NCBI GenBank assembly: GCA_964438425.1
Contig: CAYTKM010000002.1
Span: 92,495-156,494 of the forward strand
Source: an uncultured Gammaproteobacteria bacterium
Lineage (GTDB): Bacteria; Cyanobacteriota; Vampirovibrionia; LMEP-6097
Direction: 5' to 3'
DNA length: 64,000 bases
Part shown: positions 1 to 64,000 of the stretch, piece by piece
Layout of the letters: every line of letters starts with the position of its first letter
Position numbering within the stretch: position 1 is the first letter of the stretch
Made by a program: the position numbers and the translations under genes
Notes under the pieces: model-generated
What the model was told of the DNA's origin: nothing
What the model saw: the letters and a program-made list of their open reading frames with translations, nothing else
Database searches by the model: none

Positions 1-1533
1 GCAACAGATGAGGCTAGCGGTATAAGTTCAAGCGAGCTAGGTAATATAAATGATAGACCTGCTGAAATTCATCACCTGTCTCAACCTCCTCAAGAGCCAG
101 AGCATAGACCAGAAAGGTCAGCAGAGCAACTTGAAGCTGAAATGACAGAACTCATTACTAGTGGTCGACTCGAAAGTGCTGCTATAGAAGCTTTCTATGA
201 TGGTTTAAGTGCAAGTGAAGCTGACACCTTTACTCAAATAGCTGCTGAAACCCTGACGAGAATAAGTAATAATTGGCGTTCAAGAGCTTTAAGCGAAGGT
301 AATTTAAGCACTTTTAATGATGCTTATCATAGTACTCGCGCGCAAAGATTGCTGGAAGCTAGAATGAGAGATAATTCAAGCTCAGTTAATGATAATCTTT
401 TAACTTCTAGAGTCCCTCCAGTAAGTAATTTTAGTGTACCAACTTTCATAGGTGGTGATCGAATTCTCTCACCAGCTAGATTTAATAGAATCATTACTAC
501 AGCAGGCGAACTATTTCGAGCGGATACTAATGAAGTTAAGGCTTACACCGAAAAGTCAGTGACCTTAGATGCAAGTGGTCTAGCTAAGGCTGCCAAGCAA
601 ACTTTAGCAGAGTTCAATGATAAGCAACTTAGTATAAATCTAAAAGTTTCAAACGCAGAGAGTATGCATCATCGTACAAATAATAACAGTATGCAGCCTG
701 CACCAGAAGCTGTGCTAACTGAATTTATTAAAGATCATGAGCTGGATATGAATGCTGCTAGCTCTGAGCTTTTTGTGATAGATGACCAGCAATTGAAAAA
801 CTTACTGACTAAGACAAATACCTCTGAAAAGAAAGTACAAAACTTATTGAAAGTTAATTACCTGATGAATCAAGCTGAAGCTAATTTGGGTCAAAACAGT
901 GGCTACAGAAGAAGTTTAATACGTGCAGAAAGATTTGATAAAGAAGTAATGAACTTTACTTTTGGAGAAAAAATTCAAAATCTAAAATCTGATCTTATAA
1001 CTAAAATTAGAGATCTTGAAGATAAGGGAATAAATATTATTCACGCTTCAAAGGCTAGGTTTAAGGTCTCACTAAAACATAAGCCTGAAAGCCAATTTTT
1101 AAATTCAAATAGACTGAAAGTTTTAAATGAAGCCGAAGAATTATTTGATAGTAGAGAAGAGCTGAAGAGACTTAAAAAAATTACTGGGATTATTAAAAAT
1201 ATAGATTACGATCAGACTGGGAGTATCACTGAGAAAAGTCGAAAACATATAGAAAAGACTTTAGGTTTTGATGAGCTCATTAATATTGAAAATATGGTGA
1301 AAGAAAACGTTGCCCAAGGGCATGTACGAACTATCAGAGAAGCGTCTGCTAATTACGCAAAAAAAGTCGGCTCAGATGTTACTAAAGCACCCAAATACTG
1401 GCTATTAAAAGGTGTTTCAAATAAAAGAGATGATCAGGCGTCTGCTGCTGAAAAAGAAGCTCAGATTATAGCTTTAGTGCCATTCTATAAAGGTGTGCAG
1501 CCTAGTTTGACTAAACTTTCCGAAATAAGCTAA
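1..1533 (+). CDS. hypothetical protein, 5'-truncated by window edge; paralog of downstream ORF
   Basis: Frame is open from base 1 (gca aca gat gag...) into the listed ATG at 142. Shares K[YF]WLL...AL[VI]PFYKG C-terminal motif with 1633..2463. Confidence 0.75.
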   Translation, partial: ATDEASGISSSELGNINDRPAEIHHLSQPPQEPEHRPERSAEQLEAEMTELITSGRLESAAIEAFYDGLSASEADTFTQIAAETLTRISNNWRSRALSEGNLSTFNDAYHSTRAQRLLEARMRDNSSSVNDNLLTSRVPPVSNFSVPTFIGGDRILSPARFNRIITTAGELFRADTNEVKAYTEKSVTLDASGLAKAAKQTLAEFNDKQLSINLKVSNAESMHHRTNNNSMQPAPEAVLTEFIKDHELDMNAASSELFVIDDQQLKNLLTKTNTSEKKVQNLLKVNYLMNQAEANLGQNSGYRRSLIRAERFDKEVMNFTFGEKIQNLKSDLITKIRDLEDKGINIIHASKARFKVSLKHKPESQFLNSNRLKVLNEAEELFDSREELKRLKKITGIIKNIDYDQTGSITEKSRKHIEKTLGFDELINIENMVKENVAQGHVRTIREASANYAKKVGSDVTKAPKYWLLKGVSNKRDDQASAAEKEAQIIALVPFYKGVQPSLTKLSEIS

Positions 1534-1632
1534 TTAGATTGTCGCGCTAAAATTCGAGTGCTAAGTTGAAGAGATTATTATATTTCATTAAAATACTAAG
1601 TTTATTATCTTGAAAATGTTATCGTTTGTTAT

Positions 1633-2463
1633 GTGAATAATGGGTTTTCAAATTTACGCATAGCATTTAATCGTTTATTTAATGGTATTACACCGAGAAG
1701 AGCTGCAGGCACTAATGCTAACTTAGAGGCTAGTGAAGTAGAACCTAATAGTACAGCCGATTACGAGCAGGGAAATCGCGAGCGACCTGATGGCACTATT
1801 GAGATATCTTCGGCACCTGTAGAAAACTATGACTTATTAGTTCATGGCTTATTAACTGGTGGTAGCACATATCCAACAACATTTTCACCTGCGTATAATA
1901 GAGTTGCTAATGATTATGGAGTAGACTTTCATAGCCAAGATTTAAATATTAAAGCTAGTGATATTAAAACGGCTTTTAAAAACACATTTGATTATCTAAA
2001 AGACTCTAACCAATTGCAATCTGCTGAAAATATTAATTTCAGTTTAAGACCGAAACCAGCTCATGTAGTAGCAAGCTTCATTCATCAGCAAAGCGTACCA
2101 CCTAAAGTCTATATAATTAATGAGGAGCAAGCGCAAGGTCTTGTAAATCAATTATCTAAAACAGGTAACACCGAGGCTTCAGCTGAAAATATTAATTTTA
2201 ACGCTGTAAAAGTCACTTTGTCTCAACCTGATGATAAAGATAAATTAGCTAAAAAGCTTGAACAGGTTGAAATTGCCTATAATCAAGATACTAGTAATAA
2301 TAAGCTAGATAACCAGCCCGCTAAATTTTGGTTGCTATTAAATGATCCTGATTATTTAGGTAAGTCTAGGCAGATTGAAAACGGTGGCTCATTAGATCAA
2401 GCTGAATTAACTAAAACCCTTGCTTTAATACCATTTTATAAGGGTGGTTGGACGGAGCTGTAA
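1633..2463 (+). CDS. hypothetical protein, paralog of upstream ORF
   Basis: 276-aa ORF with GTG start. C-terminus KFWLL...ALIPFYKG matches upstream KYWLL...ALVPFYKG. Confidence 0.75.
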   Translation: MNNGFSNLRIAFNRLFNGITPRRAAGTNANLEASEVEPNSTADYEQGNRERPDGTIEISSAPVENYDLLVHGLLTGGSTYPTTFSPAYNRVANDYGVDFHSQDLNIKASDIKTAFKNTFDYLKDSNQLQSAENINFSLRPKPAHVVASFIHQQSVPPKVYIINEEQAQGLVNQLSKTGNTEASAENINFNAVKVTLSQPDDKDKLAKKLEQVEIAYNQDTSNNKLDNQPAKFWLLLNDPDYLGKSRQIENGGSLDQAELTKTLALIPFYKGGWTEL

Positions 2464-2511
2464 CTTGTTTCTAGTATTAAATAACTATTTATAAAAAGCT
2501 TTAATTACTTT

Positions 2512-3030
2512 CTACTCAGGAATTTTATTCTGGCAATATAAAATTAGATCAATAAATTCACGCGCTGCGCCATAGCCGCCTTTGCGATCCGTAATATAAT
2601 GTACATGTTTGAAAACACTATAATGCGATTCAGGTGGGCAGACTGATAAGCCGACTTTTTCTAAAATTGAAATATCGATACTATCATCACCGATAAACGC
2701 CACATCTTCATAGGTTAAACCTTTTTCTTCGATCAATTTATCTAAGCAGGCTATTTTATTTTCCACACCAGTGTAAATATCCGTCATTCCCAGATCTTCG
2801 CAACGAACATGTGTCTGAATACTTTCACGTCCAGAAATCACCGCTAGCTCTAAACCGAACTGCAAAGCAAGTTTAATTCCATGTCCATCCATCGCATAAA
2901 ATCTCTTAACCAGCTCGCCCTGCTCGCCTATCATGATCGAACCATCGGTTAATACACCGTCGATATCAAAAACTAATAGTTTTATATGCGCGGCTCTAAG
3001 TTGTAGTCTTTCAGATAAATTTTTAAACAT
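2512..3030 (-). CDS. kdsC: 3-deoxy-D-manno-octulosonate 8-phosphate phosphatase (YrbI family HAD)
   Basis: IKLLVFDIDGVLTDG motif I, DGHGIK, ISGR, FIGDDSID, GGYGAARE. Confidence 0.93.
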   Translation of the reverse strand: MFKNLSERLQLRAAHIKLLVFDIDGVLTDGSIMIGEQGELVKRFYAMDGHGIKLALQFGLELAVISGRESIQTHVRCEDLGMTDIYTGVENKIACLDKLIEEKGLTYEDVAFIGDDSIDISILEKVGLSVCPPESHYSVFKHVHYITDRKGGYGAAREFIDLILYCQNKIPE

Positions 3031-3226
3031 AATTATTTACCTAATACATTCTAGCTATAAAGTTACTTTGATTAAATGGTTTAGCTAGGTATTTTTCAAA
3101 TTTTATGCCTAAATTTTCTGCTTTTCATTAATTAATTATAATATTGATAAGGTGACTAACTAGTTAATATGAATTGACAAAATGTTAAGAAAAGGTTTAA
3201 AATAAAGAAAAGTCAAAGGTGATTTT

Positions 3227-4948
3227 TTGTTCGGAAACATATTAAACAAACCTAAAATAGATGCAGTTCCAGCTAGCGTGAGTGCCGCTAAGCGCAACCC
3301 TAGGGGAGCGGCTAACAACATAATGCCTATGCCTGCCGCCGCTCGAGATTTAAGTGGACGCCCAGTGGGTGCAGCTATAGCTGAGCCTCCTGTAATGCCA
3401 GCTAATACTAATGTATCTGGTGTGCCAGTCCAGATAGCGCGGGAGCAAGCACAGACACCTAGTTTCAAGGCTTTAAAAAGTATTCATGAAATCTGCGAGC
3501 ACACTACTGATAAACAAACTTCAGATGAAATACATGCTTTTTTAAAAGAATTTGGTTTAAATAATACTAAGGGTATTAAACTTGCTGCTAATACTAACCC
3601 TGGAGCTAATCAAATGATACTTAGCCTCAAAGGACCTGAGGCAGCTAAGTTTTTATTTAGTACTGAGCATAATAAACAGGCAGCTAAGCAAAAAGGTGTT
3701 TTAGCTAAATTATCAGGTGTATTTAAACGTCAGGTAGCTGACGAGCACTTTAATAAAGCTAACATGACTAAGCTTGATAAAGCTTTAGGTGATGAAGCTC
3801 TATCTAATAAAATACATGCTGGTTTAGTAAGTGATGAGCTGCGCGCTCAGATAGTAGTGCAACCGATGCAAGATGAAAATGGTAAAAGTTTTATCGGTAT
3901 TTCAGAGATTGGTATCAGCTCAGCACCTGTCTACTCTTTAGAAAAACTGGCTAATGATCCTAACCAGATCTTTATGTTAGAAGCTCTGAAAATTATTAAT
4001 ACTAAAAATGAGACTAGTTCTAATGCTGCAGTTGAAGAACCTAAAAAAGGTTTAATGTCTAAGATTTTTAATAAAAAGCCTGCTGAGCCCACAGCTATGA
4101 GTAGACTTGATCAGGTTAAAGAATCATTGATTAAAGCCTATGATAACCCTAAAGCTACTAAGTTTATCAATGCCGAGATAGATAAAGTTGAAAAAGTGAT
4201 TAAAGGTTTAACTGCTGACAAGCCTGATCTAAAAGCTCTTGAACCATATAAAAATTTCTTTAGACTAGAGCGCACGACTCAGCTAACCCTACCAGGCACG
4301 CCAGAATTACCGAATCAAGTCTCTACTCTAGTTACTGGTTTAGGTGAGGCTGAAAAAGCTAAAGAAGTTTCAGTTACTAGCCCGTTCCCGCAGCTAACTT
4401 TGCCACCAAATATGATTAATGTAGACACACCTTATAATCACCCTACAGCTCATAACCATAATGTTGATTCAACTAACCACGATGTGATTATGAATGGTAA
4501 AGGCGCTAAGGTCAACTATGACGCTAATCACACACTTTTAAATACTATCGCTGATGCTAATTTTCTCAGTCCAGCTAACCAAGATCCTAAGGCTTTCGAA
4601 AGATCTTTAGTTCAAAACTTATTTAATGGTCTTAATACAGCTTTGCAAACTGAGATGCAGACCTACCCTAAGTTTCAGCCAGTTTTAGAAGGTGAATCTC
4701 TAAGAACTATTGAAGAAACTAAAGCACTTGACGGTTATAACCGTCAAGTTAATCAAGGTAAACCATTAACAGATGGGCAGCTAGCTGCTATGCAAAAAGG
4801 CAGTAAAGATGGTACCTTAGCTAAAGTAGAAGGTGATTTGGAAGAGAAATTGAATGCTGAAGAGCAGGCTTTGCAAGTGTCAGCTGAACCTGAAAAAACA
4901 GGTATGTTCTCTAAATTAAAGAATATGGTACCAGGCGCTAAAAAGTAA
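3227..4948 (+). CDS. hypothetical protein with Pro/Ala-rich N-terminus and three basic amphipathic motifs
   Basis: 573-aa ORF with normal codon usage and no recognisable domain. Start codon uncertain (TTG). Confidence 0.7.
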   Translation: MFGNILNKPKIDAVPASVSAAKRNPRGAANNIMPMPAAARDLSGRPVGAAIAEPPVMPANTNVSGVPVQIAREQAQTPSFKALKSIHEICEHTTDKQTSDEIHAFLKEFGLNNTKGIKLAANTNPGANQMILSLKGPEAAKFLFSTEHNKQAAKQKGVLAKLSGVFKRQVADEHFNKANMTKLDKALGDEALSNKIHAGLVSDELRAQIVVQPMQDENGKSFIGISEIGISSAPVYSLEKLANDPNQIFMLEALKIINTKNETSSNAAVEEPKKGLMSKIFNKKPAEPTAMSRLDQVKESLIKAYDNPKATKFINAEIDKVEKVIKGLTADKPDLKALEPYKNFFRLERTTQLTLPGTPELPNQVSTLVTGLGEAEKAKEVSVTSPFPQLTLPPNMINVDTPYNHPTAHNHNVDSTNHDVIMNGKGAKVNYDANHTLLNTIADANFLSPANQDPKAFERSLVQNLFNGLNTALQTEMQTYPKFQPVLEGESLRTIEETKALDGYNRQVNQGKPLTDGQLAAMQKGSKDGTLAKVEGDLEEKLNAEEQALQVSAEPEKTGMFSKLKNMVPGAKK

Positions 4949-5093
4949 TAGCTTTTATTTTTATAAACCTTTAAATTAAAAATTTATGATTTTAGTTTAT
5001 GTCAGATTTAGATTGAAATGTAACGAAATTAAAATAGTAAACTAAAGCGTAAAAAGGCTAGCTAGATTAGCTTATAATTAAGAGTCCTTAAAT

Positions 5094-6299
5094 CTATATA
5101 CGAATTCTTGTACCTGAAGCTTTATCGAAAAAATATAAATTGCTTAAACCTACGCTTAAAAACACTTTTTGCTTGGTTTTTAGCTGATCTTTTATTTTAA
5201 TATTACTTAATTCACTGTTTTGTTTAACTACGATTATCTGCTCATTTAATTTAGTGTAGATATAACTTTCAGCACCGAAATATTCCTGCTCGATAAACTC
5301 TACTGCTAGATGTAAGGTTTTTTCTTCTACTACACTGTGAATAATTTTTTTAGATAAGCTCATTGGGGAGTTTAATTTTACTGAGACTGGCGCAGTGCTT
5401 TCTAAAGACTTAATGCTCGCAGACGAATCTATATTTTTAGACTTCTGCATAAAAAGCTCTTTAAGCTCATCTATGTTCTTAGATAATATAGTATTTAAAT
5501 CGATGCTTCCATTCGGTGCCTGCTGAGCTATTTTTAAATATTCAGGTCTGATGCCTACTGTAAAATCTTCCCCTTGAATTAAGTTGCAGGGTGGCGTACC
5601 GATAAAATTAGCTACAAAAGCATTAGCGGGGTCATTATATAAAGTTTCAGGAGCTGCTACTTGCTGAATTTCACCTTGATCTAATACTACTATCCTATCT
5701 CCTAGGCTCATAGCTTCGATTTGATCATGTGTTACATAAATAAAGATACTATCCAATTCTTGCTGTAAGTTTTTAATCTCAAGTCTAGTACTTGCCCGAA
5801 GTTTAGCATCAAGATTACTTAGTGGCTCATCTAATAAAAATAAATCTGGAGTTTTAACTAGCGCGCGCGCTAATGCGACTCTTTGTCTTTGTCCGCCAGA
5901 AAGCGCCTTAGGTTTGCGATTCAAGTATTCACTCAAACCTAGTTTGGCTGCTGCTTGATTAACTTTTTTTTTGATCTCCTGTTTACTTAGACCACTTATC
6001 ATTAGAGGAAAAGCGATATTATCATAGACAGATTTATGTGGATAAAGCGCATAATTCTGAAAAACCATACTCACATTACGTTCTTTAGGCGAAAAAGTGC
6101 TAATTAGTTGATTATTTTTATAAAGCTCACCTGAAAATTCCTGGTCTAAGCCTGCTATAACTCTCATTAAGGTGCTCTTGCCGCTACCAGAGGGACCCAC
6201 TAGTACGATAAACTCTTTATCGGCTACTTCTAGATTGATATCTTTTAAAACTGCATTACTGGCGTAGCTTTTATTTATGTTATTGAGTTTTAATCCCAC
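5094..6299 (-). CDS. carbohydrate ABC transporter ATP-binding protein (MalK/UgpC family)
   Basis: Walker A GPSGSGKST, VFQNYALYPH, LSGGQRQRVALARA, LLDEPLSNLDAKLR, YVTHDQIEA, GIRPE. Confidence 0.93.
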   Translation of the reverse strand: MGLKLNNINKSYASNAVLKDINLEVADKEFIVLVGPSGSGKSTLMRVIAGLDQEFSGELYKNNQLISTFSPKERNVSMVFQNYALYPHKSVYDNIAFPLMISGLSKQEIKKKVNQAAAKLGLSEYLNRKPKALSGGQRQRVALARALVKTPDLFLLDEPLSNLDAKLRASTRLEIKNLQQELDSIFIYVTHDQIEAMSLGDRIVVLDQGEIQQVAAPETLYNDPANAFVANFIGTPPCNLIQGEDFTVGIRPEYLKIAQQAPNGSIDLNTILSKNIDELKELFMQKSKNIDSSASIKSLESTAPVSVKLNSPMSLSKKIIHSVVEEKTLHLAVEFIEQEYFGAESYIYTKLNEQIIVVKQNSELSNIKIKDQLKTKQKVFLSVGLSNLYFFDKASGTRIRI

Positions 6300-6387
6300 T
6301 TAGCTAATTATAAAGAAAAAACTTATTTTTGGAAAAAAATTTGCTTTACATACTGTAAACTTAATATAATTTATAAGTTATAAAGTT

Positions 6388-6690
6388 ATGAAAAACTACG
6401 AACTATTATTGTTATTACCTTCTTCTTACGAAGAAACTTCAGCTAATAAACTAGTTAAAGAGCTTGAAACTAGTATCTTAAATCGTTATGAAGCTAATGT
6501 TGAAGATATTAAGATCATTGGTAAAAAGAAAATTGCTTATGAGATTAAAGACACAGCAAACACTTTCCAGGTGCAGGTAAATATTTCAGCTCCAACTGAT
6601 TCTATCGTTAAGATTAAAGAAAAGCTAAACTTACAAGATGATATCTTAAGATATGAAATCTATAATGCTAAGCAAGTTGTAACATACTAA
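6388..6690 (+). CDS. rpsF: 30S ribosomal protein S6
   Basis: MKNYELLLLL start, GKKKIAYEIK, DDILRY; directly upstream of ssb. Confidence 0.88.
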   Translation: MKNYELLLLLPSSYEETSANKLVKELETSILNRYEANVEDIKIIGKKKIAYEIKDTANTFQVQVNISAPTDSIVKIKEKLNLQDDILRYEIYNAKQVVTY

Positions 6691-6708
6691 AAAAGGTATA
6701 ATAAAAGA

Positions 6709-7137
6709 ATGACTTTTGCCAATATAACTCTTAGCGGTACTGTAAAGCACAAAGCCGATCAGCGTTTCACACCTAGTGATGTCTCTGTTGTTAGCTTCAA
6801 GATGGATATAATGCGTTACGATGGTCGTGACAAGCAAGAAAAGGCACATGAGATCACTATAAACTTATGGGGCGATGCTTACGCTGAGAAAGTTGCTGAG
6901 ATTACACCAGGTAAACAAGTTTTAGTTATAGGTAGACCTCAAATAGATCAGTTCACTGATCGTGGTGGTAATACTCAAAGATCATTCGTAGTTGAAGCTA
7001 GTAGTTTCCATTTCTTAAGTGAGCTTGCCGCTAATTCTGAAATGCCTACTAGTCAACCGAGTGCTGCTATGCCTTCTGCGCAACCTGCTGCCAATCCATC
7101 AGCTGATAATATGATGGATGAAGAAATTCCATTTTAA
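6709..7137 (+). CDS. ssb: single-stranded DNA-binding protein
   Basis: OB-fold pattern (RFTPS...WG...G.QVLVIGR) and acidic C-terminal tail DEEIPF. Confidence 0.92.
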   Translation: MTFANITLSGTVKHKADQRFTPSDVSVVSFKMDIMRYDGRDKQEKAHEITINLWGDAYAEKVAEITPGKQVLVIGRPQIDQFTDRGGNTQRSFVVEASSFHFLSELAANSEMPTSQPSAAMPSAQPAANPSADNMMDEEIPF

Positions 7138-7219
7138 GGATCACATGAACTTGTAGATTTTTTTCGATTAGAAAATTCTAAGTAATTAAGTATCAACAAG
7201 ATTTCCCGAAAACAAATAT

Positions 7220-7256
7220 AAATAGGGCGCCAGATGTCAATTTAGCGCCCTATTTT
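7220..7256 (+). terminator. rho-independent terminator after ssb
   Basis: AAATAGGGCGC-loop-GCGCCCTATTTT inverted repeat. Confidence 0.7.
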
Positions 7257-7417
7257 ATTGATGCTGTACTTCATTTTTGTTAAGTTTAAATCATCTAAGC
7301 ACTTAATGTTAATGACAATTCATGCTAGATATTGTTTAAATTTGGCTATTAGATATACTGTATTTAAATTAAAAAAATAATTTGAAAATTAAGCTTCCTC
7401 GTCAAGCAACAAACTAT

Positions 7418-7459
7418 AAAAAAGAGCCCGCAGTTATTATACTAGCGGGCTCTTTTTTT
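7418..7459. terminator. bidirectional rho-independent terminator
   Basis: AAAAAAGAGCCCGC-loop-GCGGGCTCTTTTTTT between convergent ssb and the 1423-aa gene. Confidence 0.85.
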
Positions 7460-7475
7460 ACATTTACTAAGTTTG

Positions 7476-10400
7476 TTATGAGTAACGAGTTTCATCATTT
7501 AACCATTGGTTAAATTCCCAAGTACTACGTTCAAACATTTCCATAATCATGGTCAGTATTAATAATTCCTGAACACTCTTATCCTCAACTCTAACTTTAT
7601 TTTTCTCAATAATAGAGGTTAAAGAAATGTTTTCGTCACCCTCTTCAAGAAAATCAGCATCCATAGTCTGGTTGACTTGAGTTAATTCTTTAGAAGCAGA
7701 CTTAATACCACCAGCAGCTGAATCGATATAATAGATTAAATCCTTAGTCAACTGTTCTTTTTTAACAGCATTATTTGAATTTCTAATAGTTTCGATTTGC
7801 TCTTCTAAACCTTCCTTAAAGTCTCCATACTTAGGATCCATATTATAGTTCAAGTTCTTACCTGTAAAAGCATCTTCAATAACACTAAAATCTATACCTT
7901 GGTCATTTTCAACTTCAGGATCACCATAAAGAATTTTCATGAATTCAGAATTCTCACCATCAACACCCTTGCGAGCTGCAAGTCTAAGTTTATGTAAGTC
8001 TGCTCTATAAGTACTTAAGCCTCTAGATAAACGGTTTTTATCTTTTTGAGTATCATGTAATTCTTTTAAGTAGTCATTGACAGCACCTTCAGAGTTGCCT
8101 GATACACGAGGATCTAATACGTGATCTATAATATCTATATCAGCTTTAATCGATGAAATTCCGCTCATACTACCGATAGTCTGTCTGGCGATCGACACGT
8201 CAGCTTTATCTTCAAGCCAAGCTTCGATAATAGCTTTATCGGCTAAAGAAGCATCGTCTTTATTTTCACTGATGTTTTCATGATAATCAATAACTTTTTG
8301 TAAATATTCTTTTACAGTTTTGATTTGATCAAGATTACCACCCGCTAATTTAGGTGACTCACCTACGATATCTATGATACTTTTAGATGCTTGGATATCA
8401 CGATTAGCATTTTTAAAACTTACATCATATACTTTATCGTTATCTAGCATGTAATCATCAACATAATCACGCAAACCATCAGCATAACCGCTAGCAGTGC
8501 CATCACGACCCTTAGATAGTTTATCTAACATACGTACATCATCCGATGAGGTAGTTTTAGCATCATTAATCGGTCTCATACTGACCTGACCTGACATTTT
8601 TTTATTCAAGTCGTTTAGAGTATCAGTAATATCTTTAATAACATTACCTACATCAATATTACCTATTTCAATTTTATCTAGCTGCTCAGCAATACGTTTT
8701 TGGTTAGGAATATTAGCGATATGCTCTGCTAAAGTACCAGTGAATCTTTCACCTTCACCAAACTTGTTGTTTTTAACTGTAACTTGAGAGTTACTAGCTT
8801 TAGTAAACATTTGATTCATGGTATACATCATCTGAACATAATTCTGTCTTCTTTCAGCATAATCATGTCTGTTCATGTATTTTCTTTCATGCTCTAAAGC
8901 TTTATAAAGATCAAGCATCTTGATGTTGCCACCACCTGAATACTTAATTGTATTACCGTCTTCATCTTGATAAACTTTCTCTTTAGTAGTTTCACCAGTT
9001 ACTGGATCTGTATAATCAGCAGTCCAGAATTTAGTTAACACTTTAGCGTTTTTACCCCAAGAAGTTTTAACATCACGGATAAACATACCATTGTTTACAT
9101 CTTCGTTAGTCCAACCATGCTCATCTTGACTTAAAGTCTTAGGTACACCATTTTGACCTATTTTAAATTCAGTTGTAAAATTACCTAAAATATCATCGAT
9201 AACCTCACTAGCCGCTTCTTGCATCATGTCATTGGTTCTAGTTACTTCTTTAGAAAAGTCACTAATAGAAGGATTAATACGACGCAAATCGTTAAAACCA
9301 CTAATTAATTTATCAAAGATTTGGGTAGTTTCTTCATCATACTCACCATCAAGAACATAATTACCATTTGCATCAAGAGTAATCTGCGCGAATGGATTCT
9401 TTTCCTTACTTTGATTAACTTTATCAATCATAGTTTGACCGATTTTAGCTATAACTGATGAAGTTACAGTTTCAGTTAGCATTGGTGGTGGTAGGTTTCT
9501 ACTTGCAGTAACAGAACCATCTGACTTCGGTTTAGATCTTTCTTTAGTAAAGTATCTAGAGTTTTTGCTGCTTGCGGTCATCATTTGACCAGCCATAACA
9601 ACGTTATGTGGATTTGCCATACCAACTTCTAGCTCATCGTAACTATTAAGTAAGTAATCAATCTTGAATTCATCTTCTAAATCTCTAGTATTTTGATGAT
9701 TATTGATAAAGTCTTCTACTAAACTAGCATCACCTTTACGCTCTCTAAAAGCAGTTACTTGCTCTTCAGTCATGGTATTGGTATCGTTATTTGCTGGTTT
9801 ACGATAAGATTCGAAACTCTTGCCACGTCTTTCCATATCATCAACAAAAGTCATGGCTTTATTGTAGCGGTCGAAGCGCAGCCTATCTTGGTAAGTTGGC
9901 TCAATGCCAGCTTCTTTCATTAAAAACGGATTGATTTTAATGGCAACTTTATTCTCAGAAATGTATTTATCCATTTTCTTACTATCAGAAGTGATTTCTT
10001 CAAAAGTTGCGTCATCAATATCAACCACACCATCTAAAATATCTTTAAAGATGACTTTTTTCATATAAGCACTTACATCGCGGGCATCAATAACCTGACC
10101 TTCAGCTTTATTGAGGAAATCATCATCGTTTAATTGAAAATTATTTAGTAATAGTTTACCTCTTAAATCTTTAGTAAATAGATCAGTACTTATTTCATCA
10201 TAACCCTCACTGCCCATGACATCTAATACTTCGTCAGCTAACTGATGGTTAGACTGTCTTAAACTACCAAATAATAGATTATTAATGTTTTCATTATCAG
10301 TCGCGCCGCCGCCAGTACCAAGGTCACCTGAAAGTAAATCAAATAGTGTACGGTTGTCTTCAAAGTAACGTGAATTATTAATATCGAAATTCTCGATAAA

Positions 10401-11747
10401 GATATCAGAGAGTTTACCTAGTTCACTTTGACCGCGCGCATAAAGTGGTTGACCTTCAGTTTTATTAACATCTTCCATGAAACTATCAAAGTTAAAAGTT
10501 TTAGTTTCCCTAAAACTACCTTGCACAGTTGGATCATAAGTTTTTTCTACTTCAAAAAATTCATCATAGGCAATTTTTTGATTTAATTCAATACTTTTAG
10601 TAGCTAAATCTTTTTTTTCAACTTTCTTAACTACAAAGTTAAACATATAGTTCTGCAAATAAGTTTTTAGCATGGCATCTGGGCTATCACCATTTGCTTT
10701 CAAGCGGGCAGCTAGCTCACCTGGAGCGAGTCCATTATCACCGATAGATTCTGTATCTATATTGCCACCTTCCATTTCTAGAATTTGAAATTTAGGTACT
10801 TTAGCTCTGATTTCTGGATCACTTGAATTGCGCATTGCTTTTCTAGCATCAGCATCAGCAGTATAAAAATCTTCATGTTTTTGAATATATTCATCAAAGA
10901 ACTTTTGAATTTCAGTAGGACTGTTATCAATAACATTACCGTAGTCATCTTCTCGAGCAAAACCAGTAATTAATTTAACTTTTTGGAATAATTCGTCATC
11001 TGCTGCTGCACTTTGCTCTTCACTATTGAGTTTTACACGTCCAGCTTCATCAGTTTCAAAAACTCTAATATTAGAGTCACCTAACTGATAGTATTCCTGA
11101 ATTTTAGCTTCGCCAGCGCTTCTATTAAATAGTGAATCACCATCATGAATAAGCTTTGCCATGTCACGAGCGCTATTTAAGTTTTTAGGTGGCGTATACT
11201 TTACGTTTAAGTCATCAACACCGTCTTTAGCATATGTAAAAGTATTAGTATTAACCTGGTTAAAGAAGTCACCTAGCTTAGTTTCACCACGATTAAAGAA
11301 GTCATCATCTTTCTTAGCATCGTAAGTGTAGTGGTGCAAGTTCCACTTACCATTGTCGGCCATTTTATTATAGTCATCAGCGATTTTTTTGTTAAATAAA
11401 CCTACAAAATCACCTCTAAGGTCACCACCAGCATCAACGGCTAAGTTAGAAACCTCTTGGAACTGAGATAAAATATAGTTCATTCTATTACTAGAAGATT
11501 GAAAACGATAGTTACGAGCATTCTCACCAGGTTGATGATTTTCACCAGAACTGATTGAAATATTAGATAAAAGCTCTACACTGCCATTCTCTGCCTGAAA
11601 ACTGTTGGATTTGAAATCGTTATCAATTGAGAAAAAACCATCAAAATAACCAGATAGTTTCTCTGATTTTGAACTTAATGCTTCTAATGAATTGGTGGCT
11701 AAATCTCTATTTTGCCCGAATTGTGGATCTAAATTACTACTGCTCAT
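7476..11747 (-). CDS. large acidic Asp/Asn-rich, Cys-free hypothetical protein
   Basis: 1423-aa ORF with GAGGT RBS-like element upstream. No signal peptide or known domain recognised. Confidence 0.8.
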   Translation of the reverse strand: MSSSNLDPQFGQNRDLATNSLEALSSKSEKLSGYFDGFFSIDNDFKSNSFQAENGSVELLSNISISSGENHQPGENARNYRFQSSSNRMNYILSQFQEVSNLAVDAGGDLRGDFVGLFNKKIADDYNKMADNGKWNLHHYTYDAKKDDDFFNRGETKLGDFFNQVNTNTFTYAKDGVDDLNVKYTPPKNLNSARDMAKLIHDGDSLFNRSAGEAKIQEYYQLGDSNIRVFETDEAGRVKLNSEEQSAAADDELFQKVKLITGFAREDDYGNVIDNSPTEIQKFFDEYIQKHEDFYTADADARKAMRNSSDPEIRAKVPKFQILEMEGGNIDTESIGDNGLAPGELAARLKANGDSPDAMLKTYLQNYMFNFVVKKVEKKDLATKSIELNQKIAYDEFFEVEKTYDPTVQGSFRETKTFNFDSFMEDVNKTEGQPLYARGQSELGKLSDIFIENFDINNSRYFEDNRTLFDLLSGDLGTGGGATDNENINNLLFGSLRQSNHQLADEVLDVMGSEGYDEISTDLFTKDLRGKLLLNNFQLNDDDFLNKAEGQVIDARDVSAYMKKVIFKDILDGVVDIDDATFEEITSDSKKMDKYISENKVAIKINPFLMKEAGIEPTYQDRLRFDRYNKAMTFVDDMERRGKSFESYRKPANNDTNTMTEEQVTAFRERKGDASLVEDFINNHQNTRDLEDEFKIDYLLNSYDELEVGMANPHNVVMAGQMMTASSKNSRYFTKERSKPKSDGSVTASRNLPPPMLTETVTSSVIAKIGQTMIDKVNQSKEKNPFAQITLDANGNYVLDGEYDEETTQIFDKLISGFNDLRRINPSISDFSKEVTRTNDMMQEAASEVIDDILGNFTTEFKIGQNGVPKTLSQDEHGWTNEDVNNGMFIRDVKTSWGKNAKVLTKFWTADYTDPVTGETTKEKVYQDEDGNTIKYSGGGNIKMLDLYKALEHERKYMNRHDYAERRQNYVQMMYTMNQMFTKASNSQVTVKNNKFGEGERFTGTLAEHIANIPNQKRIAEQLDKIEIGNIDVGNVIKDITDTLNDLNKKMSGQVSMRPINDAKTTSSDDVRMLDKLSKGRDGTASGYADGLRDYVDDYMLDNDKVYDVSFKNANRDIQASKSIIDIVGESPKLAGGNLDQIKTVKEYLQKVIDYHENISENKDDASLADKAIIEAWLEDKADVSIARQTIGSMSGISSIKADIDIIDHVLDPRVSGNSEGAVNDYLKELHDTQKDKNRLSRGLSTYRADLHKLRLAARKGVDGENSEFMKILYGDPEVENDQGIDFSVIEDAFTGKNLNYNMDPKYGDFKEGLEEQIETIRNSNNAVKKEQLTKDLIYYIDSAAGGIKSASKELTQVNQTMDADFLEEGDENISLTSIIEKNKVRVEDKSVQELLILTMIMEMFERSTWEFNQWLNDETRYS

Positions 11748-11798
11748 CTACTCTAATACCTCTAGTTATTAGATAAGCAAATTAAAGTTAAAAGTCGT

Positions 11799-12539
11799 TT
11801 AAATTACGATACCAATCTTTCTTAGGTTATCAAGTAATTCTCTTAACTTACTACCTGTATTATTTAAATCCTGTATTTTAAAACGCTTATGAAAATTTTT
11901 TAATAGTGCAGCTTCAGTAGTACCATTGCGGATTTGATTAATAATAAAATAAGTACCATCTGAAAGTTCAAAATATCTTATTTTGTTTTGTAAGCTTCTA
12001 AAAACAAACATCATTTCTTTTTCAGGTTTAAATTCTGGTACATCATTAATAGCTGAATTTAGCTGCAAGAAGTTAATAATTTTGCTGATCGGGTATTTAA
12101 AACGATAAATTTTGCTTGCTGGGTTAATTTTAAGATTACTACTGTTACTTGGAGCTTGAACCACTAGTGGCTGATTATACAGTGTAAGCTCCGCCCATTC
12201 ATATTCAGCTAGCTCACTTAACCAGCGTGGATAATGTTTATACTTTAATCTAAATCTAAAACTAGCTAAGAACTTTGAAAAATTTAAAGCAGCAGCTCTA
12301 TAGATGGCTGAATCAGCTGGGTAACGGTGGTAATACTCTAGTATGTTTTGCTCCCAGGTACTTTGCATTATTTTATAGCACTGCGGGTAAGCCTTTTTTA
12401 AAAAAGACTCTAGATTAGTTACAGCTAGGCTTTTATAAATACTTAAGCCAGCTAGTACTTTATCATCTAAGCTCACTTTTCTACCACGCAGGTAAGCTGA
12501 GATCTTTTGTTGGTCTTTATATAGTTTATTTGCGAGCAT
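11799..12539 (-). CDS. DUF2063 family MNIO partner protein (HvfC/BufC-like)
   Basis: GLSIYKSL..NLESFLKKAYP, F.KFL, PRWLSELAEYEWAEL, F.YPISKI; adjacent to DUF692. Confidence 0.85.
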   Translation of the reverse strand: MLANKLYKDQQKISAYLRGRKVSLDDKVLAGLSIYKSLAVTNLESFLKKAYPQCYKIMQSTWEQNILEYYHRYPADSAIYRAAALNFSKFLASFRFRLKYKHYPRWLSELAEYEWAELTLYNQPLVVQAPSNSSNLKINPASKIYRFKYPISKIINFLQLNSAINDVPEFKPEKEMMFVFRSLQNKIRYFELSDGTYFIINQIRNGTTEAALLKNFHKRFKIQDLNNTGSKLRELLDNLRKIGIVI

Positions 12540-12568
12540 AGATAGAAGGTAATAGAAATAGATTTATT

Positions 12569-13564
12569 TTATCGAAGATGATCAGCTGAGCTATTTTCTA
12601 TGATCTCGATTCGAGCTATCTGATCAAGCAAAATACAAAATTCATTAATCTGTTGATTTTCGTTTTGTTTAGCGTCATACTTATCATCCATGATTTTACG
12701 GATCTGTTTTAATTCTTCCACAATTTCAGTAAAATTAAAATTACCATCACGTTCAAGTGAAACAGCTTTAATACGTGTTTTATTAAAAACTGTTTTAAAA
12801 AGTTCCATAACTGTAGGGTGCACGTTATTTGCCCGGGTATCAAGTAACTTGATCTCGGTATCTGTGTACCTTGATTTATACTTTTTTTTATGACCCGCTA
12901 AATGAACTTGAACTACTTTATCTAAGTTTATTTCTGAGATAAAGTCTTTAGCTCGGTAACGATGATTAACAGAATTTACATAAACATTATTTAGATCTAG
13001 TAATAAACCACAATCCGCCAGCTCGCATAGTTCATTTAAATACTGATACTCGCGCATTTCGTTTTCGGGGTAATATAAGTAGTAACTAGGATTTTCTACT
13101 AAAAAGGGAATCTGAAACTGATCTTGATAAAATTTAATATTGTCAGCTACTATCTTCATTGATAGCTTAGTTAGTGGTACTGGTAAGAGCTCTTGAAAAT
13201 ATTTACCACGAATACGGGTAACTGATAAATGATCTGAAAACCAGGGTGCTTTAATTTCCTGGTTTAGCTTTTTAAGCTGATTTAATAAAAACATGTCAAA
13301 CTCGATCTCACCGAGTTTGCGTGGCGCGCTACCTATACTTAGGTTTGCACTGTGCGGTATTAAGGGGATTTCTCTATTAACAGCTTCTTTAAAATGTTTA
13401 GCTGGCAAACCACCGCGATAAATATGATTTTCTGGTACTATTTCTAGCCATTCGATTAGAGTTTGTCTAGCATTTTCATCCAGATAATCGAAAGTGGATC
13501 TCCGCAGCTCGCTGCGAAGACCCAATCCCAAACCAAAATACTTTAGTTTACTTTTGTCAAACAA
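12569..13564 (-). CDS. DUF692 multinuclear non-heme iron-dependent oxidase (MNIO, HvfB/BufB-like)
   Basis: GLGLR, WLEIVPEN, H..NLSIG, WFSDHLS, LLPVP, VENPSYY, GLLLDLNNVYVNSVNH, VHLAGH, LERD. Confidence 0.93.
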   Translation of the reverse strand: MFDKSKLKYFGLGLGLRSELRRSTFDYLDENARQTLIEWLEIVPENHIYRGGLPAKHFKEAVNREIPLIPHSANLSIGSAPRKLGEIEFDMFLLNQLKKLNQEIKAPWFSDHLSVTRIRGKYFQELLPVPLTKLSMKIVADNIKFYQDQFQIPFLVENPSYYLYYPENEMREYQYLNELCELADCGLLLDLNNVYVNSVNHRYRAKDFISEINLDKVVQVHLAGHKKKYKSRYTDTEIKLLDTRANNVHPTVMELFKTVFNKTRIKAVSLERDGNFNFTEIVEELKQIRKIMDDKYDAKQNENQQINEFCILLDQIARIEIIENSSADHLR

Positions 13565-13567
13565 AGA

Positions 13568-13774
13568 TTAGTGGTGGTCGTGATGTTCTTCAACTTCATG
13601 TTCGATATTGTCACCCATTTCATCCATGCCGTCTTCCATATCGTTACCTAGCTCTTCCATTTCTTCGCCAACAGTAGGTTCTTTTTCAACAGTTTCTACG
13701 TTACACGCGTTTAACATAGCAGTGAAGCTTAAAGCCACGATTGCAGTTGAAAAGATTTTTAGTAATTTACTCAT
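13568..13774 (-). CDS. small predicted lipoprotein; candidate MNIO precursor or metal-binding peptide
   Basis: AGGAG RBS, signal peptide ending LNA-C, acidic Met-rich 11-mers and EHHDHH tail. Stop lies 3 bp before the MNIO start. Confidence 0.75.
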   Translation of the reverse strand: MSKLLKIFSTAIVALSFTAMLNACNVETVEKEPTVGEEMEELGNDMEDGMDEMGDNIEHEVEEHHDHH

Positions 13775-13788
13775 TTGATTAATTCTCC

Positions 13789-14226
13789 TTATTTTTCCTG
13801 TCTAATTAGATAGTCTAAACTATATTTGCCGGCGCCGTGTGAAAGTAAAACAAAAAGCATTATTAAATAATACAGAGGAATTTCAAAGCCGTTTTCTTGA
13901 TGAGAGAAATGTGTTAAGCCATGAACGAAAGCTATGGCTGAGCACATTACTACCATCAAAGGTAGGGAGACCAGTCTGGTTAAAAAACCAAACGCTAAGA
14001 AAATTACTCCTGCTATTTCTGCTGCGGTAGCTAGAGTTAAGCTTAGTTCAGGCATCGGAATGCCAAGCTCTTTAAACCAGCTAATAGTATCAGCAAAATT
14101 GCTCAATTTTCTCACTGCTGGACCATAAAGGCCGTAAGCAAGTAATAGTCTAAGAAATAACAGTGCCAAATCTTTAAATGGTTTAAAAATTTTTAGTGTT
14201 ATACTAATTAGACCCGAAATCATCAT
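13789..14226 (-). CDS. DoxX family membrane protein (HvfX-like)
   Basis: LLFLRLLLAYG...KL, WF..LGIP.P, E..G..LA.G..TR, NGFEIPLYY, GAGKYSLD. Confidence 0.92.
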   Translation of the reverse strand: MMISGLISITLKIFKPFKDLALLFLRLLLAYGLYGPAVRKLSNFADTISWFKELGIPMPELSLTLATAAEIAGVIFLAFGFLTRLVSLPLMVVMCSAIAFVHGLTHFSHQENGFEIPLYYLIMLFVLLSHGAGKYSLDYLIRQEK

Positions 14227-14327
14227 ACACTATAATATCAATAAATTTCAATAAATTTATGCTTATGATATATTAAAGGTAAAAGTTGACTTAAAACTTG
14301 TTAGTATTTAAAGTCTCTTATTTATAA

Positions 14328-14648
14328 ATGAATAGTTTAAGAAACTCAACTGAAAACTTTGTACTTGCTTGCGCTAAAGATGATAGTACAGTAGCTGTTT
14401 TATGTCGCACTGAGGGCTATAACTTAGGTCCAGCTGTTTGCTCATCAAAAAAAGACGCTGTGAAGCTTAAAACGAAGCTGGCTAATGATGAGCGTGCCAT
14501 GATTAATTCTTGTGCGCTAGCAATTATTAAGACTTTACTCGTGTACAAGGTTACTAAAAACCATGTACCAGTCTGGGACGGTGAGTCTCTTTGGGCTTAC
14601 CTGCCAGATGATTCAGTTAAATGCGTTGAATCGCAGCAACTATGGTAA
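14328..14648 (+). CDS. hypothetical protein (5 Cys), divergent from the MNIO operon
   Basis: 106-aa ORF filling the gap between doxX and radA. Confidence 0.65.
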   Translation: MNSLRNSTENFVLACAKDDSTVAVLCRTEGYNLGPAVCSSKKDAVKLKTKLANDERAMINSCALAIIKTLLVYKVTKNHVPVWDGESLWAYLPDDSVKCVESQQLW

Positions 14649-14832
14649 TCTGTGTAAGTTAAATATTTAGGCAGTGGCGGTCTTAAAATACTTTAACCTA
14701 GATAGTCACCTAGATAAATTCAAAATCATAGTTATGATAATTCTAATCCTGCTAAATAAGCGGATTTAAACATAAATCGCAGGGGTTTAAATCTAAACCG
14801 TTGATTAGAGTCAGCTCGAAATGCTGGATCTG

Positions 14833-16242
14833 CTAAGCGCTAGCACCAACTTTAGGCTTTTTTACTAAAGTGTTTTGAAGCAGGTAAGCAGCTTGCTTAA
14901 TACTACTTACTGGAATTAAAGTAGCATCAAATTTATCACAATCAAGCTTAGTAAAGTTTTGTTGTGGTAGCATAATATGCTTGAAACCGAGTTTGATCCC
15001 TTCTTTTATTCTGATTTCTAGCTGGTTTGCGTAGCGCACTTCACCATTTAAACCCAGCTCACCGATGACTAATAGATCCTCGCAGATATTTTCAAGTTCT
15101 AAGGCATTTACAAAGATACTTAAAGCGATACCTAAATCTACTGCAGGCTCTTTAATAGTTAAACCACCTACTACATTTAAATAAATATCTGATTTATATA
15201 AAGTTAGCTTTAGGTGTTTTTGTAAGATCGCAATAATTTGGTGCAAGCGGTTTAAATCTATGCCATTTGCCAGTCTACGTGGATTGTTATATTCAGTTTT
15301 AATCGCAAGTGACTGAATCTCAACTAATAGTGAGCGTCTGCCCTCACGCGTCGCCACCACTATGCCACCTGATCTTTGGTCTAAAAAGATCTCTGAAGGA
15401 TCCTTAACATCTTCCAGACCTGTTTCAACCATGTTAAAGACTCCAAGCTCGTCAGTATTACCGAAACGATTTTTGATGGCTCTTAAAATACGTATATTTT
15501 GGTCTTTAACGCTCTCAAACTGCAAAACAGCATCTACCATATGCTCTAAGATCTTAGGTCCAGCTATATCGCCATCTTTATTTATGTGTCCCACAATTAA
15601 AATAGGGACGCCTGAACTTTTAGCTAGTCTCATTAAGCTAGAGCAGCACTCACGCACCTGACTAACCGTGCCAGGAATAGAGTCCAAATGAGGATTATAG
15701 ATAGCTTGAATACTATCAATGATAATTAATTCTAGCTTCAGACTATGTACTTGATTAATAATTTTTTCTAGATTATTTTCAGTGTAAACGTAGATATTAT
15801 CGAGCTTTTCGGTATCTACTTTTAGACGCTTAGCGCGCATTTTAAGCTGCGAAGAAGATTCCTCCGCGCTCACATAGAGCACACCAGCAGATTTCTGGTT
15901 AAAGTGATTCGCTACTTGCAAAAGTAAAGTGGATTTACCGATACCTGGGTGCCCGCCAACTAACACTAAACTGGCTGGCACAATGCCACCACCTAAAACT
16001 CGATCAAATTCTAAAGAACCTGAATCTGTACGTTTAATTTCATTAATATTTATTTGATTCAAAGTCTGGACTTTATCTTCAGCTTCAACAAAAAGTTTAT
16101 GTTTGTTTTTTTTAGCACTTTTAGAAGCTTTTTCAAGTTTTTGCTCTTCAAAAGTACCCCAGCTTTTACAATAAGTGCATTGTCCAAGGTACCCAGCACT
16201 TTCATAACCACATTCATTGCATACCCAGACTGATTTACCCAT
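14833..16242 (-). CDS. radA: DNA repair protein RadA/Sms
   Basis: N-terminal C4 zinc finger, GHPGIGKSTLLLQ, IDSIQ, KNRFG, Lon-like C-terminus GELGLNGEVR. Confidence 0.96.
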   Translation of the reverse strand: MGKSVWVCNECGYESAGYLGQCTYCKSWGTFEEQKLEKASKSAKKNKHKLFVEAEDKVQTLNQININEIKRTDSGSLEFDRVLGGGIVPASLVLVGGHPGIGKSTLLLQVANHFNQKSAGVLYVSAEESSSQLKMRAKRLKVDTEKLDNIYVYTENNLEKIINQVHSLKLELIIIDSIQAIYNPHLDSIPGTVSQVRECCSSLMRLAKSSGVPILIVGHINKDGDIAGPKILEHMVDAVLQFESVKDQNIRILRAIKNRFGNTDELGVFNMVETGLEDVKDPSEIFLDQRSGGIVVATREGRRSLLVEIQSLAIKTEYNNPRRLANGIDLNRLHQIIAILQKHLKLTLYKSDIYLNVVGGLTIKEPAVDLGIALSIFVNALELENICEDLLVIGELGLNGEVRYANQLEIRIKEGIKLGFKHIMLPQQNFTKLDCDKFDATLIPVSSIKQAAYLLQNTLVKKPKVGASA

Positions 16243-17455
16243 ACGTAAGTAAGGTTAGCATGTTTTTAACTAGACGTTCGAAGATCTCAGGCTTGAGACC
16301 TAGCCCTAGTCTGAAACCAGGCACACTGTAATCTAAAGCTTGGTGGCTGGCGACTAAAACTTTAATGTCGCTTAGTGTAAATATGGCTTTAGACTCTAGC
16401 GCATTTTTTAAATTTTGGTAATTCGATGCTAAGGGATTTAAAGCTATATAAGTCGCGATGCCGACTATACTTGTGGGCGCGGCAAGTAATATAAAGTCAT
16501 TTTGCTGAGCTAAAAAATTGACTAAAAAACTTTTATTGTGCTCGATGAGCTTAATATGTTCATTTACTACTAGGCGCGCTTTAGGTAGCAGGCGCGCAGC
16601 TAACAATTCTGAGATGATAGAAGTTCTTAAGCTGGTAAAGTTTCTAAAAGCTATGCACTGATTTAAATCTACTCCGCGCGCTGCTAGCCAACCTAGTCTG
16701 AGTCCGGGCAGCGCAAAAGCTTTACTTAGGTCACCAAAGACTATAGTTTTAGGGTGCAGGTGCAGAGCACTCTTTTTAGAGTCGGTGTTTAGTGGCTGGC
16801 AGACTTCATCTACGATAAGTAATCTACTTGCGCCGATGATTTTGCTGATTTGAGCCAATTCACTTGAGTTAAAAGCTGATCCGAGCGGATTATTAGGATT
16901 ATTTAAAACCAGAGCTTTAATATCTGGCTCAGTTGTTAAAATTGCCGCCAACTGATCTAGGTTATCTTTAAAGCTACGTTCAGGCTGATATAACCAGCTA
17001 TGAACCTGGCACCCATGATTTTTAGCAACCTGATATAAAGATTGGTAGCAGGGCTTCATCACGCATAATTGATCACCAGCTTTAAATAAACTTTTAAAGG
17101 TTAAATAGATAGCCTCAGCTGCGCCGGCAGTGCTTAAAATTTTTAGATCCAAATTTAAAGACTCAGGTGTAGCGCAGCTACTTGTTAAACTTTTATATTG
17201 AGATAGATTTTTATTTTGATCATTACTAAAACTTTGATGATAAAAATCCTTTAGAGCACTTATCAGTAAAGGGTGTCCATATTGATCGCTATAATCTAAG
17301 CTAAGTGAGCCTACTTCATGTAGCAGGCTCTCCAGCGAAAGATCAGCTTTTTGAGAAAAACTTCCAATACTAAGAGGACTCATACAAGCTGAGCTTAGAC
17401 AGTAATCATAATTACCCTCATGCTGATTGTATAAGTCCTCTAAGAGAAAAGACAA
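16235..17455 (-). CDS. PLP-dependent aminotransferase class I/II
   Basis: GAAEAI, P.YQSL, NNPNNPLG, DEV, DLSKAFALPGLRLGW. Confidence 0.88.
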   Translation of the reverse strand: MSFLLEDLYNQHEGNYDYCLSSACMSPLSIGSFSQKADLSLESLLHEVGSLSLDYSDQYGHPLLISALKDFYHQSFSNDQNKNLSQYKSLTSSCATPESLNLDLKILSTAGAAEAIYLTFKSLFKAGDQLCVMKPCYQSLYQVAKNHGCQVHSWLYQPERSFKDNLDQLAAILTTEPDIKALVLNNPNNPLGSAFNSSELAQISKIIGASRLLIVDEVCQPLNTDSKKSALHLHPKTIVFGDLSKAFALPGLRLGWLAARGVDLNQCIAFRNFTSLRTSIISELLAARLLPKARLVVNEHIKLIEHNKSFLVNFLAQQNDFILLAAPTSIVGIATYIALNPLASNYQNLKNALESKAIFTLSDIKVLVASHQALDYSVPGFRLGLGLKPEIFERLVKNMLTLLTYG

Positions 17456-17477
17456 AACTAGTTAAATAGTATTAAAA

Positions 17478-17657
17478 CTATTTAATTTCGATATGTTCAG
17501 TAACTTTTTTCATGTACTTATTGTACTTGTTCATTTTAAGCTTATCTGGATGCTTTTTCTTGTTTTTAGTCGTGTAGTAGCGTGATGGTGGAACACCAGC
17601 CTCTCTTGCTTCTGTACATTCAATAATTACTTTTACTTTATCACCTTTTTTAGCCAT
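17478..17657 (-). CDS. rpmG: 50S ribosomal protein L33 (not in supplied ORF track)
   Basis: Manual translation: MAKKGDKVKVIIECTEAREAGVPPSRYYTTKNKKKHPDKLKMNKYNKYMKKVTEHIEIK* (59 aa). Confidence 0.93.
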   Translation of the reverse strand: MAKKGDKVKVIIECTEAREAGVPPSRYYTTKNKKKHPDKLKMNKYNKYMKKVTEHIEIK

Positions 17658-17820
17658 AATAAGATAAACCTCGAATTTGCAATTTTAGCACGCTTGAAAG
17701 TAATTATGTGAACCTTTTATTTAAAATCTTAAATACTAGACAAAATATACTAGTAAATTTATGATAAATAAATAATATTCTTTATTTATTTTTGTAGGAT
17801 TTATGTCGATAAAGTAATAT

Positions 17821-18702
17821 ATGGATGTATTGAATGCTAAGCGAACCCTATTAAACCAGGAAAGCGACTTAGAAAAATTTTCAGATTATATAATTGAAAA
17901 TAATCAAAAGCTGTCTTTTCTGCAAGACTGCTATAGCATTTTAAAACTTTTAGAGGACCCCGACCTGACTACTCATAAGTTATCTAAGCATATCTATTCC
18001 TATAAGGCTTTAGCCAGGCATTTAATCTCTTTCAAATCAGGTAACGCTAGAATTTTTTCTGAGAAAATTAACAAATCTGAGGTTACTAGAGCTATTCAGA
18101 TTCTCGGCATTAATGAAACTAAAACTCAGGTGGAAGAATTTTTAATTCATGAATATTTGCTGTTAGCTAAAAACACTAAAAATGCTGAATTGCAGATGTT
18201 GTATAGAAAAAGTGCTAGATTAGCGATGACCGTTATTTATCTAAACCATCTATATAAAGATATTATTCCTAAATCGGATACAGTCATGGCTGCTTTGAAT
18301 ATGTATCAGGCAGATAAGGCTATTTTGAAACTGAACCCCGTGATTTACTTTGAAGCAAAAAAAATGTCAGCTAGAGGTATAGGTTTTAAATCAGCGATTA
18401 ATTTACTTTTTAATGTAGATACAAGTGCTCTAGCCCGTCATATTATAAATAGTTATGACTTCGAAACCACATATATCATTAAGATCATGGGCAATCAGCT
18501 CGAAACAAAAGAAAAAGCTATTTTAGATTTCGCTAAATATTTGGTTGAAAATATTAAATTTGAATACAAATGCGCGAGTACCTTATGGAAAAGTGTCCAA
18601 CCCTATCTGATCTCAGCTGGACTTAAGTTAGATCGTTCTAACTTTGAAAACTTTATGCATGGGACTTTTTTTAAGATGATCAAACTCGAAAAAAGCATTT
18701 AA
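17821..18702 (+). CDS. HDOD-like domain protein (divergent)
   Basis: LKLLEDPDLT...LSKHI...LARHLI...EVTRAIQILG resembles the HDOD N-terminal pattern. Confidence 0.55.
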   Translation: MDVLNAKRTLLNQESDLEKFSDYIIENNQKLSFLQDCYSILKLLEDPDLTTHKLSKHIYSYKALARHLISFKSGNARIFSEKINKSEVTRAIQILGINETKTQVEEFLIHEYLLLAKNTKNAELQMLYRKSARLAMTVIYLNHLYKDIIPKSDTVMAALNMYQADKAILKLNPVIYFEAKKMSARGIGFKSAINLLFNVDTSALARHIINSYDFETTYIIKIMGNQLETKEKAILDFAKYLVENIKFEYKCASTLWKSVQPYLISAGLKLDRSNFENFMHGTFFKMIKLEKSI

Positions 18703-18821
18703 AAGACCTTCTTGGCTATGATTTCGGCGTTTTACTGAGCCTCGAAAACTCATTTACGCTAGGTAAATTACCTTTTCTCGCTTTGCGTAATGCCTTGAAC
18801 TTTTTCGAAGTAAAAACTCTT
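18703..18821. repeat. degenerate ERIC/RPE-like palindromic miniature element
   Basis: About 120-bp relatively GC-richer insert with central hairpin TTTAC-GCTAG-GTAAA preceded by CTCA, flanking GGCGTT and GCCTTGA, and AAGA...TCTT ends. Resembles ERIC/RPE-type cores from memory. Confidence 0.45.
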
Positions 18822-18870
18822 AATTAAATATACTAACTTCTAATAATCTTAAAACGTTATAATAGGCACT

Positions 18871-19941
18871 ATGAGTCAAGAATTAGGGCGTGCTAAAGAA
18901 GCTATTGAAAAACATATTTCTGAAAAAAACTATCAGGATATTTCAGTAGTTGGTAATAAAAAAGTGGTATTTAATCTTTTACTTAGTGAAAGCGAATTAC
19001 CTAAAAAAGATCAATTAATTAAAGAAATAGAGCAGTCTGTTAAAGCTGCTGGTTTTGAAGAGCTTGATGTTTATACTACTAAAAAACCAGAAGAAAGTGC
19101 TGGTGGTGGTCATAGACCCTTAGGTGGCACGGCTAATCGTGGAAATATCACCCCGAAATCTCCCGTTCCAGGTATTAAACATATAGTTGCTATCAATAGT
19201 GGTAAGGGTGGTGTTGGTAAAACAACTTGCTCGGTTAACATCGCTATCTCTTTAGCTGAATTAGGTTATAAAGTAGGCTTAATGGATGCTGATGTAACTG
19301 GTCCTAATGTTCACTTGATGTTAGGTTCAGACGAAAGACCACACTTGACTGAAAACAAAAAAGTTATGTCGACTGAAGCTCATGGTATCCGTTTAATTTC
19401 TATGGGTACTTTAGTAGATGAAAACAAACCAACTATCTGGCGTGGACCTATGCTTGATGGTGTAATTAAACAATTTCTAAGAGAAGTTGAATGGGGCGAG
19501 CTTGACTACCTAGTAGTTGACTTACCACCAGGAACAAGTGACGCTCAGCTAACTTTATGTCAAAACGTACCATTAGATGGCACAGTGATTATCACTACTC
19601 CACAAGATGTTGCGCTTTTAGATGCTAAAAAAGGTCTAAGAATGTTTGAAAAAATGCAAGTGCCGATTTTAGGTCTAATCGAAAATATGAGTTTTTATGA
19701 ATGTTCTAACTGTGGTCACCGTGAAGAAATTTTTTCACATGGTGGTGGTAAAAGAGCAGCCAGTGAACTTGGTTTAGACTTTTTAGGTGAAATACCGATC
19801 GAACTTAAAGTAAGACTTGGCGGTGATAGTGGTAAGCCTGTAACTGCTACTGATAAAAATCACCCTGTTTCTAAAGCGTTTAAGAAAATTGCTGAGGAGC
19901 TAGTAAACAAAGTTGCTAAAGTTTCACAAACCGCTGTTTAA
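18871..19941 (+). CDS. mrp: Mrp/ApbC (NBP35) Fe-S cluster carrier ATPase
   Basis: SGKGGVGKTT, DADVTGPN, IWRGPM, VDLPPGTSDAQL, ENMS..ECSNCG. Confidence 0.95.
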   Translation: MSQELGRAKEAIEKHISEKNYQDISVVGNKKVVFNLLLSESELPKKDQLIKEIEQSVKAAGFEELDVYTTKKPEESAGGGHRPLGGTANRGNITPKSPVPGIKHIVAINSGKGGVGKTTCSVNIAISLAELGYKVGLMDADVTGPNVHLMLGSDERPHLTENKKVMSTEAHGIRLISMGTLVDENKPTIWRGPMLDGVIKQFLREVEWGELDYLVVDLPPGTSDAQLTLCQNVPLDGTVIITTPQDVALLDAKKGLRMFEKMQVPILGLIENMSFYECSNCGHREEIFSHGGGKRAASELGLDFLGEIPIELKVRLGGDSGKPVTATDKNHPVSKAFKKIAEELVNKVAKVSQTAV

Positions 19942-19956
19942 TATTTAATTTGTAAC

Positions 19957-20065
19957 TTTAGAATATTTTTCTAAAAAGCCTTCTGATTTAGAAATCTTTT
20001 CTAAATTTAAGTTGGATCTGTAAAATAATTCTAAAAATTAAGTAAATTTAGAAAATTATTATAAG
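19957..20065. repeat. array A: four TTTAGAA-N5-TTCTAAA palindromic boxes, 30-bp period
   Basis: Boxes start at 19957, 19987, 20017 and 20047; located between convergent mrp and flhA. Confidence 0.85.
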
Positions 20066-20266
20066 CTGCCCGGGCTTTGTATATCATAATTAGCAACAAT
20101 ATAATATATAGAATGTTTAATACTGTAATGGACAGTATTTCATCTTAGGCTGTTTAAGCCATCAAATACTTTATAATAAGGACTCGATGAAGGTTTTGAG
20201 CTTATTATATAAGTCTAAGTCCAAGAATCTACTAAGTGACTATATTAAATACTTTACTTTGAGATA

Positions 20267-22378
20267 TTAAGCTCCGCCAACAGCCGGGACATCCATCTCA
20301 GTACCGATGGTTTCCATAACTTGAATGTTAAAGTCAGCAGACAGCTCGGCATAACTTAAAATATGAATATGCGAATCGAACTGCTCGACTAATCTAAATA
20401 GTGGTAAACGCAGTGAAGGCCCACAAATCAATACTGGTCTTCTTTCAGCTTGCTCTAAAATCCTTCTAGAAGCATTACTAACCATAGTAACCAAGTTTTG
20501 GATTTGCTTAGGATCTAAGATTAACACCGTACTGTCATCAACTTTTTGAAGAGCTTGCTCCAGTCTGTTTTCCCAAGTCGGATGAAACGCCATCGCAGGT
20601 AAATGTCTATCTGGTGTGGCAAATTCTAAACAGATTTGACGACCTAAAGCGATACGCAGTTTTTCAGATAAACTGTCAGGATCTTTAATAGATACTGTCA
20701 AATCCTCTAATTTTTCTAAAATAAAGTGAATATCCCTGATACTTACTCTTTCTTTAAGTAAGTTAACAAACACCCTACGCAGGTCACCAAGTGAAATAGC
20801 ACCAGGTACTAAATTATCTACTAACTGCGAATCTGTCTGTTTAACTTGATCTAATACGCGACGCACATCAGACTTTTCGAGTAAATCATCAATATTACGA
20901 CGTACCACCTCAGCTAAATGCGCTGTAATTACACGAACTGCTGGCGCTGCTGGTCTATCCCAGTCAATCTGCTCTAGATAATCAGGGTCTACCCAATACG
21001 CGCCCTCTTGTAGAGCTGGCTCCCAGCCCTGGATCGAACCTGGTGGCGGCTCAGAGTAGATATTATCCCAGTCTTCTCTTAAAATAAGCATTTTCTCTGG
21101 ATAAATTTCAGCACTTGCTACGGTGGTATCTCGGATAATAACTCTGTATTCGTTGGAAGATAAACTTGGCGCGTCCATAATACGCACTGAAGGTAAGATG
21201 TAACCTAAGTTAAGAGTTAACTGATGTCGCAATGAAGCGATCTCGGGAACAAGCGTACCATTTTTGGCAGGATCAGCTATTTCAAGCAGTTCAGAACCTA
21301 CCCACACAGCAAGCTTATCTACTTCCAGTAAAGAGTACATCATCTCTGGCGTTGCACGCGGCGCGCCGCTAGCATCCACACTTTCATCAAGATCGATAGC
21401 TGTATCTAATTCGTCGTCTTCTTCTTGATCACCCTGCAAACGTTTATTAATTGTAAACGCTGCTACAGCTAGACCTAGTGAAGTAATGAACATCGGTACT
21501 TTAGGCATACCAGGTAAGACCCCTAAAATAAATAGTAAGATCGCACCAACCACAAAGGCATTAGGTCTAGCCAGTAACTGAGCTGCGATATCCTGACCGA
21601 ACGAATCAGCAGTCGAGCCAGCACGAGTTACGATGATACCAGTTGCGATCGAAAGTATCAGAGCTGGAATAGTTGCTGAAATTGAATCACCAATGGTTAA
21701 AATTATGTATTTTTGAGCTGCTTCAGGGAAAGCTAGACCCTTTTGAGTCATACCGATAGCGAGTCCTGCAACGATATTAATGATGGTAATAATAATACTT
21801 GCCATCGAGTCACCCTTAACGAACTTTGAAGCACCATCCATAGAACCGAAGAAAGCAGATTCTTTTTCAACTTCTTTACGTTTTTCTTTAGCTTGCTCAC
21901 TAGTAATCAAACCAGCATTAAAGTCAGCATCAATACTCATCTGTTTACCAGGCATCGCATCCAAGGTAAATCGCGCTGAGACCTCTGCTACACGCTCGGC
22001 ACCTTTGGTAATTACCATAAACTGTACTACTGTAATAATAATAAAGATGATAATACCAACGACAAAGTTACCACCTGCTACGAAATTTCCCATCGCGATA
22101 ATCAGATCCCCTGCAAAGCCATGCAGCAATATCGAACGGGTACTTGAGATATTCAAGGCTAGCCTGAACATGGTAGAAAGTAGTAAGAAAGTCGGTAAAC
22201 TGGCGAAATCAAGTGGTTTAGAAATGTAAAGTGAAATACCAATTGCGACAACAGCAAAGGTAATGTTTAAAGTAATAAAAACATCTAATAGGAATGGAGG
22301 TAGCGGGATGATAATAATCAGCAAAATACCGAAGATGATCGCTCCGACTAAAACTTCACTAATTTTTATATTACCCAT
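20267..22378 (-). CDS. flhA: flagellar export apparatus protein FlhA
   Basis: FHIPEP motif RVAEVSARFTLDAMPGKQMSIDAD, FFGSMDGASKFVKGD, LLKERVSIRD, LSYAEL. Confidence 0.93.
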   Translation of the reverse strand: MGNIKISEVLVGAIIFGILLIIIIPLPPFLLDVFITLNITFAVVAIGISLYISKPLDFASLPTFLLLSTMFRLALNISSTRSILLHGFAGDLIIAMGNFVAGGNFVVGIIIFIIITVVQFMVITKGAERVAEVSARFTLDAMPGKQMSIDADFNAGLITSEQAKEKRKEVEKESAFFGSMDGASKFVKGDSMASIIITIINIVAGLAIGMTQKGLAFPEAAQKYIILTIGDSISATIPALILSIATGIIVTRAGSTADSFGQDIAAQLLARPNAFVVGAILLFILGVLPGMPKVPMFITSLGLAVAAFTINKRLQGDQEEDDELDTAIDLDESVDASGAPRATPEMMYSLLEVDKLAVWVGSELLEIADPAKNGTLVPEIASLRHQLTLNLGYILPSVRIMDAPSLSSNEYRVIIRDTTVASAEIYPEKMLILREDWDNIYSEPPPGSIQGWEPALQEGAYWVDPDYLEQIDWDRPAAPAVRVITAHLAEVVRRNIDDLLEKSDVRRVLDQVKQTDSQLVDNLVPGAISLGDLRRVFVNLLKERVSIRDIHFILEKLEDLTVSIKDPDSLSEKLRIALGRQICLEFATPDRHLPAMAFHPTWENRLEQALQKVDDSTVLILDPKQIQNLVTMVSNASRRILEQAERRPVLICGPSLRLPLFRLVEQFDSHIHILSYAELSADFNIQVMETIGTEMDVPAVGGA

Positions 22379-22671
22379 ATCTAACTATTAATCCCTACTC
22401 TGCTAGCTTTAAAGCCATGTATCAAACCTAAATAAACTTATTAATGCTCTAAATAAATAACTTAATTTAAATGAATTATAAAATTTTTAATCTGATACCC
22501 ACAACTGCAAAGTATATTTACTATAGAAAGTACTTGTTAAGGGTAAATTAAGGGTTAGTTTATACAACTTTAACAAAAAACTCTTTTTTAAATTTATGTT
22601 TATTAGATAAAAATAAAAACCCATTTAAGTGTTTATATTTTGATGCTATTATCTTATTTTGGTGAATTTAG

Positions 22672-24918
22672 ATGAGTAAAGTATCAAAAGCTACTGGAGG
22701 TTTTGGTTTTAGCAAGATTTCTTCAAAAAAGAAATCAAAGGAAGTTCAAGCTGCTAGTAGTAAAGTTAATGAAGCTTCAGATCTTAAAAAATCGCAGCTG
22801 CACCAAAAACCTATCTCAACAGTTCAAAAAAAGAAGTTAAATAATTTAAATGCAGCAAGCTCTAATGCTCATCAATATGTAAAACAACATGAAACAACAT
22901 TAAATGAAATTACTAGATTATTAAATTTCACTGCTGACAAGACTAATAGAGATTTTGAATTCAATGAAAGCCTGCTTGATGAAAAATTAAAGCTATTTAC
23001 AGCACTTTTAAATAGCATTATTGACCATGATGGTCTAGTTAGTACTTTAAAAGAAATAAATTTAAACCAAGATAAGCAAAGTCTACTTGAATTAAAAAAA
23101 CAGGCAATAGATTTATTGTTAAAAAATAATTCAGGTAATGCTCTTGATTTAAATAAAACGAAAAATAAGCTAATTAATAGTGATGAAAAATTTTGGCAGA
23201 AAGTAAATCAGTACTTCATAAATTTTGAACCTAAAATAGATCAGTTAATAAGTGATTACCGTGCTAGTGAGATTTATAAAACCACAAGTTTAAATCCTGA
23301 GTTTGACATGCCAAGCTATTTATTAAAGCAAAGCGCAAAAAATACTTTAAAGCTATATAAACCTTTGTTTCAAGCCTTAAATGTTATCGATAGAAGAGTC
23401 TTAAATGTAAATTTCAATACTCAGGAGCTAACATTAGAAAGTCAAGCTCAAGATTTTCTTCATTTATTAGGAGATTACATTAACAGAAATATTTTAAGAA
23501 CGCAACTCGAGCTTTTTAATAAACAAATGAATGGGAGTAGAGATTTAAAAAAAGCGGTTGAAGATAGAAAAGTAGTTTTAGATCTTAATAACAAAGAGGT
23601 AACAATGAGCTTGGGTAGTTCTTTAAAAAACTTAAGTAGATTTTTAAATCAAGATATCTTTAAAGCTAAAATTAACAGTCCAAGTTCTTTAGATAAAAAC
23701 ATAGTCGATATTAACAACTACGTAAATAATATGAGCGATGAAGATCAAAATATAGTGATTGATTTTCTTAACTTTAAACTATTTTTAAATGATATTTATG
23801 CAAGGAATATACAACATGTTAAAAAGAATATAGTTTTACCTGACTATGGCGCCGTTAAACTAAAAGAAAATTTAGGAGATGATAAAGCGTTTTTAGAATT
23901 GAAATTTACTAAACTGAGCTTCGAGCTTGATAATATACCAGATTTAAAAGATATTAAAGAGCACTTTCATAAAAAATATATTAAAGAGATAACTAAAAAT
24001 TATAATGGCTTAATTAAAGAGCAGGCCAAAGACAACATGCTTAATCCTGATTGGCATGATATTGATACTGAGATAATAACTTTAAGTGACGATTTTTCTT
24101 TTATTAACAGTAGAATAGCTAATTTATATAATGCTTACAGTAATCAATACGCGCCGCCTCATATTATAGACACTATCATCGAAAATGATAAAATTAGTAC
24201 CTTAGATTTTGAAAAAGAGAGTACACGTGATAAGCTGGCAGGCGGAGATTTTGTGGCTTTAACTGGCTTTGGTGAATATAATGAAAAACGCACAGAGATA
24301 GCTTTAAGGCAGCTACTAGAAAATTCAAGTGCCTCAGATATTAGCCAGAGAAATAGCCCTATTCAAGTGACAGGAGTCATTCAAGGGCAAAAGAATCAGG
24401 CACTAGATAATGATGCTTTGATTGATTTTTTAGTAAAGGTTAAGCTCGACTATTCAAAAATAGCTACTGATAAAAATAAGACTAAAGCAGTTTTAAAGTT
24501 ACCTGAAACTGAAGAATACATTATTCCATTGCAGGTGAAATCATCGCCAGGGGAAGCAAATAATGTGAAGATAGCTGAAGAGCCATATTCAGTCGGATTT
24601 TCACCATTTAATATGAATTTGGTATCAGAAAAAAGAATAGTACCTAATTTTTTAAAACTTACTGACGGTACTATCAAAGATATGGGTGAAAAAGAAATTT
24701 CATTTCCATTAGCTAAAGACCAGCTCTTACAAACTATTGAAGCAGAGATAAAAGATGGCAGCTATGCTAAGCATTTTAAGCAAGCTGACTTGCTAAAGGA
24801 CTGGGATAAATTAGTGAAAGGTTTGCCAGGTTCAGGGACTCAAAAGAATTATAAAGTGATAGCTGATACCCTAGAGGGGCGCAGGTTAGAAGCTAAATTG
24901 TTTCAGTATTTTGTATAG
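22672..24918 (+). CDS. hypothetical protein, Lys/Asn-rich
   Basis: 748-aa ORF with N-terminal GGFGFSKISSKKK; no recognised domain. Confidence 0.75.
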   Translation: MSKVSKATGGFGFSKISSKKKSKEVQAASSKVNEASDLKKSQLHQKPISTVQKKKLNNLNAASSNAHQYVKQHETTLNEITRLLNFTADKTNRDFEFNESLLDEKLKLFTALLNSIIDHDGLVSTLKEINLNQDKQSLLELKKQAIDLLLKNNSGNALDLNKTKNKLINSDEKFWQKVNQYFINFEPKIDQLISDYRASEIYKTTSLNPEFDMPSYLLKQSAKNTLKLYKPLFQALNVIDRRVLNVNFNTQELTLESQAQDFLHLLGDYINRNILRTQLELFNKQMNGSRDLKKAVEDRKVVLDLNNKEVTMSLGSSLKNLSRFLNQDIFKAKINSPSSLDKNIVDINNYVNNMSDEDQNIVIDFLNFKLFLNDIYARNIQHVKKNIVLPDYGAVKLKENLGDDKAFLELKFTKLSFELDNIPDLKDIKEHFHKKYIKEITKNYNGLIKEQAKDNMLNPDWHDIDTEIITLSDDFSFINSRIANLYNAYSNQYAPPHIIDTIIENDKISTLDFEKESTRDKLAGGDFVALTGFGEYNEKRTEIALRQLLENSSASDISQRNSPIQVTGVIQGQKNQALDNDALIDFLVKVKLDYSKIATDKNKTKAVLKLPETEEYIIPLQVKSSPGEANNVKIAEEPYSVGFSPFNMNLVSEKRIVPNFLKLTDGTIKDMGEKEISFPLAKDQLLQTIEAEIKDGSYAKHFKQADLLKDWDKLVKGLPGSGTQKNYKVIADTLEGRRLEAKLFQYFV

Positions 24919-25099
24919 AATGACTCTATTTTAATTATTCAGGCGCTTAGTGAAACTACAGTTTACTTGAAACTCGCTTGGCTAATTATTTTTAAACACT
25001 AATTAAAAATTTAATTTTGTCGCTTGCACTATTGTGATATCCTAAAGCTGTCTTATAATATCAGTATAAGATAGCTTCTAATTAAAGTTAAATTTTTCT

Positions 25100-26032
25100 A
25101 TGAAATTAGCCATTATTAAAAATCGTCAAATCTGCTTTATAGCTACCGCAGTTATTTTATTACTAGCAGTATTTTTTATGATTCAGTCCAGTCTGAAATA
25201 TGGCTCGATTGTAAAACTTGGTTTAGATTTCACTGGTGGCAGTAAGATAGAGTACGTAGTTCCAGAAAAAGACCCTGCTAAAGTGAATTCAGAAGTGATA
25301 CTTGGTGTTTTAAGTGATCTAGAACTTAATAACTCGCAAGTGCAAGTCGCTCCTACTGCTAAAGATTCTACTTTGATAGTTAGAACTAAAGCTATTTCTG
25401 ATGATCCAGTTTTAGAAAAATTCAACCGAGCTTTAAGAGCTAAGTATGGTTCTTATAAGTTAGTATCGATCGATACTGTCAGCCCTATTTTAGGTCCAGA
25501 ACTGTTTTCAAGTGGTATAACTGCTTTAATCGTAACTATACTTGCGATTATAGTTTATATCTCGATTAAATTTAACCGTGAATATGCCTGCGCGGCTATC
25601 GCAGCGCTAGTTCATGATGTACTAGTAGTAATAGGCTTGTATGCCTATTTAGGTGTTTATCATGGCATCGAAGTGAATAGCTTGTTTATTACAGCTGTGC
25701 TAACAATTTTCGGTTTTTCAGTGCACGATACTATAGTTGTATTTGATAGAATACGTGAAAATCAGCGCTTGCAGACTAAAAACTTTAGTTTCACCGAGGT
25801 GGCTGAACTTAGTATCAATCAAGTCTACACGCGTAGTTTAAATACATCTATAACCACTTTAACTGTGCTGGGTTGTTTATTTTTATTTGGTGGTAGCACC
25901 ACCACTTTGTTTGTTGGTGCGCTGTTCGTTGGGATGCTTGCTGGTACTTATAGTAGTATTTTCCTTGCAAGTCCGCTGCTAGTGGAGATTAAACGAGCTG
26001 GTTTTTTAAAGAAATCAGTTAAAGCTAACTAA
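25100..26032 (+). CDS. secF: protein translocase subunit SecF
   Basis: LGLDFTGGS, VSPILGPEL, ALVHDV, GFSVHDTIVVFDRIREN, RSLNTSITT, GTYSSIFLA. Confidence 0.96.
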   Translation: MKLAIIKNRQICFIATAVILLLAVFFMIQSSLKYGSIVKLGLDFTGGSKIEYVVPEKDPAKVNSEVILGVLSDLELNNSQVQVAPTAKDSTLIVRTKAISDDPVLEKFNRALRAKYGSYKLVSIDTVSPILGPELFSSGITALIVTILAIIVYISIKFNREYACAAIAALVHDVLVVIGLYAYLGVYHGIEVNSLFITAVLTIFGFSVHDTIVVFDRIRENQRLQTKNFSFTEVAELSINQVYTRSLNTSITTLTVLGCLFLFGGSTTTLFVGALFVGMLAGTYSSIFLASPLLVEIKRAGFLKKSVKAN

Positions 26033-26210
26033 AAACTAATCCAATCATTAAATCTAATCACTTAGGCATATTATGTGGTTAGTAGCTGTTTTTAAAAATG
26101 TCTACATGCTTCTTTTTAGGTGTCTTAGTTATTTAGATTTTTAATGTAAAGCTTGTTAAATTACCATTTTGCTTTTTAAGTTCTATTCTACTAAACTGAC
26201 AATATTTAAA

Positions 26211-26319
26211 TTTAGAAGTTTTTTATAAAAAGTGATTTTAATTATAGAAATATTCTAAAAAAGACCCTAATTTAGAATATTTCTCTAGTTTTAAAGCAAA
26301 TTTAGAAAGTTTTTATAAA
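26211..26319. repeat. array B: four TTTAGAA-N5-TT(C/A)TAAA boxes, 30-bp period
   Basis: Boxes start at 26211, 26241, 26271 and 26301; located between convergent secF and the RHH gene. Confidence 0.8.
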
Positions 26320-26405
26320 TTATTTTAGACTTAGTAGCTTTTAGGCTGGCTTTTTTATATAGATTGCTAGATCTATATGTTCCTACTAATAAAAAATTTA
26401 CTCTC

Positions 26406-26458
26406 AAAAATAAAAAATGATATCAAGTACCCTTTGAACTCGATATCATTTTATTTTT
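26406..26458. terminator. hairpin, probable terminator between convergent genes
   Basis: AAAATGATATC...GATATCATTTT inverted repeat flanked by A and T runs. Confidence 0.55.
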
Positions 26459-26498
26459 AAAGCTTACCTAAAATGTTAGCTCAGTATGATAGATAAAC

Positions 26499-26753
26499 TT
26501 ATCTTTCTGAAGCTACTAGGTCGCGATTGCTAGCAATGCTTTGAGCAGCTGCGCTAGGTGCAACATTTAAATTATTTTTATAGTCGCGGGCCCATCTTTC
26601 AAGAACCTCTGCCTGGCTTAAACCGTTTTCAACTGCAATAGTTTTAATGATGCTTAAAGCTTCTGGACTTAATCTGAATGAAACCATAGTCTTAGCTTCG
26701 CCATAACGTGGCTTAGGACCGGTTTTCTTTCTGGTAATAGTTTTTTCTGTCAT
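26499..26753 (-). CDS. small ribbon-helix-helix (CopG-like) DNA-binding protein
   Basis: GPKPRYGEAKTMVSFRLSPEA...IA.ENGLSQAEVLERWAR fits the beta-alpha-alpha RHH pattern. Confidence 0.7.
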   Translation of the reverse strand: MTEKTITRKKTGPKPRYGEAKTMVSFRLSPEALSIIKTIAVENGLSQAEVLERWARDYKNNLNVAPSAAAQSIASNRDLVASER

Positions 26754-27141
26754 AATTTATTCCCCTCTTGTCGAATTTATATTATATATTTACTATTTCA
26801 GGATTATGATAGTATTAATAAATTGCAAAAATTTATCTAAATATGTTAGATAAACAAATGTTAACTTATCAATACAAATCCTCTTGTAATAAATATACAA
26901 CTTAATTATGTATTTTGTAAAGACTTTTTAGGGAATTTATGACAAATATATAAAGAAATTGAGAAAAATTTTTTGATAATAAATTTGAAAAGTTTTTACA
27001 AATCTTTTATCAGATGTAAATTTGTTGGAATTTGCAGGTAACTAGATACAGTGAGTATTTAGTTACACCTTGCTAAATTAACTGAAATTAAAAGCCTATA
27101 ACCTTTAACCTTTGTGTTTAAACTTAAATAGCTTAAATTTT

Positions 27142-27741
27142 CTAAGTAATATTTAAATTTTTCAGTAAATCTGTAACTTGTTTTTCGAGTTCAGCAGCAT
27201 TGCTGTTATTTTCGATTACGAAATCGGCGCGCGCTATTTTATCTGCCTGTGGCAGTTGTTTAAGATCGCGCGCACGTATTTCATCTTCACTTAAAGCTTT
27301 TTGCAAGCCTGCATAGCGCGCGCTGGCGCGCGCTATGCGCACATCAAGGTCCGCTACGACTACTAAAGTATGGTCGTAGCGATTTTCTAAATTAGCTTCA
27401 AATAACAGTTGCACTTCGTGAACTAGTAAAGGTTCATGCGCGCGTTCCTGAGACCACTTTTCCCAGTAACGAGCGACAGCTGGATGAATAATATTTTCTA
27501 ATTTAAGCTTAAGTTCTTTAGCCTTTACTTCATGCTGACCAAAAATCTGACTTGCGATAACTTTTTTATCTAAAGTGCCAAATAATTTATTAACCTCGGC
27601 TTGCACTTCGGTATCATGCGCATAAAGTTCTTTGACGATTTGATCGCTATCTATAGTTGAATAACCAAGTTTATTAAAAATCTGACTTACTGAGCTTTTA
27701 CCAGCCCCTATATTACCTGTCAGCCCAATCTTAATTGCCAT
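27142..27741 (-). CDS. coaE: dephospho-CoA kinase
   Basis: MAIKIGLTGNIGAGKS, LENIIHP, LLFE, Q....K...ADFVIEN. ATG at 27741 preferred as start. Confidence 0.93.
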   Translation of the reverse strand: MAIKIGLTGNIGAGKSSVSQIFNKLGYSTIDSDQIVKELYAHDTEVQAEVNKLFGTLDKKVIASQIFGQHEVKAKELKLKLENIIHPAVARYWEKWSQERAHEPLLVHEVQLLFEANLENRYDHTLVVVADLDVRIARASARYAGLQKALSEDEIRARDLKQLPQADKIARADFVIENNSNAAELEKQVTDLLKNLNIT

Positions 27742-27907
27742 ATTTAAGATTCTGGCATAATACAAAAGAAGTTAAAGCTTTTACTAGACAATTTATTTAA
27801 AACTAAGTTAAATTTTAATGATTAGCCTATTAAGATCAGAAGCTAAGCGCTTGTGCTATCAGTGTAAATGAGTAAAAAGTTACCAATATAATCAGCTTAA
27901 AACCAAA

Positions 27908-28570
27908 CTAATTTCGACTAGTTGATCTAACACGTTGCTCTAGTGTAGCGCCCTGCATGTTAATGATATCGTCTTCTAAACTATATTTTTTTTGCCACCA
28001 CTTCGTAAACTCTTTAACTACTTGAGTGTCAAACTGAGTGCCTGCGCATTTAACCATCTCTTCTAATGCTTGCTCGGCGGTTCTAGCTGGAGTGTAAACT
28101 CGATTAGTAGTCATGGCATCATAAGAATCAGCCACGCAGACAATTCTTGCGATTAGTGGTATCGAATCACCTTTTAAACCATGTGGGTAACCTTTACCAT
28201 CTATACGTTCATGATGATATAAAATAGGCTCTAAACAATGTTCTAGGCAGCCTATCTGATCGATAATCTGCGCCCCTAGATTAACATGCTCTTTCATGAC
28301 TTGGTATTCAGCGAAAGTAAGAGAGCTAGGTTTAAAAAGAATATTATCTTTGATACCTATTTTACCGATATCATGCAACAAAGCACCACCTTCCAAGCTA
28401 CGCTGCTCAGATTCGCTTAAATTAAAGTACGCTGATAACTCCTTGCAAATCTTATAAACTCGATGGCTATGACCACTAGTGTAAGGGTCTTTTAGCTCTA
28501 AAGATCTAATAAGCACCTTAACAGTACCTATAAAATTATCATGCAAATTGGTTTGCTCTACATTTTGCAT
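27908..28570 (-). CDS. HD-GYP domain cyclic dinucleotide phosphodiesterase
   Basis: KDPYTSGHSHRV, LLHDIGKIG, HHERIDGKGYPHGL, ARIVCVADSYDAMT. Confidence 0.93.
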   Translation of the reverse strand: MQNVEQTNLHDNFIGTVKVLIRSLELKDPYTSGHSHRVYKICKELSAYFNLSESEQRSLEGGALLHDIGKIGIKDNILFKPSSLTFAEYQVMKEHVNLGAQIIDQIGCLEHCLEPILYHHERIDGKGYPHGLKGDSIPLIARIVCVADSYDAMTTNRVYTPARTAEQALEEMVKCAGTQFDTQVVKEFTKWWQKKYSLEDDIINMQGATLEQRVRSTSRN

Positions 28571-28879
28571 TACTACTTATATATTATTGACAGAAATTGA
28601 ACTCTTAATCTGTTTTTCCATTAAATAAGACTAAACTAACTTGTGGGGTTTGCTCGATAAGGCTACTATAATGCCTAGCTATCTTAAGATAAATGTATTA
28701 AGATCATCCTTAAGTATTACTCGAGCTTTAATTAATCTTCGAGCAGGATTTATAGTACTTTAAACGTATAAACTTGAAATAAGCTGCTAAAGTTTAAAAA
28801 AGACCTTAAACACAAATTAATTTCTGGGCTTTTTACTAATTATCTAAGGAAGTGTTATTTTTATAATATTGAGGGAGTT

Positions 28880-30718
28880 TTGAGGAATCAAGTGCAGGTA
28901 AATTTAAAATATATTAAATACTTAAGTATCTTAGCTTTAATGCTATTAACCTTGGGATTTAAATCTCAGGCTTATACTGGTACGAATAATTTACCTGAAT
29001 CGGAGAAATTAGCTGAAGTTGAAAGGCTGATAAATCAGGGTCGTAGGTATCATACTACGAGAAATTATATTTTAGCGATTAAAGCATTTGAAACTGCTTA
29101 TAGAATTTATCCAGATAACGCTCAAGTTAAACAGGATTTAAGTGTTGCTTTAAACAATTATGGTCAATGGTTAACCCAAAGAACTGATCCTCATGGTGGT
29201 ATTACTCAGTTCCGAAAAGCACTTTATTTTGATGAAACTAATGAAGTTGCGCGCGCTAATTTAAATAAACAGATCGTAGCGGTTAAAAAGATTCAACCAT
29301 CTGATGTAGCTGCGCGTATCAGTGAAGGTTTGCAAGAGCGCCAGAGAAGTAACTTCTACGCGGCTATTGGTGAGCTAATCGAAACTTTAAAAGTTAAAGA
29401 AACTTCTCAAGCTGAAGTATTTATCGGAAAGATTTATCATGTCATGGGGCTAAGGTCGCTTGAAAATAAAAATCAATACTTAGCTAAGTCTATGTACTAT
29501 TTAGATCGAGCTGAAGCGATTGATCCAGCTAGTGCTTTACCATTAGTTGCTAAAGGTGATATTTATACTTCGCAAGGTAAAATCTCTAAGGGTTTAGAGT
29601 TTTATAAAAAAGCCATCGCGCTTGAACCTGATAGCCCTGATGCTCAAAAAGGTCTAGTTGAAGGTTGGATGGCAGCTGTTAGAGTCGCACCAAATATCGC
29701 TGATAACTATGTAGGTTTAGGTACCGCTTACCAACTAATGAATGATGTCGATAACGCTGAGACTAACTTTAGACGTGCTTTGCAAATTGATCCACGTAAT
29801 AGGTTAGCTACTGAAAGTTTAAAAGATATCGGAGCTAAGCGCTTGCAGATTAAAAAAGATCAGTATTTAACCACAGCCGTGAATCTACAAAATGAAGAGA
29901 GGTACGGCGAGGCTATTCGTAATTATATTTTAGCTATTCGTATGGATCCGCGTAACCCTGATATTCACTATAATATAGGTACTGCTTTTCAAGCCCAAAA
30001 AGACTGGATGCAGGCAGAAAAGGCTTATCGCCGTGCATTAGAACTTAAACCAGACCATGGTGAGGCTAAGATAGCTTTAGATATCTTAAATCATGATAAA
30101 GGTGAAACGCGCGTCAAAGAAGCGTTTGAGCGTGCGATTGCCCTGCATGAACAAGGTCAGATGGAGCAAGCCATCAAAATCTACGAAAAAGTTGCTAAAG
30201 ATAAACCTAATGATGATACTTTAATGTATAACTTAGGAACAGCTTACCAGGCAATGGGTAAATTTGATGAGGCTGAAAAATATTATAAAAAAGCACGTGC
30301 GATTAAAGATGATCCACAATACGCTCAGGCTACAGAAAGCCTAGCATCTAAGAAAGTGGAAAAAGCTTTAGCAGATGCGATTAAGGCTCAGTCTAGTGGA
30401 GATAATGCTAAAGCGATTGAAAAGTATAAAGAAGTTATCGGCTATAACCCGGATAATGCTAATGCCTGGTATAACTTAGGCATCGCTTACCAGTCTTTAG
30501 AAGATGCTGATCAAGCTTTAAATGCTTACACGCATGCTTTTGATATTGATGCGCGCGGTCAGGCTGATGCAATTTTCTTTGCGGCACTGATCTATGAAGA
30601 TAAAAAAGAAAATACTCGAGCTTTAAATCTCTATAAACAGTACCTTGATGTAGCTCCTACCGGAGATTACTTTATGGATGCAAGAGACCGTTTAGAGTAT
30701 TTGCAGTCTAGTAATTAG
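28880..30718 (+). CDS. exported tetratricopeptide repeat protein
   Basis: N-terminal signal-like segment and many TPR units (YNLG.AYQ...A...Y.KA). Confidence 0.9.
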   Translation: MRNQVQVNLKYIKYLSILALMLLTLGFKSQAYTGTNNLPESEKLAEVERLINQGRRYHTTRNYILAIKAFETAYRIYPDNAQVKQDLSVALNNYGQWLTQRTDPHGGITQFRKALYFDETNEVARANLNKQIVAVKKIQPSDVAARISEGLQERQRSNFYAAIGELIETLKVKETSQAEVFIGKIYHVMGLRSLENKNQYLAKSMYYLDRAEAIDPASALPLVAKGDIYTSQGKISKGLEFYKKAIALEPDSPDAQKGLVEGWMAAVRVAPNIADNYVGLGTAYQLMNDVDNAETNFRRALQIDPRNRLATESLKDIGAKRLQIKKDQYLTTAVNLQNEERYGEAIRNYILAIRMDPRNPDIHYNIGTAFQAQKDWMQAEKAYRRALELKPDHGEAKIALDILNHDKGETRVKEAFERAIALHEQGQMEQAIKIYEKVAKDKPNDDTLMYNLGTAYQAMGKFDEAEKYYKKARAIKDDPQYAQATESLASKKVEKALADAIKAQSSGDNAKAIEKYKEVIGYNPDNANAWYNLGIAYQSLEDADQALNAYTHAFDIDARGQADAIFFAALIYEDKKENTRALNLYKQYLDVAPTGDYFMDARDRLEYLQSSN

Positions 30719-30834
30719 TCACTTTAGATGAAATAATACTTTAAAAGTGCCTTAGTAGCAGTATTCTTTAATTATTTTAGTAAATTTTACTGTGAATTAT
30801 GTAAGTTAGAAATTAAGCTGGGTATAAAAGAAGT

Positions 30835-31101
30835 ATGTTTCTTTGTGAGCCTATAATTGAAAGCTTTATCGCCGGTATCAGTCACGAAGACTCTTTGAAT
30901 ATAAATGTAATTGTAGATGACGAAGAAGCGTTTGAGTTCATTTCCAAGTTATATGAAAGAGATTTTGGTACTATTCCAAGTGGGGTGGGTGAATATTTAA
31001 TCCGCACGAAATTCCAGATCGGTTCTGAAGAGCATAACAGACGTTTCGTGCCAGATTCTTTAAAGTTTAATTTTCAGAATCCTGATAAAAACTTTTCTTA
31101 A
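30835..31101 (+). CDS. hypothetical protein
   Basis: 88-aa ORF with protein-like composition in an intergenic gap. Confidence 0.6.
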   Translation: MFLCEPIIESFIAGISHEDSLNINVIVDDEEAFEFISKLYERDFGTIPSGVGEYLIRTKFQIGSEEHNRRFVPDSLKFNFQNPDKNFS

Positions 31102-31168
31102 GTTTAGTTCTAAAATTTCTGCTTTTTAAGTTTTGTATTAACTGCTATTCAGTTTGAAGATATCTTTG

Positions 31169-34100
31169 CTAAGATCCGAACCCCTTAGCTGGTTTTTTCT
31201 TTTTCATATTAGATCTATTTAAAATACTATCGAAACTTTTAGAGGTTTTCTGCTTAGTTTTACCTGTACCTGAGACTTTACCATTTGTTTCCAGGTCTAC
31301 TAGATCATTAATCAAGCTTAAATTTTCCATAGCTACTCTAGAAAGAATTGTATTTGCCGTATCTCTGTAATCCATTTCTACTGAATTTAATTTAGGTGAA
31401 TCAAAAACAAAGCTAGTTGATTTATCTATATTGGTAAGACTGCGGTAATTTTTTAAGCTAGCTCGATATTTAGGCTCAACTAGGGCCCTATTTTTAATAG
31501 TTTTGATAAGATCATTAATTTCATAATGACTTATAGCATCAAAAAGCTCCATAAATTCAGCTACTGGATTGTCTGTCTCTTTAGAAGTTTGAGCTATTAC
31601 TTCCTTGTATTTGGCATGAAGCTTGGTTATATCTTCAACATTTGGAGCTGACGAACCATTAGCTAAAAGTAGCTTTTGAACAGTTAGTTTATACCAGCTG
31701 TCTAAAAAATTATTTTCAGAATATTTAGCTTGGGAATCAAAATCTGCGTATTTTTCTATGATTTGTTTAGGTTTCCACGCGCTAGAGGAAATGGAATTTT
31801 GCTGGATATCTGCAATCTCTTTTAGGACTTCAATATCACTACTGTAATTGCTGTCTGAAGATGATTCAAGACCTTTTGCTAGGCTTAAAACCATATTATG
31901 GTTATCAAGGTTTGCAGTTGTTACTTTACTAGTACCATGATCTATTTGAAATAAAAACTTTTGAAATATCAGTGAAATGGATTTTAATTCTAAAGCTTTA
32001 CTATCAAACTTATATTCTTTCAAATTATTATTAGTATCTAAATATTTAAACACTGTACCCGCTTCAAGCATCTTTTGGTACTCTGGTGCTCCCGCGGAAT
32101 GTTCTTTTAACTTAGACTGATTCATAAGCTTTAATGGTCTTATGCGAGTAAGTTTACGCTCAAATTCTTCTGTTAGTAAATTTTTTTTCCTAAGATTTTC
32201 TGTTTGCTGATCTATTAAGTCTAAAGTTAACTTAGTAAGTTTATTATATTTTAGATTATTGTAGAAAGAAGCTAAAGATATTAATGCCGAAACTTTTTTA
32301 ATCGGATCAGCCTGAGAGTGATAGTTTTCTTCAAGTAAATACTGATGGAAGTCATTGCTGCTATATTGATCTAAACTATCATCTGCGATGCTATCAGTTT
32401 TATATATATTAGAGATTAGTGAAGGTACAGTTAGTTTAATCAGATTTTCACGTAATGTCTGCATGCTACCATCATCATTTATAGGGCTTTCTTTTAGTGT
32501 TAGGTATTCTTTGATAGTCATTTTTAGAGCTGCCTGATAGTCATATTCTTCAGCAAGCAGATTTCCTAAACTCATTATTTCTTCTTTTGGATTAAAGTTT
32601 TGACGAGTGTAAATGGCTAGCTCAGATTCGACTTCTAAGTTAGTTTCTGGGATCTTTTTACTAACCATATTTTTATTACTACTCGCTGAAGCAGGGTTTA
32701 GGTTTGAAGCTTTAGAAAGATTGTTTGCGCTATCAGCTACAGTTATATCCTGAGTCAAAGGTCTATAGACTTTTTCTATTAGGTTGGCATCATCTTTAAA
32801 AGTGTCTTTTAGTCCTTCTAAAGCATAAACTAATTGACTTTGATATTCATCAATAGCCGTATCAGGTTGCTTGAAGACACTTTTAATAACATGGGCTAGT
32901 TCCAGATTAAACAAGTTATTAAATTTATCTCGTTTAGGTTCTACTATAGACTTTCGTAGATCATGCTGAATTTTAAAGAAGCGTGCTTCTTTCTCACTAA
33001 AAGATAAATCATTATTTTCAGCAACTTCATTAATTGTTAGGATTGCCTGTAAAATTCTCAAACCATCATAATTTTCCTGATTATTTTTAGCCGTAGAGCT
33101 TTGGAAACCAAGAACCTTTTTAACTGATGATGCCTGGTCTTGGTGAGCCTGCAAAAGACCATCGATAGTTTGTTTAATTTTACTTAGCTGTATATTTAAT
33201 AGTTCAGCTTCCTGTGGATTAGTGCCTTCGGCTTGCTTGGCTCTAAACTTTACTAGAGTACTAACAGTTTCTTTAAAAAGTTTGTAATGATTGATACTAA
33301 GATTTTTTAGCTTGATATTTTCACTACTTCTATCTAAAAACATATAAGGTGAACTATTTGCTAATTTTGAATTAGGCTGAGTGGAATCTTTTCGCCCTAA
33401 TTCTTCGCTTAATTTCTGAGCTCTTGCTATTAAAATGTTAGTTTCTTTAAATAACTTTTGGTTATTTGTTTTAAGTAAATCCACTAATTTATTGATATTT
33501 TCTTGATTAGACCCATGCTCCCTACTTTGCACATGTTCGATAAATTTTTCTGTAAGATTAAAACAGTCTTGTTTTATGATAATAAGTCTATCGTATCTAC
33601 TAAGGTTTTCTTCCTTGGAGCTGCTAGCTGGCATGGCTAGATGCTCGCTCATGATAAGCTTTTCAAGTTTAATAATAGCTTTAATTTTGTCGATTTTAAA
33701 GCCAGATCTAGCAAGAGTGTTTTCTAGTAAATACTGATAATATTTGCTGCTAGAATCATTAAAAAGCTCTTGAGAGCTAATATTTCTCTGATTACCGTCA
33801 TTTAAGTCTGATAATAAAAGTTCTATCTGTCTAGAACAATACTTACTAAATAGATCTAAGCGAGTAGACTGTATATTTTCCTTTATGTTTTTAAAAATAT
33901 CAACTTCATTATTTGATGTAGGTAAGCCATAAGCATCGTTAAAAGCCTGGTTAATACTCGTAATATCAGTTTTATAAGCTGCCTGAGTTTTACTTATATT
34001 TAAGTCATCGCTAATAGTTATTTTGCGTTCAGGGTCAACCGCTTCATTTTCATTTAAAACTTCACCAGTAGTTAAAATATTTTCTGAATTATCAGACTCT

Positions 34101-36979
34101 TGTGTAGCCTTTAGCTTATTTATAGTCTCAAGTTGACTTGAGTTTTCTAGCGTGGCACTATCAACCTCGGAAAAGTATTCTTTTTCATCGCCTGTATTAT
34201 TGAGTAAGTAAGGTTCGATATGGTCGCGATAAATAATACCATTGTCTGCTAATTCAAGTCGCATATTGTTATGAAATTCGACTTCTAAAGTGCTATTTAA
34301 GGTTTCATATAGTTCTGGCTCTAGATTTAAAGCTACTTCAGAGATTTTATTTATGCCAGCTTGAAACACTTTTAATCTGTCGCTACCAGTATGTGGACTC
34401 ATTTTATAACTTAGATCAAAAAAGGCATTAGTCATTAGCTTAATATAGCTAAGCGCACTTTGGGCTTGGTTAAAATTTTTAGTTTCTTTAGCTTGCTTAG
34501 CGTTAAGAGCAGCCTGCTTAATATTTTGGCTGACTTTTAAGAGTTTTGCTTGGTAGCTCTCGTTTTTAAGCTGACCTATCAAGCGACTAATCGATAATTT
34601 ATCTGTTAGAGGTAGCTTTACTAGATTTACACCATCTGCTTCAAGGTAAGTCAGTTTGTATTTTGGTCGCTGATCTTCAGGGTGAACCTCACTTAAAGCT
34701 GTATTTTGCTTTTCGATGCACTCTTGTACGTTAGCTAAAGCGCGCGCGCTATATTTAGATTCGAAAATAGTATCTTTAATCAGTTTTTTTGTTTTAGGAT
34801 CTGTTTTAAGTAAGGTAATATCTGCGCGCATAGCAGGTGGTTTATCTTCAGCAGGGTTGCCTGGAATGATGCACATCTGGGATTGAACGTTATGTGGGGT
34901 CTCAGGGTTTAAAGCTGAAGTTAAGGCTAGGGTTAGGGTTTCTGCTGCGTAGCCTTTAGCAAAGGTTACTTCACTGGCAACTTTATCTACTTCCTTAGCG
35001 CGCGCTTTGGTAGACTCTGGGCTTAAAGTAGATGCTTTAGATTTAAGTGGATTTTCTAATGGATTTGCTGATTTTGCTAAAGTGCTAGGTCTTAAAACGG
35101 TGCCCATCAAGTTAGCTACGTGTTTATTATTAAAAATTTTATCTGAGACACTTGATATTTTATTTTTAATCTTTGTTCGAGCTATTAAATCCAATGATTT
35201 AGGCAAGATGTTACTAGCTTTTTGTGACTTTTGGTAACTAATTGCTGGTCTGCTACTACCTACCCTTTGCTGCTCGCCATAAAATGTATCATCAGGAAAT
35301 GATAAGCCAGCTTTTTTGAAGGTCTCTTTTAAAGTATTAACTAAGCGCTGATAAGCTTTTGAGTTTAAAGATTTACCTTTAGGTAGGGTCTTTTTTAAAG
35401 TACTTTGAACTAAAAAGTATTCTTTTGTATGTTGGTGAAAATTAAGAATGTAGCTGATTGCCTTTAAGTTAGTTAAAGTATCTTTTTGTAGTCGATATTT
35501 ATCTATTAACTGCTTGGTGCCGTCCTGATCGCCAATATTTTTTAAACGAAGGTAATCATATTTAAACAAGCTTGCCATAAACTTGCCTTCAGTTCTATTA
35601 GTAAAATTTTCGGTTTTTAAACTGGCAGCTACTTGCAATTCACGTTCATAAAAAGCAGTTTTTAAGGCTTTTAAAGCACTCTGGTAAGCTGAGCCTGTAA
35701 GCTTGCTTTCATCATGACTGTATATTTCAAGCTCACCTGCTACCTTTTTAACTGTAACCGAGTCTAGAACTTGTTCTTGAGGATTATAGAATCTGAGATT
35801 AAAACTATTAGTACCCGAATTTTTAATACTTAAATCGAGGTAACGCTCGAAATCTAGTAATTTATTTTGGGGGTCGTCAGCTAGCTCCTCGATCATCCTT
35901 TGCAAGTCAAGATTATAAGAACTTAAATCTTGCTTAGAATATGAATTCTCAATTAAAACACTTCTACTGGCTTGAGACTTATTGATTTCAAGAGCACTTT
36001 TGTTTAGGTTTTCTGCTGTTTGTTTAGTTAGCGTGCCGATCAATTTTTTAATTTCGATCAGGTGTGCTTTTAGCCAATTGACTGATCTATCAGTCCCAAC
36101 AGCAGACAGGGCTTTATTAAATTCTGGTTCACTTTTAAAATTATAGTTAGTATTTAACTGAGTTTTAGGATGTTTTAGATAGTAAGCATAGATATTTTTT
36201 AAAGCTGGCACTAGATCTTGGAATTCTTTTTCTTGCGGGCTACTATCGGCAAGTTCTAGCTTTTGAAGAGCTTTAGTTAGCACCTGACGGTCTGTTTTAG
36301 TGTCACCATAAGTTTTACTAGCGAGATTAGTGCCAGACTTAAGTTTTTTAGCCGCTAAGATTTCACTTTCATCATTAAGCCTTAGTTCTTCTTTTATTGT
36401 AGGTACTAAAGGTGAAAAATAGCTGGGTAGTTTTTGTAAGCTGTTGCTGCCTGCTTGAATTTGATGATAGCTACCACTAGCTCTGTTTAATTTTAAAATA
36501 GTATTATCAATAAAATTTATAATGGATCTACTATCGTTGTTTTCTATGCTGTCAGTTAGTTTGACCAGAAAATTATCTTTTAACTTTAAATCTTTAGCTT
36601 GCGTGATGCCGCTGCGATAGTTATTTTCAAGACTTAAGTTCTCCATAGCAGCAAAAGACAGGATGAATTGTAAACGTGTATATTCATCATTATGTTCATT
36701 CCCGCGATTAGGGTAAACAGGCTTTTGAGCTAAAGTACTAGTAATATCTTTAATAGTTTTATCACTGCCAAGTGAGATTAGCTGACTTTTAAAGTCTTTT
36801 AGGATATTTATAATCTCGTCACTACCACTGAAACGATAAAAGCTAGCTATATTCTTTTGATTACTGTAATTAGTGCCAGTTTGCTGCTTTTTTTTCAGGG
36901 TTAAGTGCGGCTTTATCTGTTGATAGCCATGATAAGTGCTTTGAGCTGGATTATCCAAAGTAGTACTAGCTGTGCTCAT
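31169..36979 (-). CDS. giant hypothetical protein with possible central PD-(D/E)XK nuclease-like motif
   Basis: 1936-aa ORF containing KGYAAETL...MRADITL...IFESKY; C-terminal KKKKPAKGFGS. Confidence 0.75.
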   Translation of the reverse strand: MSTASTTLDNPAQSTYHGYQQIKPHLTLKKKQQTGTNYSNQKNIASFYRFSGSDEIINILKDFKSQLISLGSDKTIKDITSTLAQKPVYPNRGNEHNDEYTRLQFILSFAAMENLSLENNYRSGITQAKDLKLKDNFLVKLTDSIENNDSRSIINFIDNTILKLNRASGSYHQIQAGSNSLQKLPSYFSPLVPTIKEELRLNDESEILAAKKLKSGTNLASKTYGDTKTDRQVLTKALQKLELADSSPQEKEFQDLVPALKNIYAYYLKHPKTQLNTNYNFKSEPEFNKALSAVGTDRSVNWLKAHLIEIKKLIGTLTKQTAENLNKSALEINKSQASRSVLIENSYSKQDLSSYNLDLQRMIEELADDPQNKLLDFERYLDLSIKNSGTNSFNLRFYNPQEQVLDSVTVKKVAGELEIYSHDESKLTGSAYQSALKALKTAFYERELQVAASLKTENFTNRTEGKFMASLFKYDYLRLKNIGDQDGTKQLIDKYRLQKDTLTNLKAISYILNFHQHTKEYFLVQSTLKKTLPKGKSLNSKAYQRLVNTLKETFKKAGLSFPDDTFYGEQQRVGSSRPAISYQKSQKASNILPKSLDLIARTKIKNKISSVSDKIFNNKHVANLMGTVLRPSTLAKSANPLENPLKSKASTLSPESTKARAKEVDKVASEVTFAKGYAAETLTLALTSALNPETPHNVQSQMCIIPGNPAEDKPPAMRADITLLKTDPKTKKLIKDTIFESKYSARALANVQECIEKQNTALSEVHPEDQRPKYKLTYLEADGVNLVKLPLTDKLSISRLIGQLKNESYQAKLLKVSQNIKQAALNAKQAKETKNFNQAQSALSYIKLMTNAFFDLSYKMSPHTGSDRLKVFQAGINKISEVALNLEPELYETLNSTLEVEFHNNMRLELADNGIIYRDHIEPYLLNNTGDEKEYFSEVDSATLENSSQLETINKLKATQESDNSENILTTGEVLNENEAVDPERKITISDDLNISKTQAAYKTDITSINQAFNDAYGLPTSNNEVDIFKNIKENIQSTRLDLFSKYCSRQIELLLSDLNDGNQRNISSQELFNDSSSKYYQYLLENTLARSGFKIDKIKAIIKLEKLIMSEHLAMPASSSKEENLSRYDRLIIIKQDCFNLTEKFIEHVQSREHGSNQENINKLVDLLKTNNQKLFKETNILIARAQKLSEELGRKDSTQPNSKLANSSPYMFLDRSSENIKLKNLSINHYKLFKETVSTLVKFRAKQAEGTNPQEAELLNIQLSKIKQTIDGLLQAHQDQASSVKKVLGFQSSTAKNNQENYDGLRILQAILTINEVAENNDLSFSEKEARFFKIQHDLRKSIVEPKRDKFNNLFNLELAHVIKSVFKQPDTAIDEYQSQLVYALEGLKDTFKDDANLIEKVYRPLTQDITVADSANNLSKASNLNPASASSNKNMVSKKIPETNLEVESELAIYTRQNFNPKEEIMSLGNLLAEEYDYQAALKMTIKEYLTLKESPINDDGSMQTLRENLIKLTVPSLISNIYKTDSIADDSLDQYSSNDFHQYLLEENYHSQADPIKKVSALISLASFYNNLKYNKLTKLTLDLIDQQTENLRKKNLLTEEFERKLTRIRPLKLMNQSKLKEHSAGAPEYQKMLEAGTVFKYLDTNNNLKEYKFDSKALELKSISLIFQKFLFQIDHGTSKVTTANLDNHNMVLSLAKGLESSSDSNYSSDIEVLKEIADIQQNSISSSAWKPKQIIEKYADFDSQAKYSENNFLDSWYKLTVQKLLLANGSSAPNVEDITKLHAKYKEVIAQTSKETDNPVAEFMELFDAISHYEINDLIKTIKNRALVEPKYRASLKNYRSLTNIDKSTSFVFDSPKLNSVEMDYRDTANTILSRVAMENLSLINDLVDLETNGKVSGTGKTKQKTSKSFDSILNRSNMKKKKPAKGFGS

Positions 36980-37095
36980 AAGAAAAATTTAATCATATGA
37001 ATTGAACTTTAATTATAAAGAAATTGAACTAAAAGTAGTGAAGGTGTTCTTATCTTTAAAAAAAGTTTAGCATATAATTTATAATTACGTATTAA

Positions 37096-38169
<1,074 letters not shown>

Positions 38170-38205
38170 TTTTTAACTAAGTCAGTTTTAAATTTAACTA
38201 TTTAT

Positions 38206-38236
38206 AAAAGCGAGCCTTACCCGGCTCGCTTTTTTT
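38206..38236 (+). terminator. rho-independent terminator after ilvC
   Basis: AAAAGCGAGCC-loop-GGCTCGCTTTTTTT. Confidence 0.88.
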
Positions 38237-38660
38237 GTAAAAATAATAGTCTATCTAAGGGGAGCTATTTACTGAAGCTGAAAATTAAGCTACTACTTTA
38301 AGATAATAATCTGCCAAGTTTTGTACTTTTTGGGAGTTGAAATAAGATATCACAGCATTGTATTAACTTTAAACGTTATTATATCGATTAGATATGGCTG
38401 TTTAGTTGTTTGTGGTTTTACGTAAGGTTTGCTATTAATGGGGCTACTATATTAAAAGGACTGACCGAGTATACTTTAAAATGTGTATATTAAGCTAAAA
38501 GCATAAAAAATATTCTATAAAAGTGATTTAATATCAATTTGAAAGCTGCCTGGTTAGTATTATTTATAAAAAATAAAGAGATCTTATATTCTAAATATTA
38601 TATGAAGAAATAATCTGTATCACACGATATATTCAAAATAATTGTATAATTTGCATTGTC

Positions 38661-39479
38661 GTGAAATCAATAAATACAAATTCAGGTAGTAATAGGTATA
38701 TTCCTATTAAGATTCCAGTAAATTACTCAGGTGAGTTAAAAAGACCTAAAAAATCTTCTTTAGACCATAATTCATTTAATAACAATAACCCTATAACTAA
38801 GGGTAGAGCAAGCAGACTAAAAGAAAAAGAGGAGGCATTAGCCCAGTCAGCAATAGAATACCGCTACTCAGACGAAGAATTAGCTTTTAGCCCTTTTTTA
38901 AACAGCACTGATACTTCTCAGCAGTATCATCGTAATTTATTCACTGTTAAACAGTCTATAAATAAAGATCAAAGTAGACAATTACTTCAGGATATACAAC
39001 AGAAAAAAACTAAGCTTATAAGCCTTCTTGATAAAAATAATTTAGAAAATACAAAAGATTCTAAAGGTATTGCTTATATAGACAAAATAGCTGATGAAGA
39101 TTTAGCTAGCATTGATGAAATTAATCAAAACTACAAAGCTAAATTTAATTCAGTAAAGCGTTACCAAGAGAAAAAGAACCAAGAATTTACTTTGTTTTCA
39201 TTAAAAGAGAATATTTTAAGAGCTAAAGATTACCGTGAGCTAATAGTTAGCTTTAAAAATCTTAAAGCTATGGCTTACGTTAACCTTAAACTAAAAATAG
39301 ATGAAACTAAGTTTGAACAATTTATGGTAGAAAATTTAAATGAATTGTTTAAGTTAGATATTTCTGATGCTCTTGATTTTAAAAATACCGAAGGCATTAA
39401 TTCTAGAATTTTAGTTGATGATTGGGCGAAAAATAAGTATAAAATGTCATTAAGACTAAAAACAGAAAATCTATTTTAA
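38661..39479 (+). CDS. hypothetical protein
   Basis: 272-aa Lys/Asn-rich ORF with GTG start. Confidence 0.65.
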   Translation: MKSINTNSGSNRYIPIKIPVNYSGELKRPKKSSLDHNSFNNNNPITKGRASRLKEKEEALAQSAIEYRYSDEELAFSPFLNSTDTSQQYHRNLFTVKQSINKDQSRQLLQDIQQKKTKLISLLDKNNLENTKDSKGIAYIDKIADEDLASIDEINQNYKAKFNSVKRYQEKKNQEFTLFSLKENILRAKDYRELIVSFKNLKAMAYVNLKLKIDETKFEQFMVENLNELFKLDISDALDFKNTEGINSRILVDDWAKNKYKMSLRLKTENLF

Positions 39480-39533
39480 GCATTTGAATATAAGCTTACA
39501 TACGAAGTTAATTTCATATTGTCTTGATGAAAC

Positions 39534-40511
39534 CTAATGTTCATCTTCACGGTAAGCATTTTCGATAGCAACTGCTAGCTTGCCGTTAACCTGACCTGAG
39601 CTACCTAAAAATTTTAGCTGGTTAGCTATCCAAATTTCAGCTCTGTCTTGGTATTTAGTATTCATCTTAATTACATCACCAACTTTGATATCTAAAGTAT
39701 CATTTAAATTCAACTCACCGCGAGCTAGAATGATTTTAATTGGTAACATGGTATTAGAAAGTTTTTGTACGATAACATCTTTAGAGTCACTGCTATCTAA
39801 TAAATGAGGGCTAAATGTTGATTGACGATTAAGTAAATTGATTACGTTTTCTAAAGCTGAGTGTGGGATACACAAGGTTACCAGCCCTAAATATGAACCG
39901 ATCTCAACATTAATCGTAACTAGCGCTACTATATCTGTAACTGGAGCGATTTGAATATTATTAGCTGCTGTTTCAAGTGTGTGCAATTCGACGGCACCGA
40001 TATTTTTAATAATCGTTTGCCAGCCTTCAGGCAGATAATACAAAATTCTCTTTAAAATATCTTTTGTTATACTATGCTCTACTTCACTGAGCTCATCTCT
40101 GAGACTGGATACACCCATACCACCTAGCATACGGTCTAACATGGCACCGATTAAATGTTTTTCTATACTAAAGCTGATCTGAGTTAGAAAAGGTTGCATA
40201 TTTAAAACTGCGGTATAGAGATCTTCTGACATGGTATTAACAAAATCACCGTAAGTTAGCTGTTGAACATTGGCTACATTAAATTCAGTATGTATACGTA
40301 GCAGACTATTAAGCGATAGTGAGACTTCCTTGCAAAATATTTCGTGGATATTACCAATAACCTTTAACTGCTCTTTATTAAATTTATCAGGGTTACGAAA
40401 ATTGTAATCTTTAACCTTGAATTGACTTTTAGTGCCAGCTTCAGGTAGCCCGTCAACTAAACGTTTTCGAGGTGCGGTGATTATTTTTTTGCTGTCGTTA
40501 TTATATTTCAA
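39534..40511 (-). CDS. fliM: flagellar motor switch protein FliM
   Basis: YNFRNPDKFNKEQL, LDRMLGG.G, LCIPHSALE, C-terminal SpoA domain (GDVIKM); downstream of fliL. Confidence 0.92.
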   Translation of the reverse strand: MKYNNDSKKIITAPRKRLVDGLPEAGTKSQFKVKDYNFRNPDKFNKEQLKVIGNIHEIFCKEVSLSLNSLLRIHTEFNVANVQQLTYGDFVNTMSEDLYTAVLNMQPFLTQISFSIEKHLIGAMLDRMLGGMGVSSLRDELSEVEHSITKDILKRILYYLPEGWQTIIKNIGAVELHTLETAANNIQIAPVTDIVALVTINVEIGSYLGLVTLCIPHSALENVINLLNRQSTFSPHLLDSSDSKDVIVQKLSNTMLPIKIILARGELNLNDTLDIKVGDVIKMNTKYQDRAEIWIANQLKFLGSSGQVNGKLAVAIENAYREDEH

Positions 40512-40694
40512 GGTTGTTTGTTTTTACTATTTATTAGGTTCGCTATCTTTGTTACATCCTAAAGTTATTCATTTTTATGTTTGATGCTTTTTGATTGTTT
40601 GACTTGTTTGCTTAGTTTGTATTTAAATATTGACTAACTTGTCTATTAAGCTCAGCTTCAAAGTTCAACTTTAGTTTCGTTAGTATTAGACTTG

Positions 40695-41234
40695 TTACTG
40701 AATTATAAAATCTGTAAAATATAGATCATAGATATGAAACTCTCCGTGCATTACATGATTTAAATTCTCTTTTAACTCCATTTTTAAAGCTAGTTTATTT
40801 TCGTATCCAACTACTTCTTCAGCTTTCTTGCGAGATAAAGTTGAGATGATTACATCTTTTACTGCTGGCATAACTGAGTGCAGGTCATGTTCGATCCTTA
40901 GCTCATATTCATGTTTAGCTTCTTCTTCAAGTTCAGCGTACTCTTCAAAATCTTCAGAATATAGTTTAGAAGTAATAGATACTTTTAAAAATCTAGAGCC
41001 AGTCATGTCAGCTAAATTAACTACAAAATCACCTAGCGGGTAGATGGGTAAATGATCATGCTCATTAGGTTCGCGCTGCTCTTCTACTGTTTGGTTTACA
41101 GTAATCATTTTAGGTACTAGTTTAAATGCCAGCATCACACCACCAAAGGCTGAAACAAAAACAAAAACTATAATTAGAACCATATTAGGTCCATTTGAGG
41201 TGACAACCGTAGCCGATCCAGTATCTTCTGCCAT
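40695..41234 (-). CDS. fliL: flagellar basal body-associated protein FliL
   Basis: Single N-terminal TM, FVVNLAD...RFLKV, VKDVII..LS.K, LYFTDFIIQ C-terminus. Start could be 41234 or 41252. Confidence 0.92.
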   Translation of the reverse strand: MAEDTGSATVVTSNGPNMVLIIVFVFVSAFGGVMLAFKLVPKMITVNQTVEEQREPNEHDHLPIYPLGDFVVNLADMTGSRFLKVSITSKLYSEDFEEYAELEEEAKHEYELRIEHDLHSVMPAVKDVIISTLSRKKAEEVVGYENKLALKMELKENLNHVMHGEFHIYDLYFTDFIIQ

Positions 41235-41333
41235 GTTATCTATATGCCACATACAATGTGATCTAGAATACAGCGTTTAATATAGTGTATACGGTTGATT
41301 TAGCTTATGGAAGCATGGCTACTACCCTGTAAA

Positions 41334-41442
41334 TTTATAAAAAATTTCTAAAAAAGTGCTAAATTTAGAAAAATATTCTAAAAAATGACAAAATTTAGAA
41401 TTAATTTCTAAATTTTGTAAAATCTGTAAAAAGTGTTTAAAA
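41334..41442. repeat. array C: four TTTA(G/T)AA-N5-TTCTAAA boxes, about 30-bp period
   Basis: Boxes at 41334, 41364, 41394 and a degenerate one at about 41423; located between the nadD stop and fliL start. Confidence 0.85.
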
Positions 41443-41512
41443 TATAATTTTAGTCAGTCAGATAAACTAAAAGTAACTTTGATACTATGCTTTTTTATTC
41501 TCTAGTAGTATT

Positions 41513-42355
41513 TTAACTATCACCATAATATTTATAAATAAGCTTTTTAGTTGTTTCAGGAAGTTCTGCGAGTATAACTGAACTGTGATCTGAAGCTGAC
41601 TTAAAACTTTCTCTTAGTTCACTAGAGCTAATGTTTATCGGTGCGTTTTTTAGTAAAATATATTTTAAATCTTTTGTTGAAATTTTTTCAAAGGCTGCAT
41701 CATTTGTATTAGTTAATGTGTTTTTTTGTTTTATTAGCTTGCTAACCTCTTTATTTTCAACTCGCCTAAAATTTAGATCAAAGCTACTATTAGCTTGATT
41801 AATAGGTACAGCTGAATTTTCACCAGATCTACTATAAACTATAAAGGTTAAATTTTTAGCTAGGTAAGCATAGTTTTTCCATTTATTTAAATGTCTGAAG
41901 CTATCTTCACCTAGCAGCCAGTAAAGCTCACAGTTAGGAAAGTTTTTTTTATAATGCTGCACAGTTAAAAAACTATATGATGGCTTAGCCTTTCTGCTAG
42001 TAGTATGAGCTTCACCTGCCTGAGTGCTGATATCACTATCATTTGCTAAAGTGCCAGTATCTCCTTCCAGGGTATCTAATGAAAATTCTCGGCTTGTTTT
42101 TTCTAAAACTAAGGCTGACTTTATGATTTCAACGCGCTCTTGGAAGCTGACTTTAGATTTAGCTTTAAATGGCGAAACGTAAGCTGGCAGGAAAATTAGT
42201 TTAGTGTTATTGCTGTTACCAGAGGGTGATGTTTTAGCTGCGCCGCTGATGTGATCATACGCGGCGCGTGCCACTACTAAATGTCCGTAATGTAGTGGAT
42301 CAAATGAGCCACCGAACAAAATAATGTTTTCAGGTACTTTACTTAAATTTACCAA
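41513..42355 (-). CDS. nadD: nicotinate-nucleotide adenylyltransferase with loop insertions
   Basis: FGGSFDPLHYGHL, P...SPFK, PSYS..TV, WLLGEDSF..L.KWK, ISSSELR; follows proA. Confidence 0.9.
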   Translation of the reverse strand: MVNLSKVPENIILFGGSFDPLHYGHLVVARAAYDHISGAAKTSPSGNSNNTKLIFLPAYVSPFKAKSKVSFQERVEIIKSALVLEKTSREFSLDTLEGDTGTLANDSDISTQAGEAHTTSRKAKPSYSFLTVQHYKKNFPNCELYWLLGEDSFRHLNKWKNYAYLAKNLTFIVYSRSGENSAVPINQANSSFDLNFRRVENKEVSKLIKQKNTLTNTNDAAFEKISTKDLKYILLKNAPINISSSELRESFKSASDHSSVILAELPETTKKLIYKYYGDS

Positions 42356-42447
42356 GTGTTATTAGTGACCTTTTTAAATTTATGTAAGTGCTAGTCATTA
42401 CTTATGTAAATCTATTATTTACGGTCTAATGACTAATTTGCGGAGGT

Positions 42448-43719
42448 TTAGCGAATTTGACCGCTACCTTCGATTATATATTTATAAGTGCAAAGTTCGT
42501 TTGCGCCAATAGGTCCTCTAACATAACCTTTAGCAGTACTAATACCGATTTCAGCTCCAAAACCAAATTCTTCGCCATCAGTAAAACGAGTCGAAGCGTT
42601 TACATACACGCAGGCTGAATTGACGCCTCTAGTGAACTGGTTAGCGGCATTTATATCTTCAGTGATGATCGCATCAGAGTGACCACTAGCGTATAAATTA
42701 ATATGTTCAATAGCTTCACTTAGATTATCAACTGTTCTAATAGATAAAGTTAGGTCTAGATATTCAGTGCCCCAATCCTCATCACTCGCTAGTTCCATGT
42801 TTGGGTACATATTAAAAACATCTTGCTCAACTTTAGCAGTGATATTATGCTTAATTAGCGCCTCGGATAAAATAGGCATAATTTGATCTTTAATTTCACT
42901 GTGTAAAACCACAGACTCTAAAGCGTTACATACACTTGGTCTTTGGGTTTTAGCGTTGATAATAATATCCACAGCCTTTTCAAGATCAGCATCCTGATCA
43001 ACATACACATGGCAGTTACCGCCACCAGCACCTAAAACAGGGATAAGTGAATTTTCGGTAATAAAGTTTTTAAGTGTCTCACCACCTCGTGGAATGATTA
43101 AATCTACTTTGCCAGCAGCGCGCAATAGTAATTTAGCACTTTCTCTAGATTTATCTTTTAGAAATTGAACCGCTTCTACTGGAATCTTAGTTTCAGCTAG
43201 CGCACGGTAAACTATTTCCATAATGGCATTATTAGTATGCCAAGCTTGCTTAGAACCTCTTAAAACACATGAATTGCCAGATTTAATACAAAGAGCTATC
43301 GCGTCGGTAGTTACATTTGGGCGCGCTTCATAAATAATACCGATAGTGCCAATAGGTACCGTCACCTTTTTGATATTCATGCCATTTGGATGATTCCAGC
43401 CCGCTTCAGTTCTAGAGATTGGATCTGGGATATTGATAACTTTGCGAATGCCTTGTGCCATAGAATTGATACGTTTAGTATCTACTTTAAGTCTGTCTTT
43501 CATGGCAGAGCTTAAATGTGCGTTTTCAGGAGCATCTAAATCCTGCTGGTTAGCTTCGATAATGTAATTAACAGATTCTAAAAGTTCTCTTTCAATTAGT
43601 TCTAAAGCTTGATTTTTGTCAGCTTCATTTAATAAAGCTAAAATTGGTGCAGCGCCAGCAGCAAGCTCGATTTGCTCATTTAACTGGGCTTTAATTTCTG
43701 GGGTAATATCGGTAACCAT
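42448..43719 (-). CDS. proA: gamma-glutamyl phosphate reductase
   Basis: VPIGTIGIIYEARPNVT, LIIPRGG, GNCHVYVD, RPSVCNALE, VNASTRFTDGEEFGFGAEIGIST. Confidence 0.98.
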   Translation of the reverse strand: MVTDITPEIKAQLNEQIELAAGAAPILALLNEADKNQALELIERELLESVNYIIEANQQDLDAPENAHLSSAMKDRLKVDTKRINSMAQGIRKVINIPDPISRTEAGWNHPNGMNIKKVTVPIGTIGIIYEARPNVTTDAIALCIKSGNSCVLRGSKQAWHTNNAIMEIVYRALAETKIPVEAVQFLKDKSRESAKLLLRAAGKVDLIIPRGGETLKNFITENSLIPVLGAGGGNCHVYVDQDADLEKAVDIIINAKTQRPSVCNALESVVLHSEIKDQIMPILSEALIKHNITAKVEQDVFNMYPNMELASDEDWGTEYLDLTLSIRTVDNLSEAIEHINLYASGHSDAIITEDINAANQFTRGVNSACVYVNASTRFTDGEEFGFGAEIGISTAKGYVRGPIGANELCTYKYIIEGSGQIR

Positions 43720-43876
43720 AGTTATATTATGACATTCTAGTCGCCTGAAATCAAACTTAGACTCTTAACTAGTTGATTTGATGACCTGAATACTAGCAGT
43801 TTATAGTTAATAATAAATCAACTTAATTATCAAACTTTTATTACTCTGAAGCTCACTTTAAATATTTAGAATTAGG

Positions 43877-45669
43877 TTAAAAGTCACTTAAATTATCAAG
43901 AGTTTTAACCAAATTAATATAGTGACCTGCTGTTAATTTATTTTTAAATCTTTTATTCTGCGTGCAAGCCTGCTTTAAAAGATTTTCCCAGTTATCAGGG
44001 TTGGATAAGGGATCATATTCAGGGTCTATAGCCTGCTTTAAGTTTACCTGTGCGTGACTTAAATTCAGTGCAACGTTATTGAAATCGTAATCTTCTAATG
44101 GGGCAACTCTTTCAGTGTTTTTTAGATAGGTAAGTAAAGGAGTATCACCTAAACTATTTTTTATAAATAGCTGTTTTTTTAGATCATCGTTTTGCAAAAA
44201 CATAAATTCAAACAAATGGCTCATATTAGTTGATAGATTGAGCTTCTTTTTACTGCATTTAGCCATTATATATAAAAATTTATGTACTAAAGTGTTATCT
44301 GTGCTAAGTTTTCTTTGTTTAAACAGAGCGCCGCTAATATCTCGTGATAGTTTATCTGCTAAACGCGTGGCGCGCGAGTCACCATAAGTAATATCAGTGT
44401 GATTTGAAGTGCTACTAGTGTCATACATTAGCTGATGATTAAAGTTGTTAAGTTGACCAGAGCGATCTAAATTTTTAATAATCTCATTTAATACGTGCTT
44501 ATCTTGCTGACTATCGTAGCTCGCTATAAAAACTTCCATTAAAATGTCTACCGGGGTAAAACCTGCTTGGTTTTTATGATTTAAGTCGACTAAATCTTCT
44601 TTAGCTAGTTGAGCTATAAAGTTTTTAGTGTTTTCTACACTTTTTTCACTTAGTGATAATTTTGTAGAGTTTCTGGAATCTTCGCTTCATCAATTAAAAT
44701 TTGCAGAGCTGGCAGAGTTTCTGTTGGATCATAGTCTGGGTTATTTTTGTGAATGCTTAGGTATAAAAGTTTAAGGAATTGCTCGTCTTTATCTTTAGTT
44801 TTGCAGGCGCTGTTATACTCTTCTAGATAGTTTCGAGCTTGCTCTAAATCTTCTAAATGCTTGCTATTTCGAATAGGTAGAATATAATCTAAATCTTCAT
44901 TTAAATCTTCTATTATCTGCTTGAAGTTGCTGGCTGGCTGTAAGTTTATTTTACTTACAAGCTTTTGTAGGTTTTTTCCTGATTCACTAGATACTTTTCT
45001 TTTAATAATAATATCTATTAAATCAGGTTTTCTATCTAAAATCATTCGACAGGCACCCCAATTTTTATTTAAAGCGGCTACTGTAACTAATTCTGGTCTA
45101 ATTAAAGCTGGCTTCATTTCAAGTAATCTTAGTAAGCTAAGGTTATCTTTTTCATGAGTGAATTTATAAGCAGAAGCTGTTAAAAACTTCTCTTCAGATA
45201 TTCTTCTACCTACTGGTTTATAATCAGCTAAGGTTTTGTGATTTTCAGGGCTTACTATATTAGCTAAATCTGCTGCTTTTAACGTGTTACTCGCTTTTAG
45301 GTAGATGTCCTCTTTAAGTTCAGGTAAAAAAGTATAGAATTTAGTGCCAGTGCGCGGCTCTTCTACATAATGGACATAGTTTTGAATTAGCTTCGGGCTC
45401 TTAATTACTGCAGCTTTTTGTTGATTTAACTTATTTTCAAGTTCTTTAAATTTATTATGGAAATTGTTGATAAATTGTAAGCTGTTTTTAGTTAAATTCT
45501 TGACTGAATCTTGGTTAAATTTTTTAGCCACTGCGGCGGCGACTTTTCTATCATTTAAAGTGGATTTACCTGCTTTAAGACGCACTTTTTTAGGGGTATT
45601 TAGTGCTGACAATCTATTTTGTTTTAAGTTATAAAATCTCAAATCATTTATAGTAAGTTTTTCTGACAT
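43877..45669 (-). pseudogene. probable single degenerate ankyrin-like repeat gene split by a frameshift (ORFs 44650..45669 and 43877..44686 frame)
   Basis: The downstream frame stays open upstream of its ATG to 44686, overlaps the upstream ORF, and encodes DLVDLNHKNQAGFTPVDIL. Other ankyrin-like segments: IKNSLGDTPLL and LVTVAALNKNWGACRMILDRKPDL. Confidence 0.55.
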
Positions 45670-45847
45670 GACTTTAAAGTGTATAGCGCCTATTCTATCA
45701 AAATAATAACATTATCATGGCGCTTATTTTAAACTTAAGTGACCTAAAAGCAAAATTAACAATTTTTTTATCATTATAAGTAAAATTAATAATTGATATT
45801 AGTTGCCTTAACTATTCTTTAAGAAGCATAACTTATATCATTTATAT

Positions 45848-46198
45848 ATGTTACACACAAAAGAAGAAACAATCCTAAATGGGTTATTGAATGCGTCTAG
45901 TGAAAGACAGCAGCTACTTGCTAACAATTTAAGTGGTGCGCGCGTTGAAGGTTATGTTGGACGTGATCTGGATTTTAGTACAGTGATGGTAGATTTAAAC
46001 CACTCTAATGGCGTGGATAAAAGTAAAGAAAGTATGCTTAATCGTGCGACTTTCGAGTACGCTGAAGGTCCTATTAGCACTGAACAGGAAATGGCTAAAA
46101 TGTATAAGAATCATGTGGCTTATATATTATTAACTCGTATTAATGGTCATATTTATCAGCACATGGAAGAAGCTACGCAATCAGGGAGAGCAGCATAG
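45848..46198 (+). CDS. flgB: flagellar basal-body rod protein FlgB (divergent)
   Basis: L..GLLNASSERQQLLANNLSGA...GYVGRDLDF, EQEMAKM..N...Y; abuts flgC. Confidence 0.85.
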   Translation: MLHTKEETILNGLLNASSERQQLLANNLSGARVEGYVGRDLDFSTVMVDLNHSNGVDKSKESMLNRATFEYAEGPISTEQEMAKMYKNHVAYILLTRINGHIYQHMEEATQSGRAA

Positions 46199-46666
46199 AT
46201 GGGAACTTTATTTGATATATTGGATACGGCTAGTAATAGCTTGGCTACAGAAAGACAGGTTATGGCATATGCTGCCGATAACGTATCTAATATGTATACG
46301 CCTGGTTATAAGGCTAAAACAGCAGTCGTTGGAGCTAAAGGACGTCAACCTAGTTTCGATGAAATGGTGACAAGTTTAACAAGTGGACGTGGTCCTGGAG
46401 TAGGCTCAATGATCCTTGAAGAGCATCCAGGGATGGGCTCGATGGTAAGTCAGGTAGCTACTGATTATAGTAAAGGTTCAATGCTATATTTACCTAAGCA
46501 CCCTTTAGCTAATGGTGAAGGCTACGTAGAATCTTCAAATGTAGATGCGCCTAAAGAGTCTATTAAAATGCTTAAGGCAGTAGGTTCATATAAAACTATT
46601 TTATCTATAGTTGAAATGGTTAAAGCATCATCTAAAGAAGCTTTAAATATGACTAAAAACGCTTAG
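46199..46666 (+). CDS. flgC: flagellar basal-body rod protein FlgC
   Basis: LFDILDTASNSL..ER..M...ADNVSN, Y.PKHPLANGEGYV..SNVD. Confidence 0.92.
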   Translation: MGTLFDILDTASNSLATERQVMAYAADNVSNMYTPGYKAKTAVVGAKGRQPSFDEMVTSLTSGRGPGVGSMILEEHPGMGSMVSQVATDYSKGSMLYLPKHPLANGEGYVESSNVDAPKESIKMLKAVGSYKTILSIVEMVKASSKEALNMTKNA

Positions 46667-46731
46667 TTTTAACTAATTAACATTCATTTTATAATATCGA
46701 TAGGGATCTCATTTATTTGAGATCCTTTTTT
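46578..46731. repeat. left copy of 154-bp direct repeat (flgC 3' end plus terminator)
   Basis: Matches 48242..48395 with 2 mismatches; offset 1664 bp. Confidence 0.95.
46703..46731. terminator. terminator hairpin between flgC and the ATPase gene
   Basis: GGATCTCA-loop-TGAGATCC followed by TTTTTT. Confidence 0.8.
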
Positions 46732-46735
46732 CATT

Positions 46736-48016
46736 TTATTGCCATAAGTTAGCTATAGGTATAGCCCATAAATTGTCACCGAAGGATAATGTATGCTCGC
46801 CAGTGTATAAAACTACACCGATAAAAGTTTTATCTCGTGCCATAATATTCTTTTTAAACCAAATTAAATGTTTAAACATACTTTTATCAACATCTGAACC
46901 TGCTTTAACTTCTATACCAAGTACTTCTTCCTCTTCACTTTCAATAATAAAATCAATTTCTCTTTTTTCGCGATCACGATAATGAAATATTTCATAACGC
47001 TCAGCTTGGGCTTCTAGATCAGCCGCTAACTGATTGTAGACAAAAGTTTCAACTAATTTACCATTTAAGCTGCCATCTAGGCGCACTTTTTCAAAGCGCC
47101 AGTTTAATATGGCTGTCATCATGCCAGTATCTGAAAAAAATAATTTATCTTGTTTACCAACTCTATCATAATCTGTTTTATACCAAGGCTTGACTTTATC
47201 AACTATATATAATGCTTCTAAAGCATTAATATAGCTTTCAACTGTCGGGCGAGTCACTGACAACTTTTGACAAATACCCGAGATATCCATATACTTTGAA
47301 GACCAGGCTGCTAGCACTTTAACTAGATTGAACATAGAATCCTTTCTTCTGATGTTGGTGATATCTAATAGATCTTTAGAAAGCAGTGCATCAAGGTAGT
47401 CTTGGTGCCAAGAGCGCCTATCTTTAATTTCAGGCATTAATCTAGCCTCGGGGTAACCACCTAAGAATGCATATTTTAAGTAAGAATCTTTGGTTTCAAC
47501 TTGATGAACTTGTTTATTCGTATCGCTAGTATGCTTTTGTTCTGTGTTATTAGTTTGAAGATCTTTTCTAAAAGCTCTTTTTAAAAAAGTAGGCGCACTA
47601 TTTTTCACTTCGCCTATGCTTAAGGGTCTTAAGCGGATTTTTTTAACTCTACCAGCTAAAGATTCAGAGACTGTCGGTAAGGCTTGTATATTAGCTGAAC
47701 CTGTCAGTAAGAATCTGCCAGCTTGCTGGTTTTCGTCAACATTTTGTTTGATAGTTTGTAGTAGTTTGGGAGCTCGTTGAATTTCATCTATAATCATTAG
47801 CTCACTGCCATGACTAACAAAACTTTTAGGGTCGCTTTGAGCTGCATTTAATAGAGTTAAATCATCTAAAGTTCTATAAATGGTATTGTTGCTGGCGAGC
47901 ATTTTAGCTAAAGTGGTTTTGCCACATTGTCTTGCCCCAGTAAGTAATAGCACTCTTCTTTGATTTAGAGAATTGAGTAAAATAGATTCTTGCCAGCGTT
48001 TAAAATTTTGTATCAT
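46736..48016 (-). CDS. AAA_14 ATPase with winged helix and DUF4143 / PD-(D/E)XK-like C-terminus
   Basis: Walker A GARQCGKTT, Walker B IIDEIQ, LTGS, ESLAGR, GGYPE, HTH LSVTRPTVESYINALE, G.LVETFV, EIDFII...IEVKAG. Confidence 0.92.
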   Translation of the reverse strand: MIQNFKRWQESILLNSLNQRRVLLLTGARQCGKTTLAKMLASNNTIYRTLDDLTLLNAAQSDPKSFVSHGSELMIIDEIQRAPKLLQTIKQNVDENQQAGRFLLTGSANIQALPTVSESLAGRVKKIRLRPLSIGEVKNSAPTFLKRAFRKDLQTNNTEQKHTSDTNKQVHQVETKDSYLKYAFLGGYPEARLMPEIKDRRSWHQDYLDALLSKDLLDITNIRRKDSMFNLVKVLAAWSSKYMDISGICQKLSVTRPTVESYINALEALYIVDKVKPWYKTDYDRVGKQDKLFFSDTGMMTAILNWRFEKVRLDGSLNGKLVETFVYNQLAADLEAQAERYEIFHYRDREKREIDFIIESEEEEVLGIEVKAGSDVDKSMFKHLIWFKKNIMARDKTFIGVVLYTGEHTLSFGDNLWAIPIANLWQ

Positions 48017-48024
48017 TATAAAAC

Positions 48025-48146
48025 TATAAATAAAGTAGTCGTGATTTTTAAAACAGAAACCCCGCGATTTTTAAAGTATAGCATCCGCGAAAGTATAAAT
48101 AAAGTAGTCGCGATTTTTAAAGCAGAAACCCCGCGATTTTTAAAGT
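48025..48146. repeat. 23-bp-period CG(C/T)GA(TTTTTAAA) array upstream of the ATPase gene
   Basis: Core starts at 48040, 48063, 48086, 48109 and 48132. Higher-order 53-bp duplication at 48025-48077 and 48094-48146. Confidence 0.9.
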
Positions 48147-48241
48147 CGGGGAGTTATGTATGAAAAGATCTTTTAAACTAATTTAAAATGAACTTTTTAA
48201 ATAATATAGAGTGTAAAGTTAATATAAAAATGTATATCAAC

Positions 48242-48395
48242 CAGTAGGTTCATATAAAACTATTTTATCTATAGTTGAAATGGTTAAAGCATCATCTAAA
48301 GAAGCTTTAAATATGACTAAAAACGCTTAGTTTTAACTAATTAAAATTTATTTTATAATATCGATAGGGATCTCATTTATTTGAGATCCTTTTTT
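48242..48395. repeat. right copy of 154-bp direct repeat (orphan flgC 3' fragment plus terminator)
   Basis: Duplicates the last 89 bp of flgC and its GGATCTCA/TGAGATCC hairpin. Confidence 0.95.
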
Positions 48396-48402
48396 ATTTT
48401 AT

Positions 48403-49860
48403 TTATGCGGCTTGCGCAGCTAACATACCAGTACCATTAGTAGTATCAGGATAAAAAGCACCTTGCTGCCTTAATTGCATTATTTTTTGTGCTGAAGGAC
48501 TAGGGTTAGCTGAAAGCTTTTCAAGCATACTTGGCGCAGGATCTACACCATGATCTTTATTAAACTGCGCTTGTCCTTTAGTATCAAGTTCGATAAATAA
48601 TTTAGCCATATCTAAATAGACAGCACTTTGACGTGGGTCCTCAGGGTTTTTGCCGACTGCGTTTTGAACGAACTGATCTATATTATCTATCGGTGCAGGC
48701 TTATGTTGGAAGCCCGCCTGATGACCTGATACACCTAGGCGTTTACCATTATTAAAGATTGGTTTAATAGTGTCATCAATTAAAATAGTTGAGGTTGTAA
48801 GTTTCTTGTCACCAGTCTGCGGATCTATACTTTCAGATGGAGGCAATAAATAGTCAATCCATTTAGATGGTTTAGGTTTAGTAGTGTAAGTATAACCTTC
48901 AGTCATAAATTGCTTATCATTATAGTTTTTAAATTTTTCAGGATTAGTAGTCTTTAAATGTTGAATAATTTTAGCGTTACGTTTTTTATCTGAGCCGCGA
49001 TGTTTTGCTGCATCTAAACCAGCTTTAATACGTCCCATAAGCTTAAGGTTATTGGGAGAGTCTTTAATAGTTTTCTCTTCAGGTGTGCCTAAATGTTGTC
49101 TACCTATCTCCGAGGCGGTAGACATCTGTCCCATCTGTCTAATTAATGGGTCAGGTGAATTAGGTGAAAAGGCATTATTTATTTTAACGATACTTTTGTT
49201 ATCAGGGTTGCGACTCACTGGAATAAACTGCATTTTATGTTTGGTAAGAATGGTTTTAAACTTACCAGTTTTTTCATCTGGAACCTGCAAAACTCCACGC
49301 TGAAGATCTTGCAAAAAAGTTATCATCGGTAGATTTATCGGTACTGGTCTAACACTACCGTCTTGATCGACAGTTCTAATCCAGCTCGGTGGTACGCCTT
49401 TAGCAAGCATCTGCTCGGTGCTCATATGTTCTTCATTTTTATAGTTAATTACACCATCAAGATCGCAGCCAAAGTAGATTATCGGCTTAGCCTTCATTTC
49501 TTCTACGCTTGGAATCTGTGCAGGAATAGTTTTAGGTTGCTCTGAGCCTTTACTGAAAGGATTTAACTTACTTAAAAAGCTAGGAGCTTTATAATCAGGA
49601 TTATCCATCGGCTCATATGGTACTACGCGAGTTACCTGATCGCCGCCAGTCTGATTTAAACCAGCTGGTAGGCTATCGGGGACATTTATCTGTTCAGGTG
49701 CTGGCACGGTAGTAGATAAATTTTCTATATTAGCTCTTGAGTTACCTGAAGTAGGTGTTCTAGCAGCTGTGTTATTTAAATTTTTAGCTCTAGGAGGGGG
49801 TGCAGCCTGGGTAGCTTGCGAGGCTGAAGTTCTATTAAATATTGGAAGTTTGATTGCCAT
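48403..49860 (-). CDS. hypothetical protein with HAD-like motifs and disordered N-terminus
   Basis: IYFGCDLDGVIN (motif I), FIPVSRN (motif II), TKPKP (motif III Lys candidate), TILIDDT (motif IV). Confidence 0.65.
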   Translation of the reverse strand: MAIKLPIFNRTSASQATQAAPPPRAKNLNNTAARTPTSGNSRANIENLSTTVPAPEQINVPDSLPAGLNQTGGDQVTRVVPYEPMDNPDYKAPSFLSKLNPFSKGSEQPKTIPAQIPSVEEMKAKPIIYFGCDLDGVINYKNEEHMSTEQMLAKGVPPSWIRTVDQDGSVRPVPINLPMITFLQDLQRGVLQVPDEKTGKFKTILTKHKMQFIPVSRNPDNKSIVKINNAFSPNSPDPLIRQMGQMSTASEIGRQHLGTPEEKTIKDSPNNLKLMGRIKAGLDAAKHRGSDKKRNAKIIQHLKTTNPEKFKNYNDKQFMTEGYTYTTKPKPSKWIDYLLPPSESIDPQTGDKKLTTSTILIDDTIKPIFNNGKRLGVSGHQAGFQHKPAPIDNIDQFVQNAVGKNPEDPRQSAVYLDMAKLFIELDTKGQAQFNKDHGVDPAPSMLEKLSANPSPSAQKIMQLRQQGAFYPDTTNGTGMLAAQAA

Positions 49861-50003
49861 TAAAGAAAGATTAGCCTTAGTTAAATATTAACTTATTTAC
49901 TAGTTTATCTCTCATTTTAACTAATTAGTTGTCTATCTGTCCAGTTATATGTATATACTTACTTTAAATTTATTTAAGATTTAGCGTTTAAGACTGTCAA
50001 AGA

Positions 50004-51536
50004 TTATTCGACTTTTAATAGATAATCTCTATTTATTTCTCTAGTATTAACATCTTGCACGTGAACTGGAATTTTAACGCTATCTAAACTGATTTCTGGA
50101 AAGACGTGACCAAACTCTTCAAATGAAGCATAATTTACGCGAACTTTTTTTACTTTTTCCTTTTTACCAAACTCTATAACATTAGGTTGGAATTCAACTA
50201 ACTCAGGATAATCTGTTGAGAGCTCGAAACTACTAGCTCCTTTACCTATTTTTCGAATCTTAAGAATACTTGTGCGATCTCTAAAAGTGTATAAAAAGGT
50301 AGGCTTTTTAAGTGCTCGACCTCTGAGTTTTACACTTTCACGCTCATCAAGATCAAAATTTAATTTTAAAACTTTCCCGCCAGCTTCAACATCAAAAGTG
50401 TTTATAGTTTTATTCACTTCACTAAAATCATCTAAATCTTTCACTTCACTATTTTCGAAATGTAAGAAACCCGAATTGTAGTCATTTTCATCGGCTCCCT
50501 CATGAATACCGACTGATGAGCCACCAACAAATTTTTCATATATTGGTTCGACTTTAAGAGCGTATGTGCCGGGCTTTAAATTCTCTAAGCTAAAATTACC
50601 TTGATCTTCACCATCATAGTCAACCGCCGAAGTTACAAAATCTTTATAGGGATTCTCATTCTCTAAATTAAAGGCGATCACATTTAAGCCTTTAACACCT
50701 TTATTATGGTAAGATAAACTGCCTCTAATGCAACCTAGGTTGCTAGTAAGCTCATCTTTTGGATAAGCCATATTTATAGCTGCGATATCATCATGTTTGA
50801 GCTCTGTACTCGAACTAATACCTACTGGAAACATAACTGGCACAGCTGATAAGTCCATTTCAGAAATTTTACCTTCTTTAAATTTGGTAATTTCTGCTCC
50901 CTGACTATGATCAAGACCTACCATATGAGCAAATTCATGTAAAATAGTAGATTCTAAATGAGCTTTTAGCTCAGCGCGATCCTTTATATCAGGTCTATTA
51001 TCAAGCTTATAGAGGTAACCATTGAAAAGTGCCTGAGATTCTGCGATACTAACTAACTTTTTACCTTGAAAATTAAAAAAACTGGTAGTTGCGAAACCTA
51101 AAATATCTTCGCGCGCACCATAACCAACTAAAGCATCAACTATATTACCGTTATCAAAGATAATAGGGCTGTAATTTAAAGGTTCGAAAGGTTCAAGATA
51201 GTTATGAAAATTTAAGACGTTAACTGATTCATTAATAGGTCCAAGTGGACTTTCTTCAAAGCTTATATTCGATACACTTTCCCATTTATTTAGCATCTTT
51301 TTAACGCTAGTGCTCGCTTCAGCATAACTAAAATCACCTAGATCGTTTTTTTCCAAACGGTATATTAGTCTAGCTGTGTTTTTACTATCTTTCGGATAGG
51401 TTGGAAAGCGTACTTTACCTGCTGGGCAGTTTTCAATTCTTTTATTCTCTTCACAAACGCCCAAAATACCAGCTGCTTTAGTTGACTGCATGGTAAAAAG
51501 TACTAATGATGTAAAAAATAACAGGTATTTGGTCAT
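50004..51536 (-). CDS. secreted metzincin (matrixin/M10-like) zinc metalloprotease
   Basis: Signal peptide, HEFAHMVGLDHS zinc motif, Met-turn VMFP, L.HDDIAAI..YP, followed by a carboxypeptidase-regulatory-like beta domain. Confidence 0.88.
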   Translation of the reverse strand: MTKYLLFFTSLVLFTMQSTKAAGILGVCEENKRIENCPAGKVRFPTYPKDSKNTARLIYRLEKNDLGDFSYAEASTSVKKMLNKWESVSNISFEESPLGPINESVNVLNFHNYLEPFEPLNYSPIIFDNGNIVDALVGYGAREDILGFATTSFFNFQGKKLVSIAESQALFNGYLYKLDNRPDIKDRAELKAHLESTILHEFAHMVGLDHSQGAEITKFKEGKISEMDLSAVPVMFPVGISSSTELKHDDIAAINMAYPKDELTSNLGCIRGSLSYHNKGVKGLNVIAFNLENENPYKDFVTSAVDYDGEDQGNFSLENLKPGTYALKVEPIYEKFVGGSSVGIHEGADENDYNSGFLHFENSEVKDLDDFSEVNKTINTFDVEAGGKVLKLNFDLDERESVKLRGRALKKPTFLYTFRDRTSILKIRKIGKGASSFELSTDYPELVEFQPNVIEFGKKEKVKKVRVNYASFEEFGHVFPEISLDSVKIPVHVQDVNTREINRDYLLKVE

Positions 51537-51860
51537 GGAAGTAAAAAATTTACACCACCGTATGGTTAAAGAACATTTAATTTATTAATCATTTAGGATG
51601 ATTATATTGAGTATTAAACAAAGTTAATTTTAAAACTGTTTAAATGAGAGGCTTTTAGGTTACCTAGGAGATAATTCAAGGGTGGCTAGGTTAATTTTAA
51701 GATTGATAAATTACTTCTTAGTTACGGAATTTAGCTTTAGAAATTTTAAATATAAACTTTAAAAGTGATTTAAGTGATTGAATCTTATTTTTATTTTTAG
51801 GTCATGCTTTATTAGATATGCCAGAATATCTAATAAAATAATTAGTGGAATAAATCACAG

Positions 51861-52667
51861 ATGGCAGAAAATAAAATACGTTTAGATCAGTTCCTGTATG
51901 AGTATGCTTATTTTGAAAGCCGCCAGCAGGCACAAACTGCAATTATGACTGGTGGCGTTAAGGTCGCTGGCAAGCCTGCAACTAAAGCTGGCACGCAGCT
52001 AAACCTTAAAAAAACTTTAGTGGAACTTGAAAAATCGGCTGACTATGTGCAGATAGTTTCAACTGGAGTTAGTAAATACGTAAGTAGAGGAGCTTATAAG
52101 CTCGAAAAAGCTCATAAAGAGTTTAATTTAGATTTAAATGACTCAATAGTCTTTGACATAGGCGCTTCTACAGGTGGTTTCACTGATTTTAGTCTGCAAC
52201 ATGGTGCCAAGTGGGTAATAGCTCTCGATGTAGGTACTAATCAACTGCACGCTAAGTTGAAGCAAAACTCTCAGGTGATCAGTTTAGAGAAGACTAATAT
52301 TAAAGACTTTAGTTATACAGATTTAAAGGAGCTCGCTAAAGAAAATGCTTTTAATGTAAATGATATAGGCTTTGTGGTAGCAGATCTATCGTTTATTTCT
52401 ATTTTAAAGATAGTCACTAAGTTAAAAGAACTGTTTAGTGAAGCTGAGCCAGCATTTATATTTTTATTAAAACCACAGTTTGAAGGTACTAAAGAGTTAA
52501 TAAATAAATGTAAAGGCATAATTCGTGATGATAAGGTCAGATTAGGTATTAAAGAAGAAGTGCTTGCTAAACTAGCTAATGAATTTGAGATTTTAAGTTG
52601 CATGGAATCACCGATTAAGGGCGCTAAGGGAAATATCGAATATTTAGTGCATTTCAGATTTAAATAA
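51861..52667 (+). CDS. tlyA: TlyA family rRNA 2'-O-methyltransferase
   Basis: S4 domain RLD...ESR..A, YVSRGAYKL, DIGASTGGFTD, DVGTNQL, DLSFIS, KPQFE, SPIKGAKGNIEYL. Confidence 0.95.
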   Translation: MAENKIRLDQFLYEYAYFESRQQAQTAIMTGGVKVAGKPATKAGTQLNLKKTLVELEKSADYVQIVSTGVSKYVSRGAYKLEKAHKEFNLDLNDSIVFDIGASTGGFTDFSLQHGAKWVIALDVGTNQLHAKLKQNSQVISLEKTNIKDFSYTDLKELAKENAFNVNDIGFVVADLSFISILKIVTKLKELFSEAEPAFIFLLKPQFEGTKELINKCKGIIRDDKVRLGIKEEVLAKLANEFEILSCMESPIKGAKGNIEYLVHFRFK

Positions 52668-52705
52668 GTCATGTTAGACTTACATAAGTAAGAATGTTTT
52701 AAATA

Positions 52706-53797
52706 ATGGCAATAGTTTCATCCTATAACTGCGACGATAATGAAGAGCAAAGCTCGTCTAAAACCCCAAAAAGCATAAATAGTGCTAAACCAAGTAAAAC
52801 TTTAAAGTCATGCTTAGATCCGAGTCTAGGTGAAGCAGATAAAAAAACAGGTAATATCTTCAGACCGACTGGTTTTGATGGTTATATCGGGCAAACTCGC
52901 TTAAAGGAAACTTTAAAAATCTCGATTAGTGCAGCGCAAAAGCGCTCAGATTTGGCTAGTATGGGACATATTCTTTTATATGGTCCGCCAGGACTGGGTA
53001 AGACTAGCTGCGCCTACTTACTTGCAAATGAACTAGGTAGTGATATTAAAATCTTTTCAGCGCCAGCCTTGGAAAGACCTAAAGACATAATTGGTATTCT
53101 AATGTCTTTAAATGAAGGCGACATTTTGTTTATTGATGAAATTCATCGCTTAAATAAGATAACAGAAGAGCTTTTATACCCTGCTTTAGAAGATTTTGAG
53201 GTTGATTTAAGTGCAGGTAAAGATAATTCAAGCAGAATAATGCGCCTGAAGATAAATAAGTTTATCTTAGTAGGCGCAACTACTAAGCTGGGTTATATTA
53301 GCGCTCCTTTAAGGGATAGGTTCTTGCACGTTCAGCGTATGGAATACTATTCAGTAGCTGAGCTCAGTCAGATAGCCGAGCTTAATATTCAGAAAATAGG
53401 TTTAAAGGTGGAGAGCTCTGCTTGCACTGTAATTGCGCAGCGTAGTCGTGGTACGCCGCGTATTGTCAATCGCTTAATTCGCCTAGTTCGAGATTATGCA
53501 GAATTTAATGATATAGGTGTGGTTTGCCCTCAGGTGGCGGATCAGGCACTAAATTTATACAAGATTGATCAGTATGGACTAGATGATATGGACCGTAAGA
53601 TTTTGAAAGTTTTACAAGAAAATTACGATGGCGGGCCGGCAGGATTAGAGAGTATTAGTACTATGGTAGGAGAGGACAAAAACACAGTCGAGGACTACTA
53701 TGAACCGTTTTTATTACAGTCGGGGTTTTTAATACGTACTCATCGTGGTAGAAAGTTAACAGGCAAAGGCGTTAATTATTTAACAAAACTTGCTTAA
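52706..53797 (+). CDS. ruvB: Holliday junction branch migration helicase RuvB
   Basis: RP..FDGYIGQ, YGPPGLGKT, FIDEIHRL, GATTK.G.ISAPLRDRF, SRGTPR, YEPFLLQ.G...RT.RGR. Confidence 0.97.
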   Translation: MAIVSSYNCDDNEEQSSSKTPKSINSAKPSKTLKSCLDPSLGEADKKTGNIFRPTGFDGYIGQTRLKETLKISISAAQKRSDLASMGHILLYGPPGLGKTSCAYLLANELGSDIKIFSAPALERPKDIIGILMSLNEGDILFIDEIHRLNKITEELLYPALEDFEVDLSAGKDNSSRIMRLKINKFILVGATTKLGYISAPLRDRFLHVQRMEYYSVAELSQIAELNIQKIGLKVESSACTVIAQRSRGTPRIVNRLIRLVRDYAEFNDIGVVCPQVADQALNLYKIDQYGLDDMDRKILKVLQENYDGGPAGLESISTMVGEDKNTVEDYYEPFLLQSGFLIRTHRGRKLTGKGVNYLTKLA

Positions 53798-53847
53798 AGT
53801 AATTGTTTTAATAAATCAATTCAGATAAAATAAATAACGCACCTCAT

Positions 53848-55806
53848 ATGGATTTAAGAAGAAATATTATTGGTTTTAGTGTTGGTTTACTTGCAGTGGT
53901 AGCATTAATATTTATCGGGCATGAATTCATCGCAAACCTCGAATATGGCTTTTACACTTTTAAAGCTGATCTAAAAACCTACATTCAACCTGAATTTAGT
54001 GGTATTAAGCAGGTTCAGTTGCATAGCTGGTTAATCGCAAGTTTTATAATTATTACTAGCACCTTATTTTCCCAATTAAACAATAAACTTAGAGGTTTAA
54101 GCTATATCATGACTATCGCCTCAGTTTTAGTCTTAGATATTGCTGTATTTTTATTATTTGGTTTTAATACTTATATTTTCACTACTATTCTCGGTCTAAG
54201 TGTGGCTTATTTATTGTCTAGTTTGTTATTAAGCGCTGATTTAGTTCAAAATAACGAGGTCTTAAAAGATGCAAATGAAGCGAGAGCCGAGTCTTTACCA
54301 GTAAATATAGAACAAAATCAACTAGAAAGTGAAGCTTTAAAACGTAAAATAAATGATTTAGAAGACTCTAAGACTAAACTTACTAAACAAATCAATGAAT
54401 TAAAGCAAAGTCAAATTAAAACTAAGAAGATTAATTTGCAAGAGTCTTATACGGCTACTGAGAAGCTTTCTACTAAAATCTATCAGGATTTCCAGGATCA
54501 CACGGTTAAATCGCTTATAAGTCTATATAAAGACCTTAAAACAGGTAATAAGTTGGATAGCGACCTCAGTCAGAGATTTAATTTGTTACTTGCAAACTTT
54601 GATAATAGTTTATTTAATTTAGTGCCTTTTAAATTTGAAAAAGAAGCTGGCTTTATTGACATTTTAAAAATATATGTAAGTAAAGCTAATTTTAAATATG
54701 CTCAGCACCTGGAAATAGAGTTTGATCAAGGCGAGCATGGGTATTTAAATTTCCATGAGGATTGCAAGGTAAATTTATATAGATCTATCAGTGATTTTGT
54801 GCAAGAGTTATATCAGGTTAATCTGGAAAATAATAGTAAGGTTAAATTAAACCTGAACTTAGCTAAAGATATTCATCAAACTTTGCACCTGAATTTTGAC
54901 TATAATGGTCCGGCTCTAGATCCTCAGCGTAATAAAGAAAATTTAACTGAAATGCTTGAGCGCTTAGAGTCTGTTAACCTAAGATACACTTTTACTAAAT
55001 CTCATGATTTAAATCATTTAAAACTAGAAATTCCTAAGGCTAAGTACTTTGAATCAGCTACTGAACTAAAAGAAGGAAAAGTGAAATCTTCGAGTGTAAA
55101 TAAAACTAAAATAGCTACCATTAAAGCTGTTAAAGATAAACCTAAAAATGTACCTCAAGATTACAGTCTAAATAAGCCTATTTCATATATTAATGATAAT
55201 ACCGTGGGCGGAGTTAATCCATTTAAGGAAATAACTGTAAGTACAGATGAAGAGCCAGCTGCTCTAATAAGTCAGCTGCCATATGAAAAAACTAATAATA
55301 GTTCTTCTTCAAGTATAAAAGTTGGCGAGACTACTGGTGATGTGATCAGAAAAACTAAAAAATCGATAACAGCGCCAGCTGCTACAGATAACCATACTAG
55401 TGATATTAATGGAGCGTCAGCCCAGTCAAATCCAGAACTAGCGGCAAGCACGCCGAAATTAAAATCTGTAGAGCGCAAAGCTAACCAGATGCCAGTAGCA
55501 GTAGAGTCTGCCAAAGCAAGAGCAGCAGCTACTAATGAAGAAGAAGCTTTAGATTCAATTTTTAGAGAAGATCTGCTTGCCGATATGGGGATTATTACTC
55601 CGAAAAATGAAAAGAAAGCTTTGCGTGAAGAAAATAAAAAACTTGCTAGTAACTTAGAGCAGGATCATCATCTGAATTTACCTAATGTAGTTAAGCTTAA
55701 AAACCTTGATCCCGCTAGAAATAATGAAGAATTAGTTACTGCGCCGCTAAATGACGAAGAGTACGATATTAATAAATCAAGTTTCTTAAAGAATTACATT
55801 AATTAA
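53848..55806 (+). CDS. membrane protein with coiled coil and degenerate HisKA_3/HATPase-like region
   Basis: About 4 N-terminal TM segments, a coiled coil, IYQDFQDHTVKSL, NLYRSISDFV, DYNGPALDP, LTEMLERL, and a long disordered tail. Confidence 0.6.
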   Translation: MDLRRNIIGFSVGLLAVVALIFIGHEFIANLEYGFYTFKADLKTYIQPEFSGIKQVQLHSWLIASFIIITSTLFSQLNNKLRGLSYIMTIASVLVLDIAVFLLFGFNTYIFTTILGLSVAYLLSSLLLSADLVQNNEVLKDANEARAESLPVNIEQNQLESEALKRKINDLEDSKTKLTKQINELKQSQIKTKKINLQESYTATEKLSTKIYQDFQDHTVKSLISLYKDLKTGNKLDSDLSQRFNLLLANFDNSLFNLVPFKFEKEAGFIDILKIYVSKANFKYAQHLEIEFDQGEHGYLNFHEDCKVNLYRSISDFVQELYQVNLENNSKVKLNLNLAKDIHQTLHLNFDYNGPALDPQRNKENLTEMLERLESVNLRYTFTKSHDLNHLKLEIPKAKYFESATELKEGKVKSSSVNKTKIATIKAVKDKPKNVPQDYSLNKPISYINDNTVGGVNPFKEITVSTDEEPAALISQLPYEKTNNSSSSSIKVGETTGDVIRKTKKSITAPAATDNHTSDINGASAQSNPELAASTPKLKSVERKANQMPVAVESAKARAAATNEEEALDSIFREDLLADMGIITPKNEKKALREENKKLASNLEQDHHLNLPNVVKLKNLDPARNNEELVTAPLNDEEYDINKSSFLKNYIN

Positions 55807-55953
55807 CATCCAAAAATTTCTTTAATTAATTTTACTTGTGTTAAAGAATATTTACAACTTTTATAAAAAACATTTACAATAGTTTGTTTTATTTGAACTA
55901 AAACTTAGAGAAAATATAGCTTTTTTGGCTTTTATTAATAACTACTTTAACTT

Positions 55954-56454
55954 TCATTTTGATGAATTATCATCGTCATTATTAGTATTTTCGTTATCCG
56001 CTGATTGATTTTTATCTTCTTTTAAAGATTTTTTTAGCTCTTCAAGTTCGTTAGAAGTCATATTAAATGAGCGTTTTAAATGTTCTATGATCTCTTCGCG
56101 TTGTTTACTTTTTAAATTAGCTTTATCGCCCTTATTTTTACCTTTTTTAGCTGCTTTTTGATCTCTAAGCTCTTTAATTTTTTCACGAAGTTCTGGGTTA
56201 TCGATACTATCAAGATCTATACTATCGACGGTTTGAAAATCAATTTTAATAATGCCAGTCATGTAGATTAAACTTAAAACAGCGCCCCATAATAAACCAG
56301 CTTGAAAAATGTTGATAGTCAGATCACGTTCAAGAATATCAGCATAAAAACTATTCCAGAGCATTTGCACGAAAAAACTAGGTGCAACTACTAAAACAGC
56401 GACTAATAATAGAAGCAGCAAGATACTTAAAAAATTGATTTGAAATAGCTTCAT
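55954..56454 (-). CDS. hypothetical membrane protein
   Basis: Two hydrophobic segments followed by a charged tail. Confidence 0.7.
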   Translation of the reverse strand: MKLFQINFLSILLLLLLVAVLVVAPSFFVQMLWNSFYADILERDLTINIFQAGLLWGAVLSLIYMTGIIKIDFQTVDSIDLDSIDNPELREKIKELRDQKAAKKGKNKGDKANLKSKQREEIIEHLKRSFNMTSNELEELKKSLKEDKNQSADNENTNNDDDNSSK

Positions 56455-56478
56455 TATCTTATATCTTATTTTAACAAA

Positions 56479-57459
56479 CTAGTCAACTTTAAAACCAGCA
56501 GTCAGTAAATCTTTTAAATCAAGTACACCCAAGCATAGATTATTATCATCCACCACCAAGATTTGACCGATACGGCGGCGCTTGATAAAATCCGCCGCCA
56601 GCAGGGCGCTATCATCAGATTTAATGGTTATCGGCTTACTGGTCATTACCTCAGCAGCCTGCATTTTAAACAAAGCATTAGCATGTTTTAAGATCGCTCT
56701 TCTTAAATCACCGTCGGTAACAATACCTAATAGCTTTTTATCAGGTGCCAGTACGGCAGCAAAGCCTAGATTTTTTAAGTTGATTTCTTTAAGTAGATCT
56801 TGAAATGATGTATTGGGGCTCACTTGAGGGATTTCAAACTCTCTCATCAGCTCACTTACTTTAAGCATGCTTTGTCCGAGACTACCAAGTGGGTGAGATT
56901 TAGCAAAATCATGTTTTTGAAAGTTGCTTCTATGCATTAAAGCGATAGCCAGCGCATCACCTAAAACTAACGCTACTGTAGTCGAGCTGGTCGGTGCAAG
57001 TTCTAGCGGGCAAGCTTCTTTAGAAATGGGTGCATGTAAAACCACATCCGAGTGTCGGGCAAGCTCGCTGTCTAAATTGCCGGTGATGGCGATGATTTTG
57101 TTTTGCTGTCTTTTTAAAGGTAATAAAACTTTACTAAGCTCTAGAGTATTACCACTGTATGAAAGTGCCAGCACTATATCTTCAGGGTGCACCATACCTA
57201 GATCTCCATGCCCCATTTCAGCTGGGTGCACAAAGAAGGCACTAGTTCCGGTGCTGGCTAACGTAGCTGCTATTTTAGCGCCGATATGTCCTGATTTGCC
57301 CATGCCAGTTACGATTACCCGACCCTGGGAGCGCGCTTGAATGATAGCAACCGCGCGCGTAAAACTCTCATCAAGTAAGCTTTCAACTAACTTTAATGAT
57401 TCGATTTCGATGTTGAAAACTTGTTTAGCGTGCGCTATATCTGTCATCGTAGTGCTCAT
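56479..57459 (-). CDS. kdsD: arabinose-5-phosphate isomerase (KpsF/GutQ family, SIS plus CBS)
   Basis: TGMGKSGHIG.KIAATLASTGT, HPAEMGHGDLG, EACPLELAPTSSTT, HPLGSLG, TDGDLRR. Confidence 0.95.
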   Translation of the reverse strand: MSTTMTDIAHAKQVFNIEIESLKLVESLLDESFTRAVAIIQARSQGRVIVTGMGKSGHIGAKIAATLASTGTSAFFVHPAEMGHGDLGMVHPEDIVLALSYSGNTLELSKVLLPLKRQQNKIIAITGNLDSELARHSDVVLHAPISKEACPLELAPTSSTTVALVLGDALAIALMHRSNFQKHDFAKSHPLGSLGQSMLKVSELMREFEIPQVSPNTSFQDLLKEINLKNLGFAAVLAPDKKLLGIVTDGDLRRAILKHANALFKMQAAEVMTSKPITIKSDDSALLAADFIKRRRIGQILVVDDNNLCLGVLDLKDLLTAGFKVD

Positions 57460-57917
57460 AGCCCTATTATAGTAAGAATAATTAATAAAATGCCGAGAAA
57501 AAAGTTGGCTTTATGTAGCTTTTCACTGAGTAGATGAATTTCCCTAAATAAAATTGGATCACTTTCTCTAACACTTAGTAAATCGCCAGCTAACTTTAAA
57601 GTTAGATAAAAAGAAATCGCCGTGATAATTAAGGTAACTAATAATTGGAAGTGTTGATTTAAAGGTAGGGCAGCCACGTTAAAGCTGGCTGCCTGCAACT
57701 GAAAAAAATACTGCAATAAGCTGCAAACAAGTAAAATAATCACACTAATTAATAACCAGCTATCATAGCGCTTAAAAACCTTAATCATAATTTCGCCAGC
57801 TTCAGCGCGCGCGAGCATCCCAAATACTATCGGTGCCACTACTGCGCCCACAGTGATAGTAGCGCCGATAATAATACAAAGGCTTAAAAACTTAAAAATT
57901 AAAATGGTACTGTGCAT
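57456..57917 (-). CDS. DUF4149-like membrane protein
   Basis: VVAPIVF..L.RAEAGEIM..VF, F..IH.LSE; four hydrophobic segments; 4-bp overlap with kdsD. Confidence 0.7.
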   Translation of the reverse strand: MHSTILIFKFLSLCIIIGATITVGAVVAPIVFGMLARAEAGEIMIKVFKRYDSWLLISVIILLVCSLLQYFFQLQAASFNVAALPLNQHFQLLVTLIITAISFYLTLKLAGDLLSVRESDPILFREIHLLSEKLHKANFFLGILLIILTIIGL

Positions 57918-58166
57918 AATGTTTGAGTGTTTTCTAGTAGTATAAAACCTAAAAGTCTCTGTTTTATCTTAGCAAAGTGTTATTGGCTAAAAAATGCATA
58001 AACTAATGCTAATTTATCGATTGATCAAAGGTACTTTAGAATCATTAACTGATAATAAACTGTTAGATTCAAAAATAAAGCTTTTATTTAATTAAATAAA
58101 ATAAAAATTCTACCAACCTAGTACTTAACAAAAAATTAGTGGCAAGTTATATAATAGAGATAAGTA

Positions 58167-58781
58167 ATGTACGAACCTGAAGACTTTGATGAATATCAAG
58201 CAGGTATTGCTCCATCTGAGTATGAAATAGAACGAACCTTCAACAAAGAAGAGCCAATATTTGAAAATAAAGAACTTGATCGCTTTCATCGAGGTTCTTA
58301 TGACGCGGCTAGTTATAGCGTACTGACTATTGCAGCTTATCTATTACATTTAGCCTGGACGCAAGATAGTATTAGCCCTAATTTAAAAGAAGGACTGACG
58401 GCGATAAAAGTTGAGCAGCTACTTTACTTTATTCAACAAGAATACGCGAGGCGCTTTGATCGTGCTTTATTTAAAGATGCTATTTTTCGCACTAAATACG
58501 GACCTTTAATCATCGGGATTCGAGAAAAATATAAGCACTATGCTACCAGTCCGATACCGATTACTGAAGATGAGCTAGACATGCTTGAAGGTAATGTATT
58601 TGACCCAGCGATAATTTTTGTTATTGATAAAATTTGGGATAAATATAAAAACTTTACCAGTACTAAATTGCTAGAATTGCTCAGGAAGCAGGTGCCATGG
58701 GCTGATACCAAAGGTACTTATGAAAAGTATTCTTTCATAAGCTTGGATGAAATTAAACGAAGAAAGTGGTGGTATAGATGA
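58167..58781 (+). CDS. Panacea (DUF4065/SocA/GepA) domain protein with acidic N-terminal extension
   Basis: IAAYLL...LTAIKVEQLLYFIQ...LFKDAI....YGPLI...IDKIWDKY...T...L......PW. Confidence 0.8.
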   Translation: MYEPEDFDEYQAGIAPSEYEIERTFNKEEPIFENKELDRFHRGSYDAASYSVLTIAAYLLHLAWTQDSISPNLKEGLTAIKVEQLLYFIQQEYARRFDRALFKDAIFRTKYGPLIIGIREKYKHYATSPIPITEDELDMLEGNVFDPAIIFVIDKIWDKYKNFTSTKLLELLRKQVPWADTKGTYEKYSFISLDEIKRRKWWYR

Positions 58782-59359
58782 AAATTTTTGCGTTAAATTC
58801 TAGTATGAACCAGCAGTCGATGGCTGTCTATGACACTGAAAGTAAATCATATTTTACTGATGAGTTGCTAGATATAAAGTCTTCTTCGTTAGTGCAAGCT
58901 TTTAAGGTAACTTTTGAAAAAGCTGGTTTAACTTTAAAAGATATAGATTTGCTTGCTGTAAGCGTGGGACCAGGCTCTTTTACTGGTATACGAAACTCAC
59001 TTACCATCGTTAGAACACTTGCTTTAGAGCTAGATTTAAGAATTTTCACTTGTAATAATTTTCAGTTAATGCGCTTTTTAAAGCCAGAGTTAGCTACAGT
59101 GGTTTTACCAGCTACCAGCAATAGTTATTATATTTCTAAATCTAATAATGATTTTGAAAGTCCTAACCTGCATTATTTTAGTTTTGATAATCCACTTGAA
59201 ACGGTGCATGATTTAAATGATCAGCGTATAGCTAAACTTATCATCGAATACTACTTAAACCAGCAGCAGCCTAAAACTATAGCTTCTTATGAATTAAAAC
59301 CTTATTATTTAAGGGAACCAAGTGTGGGTAAGATTAAAAAGACTTTAAAATCTGCATGA
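58778..59359 (+). CDS. tsaB: tRNA threonylcarbamoyladenosine biosynthesis protein TsaB
   Basis: DIDLLAVSVGPGSFTGIR, L.P.YLREP C-terminus. Confidence 0.88.
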   Translation: MKIFALNSSMNQQSMAVYDTESKSYFTDELLDIKSSSLVQAFKVTFEKAGLTLKDIDLLAVSVGPGSFTGIRNSLTIVRTLALELDLRIFTCNNFQLMRFLKPELATVVLPATSNSYYISKSNNDFESPNLHYFSFDNPLETVHDLNDQRIAKLIIEYYLNQQQPKTIASYELKPYYLREPSVGKIKKTLKSA

Positions 59360-60111
59360 GTAAAACTAAGTTAAGTAGTGTTTATAACCGTGCGCTTGCT
59401 CATTACTTTAATGAAAATTTTACCGAAGCTAAAATAGATTTCAAGCTTTGTCGTGATGAAATTCTGGCAAATCAGCTCTTGCAGCCTGAAAATTTTAAAA
59501 AATATCAGTCTAGCTTGCGTAAAGTTCAATCTTACATAGCTGACTGTGAATTTGAAACTGCCAATTTTGAAGTTGCTTTTGATTTATATTACCAGCTTCA
59601 GCTAGCTGCGATGATGGCTTTTACTAAAATCATGTCAAGAGATCTTGATTTTGCTCTTAAAATTTGCGAGCAGTCTAACTATTCACCAGCCTGCAAATGG
59701 AATAGCTTCCTCGTTCGAGTTTTACTTCAAAACGAAAAACATATCGCTAATCCAGGTTATTTATGTTTTAGACTCTTTGCTGAGCTGACTATAGCTTATT
59801 TTATCAGGTTCAACCTGAAAGACTATTTGAATATTATGCTAGGGGTTGCTGATGACTTAATGAAATACTACCCTGAGTATAATAAAGCTATCGGCTCAGC
59901 TTTTCTCTCTTGTGGTAAATATTATGAAGCGCTAGAAATTTTTAATACTGATATCAGAAAAAGCCCGAATGATGCTGAATCATATTTCAAATTAGCTCAG
60001 GTTCATCTGGCTTTAAATAATAAAAAATTTGCACGCAAGAATTTTGAAAATACTTTAAAATTTTTACCAGGACATATTGCAAGTCAGAAATATTTGAAAA
60101 TTTTATCTTAA
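59356..60111 (+). CDS. tetratricopeptide repeat protein
   Basis: C-terminal TPRs (G.YYEAL..F.....SPNDAESYFKLAQ...A...FE.TL...P.H). Confidence 0.75.
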   Translation: MSKTKLSSVYNRALAHYFNENFTEAKIDFKLCRDEILANQLLQPENFKKYQSSLRKVQSYIADCEFETANFEVAFDLYYQLQLAAMMAFTKIMSRDLDFALKICEQSNYSPACKWNSFLVRVLLQNEKHIANPGYLCFRLFAELTIAYFIRFNLKDYLNIMLGVADDLMKYYPEYNKAIGSAFLSCGKYYEALEIFNTDIRKSPNDAESYFKLAQVHLALNNKKFARKNFENTLKFLPGHIASQKYLKILS

Positions 60112-60278
60112 ATTTTTGGCTTTCTTTAATCCTTAATAACTAGTCCGCATGGCTAAATCTATGACTTAACCTTCAGATAACATGCGTAATTTAAGTTAGT
60201 TGATGTATATGGCAAGTGCGCTAATGGGTATATTAATTATAACTCCTAAAGTCAACTCATTTAGGGAGGTGAATTAAC

Positions 60279-60677
60279 ATGGATATTTCAGGTATCAATA
60301 ATGGTTCGGTAAACACTAATTACAATATTGGTTCATTTCCGAACGTAAAGCCAAACGAAAAGACTGCTGCTGAAGCCACGCCTGCGTCAAAACCTGCAGA
60401 GGTTGACACCGCAGAGATTAACGGCGCTCAGCAAGCTGAAGCCACATACAAGCCAGCTAGAAACGTTACTAAGTTTAACGGATCTCAGCAGCTCGATAGT
60501 GGTCAGTTTAATGTAACTGGTTCAGAAACTACTGCTCAAACCAACCGAGCTAACTTAGTTAATAATTTAACTGAGAGCTTCCAAGCTGGTGGCACAGCTA
60601 ATGTATTAAATGCTCTTAATTTTAATGCAACTGAACTTTCAAGTAACACTGGTCTTTTAGCTTCAGTTCTAGGTTAG
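60279..60677 (+). CDS. hypothetical low-complexity Asn/Thr/Ala-rich protein
   Basis: Strong GGGAGGT RBS, 132-aa ORF, own terminator. Confidence 0.75.
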   Translation: MDISGINNGSVNTNYNIGSFPNVKPNEKTAAEATPASKPAEVDTAEINGAQQAEATYKPARNVTKFNGSQQLDSGQFNVTGSETTAQTNRANLVNNLTESFQAGGTANVLNALNFNATELSSNTGLLASVLG

Positions 60678-60718
60678 TAATCTAGCTGAAGCTCGGCTTT
60701 AGGATATAAGATAAATTT

Positions 60719-60756
60719 AACTACCAGATGATTTAGTTCATTTGGTAGTTTTTTTT
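60719..60756 (+). terminator. rho-independent terminator
   Basis: AACTACCAGATGA-loop-TCATTTGGTAGTT followed by a T-run. Confidence 0.8.
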
Positions 60757-60996
60757 AAATATATTTAATTAGCTGAATTGATAGTTTTCTTAACTATTTT
60801 ACTTAGCTTATTAAAATGATATAAAAATTTATAATTACTGTCTTCTAGATGAGTATATTAGTTTTAAGATAGTCTAAATAAAGTATAAAGTACTAGACCA
60901 CATACATATTTTAGCTTAGTTAAGATAGCTTTAATTGTGTATATATAGTAAGCAGACGCCATATATGGTGGCTATAACGTGAAATGGTGATACTAT

Positions 60997-61473
60997 ATGT
61001 TTGAAAAACTTTATAAGATTTTAGATGAAGAATATGAAGTCTACCAAAACTTTCTAGATATTTCACGTCGCAAAAAAGAAGCTTTAATGACTAGCGATAT
61101 ACAATCACTGGCTAAGACCGTTGAAGAAGAGAAAAAGTTAAGTCTGAAGCTGATGCAGCTGGAAAATCAGCGTAAAAAAACTTTAGTTAGCTTAGGTTAT
61201 AAACCAGATTCTAAGGTGGCTGAACTGATAAAAACTAATATATCTGGTAGTCGTGACCTTAGTAAGCTTGCTGAGGAACTGAAATCTACTTTAAATAGAT
61301 GCAAAGATGAGCATAATACTAATATGAAACTAGTTAGACAGCTATCTAGCTACGTAAATCAGGTGCAAAAGATCTATACACGTAATAATAAGGCAAACAC
61401 CAACGCTACCTATAATAAAAGTGGTGGGGCTGAGCGTCTAACTAATATTAAACTTGCTGATATGCAAGGTTAA
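60997..61473 (+). CDS. flgN: flagellar export chaperone FlgN
   Basis: L..IL.EE..VYQ..L.IS..KKEAL...DI..L......E......L..LE..R, N..N..L, TY...G. Confidence 0.8.
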   Translation: MFEKLYKILDEEYEVYQNFLDISRRKKEALMTSDIQSLAKTVEEEKKLSLKLMQLENQRKKTLVSLGYKPDSKVAELIKTNISGSRDLSKLAEELKSTLNRCKDEHNTNMKLVRQLSSYVNQVQKIYTRNNKANTNATYNKSGGAERLTNIKLADMQG

Positions 61474-61526
61474 TTAAATCATATACCTGAGTGCAAACTC
61501 TGTTCTGACGGGCATATCATACTAGT

Positions 61527-62393
61527 ATGACTATAGTATTTCTGGTACTTGTATCTGTTTGTGTATTTGGTGGCTTTATGCTTGAGGGCGGTCCCATCAT
61601 GGCGATTGTCTCAGTTTGGCAGGAATATATTATTATTTTCGGTGGTGGTACTTCAATATTTTTAGCGATGTGCCCATCTAAGGTACTAAAGTCAATTATG
61701 GCTAATATTGGCAGACCCTTTAAAGACAGCCCTTATAATACTGAAGCCTTTTCAGAAGCTTTGCAGATGATGTATGAATGTTTTATAAATCTAAAGCGTG
61801 GTGGTATGTTGAGTCTGGAAAAAGACGTATCCGAACCATCTTCAAGTTCGATCTTTACTAAATACCCTTCTTTTGTAAATAATCATCATGCGGTGCACTT
61901 TTTCTGTGATTCACTGAAGCTGGTTATTAACTATAATTCTAAACCCGATGAAATTGAAACTGCTTTAAATGCTGAGATAGATGCTCACCATGCTGAAGGT
62001 GCGATTGCGCCAGGTGCGATTAACAGGATCGCTGATGCTATGCCAGCTGTAGGTATTTGTGCTGCGGTACTCGGGGTTATTATTGCGATGGCACATATCG
62101 ATGGTCCACCAGCTGAGCTTGGTCACAAGGTATCAGCGGCGCTAACTGGTACTTTACTAGGTATTTTAGCTGCTTATGGTTATTATCAGCCGATAGCCCA
62201 GCATATTGAATATTTAAACATGGATGAAAGTCAGTATTATGAAATGCTAAAAAATGGTTTACTATCTTATTTAAATGGCGCAGAACCGATAGCTGCTGTC
62301 GAAATCGGTAGACGTGGTATTTTTCATTATAATAGACCAGATGGTACAACTCTTGAAGATACTTTAATGAGTATCAAGCCACGCGCTAAGTAA
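61527..62393 (+). CDS. motA: flagellar motor stator protein MotA
   Basis: VFGGFMLEGG, EYIIIFGG, G.LSLEKDV..P..S.IF.KYP, ADAMPAVGICAAVLGVI, AALTGTLLGIL.AYG, AVEIGR. Confidence 0.95.
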   Translation: MTIVFLVLVSVCVFGGFMLEGGPIMAIVSVWQEYIIIFGGGTSIFLAMCPSKVLKSIMANIGRPFKDSPYNTEAFSEALQMMYECFINLKRGGMLSLEKDVSEPSSSSIFTKYPSFVNNHHAVHFFCDSLKLVINYNSKPDEIETALNAEIDAHHAEGAIAPGAINRIADAMPAVGICAAVLGVIIAMAHIDGPPAELGHKVSAALTGTLLGILAAYGYYQPIAQHIEYLNMDESQYYEMLKNGLLSYLNGAEPIAAVEIGRRGIFHYNRPDGTTLEDTLMSIKPRAK

Positions 62394-62472
62394 ATTTAAA
62401 ACAAGTGCTTGTGTGGCTACTGCTAATAAGTATTTAAAATATTAATTAAAAAGGGTAAACTTGTAAATAGGA

Positions 62473-62826
62473 ATGCCTAAATTTTGTTCAAGTAAATTTT
62501 TAATCGCACTATTTGTCGCTTTCGGGCTGACGGTAGTGCTATTAATTTCTAATATCATACTTAGTAATTTAAATATTAAACTTAAACAGGATATCAGGTC
62601 TCTTAAAATTGAACAGGAAAACCTTAAAGTGGACTTGATGAAAGCTAGTAACATTAACACTTTAAATAAAAAAGCACTGGCTTATAATCTAGTTGCGATC
62701 AGCACTGAAAACAGCTATAAAATTCATTCAGAAAGCTTAAGTACGGTTAGACTCGATGATACGACCCTGGTCGATAAATTTAAAAACTATTTTAAAGCGC
62801 AGCGTAATGTGCTGGCGGCGTACTAG
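62473..62826 (+). CDS. small bitopic membrane protein, FtsL-like
   Basis: Single TM followed by a coiled coil and I..L.KKA..YNL. Confidence 0.45.
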   Translation: MPKFCSSKFLIALFVAFGLTVVLLISNIILSNLNIKLKQDIRSLKIEQENLKVDLMKASNINTLNKKALAYNLVAISTENSYKIHSESLSTVRLDDTTLVDKFKNYFKAQRNVLAAY

Positions 62827-62945
62827 CAAGCTGCCCTGAAGTTAAATCTCTAGCAAGCCTATCTTTATGCAGCTCAGCAAAAAACTAAGCTTGTTAGTTA
62901 AGATATGTAAGATATTTTTCGCAAACTTTAATGTTAATCAATTAA

Positions 62946-64000
62946 TTAAACTTTAGCTGCCAGCTTCAGACTTTTAGCAGCTTTGATCAAACCTAAAAAC
63001 AGTGGGTGCGGTCTAGTCGGTCTAGATTTAAATTCTGGGTGAAACTGACAAGCCATTAGATAAGGGTGATCTTTAAGCTCTACCATTTCAACTAAACTGT
63101 CATCTGGTGAAGTGCCTGAAACTACTAAACCTTTTTCTTCAACAGTATCTCTAAATGAATTATTAAATTCATATCTGTGTCTATGTCTTTCGAAGATTAG
63201 ACCATTATGATCAATAGCATTACTTTCTTGATATGTTTTTTCAGCAAGCGAAGCTGACTTTAACTTACAAGGATAAGCGCCTAGACGCATAGTGCCACCT
63301 TTACTAGTAACATTTACCTGCTCGTTCATCAGGTGAATCACAGGGCTTGGAGTCTTTTTATTAAATTCGATACTGTTAGCATCCTCTAAATCTAAAACAT
63401 TACGTGCAAATTCAATCACCACACATTGCAAACCTAAACATAAACCTAAAAGAGGTACTTTATTTAAACGCGCATATTTAATCGCGTTAAGTTTACCTTC
63501 GACACCTCGATCTCCAAAACCACCAGGTATGCAAATCGCATCATAATCTTGCAAATGCTCTTTAGCTTTTTCATCGCTAGTTAGATCATCAGAAAGAATC
63601 ATATCGATAGTAAACTTACATTCAAGTTCGGCGCAGGCATGTCTCAGTGACTCTACTACTGAAATATATGAATCACTTAATTTAACATACTTACCGACTA
63701 AAGCTACTTTAACTTCCAGGTTATTATTAGCAGTTATTTTATCTACTGTATGTTGCCAGCTACTTAAATCAGCTCCTTGATCTTCTAAAGATAGTTCTTC
63801 TAAGACTCTAGTAGCGAAGTCCTGCTTTTCAAGCATTAAAGGCACTTCATAGATGCTTTTACAATCCATGCTTTGGATAATGTTTTCAAGTGGCACATCA
63901 GTAAAAAGGCTTAATTTCTGGCGCATGCCTGCTGCGACCTCACGATCAGCTCTTAAAACTAAAATATTTGGTTGAATACCTTTAGATCTAAGTTCCTGCA
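62946..64000 (-). CDS. pyrG: CTP synthase, C-terminal part (truncated at window edge)
   Basis: VGKYVKLSDSYISV.ESL, PGGFGDRG.EGK, GLCLGLQ, GGTMRLG, ERHRHRYE, QFHPEFKSRP. Frame continues to the window end (ELRSKGIQPNILV). Confidence 0.98.
   Translation of the reverse strand, partial: QELRSKGIQPNILVLRADREVAAGMRQKLSLFTDVPLENIIQSMDCKSIYEVPLMLEKQDFATRVLEELSLEDQGADLSSWQHTVDKITANNNLEVKVALVGKYVKLSDSYISVVESLRHACAELECKFTIDMILSDDLTSDEKAKEHLQDYDAICIPGGFGDRGVEGKLNAIKYARLNKVPLLGLCLGLQCVVIEFARNVLDLEDANSIEFNKKTPSPVIHLMNEQVNVTSKGGTMRLGAYPCKLKSASLAEKTYQESNAIDHNGLIFERHRHRYEFNNSFRDTVEEKGLVVSGTSPDDSLVEMVELKDHPYLMACQFHPEFKSRPTRPHPLFLGLIKAAKSLKLAAKV

Follow-up and report, generated by a model that had tools for sequence, protein, structure and literature searches.

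Organization of the locus

Within the window, by which we mean the whole stretch of 64,000 nucleotides that was analysed, four genes follow one another closely on the minus strand, in the order doxX/hvfX, a gene for a 68-aa peptide, a MNIO (DUF692) gene and a gene for a DUF2063/HvfC-type protein (Table 1). The tight operon reported in a preliminary description of this DNA, with intergenic gaps of 14, 3 and 29 bp, was reproduced exactly, and the list of open reading frames reveals neither a frameshift nor a stop in the MNIO or HvfC gene. The identification of the gene set as an hvf/oxazolin-type (bufferin-like) operon is borne out by the family models for DoxX/HvfX, MNIO and DUF2063, all of which were matched. 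The DoxX protein, whose gene lies 14 bp upstream of the peptide gene, exceeds the cut-off of the NCBIfam HvfX model (116.8 bits; cut-off 80); the MNIO scores 239.6 bits with PF05114 (E 4.6e-71; cut-off 25); and the DUF2063 protein exceeds the PF09836 cut-off of 27.2 bits. The more specialized NCBIfam models that score best with the MNIO, BufB (213.5 bits; cut-off 310) and HvfB (200.9 bits; cut-off 360), both remain under their cut-offs, as does HvfC for the DUF2063 protein (98 bits; cut-off 142). The MNIO also matches PDB 3BWW (E 1.1e-39). No match was found for the HvfC protein among the PDB sequences; it takes part in the 14 columns that are invariant across 19 HvfC proteins of the family.

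Table 1. Features of the operon and the evidence for each (positions in the window)
Feature	Positions	Strand	Evidence
doxX / hvfX-type membrane protein, 145 aa	13789..14226	-	PF07681, E 3.4e-18; NCBIfam HvfX, 116.8 bits
Precursor-position peptide, Cys-less HvfA-type putative lipopeptide, 68 aa	13568..13774	-	ORF; homology to relatives' precursors
Putative signal peptide with lipobox-like L-N-A-C, residues 1-24	13703..13774	-	LNAC-NV invariant in 7 peptides
Met-lined amphipathic acidic segment, residues 35-61	13592..13672	-	Hydrophobic moment
His-rich C-terminus EHEVEEHHDHH, residues 58-68	13571..13603	-	Sequence
MNIO (DUF692), HvfB/BufB-like, 331 aa, TTG start	12569..13564	-	PF05114
Candidate 13-bp hairpin in the first 70 nt of the MNIO ORF	13495..13524	-	Hairpin scan; site count at chance
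Arg244 codon CGG in D-T-R motif (relatives: D-T-H)	12833..12835	-	Homologue alignment
DUF2063 / HvfC-type partner, 246 aa	11799..12539	-	PF09836, 36.2 bits
Stretch covered by single RNA-library contigs, bridging doxX and the peptide gene	13550..14211	.	X3 and X4 contigs

The neighbours that were scanned comprise a RadA-like protein, an aminotransferase, a HDOD protein and a 1423-aa protein without a family. As had been reported, there is no ECF sigma/anti-sigma pair among them, and no metal-related gene adjoins the operon. With NCBIfam the 1423-aa protein and a 106-aa ORF gave sub-threshold noise and nothing else; the latter had no match in the ESM Atlas either.

Two RNA-library contigs join doxX to the peptide gene, X3 record 14 (13550-14211) and X4 record 15 (13577-14204), each with 0 differences. 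The RNA and DNA runs come from one sample of one study, which is possibly the source of this DNA. No RNA-library contig was found on the MNIO gene, the HvfC gene or the interval 14268-15200; such contigs cannot show that a gene is silent, and their depth is no measure of expression. Scans for promoters and terminators gave chance-level counts (12 versus 12.9 and 2 versus 1.6). Near the start of the MNIO ORF, the region 13470-13580 has a folding z of -3.28, matched by 1 of 200 shuffles, and structures comparable to the hairpin there sit 3' of the precursor gene in two related loci (L003 and L009); we regard this hairpin as a lead only.

The peptide in the precursor position

The 68-aa peptide matched no family in Pfam or NCBIfam, and NF050137 and NF050188 gave no match to it at E values up to 10. 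The small "lipoprotein" and "YtxH" clusters of the ESM Atlas were considered for it and rejected, their value of 0.87 being under the 0.9 bar. By inspection, its N-terminus consists of two lysines, a 15-residue hydrophobic stretch and then LNA-C. The one cysteine of the peptide is C24, in the L-N-A-C context already described for it. There are 0 KCG-like motifs and, as had been claimed, no modifiable core cysteine; nor is a Cys-rich frame hidden on the same strand as the peptide gene. Since the core cysteine is absent, the canonical conversion of Cys to thiooxazole is impossible on this peptide.

The asparagine at lipobox position -2 is not among the residues of the classical lipobox sets, and signal peptidase I could cut after LNA. 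LNAC is nonetheless seen in 3 of the 43 candidate lipoprotein signals of this genome, a 352-aa lipoprotein-like ORF also carries it, and the genome encodes both Lgt (213 bits) and LspA (119.4 bits). Membrane-anchored (SPII) oxazolins and bufferins have already been described (PMC13056109).

The mature part has 44 residues, including 13 Glu, 5 Asp, 5 His and 4 Met, a composition which suggests that the peptide may bind metal. The "three 11-mers" in which it was previously said to end are a description that holds only in part. Period 11 does score best of the periods 3-16 in the protein, with a score reached by 0.6% of 5000 shuffles (uncorrected for the 14 periods), but the DNA contains no tandem repeat (0 rows). 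What repeats is more aptly seen as the pattern of an amphipathic helix: within residues 35-61, one 100-degree arc takes in V, M, L, M, M, M, I and V, and the hydrophobic moment of this segment, 0.46 at 100 degrees, was equalled in 0 of 5000 shuffles. The best 18-residue amphipathic window was reached by 1 of 1000 shuffles here, as opposed to 174-673 of 1000 for the peptides of six relatives; in that comparison the Met-lined segment is found in this peptide alone. In an AlphaFold2 model built on a 7-row alignment the mature part is unstructured (pLDDT below 50), with no helix; the sole structured part is a helix at residues 3-24, the signal peptide.

Homology to oxazolin precursors

Of 301 genomes sampled from the class, 158 gave a MNIO match, and a MNIO was present in 27 of the 30 genomes of the same family. 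These same-family relatives are Caenarcaniphilales-like MAGs with a syntenic operon of peptide, MNIO, HvfC and a large protein; their DoxX homologues are on other contigs, not linked to the operon. When the MNIO neighbourhoods were checked for homologous peptides, these were indeed found in the syntenic operons. The peptides of six relatives have in common with ours the signal peptide, the lipobox, N25, V26, E30, E40 and E41, and LNAC-NV stands unchanged in 7 of 7 peptides aligned across three genera. The peptide thus not only occupies the precursor position, as proposed, but is, on the evidence of these shared residues, a true homologue of the HvfA (oxazolin) precursors. It does not represent an unrelated new precursor class; it derives from a HvfA precursor of the lipobox type that has become Cys-less.

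In the 3 genomes of the nearest genus, our peptide's signal sequence and LNAC-NV recur and lead into three HKCG/GKCG repeats. Same-family orthologue precursors with (E/D)(G/H)KCG repeats reach 29.3 and 29.5 bits with the NCBIfam KCGExKCG model, above its cut-off of 19.5, and the precursor of one locus (L011) is a 119-aa KCG-repeat ORF. All the (E/D)(G/H)KCG repeats of the closest relatives are gone from our peptide; they have given way to an acidic stretch of 27 residues, one helical face of which bears four Met, two Val, one Leu and one Ile, and to a terminal HHDHH. MAFFT aligns EHEVEEHHDHH to EHKCGADHKCG of the nearest genus, in an alignment that is short and of low complexity. In a phylogenetic tree the radA-linked loci form one clade (99/94 support), and this MNIO groups with the MNIOs of KCG-repeat operons. 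From this clade, and from the KCG repeats that stand behind the same lipobox signal in the nearest genus, it follows that the locus descends from the hvf/oxazolin cluster, a derivation based on synteny and the tree.

A sister genus also has a Cys-less precursor core, and there the peptide, MNIO and HvfC are kept under purifying selection, with omega values (where defined) of 0.05-0.32, 0.08-0.21 and 0.04-0.11, respectively. The two Cys-less peptide types have no core motif in common beyond the leader part, and both end in His. The sister genus probably lost its core cysteines separately, so that the shift to Cys-less precursors would have happened twice in the Caenarcaniphilales. Real decay also exists in the family: in genome G019 (locus L026) both the precursor and the HvfC gene are frameshifted.

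Relatives closer than these did not emerge. A word-based search with the peptide returned itself alone (1 of 1 candidate; lengths 37-119), locus scans with a single protein query gave no further relatives, and alignment-based scans yielded one sister-genus metagenome contig and 9 genome loci of two known sister genera, nothing closer. Within the protein collection, the best MNIO match reaches 58% identity.

The suggestion that the true substrate is encoded elsewhere in the genome found no support. In this genome, which is 92.65% complete, there is one MNIO copy; PF10048 (DUF2282) gave no match at E values up to 1, and 0 of 60100 six-frame stretches contain at least two [KH]CG motifs. Beside hisB, where most relatives have their hvf genes, such genes are absent here.

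The MNIO and its Arg244

The MNIO is 57.7% identical to that of the nearest genus, and RadA is comparably conserved (58.3-58.7%). H71, H112, E157, D190, N193, H221, D242 and E271 are all kept. On the assignment of residues to MNIO sites 1 and 2 that we adopt here, which draws partly on MbnB data, the iron ligands of both sites are complete, as are N193 and D242, and the enzyme may therefore still bind iron and be active. Conservation is not complete across sites 1 and 2 and HvfB N175/D242/H244, in that the equivalent of H244 is an arginine, in a motif that aligns to the D-T-H of 3BWW. Among the 120 best homologues position 244 is His in 116, Pro in 3 and Arg in this MNIO alone; in all 25 other MNIOs of the family it is His. 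The codon is covered by contigs of two DNA runs (one sample) with 0 differences. In Haemophilus influenzae HvfB, the H244A and H244S variants are inactive, and the site-3 position is reported to hold no iron in the active state (bioRxiv 10.64898/2026.07.17.739211).

Changes of this kind also occur in the sister genus, whose MNIOs carry A223G, H225L/F and T243S at otherwise invariant active-site motif positions, and in a Cys-less subgroup of which (P0027, P0028 and P0030) D190N, D242N and H244P occur together. Such changes are found in 0 of the 19 MNIOs that adjoin Cys-coding precursors. The arginine at the HvfB H244 position, together with the loss of two Asp ligands in some of the sister Cys-less MNIOs, makes the previously suggested modification of the peptide on His, Asp, Asn or Met less likely. 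Because Arg244 stands at a histidine essential in HvfB, we infer that the MNIO-HvfC pair no longer performs the canonical reaction, though it is kept by selection; candidates for its retained role are the binding or escorting of the precursor, or a different oxidation.

Comparison with characterized systems

The closest known system is the oxazolin system of H. influenzae (HvfA/HvfB/HvfC/HvfX), which comprises the same four kinds of gene and likewise has doxX ahead of the precursor; the MNIO here is closest to the HvfB/BufB models and to PDB 3BWW. It differs in that HvfA has the KCG repeat and core cysteines that our precursor lacks, in the lipobox-type signal peptide here, in the Arg that replaces H244, and in that our MNIO and HvfC fall under the NCBIfam equivalog cut-offs. 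According to the survey of PMC12452194 the oxazolin family is mostly from Pseudomonadota, whereas the present host is Caenarcaniphilales-like.

The bufferins of Caulobacter vibrioides (BufA1/BufA2, BufB, BufC, BufD) likewise combine a MNIO, a DUF2063 partner, DoxX and a Sec-exported precursor; DoxX is reported to be dispensable for their modification (PMC11626156). Their copper-buffering role may be a further likeness, which for our peptide is suggested by its composition. They differ from the present system, which has no DUF2282 or 6-Cys domain, no cysteine for a thiooxazole and no SigF/NrsF pair nearby.

Some periplasmic copper-binding segments are rich in Met and His, as in the CopA/CopB/PcoA repeats, the Met-rich helix of CueO and CusF, and Met/His/Asp-rich repeats bind copper in periplasmic proteins of the CopA/CopB/PcoA/CueO type. 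Our peptide resembles these segments in its Met clustered with Asp, Glu, Gly and His, in its His-rich end and in facing, as predicted, the periplasm. It is not known to be homologous to them in sequence, and it is a 44-residue predicted lipopeptide rather than a domain of a larger protein.

The DAG-RiPPs (DybA; predicted lipidated oxazolins such as NedA) resemble our peptide in that a lipobox-like Cys comes immediately behind the signal peptide and that a MNIO adjoins; use of SPII is predicted for a subset of oxazolins and bufferins (PMC13056109). The DAG-RiPPs described so far keep Cys core motifs (CPxCGxG, EGKCG, CxxxxC) for the MNIO, whereas our peptide has none.

Discussion

We place the locus among the oxazolin (HvfA/HvfB/HvfC/HvfX, "Buf_EGKCG") systems as a derived member, of the subtype with a lipoprotein-type signal peptide on its precursor. 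The reading that we favour, with somewhat less than even confidence, is that its product, a descendant of the lipidated oxazolins, is a peptide anchored by lipid that binds metal directly and has dispensed with thiooxazole chemistry. The peptide would be exported by Sec and probably anchored through a diacylglyceryl group at Cys24 by way of Lgt and LspA; it would then act in the periplasm or on the outside of the inner membrane in metal binding or buffering, most likely of copper, with genetically encoded Met, His and carboxylate ligands replacing the thiooxazoles made by the enzymes. HvfA without its repeats is reported to be unmodified by HvfBC (PMC11252979). Several observations sit badly with this reading. 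An intact MNIO and HvfC, with a MNIO conserved like RadA, are unexpected if these proteins are jobless; the sister Cys-less genus maintains its peptide, MNIO and HvfC genes by purifying selection; the iron ligands are kept; AlphaFold2 gives no helix in the mature part; the lipobox has Asn at -2; and no metal-related gene adjoins the operon.

A rival reading is that the MNIO has been re-tooled and, together with HvfC, oxidises a non-Cys residue of the peptide (His, Met, Asp or C-terminal), which would create a new RiPP class within the bufferin/oxazolin clade. This we consider unlikely. The intact and conserved ORFs, the complete site-1 and site-2 ligands, the selection acting on the whole Cys-less system of the sister genus and the His-terminated C-end of both Cys-less peptide types are consistent with it; other MNIOs are known to act on Asp, Asn or Phe (PMC12452194), and site 3 is iron-free in active HvfB (bioRxiv 10.64898/2026.07.17.739211), so that an arginine there might be tolerated or mimic a cation. 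The inactivity of both HvfB H244 variants argues the other way (bioRxiv 10.64898/2026.07.17.739211), as does the triple change in P0027, P0028 and P0030, which looks like the loss of a metal site rather than re-tooling. Moreover, the two Cys-less peptide types offer no common core motif beyond the leader, and the characterized non-Cys MNIOs surveyed cluster apart from the bufferin/oxazolin enzymes (PMC12452194).

Alternatively, the MNIO and HvfC could be on their way to being lost, dispensable once the precursor cysteines had gone, while the peptide (with DoxX) functions alone. The active-site motif changes in both Cys-less lineages (H244R here, and the set in the sister genus), their absence next to Cys-coding precursors, and RNA-library contigs that bridge the peptide gene with DoxX and not with the enzyme genes all point in that direction. 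Against it are two enzyme genes free of frameshifts and stops, a MNIO as conserved as RadA, omega values of 0.04-0.21 for MNIO and HvfC in the sister lineage, and the quite different appearance of true decay in G019; we judge it distinctly improbable.

Two further readings have very little probability in our estimation. That the real MNIO substrate lies elsewhere, the 68-aa product being some small lipoprotein of no relation, could appeal to the ~7% of the genome that is unseen, but the peptide has genuine precursors as its homologues in this very position, and the single MNIO, the lack of DUF2282 and of any KCG-repeat frame, and the absent hisB-linked locus speak against it. Equally remote is a Cys24 that escapes lipidation, signal peptidase I cutting after L-N-A to leave an N-terminal cysteine as the single MNIO target or a metal ligand: the unorthodox Asn at -2, the fit of L-x-A to the -3/-1 rule and the invariance of C24, N25 and V26 in all 7 peptides would suit it, but LNAC recurs among the lipoprotein signals of this genome, the NACNV context is unlike the KCG context of modified cysteines, R244 speaks against canonical chemistry, and SPII oxazolins have been described (PMC13056109).

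The characterized members of the large bufferin/oxazolin MNIO cluster are all known to act on cysteines, and the precursor candidates left unassigned in the survey of PMC12452194 have 1 to 18 Cys. In a literature search for cysteine-free MNIO precursors, none of the papers listed contained the term MNIO; it was a weak search and no proof that such precursors are unpublished. The family described here forms a natural series, from a lipidated oxazolin with three Cys repeats, through two derived Cys-less lineages, to one genus in outright decay, and it is accompanied by matching changes at enzyme residues newly shown by mutagenesis to be essential. It extends the oxazolin system to non-photosynthetic relatives of the cyanobacteria. 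The series lets one ask why MNIO-HvfC pairs persist after losing their substrate residues, whether site-3 residues are replaceable in nature, and whether encoded Met/His ligands replace thiooxazoles in copper handling. One broader proposal, which we advance as doubtful, is that an oxazolin/bufferin MNIO branch of the Caenarcaniphilales shifted, probably twice, to Cys-less precursors with enzyme and HvfC under selection, and that the Arg244 MNIO is either a natural two-iron variant with an as yet undescribed non-Cys oxidation on a lipid-anchored Met/His peptide or a non-catalytic, peptide-handling pseudoenzyme. If this were true, MNIO systems of a new kind would be represented here in either case.

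Organization of the Operon

The operon comprises four tightly spaced genes, with only 14, 3 and 29 bp between successive members: doxX, the ORF of a 68-aa peptide, an MNIO (DUF692) gene and a DUF2063 gene for an HvfC-type partner. The ORF calls and the Pfam and NCBIfam searches bear out the preliminary description on this arrangement and on the location of the peptide's single Cys at L-N-A-C. In NCBIfam the MNIO falls below the cut-offs of both of its top models, BufB (213.5 bits, cut-off 310) and HvfB (200.9 bits, cut-off 360), and the DUF2063 partner scores 98 bits with the HvfC model, under the cut-off of 142.

Features of the operon, its flanks and comparable loci of relatives
Feature	Sequence	Position	Strand	Evidence or remark
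doxX	window	14226..13789	-	PF07681 E 3.4e-18; NCBIfam HvfX 116.8 bits (cut-off 80)
68-aa peptide ORF	window	13774..13568	-	no Pfam or NCBIfam match
MNIO gene	window	13564..12569	-	PF05114 E 4.6e-71; top NCBIfam models BufB, HvfB
DUF2063 gene (HvfC-type partner)	window	12539..11799	-	DUF2063 36.2 bits (cut-off 27.2)
1423-aa protein	window	7476-11747	-	begins 51 bp past HvfC
106-aa ORF, four Cys	window	14328-14648	+	between radA and operon
RNA-library contig, first library	window	13550-14211		spans doxX and peptide gene
RNA-library contig, second library	window	13577-14204		spans doxX and peptide gene
108-aa ORF, sister genus	L033	1767-2093	-	same place as 106-aa ORF
MNIO-HvfC fusion	L020	703-2373	-	PF05114 + PF09836
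Hairpin then U-run	L009	about 2370-2480	-	precursor-MNIO spacer, z -3.81
Precursor with two Cys	L014	1155-1421	+	genome G002

In the window genome doxX lies directly 5' of the peptide gene; in the nearest genus and in one genus with a conventional locus its homologues (49-58% identical) are on other contigs, one such unlinked copy adjoining a ferrochelatase-like gene. DoxX is described as dispensable for both modification and the copper phenotype in bufferins (PMC11626156), and an account of the oxazolin system gives the role of HvfX as unknown (PMC11252979). The 1423-aa protein has no family, no Cys and, by eye, no signal peptide; since a large protein follows HvfC in all the family loci seen, it may be a further member of this unit. 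The divergently transcribed 106-aa ORF, for which Pfam, NCBIfam and the ESM Atlas returned no family, is kept in the sister genus.

Origin of the Peptide

The host is an uncultured environmental bacterium, related to cyanobacteria but not photosynthetic. An MNIO match is present in 27 of the 30 same-family genomes (29 of 41 in a first, wider sample), and the neighborhoods of these relatives contain homologous peptides in the maintained order peptide, MNIO, HvfC, large protein. Across the class, HvfB-like MNIOs occur in 158 of 301 sampled genomes (91/96 in one large-genome family, 0/99 in a small-genome family). Two types of locus exist in the family, one adjacent to hisB (most genera) and one adjacent to radA (three genera, the window genome included). 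In the hisB-linked precursors the signal peptide is ordinary and the (E/D)(G/H)KCG repeats number 2 to 9; two of these peptides pass the NCBIfam 'KCGExKCG' HvfA model (29.3 and 29.5 bits, cut-off 19.5). The radA-linked peptides have in common a signal peptide with LNAC-NV at its end, and what comes next differs by genus. The nearest genus (three genomes, MNIO 55-59% identical) has an acidic linker and then three HKCG/GKCG repeats; a second (six genomes plus a metagenome contig) has a Cys-free tail rich in Ala, Thr, Pro and Glu; and the window genome has the Met/His-rich tail. M1, K3, L4, K6, I7, F8, F17, L21, N22, A23, C24, N25, V26, E30, E40 and E41 are common to the seven aligned peptides. 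MAFFT places EHEVEEHHDHH opposite EHKCGADHKCG, which is suggestive, the stretch being short and of low complexity.

The aligned relatives thus show the peptide to be a genuine, Cys-less descendant of a lipobox-type oxazolin precursor and not the new precursor class that had been proposed. The leader and residues shared with the relatives' precursors and the same position in the locus speak against an unrelated small ORF. The precursor of genome G002, with only two Cys (HECG, SQCG) ahead of an acidic, Gly-rich tail that contains His and Met, may stand midway between the Cys-repeat and the acidic-tail states. In addition, the sister genus has retained a second hvf locus of conventional type, whose precursor bears KCG repeats (L030-L032; G013 contig C49). 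The HvfC ORF there is short, at 179 aa, and one genome has doxX in two pieces and a stop inside the MNIO.

The Mature Tail, Its Export and Its Expression

The peptide begins with two Lys and a 15-residue hydrophobic stretch before L-N-A-C, and the 44 residues past its Cys include 13 Glu, 5 Asp, 5 His and 4 Met. The preliminary description had recognized three 11-mers at the end of this tail. Period 11 does exceed all other periods from 3 to 16 at the protein level (equalled by 0.6% of shuffles), but no DNA tandem repeat was found behind the 11-mers in the peptide gene, and the signal is accounted for by an amphipathic pattern: in residues 35-61 (VGEEMEELGNDMEDGMDEMGDNIEHEV) V, M, L, M, M, M, I and V fall inside a 100-degree helical-wheel arc, with a hydrophobic moment of 0.46 that none of 5000 shuffles matched. 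The best 18-residue amphipathic window is equalled by 1 in 1000 shuffles here as against 174-673 in the peptides of six relatives, so this Met-lined feature is specific to the window peptide. AlphaFold2 leaves the mature part unfolded (pLDDT below 50), so a helix, if any, would be induced by binding to a partner, metal or membrane. The clustering of Met with Asp, Glu, Gly and His and the His-rich end resemble the copper-binding segments of periplasmic copper proteins.

LNAC is invariant across the three radA-linked genera, and the genome encodes LspA (119.4 bits) and Lgt (213 bits). A crude scan gave 43 candidate lipoprotein signals in the genome, three of them with LNAC, one being a 352-aa ORF. 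Asn at position -2 is outside the classical lipobox residue sets, and cleavage by signal peptidase I after LNA is possible. Anchoring is by itself no novelty, since lipoprotein-type oxazolins and bufferins have already been described (PMC13056109; PMC12452194).

The stretch is present in four runs of one sample and study. Single contigs from two RNA libraries span doxX and the peptide gene with 0 differences; neither transcript ends nor abundance can be read from such contigs, and the assembly may itself derive from this sample. Just 3' of the bridged stretch, at most 70 nt into the MNIO ORF, lies a 13-bp hairpin (z -3.28, equalled by 1 of 200 shuffles), and a comparable structure occurs 3' of the precursor gene in two of the three relatives examined, one a hairpin with U-run in a conventional locus. 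The strong hairpin of L009, a conventional locus, looks like a terminator or attenuator past the precursor gene. In a common RiPP layout the precursor message is more abundant than that of the enzyme; the hairpin past the peptide gene fits such a layout, though only as a lead.

The MNIO and Its Relatives

The MNIO retains the conserved residues H71, H112, E157, D190, N193, H221, D242 and E271, which we presume, partly from MbnB structures, to be assignable to iron sites 1 and 2. Among 26 aligned family MNIOs it alone departs from the other 25 at F101N, E134L, L146Y, F175Y, H244R and L269S, an ordinary count for a lone lineage, another having seven. H244R falls within the D-T-H motif. Across the top 120 homologues from the protein collection this position is His in 116 and Pro in 3, with Arg in the window MNIO only. 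Contigs from two DNA runs span the Arg codon with 0 differences, but both runs belong to a single sample, possibly the one behind the assembly, and so give no independent check. Position 244 aligns with the D-T-H of PDB 3BWW, which is 72% identical to Haemophilus influenzae HvfB; in the latter N175, D242 and H244 are predicted ligands of a third site that need not contain iron, and replacing any one of them by Ala or Ser is reported to abolish catalysis (bioRxiv 10.64898/2026.07.17.739211). In two family genera MNIO and HvfC are naturally fused (about 490-570 aa; L020, L021, L011 and L018; P0040, P0043, P0053, P0068 and others), an arrangement shared with the engineered HvfBC fusion of that preprint (bioRxiv 10.64898/2026.07.17.739211).

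The MNIOs of the second Cys-less genus depart from a family consensus that is invariant elsewhere at A223G, H225L/F and T243S, and three homologues 84% identical to this type combine D190N, D242N and H244P; such changes occur in 0 of the 19 MNIOs adjoining Cys-coding precursors, a contrast that involves two independent lineages only. The three homologues (P0027, P0028, P0030) are full-length 382-aa MNIOs that look like metal-site-less pseudoenzymes.

In the radA-linked clade of the MNIO tree (support 99/94) the window genome is the first to diverge, and the Cys-bearing genus forms a sister pair with the second Cys-less one (99/95). A tree constrained to hold the Cys-less rows together as one clade is worse by 9.13 log-likelihood units (AU p 0.026), the constraint group having been chosen after the tree was seen and the window genome standing on a long branch (0.6). 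Two separate Cys losses are favored but not proven by these sequences.

Between the window genome and the nearest genus, identity is 57.7% for the MNIO, 58.3-58.7% for RadA and 41.5% for HvfC, which puts the MNIO on a par with a housekeeping gene. When six species of the sister Cys-less genus are compared in pairs, the peptide has a dN/dS of 0.05-0.32 wherever a value is defined, the MNIO 0.08-0.21, HvfC 0.04-0.11 and radA 0.06-0.23. The peptide genes of this genus (L005-L007, L023-L025) have a dS of 0.02-0.27 versus 0.17-2.3 for the MNIO, which suggests extra nucleotide-level constraint or recent exchange. Outright decay can be seen in another genus: its genome G019 (L026) has frameshifts in both precursor and HvfC, and its second genome has no MNIO match. 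In the L026 precursor the shift separates the signal peptide from the HECG/HHCG repeats, and HvfC is broken into two frames. The RadA-like conservation, the low dN/dS and this contrast argue against simple decay, and selection has maintained the MNIO-HvfC pair of the Cys-less systems, whatever its task.

Discussion

HvfA stripped of its repeats is reported not to be modified by HvfBC (PMC11252979); the window peptide has no repeats and its MNIO lacks the His that HvfB requires. The most economical reading, which we hold tentatively and somewhat short of probable, is that the peptide descends from lipidated oxazolin precursors, is probably itself lipid-anchored, and would bind metal directly through its encoded ligands. 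The selective retention of MNIO and HvfC is the part that this reading leaves unexplained. That same retention allows for a new, non-Cys reaction carried out by the MNIO-HvfC pair, an alternative we judge rather unlikely. The gap also leaves room for a slow, ongoing loss of the pair, which the conservation of the MNIO opposes and to which we give distinctly less credence.

A substrate encoded elsewhere, the alternative raised in the preliminary description, found no support and seems highly improbable: the 2.78 Mb genome (92.65% complete) has one MNIO, no DUF2282, no hvf genes at hisB (unrelated genes lie 3' of it), no stop-to-stop frame with two or more KCG-type motifs among the 60100 that are at least 20 aa long, and no Cys repeats in the other two frames across the peptide gene. 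Within the limits of this incomplete assembly, the 68-aa peptide would be the sole candidate partner of the MNIO. A role of Cys24 other than lipidation, left open by the unusual Asn within the invariant LNAC, is scarcely to be expected.

Cys-less precursors were not found described in the part of an MNIO survey available to us (PMC12452194) or by a weak literature phrase search. Direct metal binding by a probably anchored peptide is our tentatively preferred reading of a system that lacks two defining features of oxazolin clusters, a core of Cys repeats and a full complement of iron-site residues, but that matches these clusters by descent and gene content.

Follow-up and report, generated by a model that had tools for sequence, protein, structure and literature searches.

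Dispersed four-box palindrome arrays with a 30-bp period in the genome of an uncultured microbial-mat bacterium

Three intergenic loci in a 64,000-nucleotide stretch of DNA from an uncultured microbial-mat bacterium (the whole stretch analysed, here termed the window) each carry a row of four palindromes, which raises the question of what such arrays are and what keeps them in place. All three arrays of a preliminary description were found where it had put them (Table 1). Their boxes score 17-27 bits in the PWM, save for 8.2 bits in the last box of array 3. This weak box (41423), which follows a final step of 29 bp, carries a TCTGTAA variant half-site; the same variant forms the left half of the third box of array 1 (20017-20035), and its recurrence in two arrays had been described correctly. 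Matches to TTTAKAA-N5-TTMTAAA with at most one mismatch number 8 in the window against 1.03 expected, and 8 is reached in none of 100 shuffles.

Arrays 1 and 2 lie, as had been reported, between convergent genes. The former begins 15 bp past the stop of the Mrp-type gene and lies 201 bp off the flhA stop; the latter lies in the gap bounded by the stop codons of secF (26032) and of an 84-aa ORF (26499). Array 3 has minus-strand genes on both sides, with the stop of the cytidylyltransferase-like gene 71 bp upstream of it and the start of fliL 81 bp downstream.

Table 1. Arrays and adjoining genes, in window positions
Feature	Position	Strand	Boxes or family match	PWM bits in box order	End toward array
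Array 1	19957..20065	.	19957-19975, 19987-20005, 20017-20035, 20047-20065	20.7, 21.4, 17.4, 19.6	
Array 2	26211..26319	.	at 26211, 26241, 26271, 26301	20.5, 16.6, 18.5, 23.5	
Array 3	41334..41441	.	at 41334, 41364, 41394, 41423	24.8, 26.7, 26.9, 8.2	
Mrp/NUBPL-type P-loop ATPase	18871..19941	+	PF10609, 5e-98		3' end, array 1
flhA (FHIPEP)	20267..22378	-	PF00771, 5e-223		3' end, array 1
secF	25100..26032	+	PF02355, 2e-54		3' end, array 2
84-aa ORF P0001	26499..26753	-	weakly RHH-like		3' end, array 2
fliL	40695..41252	-	PF03748		start, array 3
Cytidylyltransferase-like gene	41513..42355	-	PF01467		3' end, array 3

Census and repeat unit

All results on the arrays come from one metagenome-assembled genome, 92.65% complete. 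The strict motif TTTAKAA-N5-TTMTAAA has 171 matches in it, and distances below 200 bp between neighbouring matches are confined to 30 bp (31 pairs), 60 bp (16), 90 bp (4), 59 or 61 bp (3) and 180 bp (1); the spacing peak at 30, 60 and 90 bp that had been predicted is therefore sharp. When the PWM is summed over three phased boxes, 369 positions exceed 10 bits, against 0 in the reversed genome. The final census comprises 137 arrays, with 0 in the reversed-sequence control. Clusters of four, also foreseen, account for 87 of these, the others having three boxes (36 arrays), two (4) or 5-16 (10). Outside arrays the motif occurs as 7 perfect sites, against 0-1 for control patterns. As the isolated motif barely exceeds its controls, the unit is the array and not the single box.

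The repeat unit is 30 bp long, a 19-bp box (TTTAKAA-W5-TTMTAAA) followed by an 11-bp linker, and an array extends over about 110 bp. Across 348 units T3, A6, A7, T14 and A17 are conserved at 97-100%; the half-sites are near-invariant and 338 of the 348 linkers are unique. The earlier claim that half-sites are kept while linkers vary thus stands in that part, but it had also treated the N5 core as free, which it is not, at least 95% of core positions being A/T. The composition of the linker is W3-(G/C-enriched 5)-W3, and G/C within the unit is confined to positions 5, 15 and 23-27, which produces a 10-bp G/C phase. In the arrays, whose GC content is 14.8%, G/C reaches 61% at positions equal to 5 modulo 10 and at most 17% elsewhere, and their power at a period of 10 exceeds that of 880 control intergenic segments 3.6-fold. 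One diverged pair of duplicate arrays (87% identity) differs at none of 42 conserved half-site positions, against five changes in linkers and N5 cores within the same array, an argument for selection that comes from a single pair (n = 1). The TCTGTAA half-site makes up 16 of 1068 half-sites. No 6-mer is enriched more than about 3-fold in the array flanks, which are not conserved, and in comparisons of linkers between arrays the best pairs agree at 12 of 14 positions, near a rough (uncomputed) chance estimate.

Placement and distribution

Almost all arrays (135 of 137) lie outside ORFs, two overlapping an ORF by more than 20 bp. They occupy 49 convergent, 74 tandem and 10 divergent gaps, with 4 at contig edges, whereas background gaps of at least 120 bp divide into 192 convergent, 577 tandem and 268 divergent by a crude, uncurated longest-ORF set, which underlies all these placement counts. 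The expected enrichment in convergent intergenic regions is thus present, along with a depletion of divergent ones (chi2 47.5, p 5e-11). Within tandem gaps, 48 of 74 arrays are closer to the upstream stop. The genes adjoining the largest arrays and the divergent-gap arrays are unrelated housekeeping genes. ORFs near the largest arrays include P0002, which is without a family, and the Gly/Met-rich P0003, which lies inside a flagellar cluster; they gave no lead to a binder and were not taken further as candidates.

Along the chromosome the arrays are spaced more evenly than at random. Inter-array gaps below 5 kb number 9 (27 +/- 4 expected) and those of 8-30 kb number 94 (61 +/- 6 expected), and in both cases 0 of 2000 simulations were as extreme. 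The median gap is 15 kb, half of all gaps fall within 10-22 kb, and the distribution has a gamma shape of 1.98 (KS against exponential, p 6e-5). This even, non-random spacing is consistent with a role at the level of the chromosome. Orientation of the arrays by leave-one-out EM gave several near-equal optima, and a simple A-minus-T polarity was used instead; it weakly tracks the direction of transcription (p 0.0135). As to a link with replication, array polarity shows no relation to GC skew, which is positive throughout C1 and C2.

The arrays are absent from the 40 relatives searched and from a collection of about 185,000 species genomes. G041, the closest relative found (FlhA 79% identical), has none even with 3 mismatches allowed, and 400 kb of it contain no enriched 6-Nx-6 palindrome of any sequence. 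An autocorrelation search, an insensitive method that recovered 7 period-30 loci in 400 kb of the array-bearing genome (G000), gave two period-30 loci in G041, both in repetitive sequence judged by eye to be coding. In the 400 kb compared, the two genes that flank an array also lie close together in G041 at only four loci, one of them clean, and one syntenic gene pair is separated by a 413-bp gap with an array in G000 and by about 65 bp in G041 (n = 1). A metagenome scan returned four matches, of which three are two-box chance matches on contigs of 19-20% GC; the fourth was rejected as an array, being a plain tandem repeat of identical units. The region itself was found in four sequencing runs, all from one microbial-mat sample, and the DNA contigs of these runs contain no variants of it. 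The RNA contigs listed leave arrays 1 and 2 uncovered, which carries no weight, since a gap in cover is no evidence and transcript ends are invisible in contigs. No description of such arrays was found in the literature searched, which covered main texts, for half-site words and for Melainabacteria with repeat terms.

Alternative explanations and known systems

The alternative that survives best, although an unlikely one, is that the arrays are MITE-like non-autonomous mobile elements in which the four boxes would be transposase-binding sites. It draws on the presence of some 137 dispersed copies with one architecture and a modal size in a single lineage, and on the syntenic gap that is longer where it holds an array. 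A box-specific TCT-type half-site, which occurs in 48 of the 137 arrays, mostly as one inner half-site, hints at a master copy from which the arrays descend. The bias towards 3' ends would then stem from selection against promoter insertions. Close copies are depleted, and target immunity of the kind found in Mu, Tn7 and Tn3 transposition could also give even spacing. Against this, target-site duplications of 4-9 bp are not above a shuffled-pair control in 120 arrays (for k=6, 23 against 25.4 +/- 4.4), and neither the interior, with its unique linkers, nor the flanks are conserved. As to terminal inverted repeats, the array ends are trivially inverted, the end boxes themselves being palindromes, which speaks neither for nor against a MITE. 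The genome offers no matching transposase: self-blastn gives no high-copy IS, the sole IS found belongs to the IS3 family (rve) and has ends unrelated to the boxes, the Y1 transposase family (PF01797) has 0 matches, and a single DDE_Tnp_1 match belongs to a contaminant contig of high GC. Moreover, a dead element would lose its half-sites as its linkers became saturated, and host selection is therefore still needed if the arrays are MITE-like.

It is distinctly less probable that the arrays act mechanically without a dedicated protein, in analogy to BIME-2, as strong gyrase-wrapping sites or intrinsically bent DNA in regions that accumulate positive supercoils. In E. coli a gyrase motif of 130 bp, in which G/C varies with a 10-bp phase, has been read as wrapped DNA, and BIME-2 elements are described as transcription-independent strong gyrase sites with a possible part in genome organization (PMC6379681). 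The arrays resemble such sites of about 130 bp in sequence (PMC6379681), being some 110 bp long and 85% A/T with G/C phased at exactly 10 bp, and they lie at 3' ends and between convergent genes. However, the near-100% conservation of specific bases listed above far exceeds what a bendability code needs, the strict 30-bp register and the count of four suggest a discrete oligomer, and the gyrase motif, as described in PMC6379681, is long and degenerate.

A role at the RNA level, with arrays acting as bidirectional terminators or 3'-UTR stabilisers made of four weak stem-loops with a U-rich linker after each, would fit their location at gene 3' ends, the 7-bp inverted repeat and 5-nt loop of each box, the rarity of canonical terminators (about 5% of 3' ends in a crude scan, uninformative about arrays in that it is the same with or without them), the folding of whole arrays, which is somewhat better than that of shuffles (mean -16.6 against -10.1 kcal/mol, z -2.65), and the weak agreement of polarity with transcription. 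It is nevertheless very improbable because 236 of 445 boxes have a mismatch at the one stem position that varies, with an association opposite to pairing, box MFE is 0 in 55% of 522 boxes (median 0, mean -1.09 kcal/mol, 16% reaching -3), linkers 1 and 3 are not complementary (3.79 matches against 4.25 under the null), and symmetric conservation of both halves is needless where one strand alone is transcribed. At the variable positions, 5 and 15, the combinations GC, TC, GA and TA occur 176, 126, 110 and 33 times (odds ratio 0.42, p 1.3e-4). Boxes tend not to combine two weak halves, a pattern opposite to the covariation of a stem. The K and M positions thus act as independent half-site strengths and not as a stem, which is consistent with DNA-bound dimers. 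Intrinsic terminators were also rejected on the grounds of the low GC content of the arrays, the instability of the box hairpins and a terminator scan of array 1 that called none. Likewise CRISPR, which has identical repeats of at least 23 bp and unique spacers of similar length, does not correspond to 19-bp degenerate boxes with 11-bp composition-constrained linkers, in four units per locus at 137 loci.

None of the known repeat families tested matches the arrays, in keeping with the preliminary description. BIME-1, or RIP, elements bind IHF. REPs and BIMEs are the nearest in outline, as short palindromic units in extragenic clusters of about 100 bp, which number in the hundreds and lie at the 3' ends of transcription units, with proposed roles in supercoiling and the nucleoid (PMC3733652, PMC4550694, PMC6379681). 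REPs are, however, G/C-rich stem-loops with a GTAG or CGTC tag (PMC3733652), alternating orientation and a RAYT gene, whereas the arrays have A/T-rich boxes in a direct 30-bp register, lack stem covariation and belong to a genome in which, at its 92.65% completeness, the Y1 (RAYT) transposase search was negative. Neither tag occurs in the array half-site spectrum (TTTAGAA, TTTATAA, ATTAGAA etc.).

Plasmid centromere arrays such as sopC and parC consist of tandem short repeats, some with dyad symmetry, that assemble a multi-dimer particle, and occur once per replicon next to par genes. The dRS3/NIME repeats of Neisseria are dispersed arrays of 20-bp palindromic repeats, which flank units of 50-150 bp and serve as integration targets. 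To our knowledge, none of these is built from a 19+11-bp unit, comes most often in fours or is evenly spaced along the whole chromosome.

The arrays share with Lrp/AsnC operators a regular spacing of palindromic boxes, each with an A/T centre, and for Lrp/AsnC proteins there is an octamer model with 30-bp spacing. Operators of the Ss-LrpB type are dimer-bound palindromic boxes with an A/T centre and the consensus TTGCAAAATTTGCAA; in that system three juxtaposed, regularly spaced sites are filled cooperatively, and the DNA is deformed and wrapped (PMC4046817). These operators are single promoter-proximal regions, whereas the arrays are 137 dispersed sites at 3' ends.

Candidate binders and a putative architectural role

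An Lrp/AsnC protein was rejected as the binder, as PF01037 has 0 matches in the 92.65% complete genome, in a search that hits 11 of 14 control genomes. The preliminary description had pointed to iron control by Irr and to the RHH gene at 26499. The Irr element ICE of Bradyrhizobium and other alpha-proteobacteria (TTTAGAA-N3-TTCTAAA) does have identical 7-bp half-sites, but with a 3-bp spacer (PMC1698941), whilst the arrays are 7-N5-7 throughout; ICEs are also single sites in iron-gene promoters, whereas the arrays come in fours at gene ends, outside promoters, beside genes of all functional kinds. There are two Fur-family genes in the genome, and the divergent paralogue was set aside as binder, since 8 of 24 family relatives without arrays have orthologues of it. 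The Irr link is therefore not supported. Nor is P0001 favoured as the binder: its similarity to RHH_10 (E 0.0076) is under the cut-off, it has homologues in 22 of the 24 array-less family relatives, and the array sits at the 3' end of the ORF.

The reading preferred here, at a probability of about 0.55, is that the arrays are a lineage-specific, genome-wide set of some 137 putative landing pads for a DNA-binding protein, kept by selection. Of the earlier proposal that each is a pad for four dimers, the conservation pattern and the independence of the K and M positions are consistent with dimers, while none of the candidates proved to be the binder. From the sequence we infer protein binding, a stoichiometry of four dimers, DNA wrapping and the role that follows. 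Each 19-bp box would take one symmetric dimer, its conserved blocks (positions 2-7 and 13-18) lying 11 bp, or one helical turn, apart across the A/T-only centre, and the 30-bp period of about three turns would place up to four dimers on one face of the DNA. Since G/C is tolerated only at every tenth bp, the 110 bp or so should be anisotropically bendable, and the DNA could thus wrap a tetramer of dimers. Such particles would occupy the 3' ends of transcription units, most of all where two genes converge, and would lie at a distance from one another. Their role is most likely architectural, as a barrier or insulator, or as a docking point for topoisomerases at the meeting place of supercoils that transcription drives. 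After the lineage had split from the nearest relative found, a four-box unit was probably copied around the genome, and its half-sites were then, again probably, maintained by purifying selection.

A possible but doubtful extension of the landing-pad reading is an undescribed bacterial insulator-like system, in which a sequence-specific architectural protein, bound as four dimers per array, would wrap about 110 bp, mark where transcription units end and partition the chromosome into domains of some 10-30 kb, the system having arisen in a single genus-level lineage. The particles might then act as barriers to supercoils, or give topoisomerases or condensins a fixed place to dock.

REPs and BIMEs have long been suspected of shaping the nucleoid, although their hairpins and their link to RAYT transposases make it hard to tell function from selfish spread. 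The present family, in contrast, resembles pure protein operator logic, with symmetric half-sites, a free spacer, helical phasing and a count of four. Should the arrays instead prove to be mobile elements that possess target immunity, the lack of a recognisable transposase would make them unusual. If a binder exists, they would provide a clean, defined-sequence system for the study of domain boundaries or of supercoil handling between convergent genes, and would be a case in which such a system evolved de novo within a single lineage.

Arrays in the window and across the genome

The three window loci each carry four palindromic boxes of two 7-bp half-sites and an N5 core, separated by 11-bp linkers in a 30-bp register, and reading each locus confirmed the coordinates claimed for them in the preliminary description (Table). 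At up to one mismatch the motif has eight matches in the window against 1.03 expected, a number that none of 100 shuffles gets to. Arrays 1 and 2 do lie in convergent gaps, as had been claimed, the former between the genes for an Mrp/NUBPL-type ATPase and FlhA, the latter between that for SecF and P0001, an 84-aa ORF. Array 3 is flanked by two minus-strand genes; in their direction it comes directly after a cytidylyltransferase-like gene and before fliL. The sequence CCCGGG is scarce in the genome (24 copies, 5 of them intergenic), and three of the intergenic copies are found within 80 bp of an array.

All array results rest on one metagenome-assembled genome, obtained from a microbial-mat metagenome (2.78 Mb, 20 contigs, main contigs about 34% GC), in which the window corresponds to C2:92495-156494. 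The strict motif has 171 matches in this assembly, and distances below 200 bp between neighbours are almost only 30 (31 cases), 60 (16) or 90 bp (4), the genome-wide peak that the preliminary description had proposed looking for. When the scores of a box-derived PWM were added up over three phased positions, 369 positions exceeded a threshold of 10 bits, and none did in the reversed genome used as control. The resulting census comprises 137 arrays, of which 87 have four boxes, in keeping with the anticipated clusters of four, 36 have three, 4 have two and 10 have 5-16. The longer arrays are mostly two four-box arrays adjoining each other; that at C1:704078 arose by recent tandem amplification of a 60-bp, two-box unit. 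Outside arrays the motif hardly exceeds control patterns: there are seven perfect sites, against 0-1 for controls, and 30 sites with one mismatch, against 4-14 for five control patterns; several of these non-array sites proved on inspection to be overlooked arrays. It is the array, not the single box, that constitutes the family unit. We rate the family as a kind of dispersed extragenic repeat with an unusually operator-like logic and non-random spacing.

Table. Coordinates of the arrays and of other features of the assembly (C1-C20) and of its closest relative found
Feature	Position	Strand	Remarks
Array 1	window 19957/19987/20017/20047 (box starts)		four 19-bp palindromes, by sequence reading
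Array 2	window 26211/26241/26271/26301 (box starts)		four 19-bp palindromes, by sequence reading
Array 3	window 41334/41364/41394/41423 (box starts)		four 19-bp palindromes, by sequence reading
CCCGGG near arrays	window 20069-20074 (C2:112563); C1:190424; C1:418004
748-aa ORF	window 22672-24918	plus	no Pfam match
P0001, small RHH-like ORF	window 26499-26753	minus	Pfam RHH_10, E = 0.0076, below cut-off
1936-aa ORF	window 31169-36979	minus
IS3-family IS	C5:1-1190		rve domain, two overlapping frames
Recurring ends of this IS	C6 start; C8 end; C1:915126-915312; C6:105830-105949
DnaB helicase gene	C1:98037-99905		intein-bearing; adjoins one of the few divergent-gap arrays
Tandem paralogue cluster	C2:422000-429200		about 1 kb each, 75-91% identity
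Self-similar region, probably a giant repeat-protein gene	C6:131600-143100 (outside the window)		about 11.5 kb; many 60-bp offsets, about 71% identity
Leucine-rich-repeat gene family	C2 start; C3 end; C4:230571-231642; C7 end		copies at contig ends
Intergenic tandem repeats of the relative (G041)	its C1:135064-135280; C2:24731-24892; C2:112873-113044		common TCGCAATGAC-type core; periods 19, 22, 37 bp

Conservation within the repeated unit

A logo computed over 348 units of 30 bp reads TTTAKAA-W5-TTMTAAA, followed by W3, five G/C-enriched positions and W3. Conservation reaches 97-100% at T3, A6, A7, T14 and A17, and N5 is at least 95% A/T. G/C is essentially confined to unit positions 5, 15 and 23-27, and along a four-box array it amounts to 61% where the position equals 5 mod 10 and at most 17% elsewhere. 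At period 10, arrays exceed 880 control intergenic segments 3.6-fold in spectral power, and their GC content is 14.8%, as against 26.9% for intergenic DNA. Almost every linker is unique (338 of 348), and linkers resemble one another, between or within arrays, about as much as by chance, the chance level being a rough estimate rather than a computed control. The flanks of the arrays show no conserved sequence except one or two A/T positions.

The sole variable stem position, formed by positions 5 and 15, occurs as GC 176, TC 126, GA 110 and TA 33 times. Combinations that could pair show no excess, and T..A, in which both halves are weak, is under-represented (odds ratio 0.42, p = 1.3e-4), as would result from half-sites of independent strength of which at least one has to be good. 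Linker 1 shows no complementarity with linker 3, nor the N5 of box 1 with that of box 4, and therefore there is no long cruciform or MITE-type hairpin. Judged from these patterns, the conservation logic appears to be that of DNA-protein contact, not of a hairpin. Within a box, 11 bp separate the centres of the two conserved blocks, and the box period is 30 bp; dimers may thus sit on one DNA face, contacting successive major grooves, and four of them would be in helical register.

Two duplications contain arrays. The diverged pair C3:1-455 and C4:64929-65376 (array plus flank, 87% identity) is a single case in which all 42 conserved half-site positions are unchanged, whereas the array's linkers and N5 show five changes. 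The second involves C1:1-92 and C4:1-92. In both, homology between copies ends within about 14 bp of the outer array edge.

Placement, spacing and distribution

With genes called crudely as longest ORFs, 135 of the 137 arrays lie outside ORFs, with 49 in convergent, 74 in tandem and 10 in divergent gaps and 4 at contig edges. Background gaps of at least 120 bp number 192, 577 and 268, respectively (chi2 47.5, p = 5e-11 versus arrays), which bears out the suggested convergent enrichment; a previous count, made with 127 arrays, had agreed with this. The per-gap ratio, about 2:1:0.3, is the one expected if each 3' end bore a single element. Of the 74 arrays in tandem gaps, 48 are closer to the upstream stop. 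Genes of all kinds adjoin arrays (flagellar, biosynthetic, tRNA synthetase, LexA, sigma factors, DnaB, others). The A/T polarity of arrays tracks transcription direction weakly (p = 0.0135) and shows no correspondence with GC skew.

On 7 of the 10 main contigs there are 4.6-5.9 arrays per 100 kb; C6 (3.0) and C8 (3.8) have fewer, and C10 (41 kb, 38% GC) has none. Ten small contigs, C11-C20 (2.7-14 kb), have a GC content of 64-73%, against 32-35% for C1-C9, and are probably bin contamination; the sole DDE_Tnp_1 match of the assembly is on one of these, C19. Gaps between arrays have a median of 15.2 kb (interquartile range 10.3-21.6 kb). Only 9 are below 5 kb, against 27.6 +/- 4.2 and 26.8 +/- 4.2 under two nulls, and 94 fall between 8 and 30 kb, against about 61 +/- 6. 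One null drew on all intergenic gaps, weighted by type, and the other, stricter, on those that measure 100 bp or more after subtraction of the array; under both, neither count was reached in 2000 simulations. The distribution has a gamma shape of about 2 (KS versus exponential, p = 6e-5). Arrays thus show mutual avoidance on a scale of 5-8 kb.

The two-box pattern is absent from all 40 relatives searched (24 of the same family, 12 other genera) and from the genome_contigs collection, which may omit the window's own records; four metagenome matches were rejected as chance matches or plain tandem repeat. The nearest relative found via FlhA (G041; 79% identity, 2.2 Mb), followed in FlhA identity by Melainabacteria-type genomes with about 44%, has no arrays even allowing three mismatches. 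A motif-free scan of 400 kb of each genome recovers TTAGAA-N5-TTCTAA at 70-fold in the array-bearing genome and no enriched 6-Nx-6 palindrome in G041. At one syntenic gene pair the gap is 413 bp with an array, versus about 65 bp in G041.

The arrays, with their mutual avoidance, could also be a mobile element with target immunity, an unlikely reading. The sole IS seen, of the IS3 family, which interrupts the assembly where several contigs end, has termini unrelated to the boxes. Arrays of mobile origin could equally be under selection today.

Comparison with known systems and the putative role

Among known repeats, REP/BIME elements are like the arrays in copy number and 3' placement, but the arrays differ from them in the stem covariation test, in the lack of a GTAG/CGTC tag and in the lack of a RAYT gene in the genome. 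From MITEs they differ in the lack of target-site duplications, of a common interior sequence and of a cognate transposase. The Irr iron-control element shares the half-sites, but has an N3 spacer and a promoter location (PMC1698941), whereas the arrays have N5; of the 24 array-less family relatives, 8 possess orthologues of the divergent Fur paralogue, and the Irr/Fur link proposed earlier is not supported. Nor is P0001 supported as the binder suggested earlier: this single-copy ORF, covered by metatranscriptome contigs, has homologues of 61-76% identity in 22 of the 24 array-less family relatives, and array 2 adjoins its 3' end rather than its promoter. The closest mechanistic analogue is the phased, dimer-bound boxes with DNA wrapping of Lrp/AsnC (PMC4046817); no AsnC/Lrp gene was found in the genome.

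The arrays might instead be gyrase or bent-DNA sites acting independently of a dedicated protein. PMC6379681 describes a 130-bp gyrase motif with 10-bp G/C phasing, here seen over about 110 bp, and gyrase enrichment downstream of transcription units, with BIME-2 elements as strong sites, which the 3' placement of the arrays resembles; this reading is improbable. An RNA-level terminator or stabiliser, which 3' placement might suggest, is highly improbable, 55% of 522 boxes having no stable fold as RNA (mean -1.09 kcal/mol).

The most economical reading, to which we give a probability of roughly 0.55, is that the arrays are selected, putative landing pads on which four dimers of one protein would bend or wrap about 110 bp of DNA where transcription units end. 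The four-dimer pads proposed in the preliminary description are partly supported; binding, stoichiometry and function we infer. The role of the putative binder and its arrays is likely to be chromosome-architectural or in the handling of supercoils.

Follow-up and report, generated by a model that had tools for sequence, protein, structure and literature searches.

A gene for a PDC-S01-type ATPase-nuclease lies between two copies of a 163-bp segment taken from the end of flgC, in the chromosome of a flagellated Caenarcaniphilales (Melainabacteria) bacterium. Our preferred reading, held with moderate confidence, is that insertion-duplication by host recombination brought in this known type of candidate defense gene, the route being judged from its end product. 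About 1.5 kb of DNA would have entered the gap between the convergent flgC and a 485-aa ORF, carrying one complete PDC-S01-type gene together with 225 nt of upstream DNA that contains a duplicated promoter/operator array. The insertion would have copied a 163-bp target segment that starts 89 nt before the end of flgC and reaches the neighboring gene's stop codon. Below, the window denotes the whole 64-kb stretch of DNA analyzed (64,000 nucleotides).

The repeat pair and the genes it separates

A base-by-base comparison established that positions 46578–46740 are a direct repeat of 48242–48403, the left copy being 163 nt long and the right one 162 nt. Over the first 103 nt the copies agree completely (46578–46680 and 48242–48344). 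Two substitutions follow (46681 C versus 48345 A; 46685 C versus 48349 T), after which the copies are again identical through 46731/48395. The left copy then has an additional C at 46732, and the last 8 nt (46733–46740 and 48396–48403) are the same in both. With two substitutions and a single-base indel in total, the overall identity is about 98%. An ungapped repeat search returned 46578–46736 versus 48242–48400 (159 nt, 97%) at a spacing of 1664. The first-pass annotation had described 154-bp direct repeats with two mismatches overall. The repeats are real and their first 103 nt are indeed identical, but they extend 8–9 nt further, and the single-base indel has to be added to the two substitutions.

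Past the repeat ends, similarity drops to chance level both on the left (score 4, with shuffles averaging 4.8, sd 1.8) and on the right (score 6 versus 3.5, sd 1.8; matched in 241 of 2000 shuffles). A longer, degraded duplication outside these limits is ruled out, since the flanks resemble each other only by chance. Moreover, the window holds only two direct-repeat families of at least 35 nt, the flgC-end pair and a 69-bp tandem upstream of the ATPase gene, which excludes a chance origin of the pair.

The left flank is well defined. The gene flgB (45848–46198, plus strand, 116 aa), the first of the flgBC pair, matches NCBIfam TIGR01396 at E=1.6e-8, under the curated cut-off, and its position is syntenic with flgB in the related loci L001–L024. 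The intact flgC (46199–46666, plus strand, 155 aa) matches TIGR01395 at E=2.8e-18, also under the cut-off; homologs 66–71% identical to its product carry the source name FlgC, and its C-terminus can be aligned with those of 20 relatives. The stop codon of flgC (TAG) occupies 46664–46666, and therefore the last 89 nt of the gene are inside the repeat. The left copy (46578–46740, plus strand) accordingly comprises the flgC 3′-end, its stop codon, a spacer, a terminator hairpin, a T-run and ATTTTATT; it also includes the stop codon of the ATPase gene and part of its last sense codon. The right copy (48242–48403, plus strand) consists of an untranslated flgC 3′-fragment (48242–48330) and a second hairpin, and runs as far as the stop codon that closes the 485-aa gene.

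Both hairpins were picked up by a terminator scan of the plus strand, each followed by a T-run. The left one (46702–46727) has 10 pairs and a loop of 6, with a folding energy of −15.9 kcal/mol (z=−3.8), while the right one (48366–48391), also with 10 pairs, reaches −18.2 kcal/mol (z=−4.1). It had been proposed that the duplication supplies a terminator to both minus-strand genes. This holds only in part: the hairpin is present, but the U-tract is absent on the minus strand, where the scan called no terminator-like site in 45600–50100.

On the other side, the convergent 485-aa ORF (48403–49860, minus strand) belongs to no Pfam, NCBIfam or PADLOC family. It is a near-orphan with three matches among 1.84 billion representatives, one of them an identical 68-aa C-terminal piece. 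In the deeper clade flgC faces another gene, of which the 485-aa ORF is not the positional ortholog (hhalign probability 0.07%, no hmmsearch match), and tblastn of that gene's family and of a hydrolase-like flgC-facing family against the window found nothing. Between the repeat copies there is a single ORF of family rank, at 46736–48016 on the minus strand. The first-pass annotation had placed only the ATPase gene and its upstream array there, which agrees with our results once a 95-nt spacer is added. Its other proposal, that removing 1664 bp would restore flgC, terminator and convergent gene, is supported. Judging from sequence, the 485-aa ORF would face flgC directly if the insert were absent.

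Might the arrangement be a product of assembly? It is improbable, in our estimation, that the chromosomal site is in fact empty and that the 1664-bp unit, existing as a circle or in some strains only, was threaded into the contig through the 103 identical bases. A chromosome and a circle sharing the repeat would give the same assembly graph as repeat–insert–repeat if reads spanned less than those 103 bases. Such a mixture would also be in line with the presence of the ATPase protein on three contigs and of FlgC on two, and the identical 68-aa piece, the sole high-identity match of the 485-aa ORF among the 1.84 billion representatives, points to a second public assembly with a break or a difference some 200 nt beyond the right-hand end of the repeat. 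However, the copies differ at three positions, with each variant tied to its own flank, and therefore both junctions are backed by distinct sequence. A 1.66-kb circle devoid of a replication gene, moreover, could not persist alone.

The ATPase-nuclease gene and its upstream array

The inserted gene (46736–48016, minus strand) encodes a full-length AAA_14/wHTH/DUF4143 ATPase-nuclease of 426 aa, as indicated by Pfam, PADLOC and alignment. Pfam AAA_14 (PF13173) matches residues 20–137 at E=1.6e-28 and DUF4143 (PF13635) residues 214–373 at E=1.7e-37, while the PADLOC model PDLC04790 (PDC-S01) spans residues 3–426 of 426 (E=3.1e-136, 452.5 bits). The N- and C-termini line up with those of 17 homologs, so that the protein is complete at both ends. 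In the alignment of these 18 sequences, Walker A (G27-x-R-Q-C-G-K33-T34), Walker B (D77-E78) and the putative nuclease motif D355..E369xK371 are all invariant. DUF4143 has been placed in the PD-(D/E)xK fold (PMC3424549).

No relative with a structure in PDB could be detected by sequence. An AF2 model of the protein (pLDDT 85.9, pTM 0.88) found its best structural matches in the archaeal AAA+ ATPases SSO1545 (2fna) and PAB2304 (2qen), STAND proteins of the NLR/Apaf-1 type and Orc1/Cdc6. These matches cover the ATPase–wHTH part, at E of about 1e-6, TM of 0.26–0.43 normalized to the query and sequence identity of 12–15%. Most likely, the protein works as an ATP-driven switch of the STAND/ORC type that combines a wHTH domain with a C-terminal PD-(D/E)xK nuclease effector, an architecture that would make its gene a candidate for anti-phage or anti-plasmid defense.

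By sequence, the protein belongs to the PADLOC candidate class PDC-S01. Its members, in which an ATPase is fused to a PD-(D/E)xK domain, are described as a defense candidate still to be validated, and the class is reported to be among the commonest such candidates in prokaryotes (PMC12988326). The earlier description of the family as patchy and of unclear function holds, with its filing as a defense candidate in the same source. The nearest homolog of the protein, found in a search of 5.8 billion proteins, is only 62–64% identical, and the 90% cluster of the ATPase contains one sequence. The window carries one copy of the gene. Homologs occur on 385 of 72,556 plasmid records. Carriage by phages was rejected, as only 8 of 50,697 phage records match, weakly and at no more than 28.5% identity. 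None of the four neighboring proteins scanned has a PADLOC match, which counts against our reading, and on this basis there is no defense island at the locus.

The age of the insertion is harder to read. The idea that it is recent is supported by the repeats, which are about 98% identical, but not by the composition of the gene, whose GC of 0.351 and GC3 of 0.260 are like those of the neighboring genes. The native-looking GC3 could reflect long residence, or else a donor of similar composition. Long residence, in turn, fits the 98% identity of the repeats badly, unless gene conversion keeps the copies alike.

Upstream of the ATPase gene, two tandem 69-bp units (48021–48077 and 48090–48146, minus strand) are 95% identical. 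Each contains two 13-nt TTTAAAAATCRCG boxes and one promoter-like −35/−10 pair. The boxes are at 48040–52, 48063–75, 48109–21 and 48132–44; the promoter-like sites, at 48121→48092 (TATACT) and 48052→48023 (TATAGT), are weak consensus matches (9 of 12 positions). At up to one mismatch the box matches the window five times against 0.55 expected, four times exactly in the array and once with one mismatch at 52912. There are no exact matches in the window outside the array and none in 36 loci. The array is likely the promoter/operator of the ATPase gene, which would probably be autoregulated through the four boxes. Beyond it, an AT-rich spacer of 95 nt (48147–48241) closes the insert on its outer side and meets flgC-internal sequence at 48241|48242. 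Rfam searches gave no sign of a structured RNA in either insert or repeat, with no match in 44000–52000 (E up to 1) or across the window (gathering score).

The flgC gap in related genomes and the question of mobility

The empty site that the first-pass annotation proposed to look for is common: flgC directly faces another gene in 18 of 21 related loci, the partner being either a hydrolase-like gene or a member of an unnamed 290–590-aa family. The sister clade of the window (L001, L005, L007, L008 and L009) shows this arrangement, and because flgC faces another gene there, the ATPase gene is, on this comparative sequence evidence, not ancestral at the gap. The right flank of the gap is unconserved among the related loci.

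In the three remaining loci (L002, L003 and L019, representing two lineages), a DUF4143 ATPase gene occupies the gap, with no duplication, and the interval from flgC to the neighboring gene holds no further element genes. An ancestral, repeat-free ATPase in relatives would speak against insertion at this site. Occupied, repeat-free gaps do exist, but their ATPases are non-orthologous, only 23–31% identical, and point to independent gains; according to a quick tree, on which the count rests, the four occupied genomes need three separate gains.

These loci bear on whether the insertion and the duplication were separate events. An older, plain insertion between the flgC terminator and the neighbor's stop codon, with the 163-bp segment copied across later by template switching or gene conversion, seems to us a poor prospect. 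L002 and L003 do show the duplication-free arrangement that it presupposes, and the native GC3 suggests a longer residence than the 98% repeat identity implies. The hairpin is intact in both copies, with all three differences outside the stem, and selection may favor a copy that insulates the 485-aa gene from the promoter array of the ATPase gene. Against this, the hairpin lacks a U-tract for minus-strand transcripts. No simple mechanism accounts for a dispersed 163-bp copy that lies 1.5 kb away and starts within a coding sequence, and the copied 89 nt of flgC are purposeless at the right-hand site, yet 100% identical.

Could the protein itself have mobilized its gene? The possibility that a DUF4143 protein cuts, in a homing-like manner, near the conserved flgC 3′-end or in terminator gaps, leaving the 163-bp duplication as a staggered-cut footprint, appears very slight. 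It draws on three non-orthologous DUF4143 genes that occupy the flgC gap in independent lineages, all in one orientation. Five of the eight DUF4143 copies in 410 kb are in convergent gaps, which make up 76 of 405 gene junctions; the gap inserts are gene-sized, about 1.24–1.5 kb; and the putative nuclease motif is intact. The recurrence at the flgC gap is nevertheless suggestive only (p=0.03 to 0.18). With the choice of control, Fisher tests for enrichment of DUF4143 genes ranged from p=0.0037 to p=0.18, and against convergent gaps only (2/20 versus 1/54, p=0.18) the enrichment was not significant. The L019 paralog, in addition, is located at a different site.

The other copies of the family tell against self-mobilization more directly. 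Direct repeats of at least 25 nt flank none of 13 other DUF4143 genes examined (0/7 in related genomes and 0/6 on plasmids), and therefore the duplication is not a family trait. Upstream tandem arrays are likewise missing from the 7 relative and 6 plasmid copies, save for a two-copy motif in L009. The insert has no conserved ends, no terminal inverted repeats and no near-identical second copy. Homing leaves its target without duplication. Set beside free-standing homing endonuclease genes, for which occupied and empty alleles with the same precise boundaries would be expected, the locus gives a mixed picture: its gene encodes a nuclease domain and stands alone, and relatives have empty sites, but the occupants are non-orthologous, the right flank is unconserved and there is a 163-bp duplication. 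The suggestion that the ATPase-nuclease is self-mobilizing is not supported.

We likewise give very little credence to the broader claim that PDC-S01/DUF4143 ATPase-nucleases are autonomous single-gene mobile elements, in which an AAA+ oligomer and a PD-(D/E)xK nuclease would target gene-end or terminator gaps, in this case the conserved flgC 3′-end with its three independent hits in Caenarcaniphilales, and cut the strands about 160 bp apart. Its corollary, that repair would fix the gene and leave behind a long duplication of the target, usually lost to decay, so that the window would hold the first fresh footprint, strikes us as just as improbable. A transposon or insertion sequence does not fit: the 44 window ORFs scanned include no transposase, the insert ends have no inverted repeats, the duplication is 163 bp long, and the element has a single copy in the window and a single sequence in its 90% cluster.

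Route of insertion and comparison with known systems

A Pfam scan of 44 window ORFs (9 + 35) revealed no integrase, transposase or recombinase domain, in agreement with the earlier proposal of an integrase-free single-gene insertion. This result also weighs on a further explanation. Elements integrated in gene 3′-ends are well known, such as e14 and phage 21 at icd and CIMEs at fda, and a prophage or integrative element, larger and site-specific, might have entered at the flgC 3′-end, brought a replacement flgC end and later lost all but its defense cargo. We regard this as unlikely, and it is to the same degree doubtful that the locus is what such a history would leave, a cis-mobilizable attL–ATPase–attR remnant without integrase. 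The repeats do combine a protein gene's 3′-end, here 89 nt of flgC, with downstream sequence, as attL/attR sites might, with the gene kept intact, and the 95-nt spacer, of unrecognized function, could be the other arm of the element at the far end of the insert. However, the insert contains the ATPase gene alone, and the 44 ORFs scanned across the 64-kb window include neither a tyrosine or serine recombinase nor a phage gene. The element would have to have been pared down by deletion to very nearly one gene, and the three related occupied loci show no repeats or further element genes.

Host recombination, our preferred reading, would need none of these enzymes. In the Campbell type of integration, donor DNA with a copy of the flgC end would integrate by a single crossover, yielding repeat–insert–repeat; an alternative route, homology-facilitated illegitimate recombination, in which one end is homologous and the other illegitimate, would produce the same structure. 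Either way, an integrase would be dispensable and the product of the ATPase gene itself need not take part. What is observed matches both routes, namely an insert between direct duplications equal to the homology segment, without a dedicated recombinase. The sharp repeat boundaries and the position of the ATPase stop codon within the shared repeat end also favor host recombination. A single crossover would call for a donor in which the ATPase gene was already joined to an flgC end, which counts against that route.

The locus preserves the junctions of one PDC-S01-type acquisition. The insert is the size of a gene, a recombinase is missing and 163 bp of the target are duplicated, and these junctions fit host recombination rather than a mobile-element enzyme. 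RecA-type recombination between the 163-bp repeats could delete the gene precisely, leaving the empty site and a 1664-bp circle. Owing to the flanking duplication, the gene could hence be present in some cells and absent in others. The three unrelated DUF4143 genes at the flgC gap of different Melainabacteria hint, against our reading, at a process with more specificity than host recombination at random would have, and offer a concrete, testable indication that this little-studied phylum has an insertion hot spot. Should that hot spot be due to chance and the duplication be a single occurrence, the locus records ordinary lateral gene acquisition.

How does the locus compare with known systems? 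It is like PDC-S01 (COG1373-type "ATP-binding protein") in domain order, full-length PDLC04790 match, P-loop and D..ExK residues, stand-alone position and patchy distribution. It differs from other copies of the class in its 163-bp target duplication, seen in 0/13 others, and in not being in a defense island. The modeled ATPase–wHTH fold resembles SSO1545, PAB2304, STAND NTPases (plant NLRs, Apaf-1/CED-4) and Orc1/Cdc6, which, going by the depositors' descriptions and to our knowledge, are not described with a DUF4143-type nuclease.

With e14 and phage 21 at icd and the integrase-less CIMEs, the locus shares repeats derived from the 3′-end of the target, an intact target gene and a displaced, untranslated gene-end fragment left on the far side. 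Unlike them, it has no integrase in 64 kb, consists of a single 1.5-kb gene and has no known cognate larger element.

A further parallel is with host recombination in transformable bacteria. Homology-facilitated illegitimate recombination is reported to add foreign genes beside a conserved anchor (PMC5361080), and transformation to be able to create duplications (PMC3784515). The literature found on such recombination contained no natural case of a single defense-candidate gene that adjoins a flagellar gene and is flanked by a 163-bp duplication; the accounts concern laboratory crosses or toxin–immunity arrays, unlike the natural locus described here. What the locus would have in common with insertion-duplication and homology-facilitated illegitimate recombination, as presented in those reports, is foreign DNA set beside a conserved anchor by host recombination alone (PMC5361080, PMC3240628).

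The insert and its flanking repeat

The first-pass annotation had reported a 154-bp target duplication next to flgC. The duplication is present and slightly longer, with a left copy of 163 nt (46578–46740) and a right copy at 48242–48403. The repeat search paired 46578–46736 with 48242–48400 (159 nt, 97% identity, spacing 1664). Checked base by base, the first 103 bases (46578–46680) are identical, and substitutions at 46681 and 46685 are followed by identity up to 46731. The left copy then has an extra C at 46732, after which eight more bases match (46733–46740 and 48396–48403). The copies differ at 3 of 163 positions, every one in the non-coding part of the repeat, and the untranslated flgC fragment of the right copy is identical to the left copy over 89 nt. 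Outside both repeat ends, similarity is no higher than in shuffled sequence. Apart from this pair and a 69-bp tandem within the insert, the window has no direct repeats of at least 35 nt.

Each repeat copy comprises the last 89 nt of flgC (stop codon TAG at 46664–46666 in the left copy), a spacer, a 10-pair hairpin and a T-run. It had been proposed that the duplication supplies a terminator to both minus-strand genes, the ATPase gene of the insert and the convergent gene to its right. The hairpin is called as a plus-strand terminator in both copies, but the minus strand around the repeats has no called terminator-like site, so the proposal is only half supported.

Between the copies lie the 426-aa ATPase ORF (46736–48016, minus strand), two tandem 69-bp units (48021–48077 and 48090–48146, 95% identical) and a 95-nt AT-rich spacer that abuts flgC-internal sequence at 48241/48242. 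The ORF is complete: 17 homologues begin and end at the same positions (N-terminus MIQNFKRWQ, C-terminus ..NLWQ). The shared ATTTTATT end of the repeat contains its last sense codon and stop; where this end recurs in the right copy, it meets the stop codon of the 485-aa gene. Thus, the foreign DNA amounts almost exactly to a single gene with 225 nt of its upstream sequence. The repeat search found no inverted repeats at the insert ends, and no RNA family matched the insert, the repeat or the rest of the window.

The box TTTAAAAATCRCG occurs twice in each 69-bp unit. Exact copies in the window number four, all within the array, and one single-mismatch site elsewhere (0.55 sites with at most one mismatch are expected by chance), and the box has 0 occurrences among 36 fetched loci. 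Each unit also holds one weak promoter-like −35/−10 pair, defined by consensus matches only. With the proximal −10 ending 7 nt ahead of the ATPase ATG, the transcript may have almost no leader. In one related locus (L009), a two-copy motif, TATGTAAAAGTG...GCATAATTAT, lies at ~16900–17000, upstream of an ATPase gene at 15565–16899. This ATPase is a distant family member; the motif hints that repeated operator-like upstream boxes may recur in the family.

The ATPase-nuclease and the question of self-mobility

The protein matches Pfam AAA_14 (1.6e-28) and DUF4143 (1.7e-37) and, across its full length, the PADLOC class PDC-S01 (PDLC04790, 3.1e-136). An excerpt of PMC12988326 describes PDC-S01 as a single-gene candidate in which an ATPase is fused to a PD-(D/E)xK domain. 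Walker A, Walker B and the nuclease motif D355...E369-x-K371 are invariant in the homologue alignment. No solved structure is related to the protein by sequence. Its AlphaFold2 model (pLDDT 85.9, pTM 0.88) resembles the archaeal AAA+ ATPases SSO1545 and PAB2304 and, likewise, plant NLR resistosomes, Apaf-1/CED-4 and Orc1/Cdc6. Judging by fold and motifs, it most likely acts as a nucleotide-driven STAND-like switch that would bind DNA through its wHTH and release the nuclease effector.

Homologues occur on 385 of 72,556 plasmid records (identity up to 39%) and on 8 of 50,697 phage records (up to 28.5%). The nearest among 5.8 billion proteins is 62–64% identical, and named matches at 56–59% identity come from Proteobacteria and Bdellovibrionota.

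The insert had also been described as integrase-free and possibly self-mobilising. The former description holds: Pfam revealed no integrase, transposase or other recombinase among the 44 window ORFs scanned. The latter is not supported. A search for long flanking duplications at other DUF4143 copies had been proposed; direct repeats of at least 25 nt flank none of the seven in relatives and none of six plasmid copies sampled from the best 15 matches listed (0/13 altogether). Moreover, the window holds a single copy of the ATPase gene, and its 90%-identity cluster consists of one sequence. These findings lend no support to a self-moving element marked by characteristic ends and duplications, and a self-mobilising nuclease is the least probable of the explanations we weighed. 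The insert could instead be the trimmed remnant of an integrase-bearing element targeting the flgC end; the repeat does contain that end, but with no recombinase among the scanned ORFs we regard this origin as unlikely.

Occupancy of the flgC gap in related genomes

An alignment of FlgC relatives yielded 30 loci from species-representative genomes, the best match being 71% identical to the window FlgC. The closest 24 full-length matches are Caenarcaniphilales/Melainabacteria MAGs, several under other labels. Several loci titled 'uncultured Gammaproteobacteria bacterium' (L012, L014–L017, L020, L023 and L025) share the fliM-fliL-nadD-proA-flgB-flgC synteny, and most cluster with the Melainabacteria loci in the tree (L016 and L020 sit on long branches, and their placement is poor). 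These titles look wrong.

In relatives, this upstream order is conserved, whereas the downstream side is variable. The gene adjoining flgC could be identified in 21 loci, and in 18 of these flgC directly faces a convergent resident gene. The resident is a hydrolase-like protein of 270–315 aa in the closer clade (L001, L005, L007, L008, L009); in 13 deeper-clade loci it belongs to an unnamed family, mostly 290–390 aa long (588 aa in one case). In the other three (L002, L003, L019), a DUF4143 ATPase gene is intercalated between flgC and the resident, convergent with flgC. Its stop lies 10–17 nt from the flgC terminator (L002, L003) or flgC stop codon (L019), and its start 50–77 nt from the neighbour's stop. 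Both AAA_14 and DUF4143 are present in all seven ATPases of related loci.

The three intercalated ATPases are 23–25% identical to that of the window and, on sequence comparison, are not its orthologues; L002 and L003 share 92% identity, L019 and L002 30%. A quick ML tree on 20 rows of FliL+ProA+FlgB+FlgC pairs L002 with L003, places the empty-site L001 as their outgroup and makes the window sister to the six closer loci. Occupancy requires three changes on this tree and the ATPases are not orthologous; thus, different members of one superfamily have entered the gap on at least three occasions. No duplication is seen at the occupied gaps of L002, L003 and L019. Relatives carrying the ATPase here ancestrally and without a repeat had been named as evidence against the insertion; L002, L003 and L019 do have a DUF4143 ATPase here and no repeat, but their genes are not orthologous to the one in the window. 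L002 and L003 do provide a precedent for a plain insertion at an earlier date, with local copying of the terminator segment afterwards, a course of events to which we give little credence.

To ask whether the gap is a hot spot, a profile search was set against a rough prediction of genes, which gave 431 genes and 405 junctions, 76 of them convergent. The search detected eight DUF4143 genes in 409,831 nt (window plus L001–L025), about one per 51 kb; five of them, including the second paralogue of L019, are in convergent gaps. The window was omitted from the enrichment test because it had prompted the search. The flgC gap is occupied in 3/21 loci against 4/383 other junctions (Fisher p=0.0037), or in 2/20 against 4/383 if L002 and L003 count as one event (p=0.031). 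Compared with convergent gaps only, the figures are 2/20 and 1/54 (p=0.18). Since the junctions are phylogenetically non-independent, an insertion hot spot is only suggested.

L019 has two paralogous DUF4143 ATPases (3466–4626, minus; 7011–8171, plus; 60% identical) in successive convergent gaps within less than 5 kb, both empty in related loci such as L012. At L015 14273–16688, a DUF4143 ATPase gene and a divergent 346-aa gene separate genes whose homologues adjoin in the sister L014, another lineage-specific insertion of the family. L003 carries a 153-nt direct repeat (12997–13149 and 13348–13500, 96%, spacing 351) inside or adjoining a 253-aa ORF (12802–13563). The proA–flgB spacing is ~100 nt in L003, L004, L005 and L009, ~0.7 kb in L002 and ~2.2 kb in L001, so the other side of flgBC is also a variable spot. 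In the window it holds two ORFs of 220 and 339 aa (43877–45669, minus) with no Pfam, NCBIfam or PADLOC family and no flanking repeat of at least 35 nt.

Elsewhere in the window, an MbnB/TglH/ChrH-family (4.6e-71) and DUF2063 gene pair (11799–13564), of a kind known from RiPP-type peptide modification clusters, adjoins a 1423-aa ORF without a Pfam family (7476–11747). Pfam assigns no family (E up to 1e-4) to a 1936-aa ORF (31169–36979, minus). Directly upstream of a fragment-sized TsaD-family ORF lies a gene (58167–58781) for a 204-aa protein that has a SocA/Panacea antitoxin-type domain (6.5e-12). A 1.1-kb segment of very low GC (26033–27141; 0.264 in 26001–27000) contains no ORF of at least 90 aa and no Rfam match.

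Origin of the duplication

The resident gene right of the insert (485 aa; 48403–49860, minus) is a near-orphan in database searches. A word-indexed search gave no match, and a full scan of 1.84 billion representatives gave three: an identical 68-aa protein (P0145) corresponding to its last 68 residues from an internal Met, a 29%-identical 452-aa protein and a repeat match. The ATPase sequence is recorded on three contigs and FlgC on two (longest 568,229 nt for both). Taken with the 68-aa match, these counts suggest a break or a difference in other public assemblies immediately right of the repeat; the extra ATPase contig may represent the insert assembled on its own. Even so, we consider it improbable that the whole arrangement is an assembly or population artefact.

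The three differences in 163 positions and the identical 89-nt flgC fragment argue for a young event or gene conversion. The GC (0.351) and GC3 (0.260) of the ATPase gene fall within the ranges of 13 neighbouring genes (0.32–0.39 and 0.24–0.32), so it did not arrive recently from a donor of different composition. A similar AT-rich genome, possibly that of a relative, was probably the source. If so, the three differences could reflect polymorphism between donor and recipient, lying right of a crossover inside the 103 identical bases.

The explanation we rank first, at roughly even chances, is host recombination. If a molecule with the repeat and the insert joined the chromosome by a single crossover, the repeat–insert–repeat structure would result. 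Alternatively, one end would recombine homologously in flgC and the other join illegitimately upstream of the homology end, with the same outcome. PMC5361080 and PMC3240628 describe such homology-facilitated illegitimate recombination as a route that adds foreign genes beside a conserved anchor, and duplications driven by transformation are described in part of PMC3784515. Neither route would need an integrase. The first-pass annotation is confirmed in its observation and partly supported in its interpretation, self-mobility being the part that lacks support.

Recombination between direct repeats can lead to RecA-type deletion of the intervening DNA. Whatever the insert's origin, two 163-bp direct repeats 1.5 kb apart are a substrate for it. 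Because this is established behaviour of direct repeats, deletion would be expected to restore the flgC–terminator–485-aa gene order exactly and release a 1664-bp circle.

The gene is unremarkable within its family, a known and very common group of candidate defence genes. Among the features of the locus, only the repeated use of the flgC gap might indicate something new. A target duplication this long is not usual in the family, but known host recombination can account for it.
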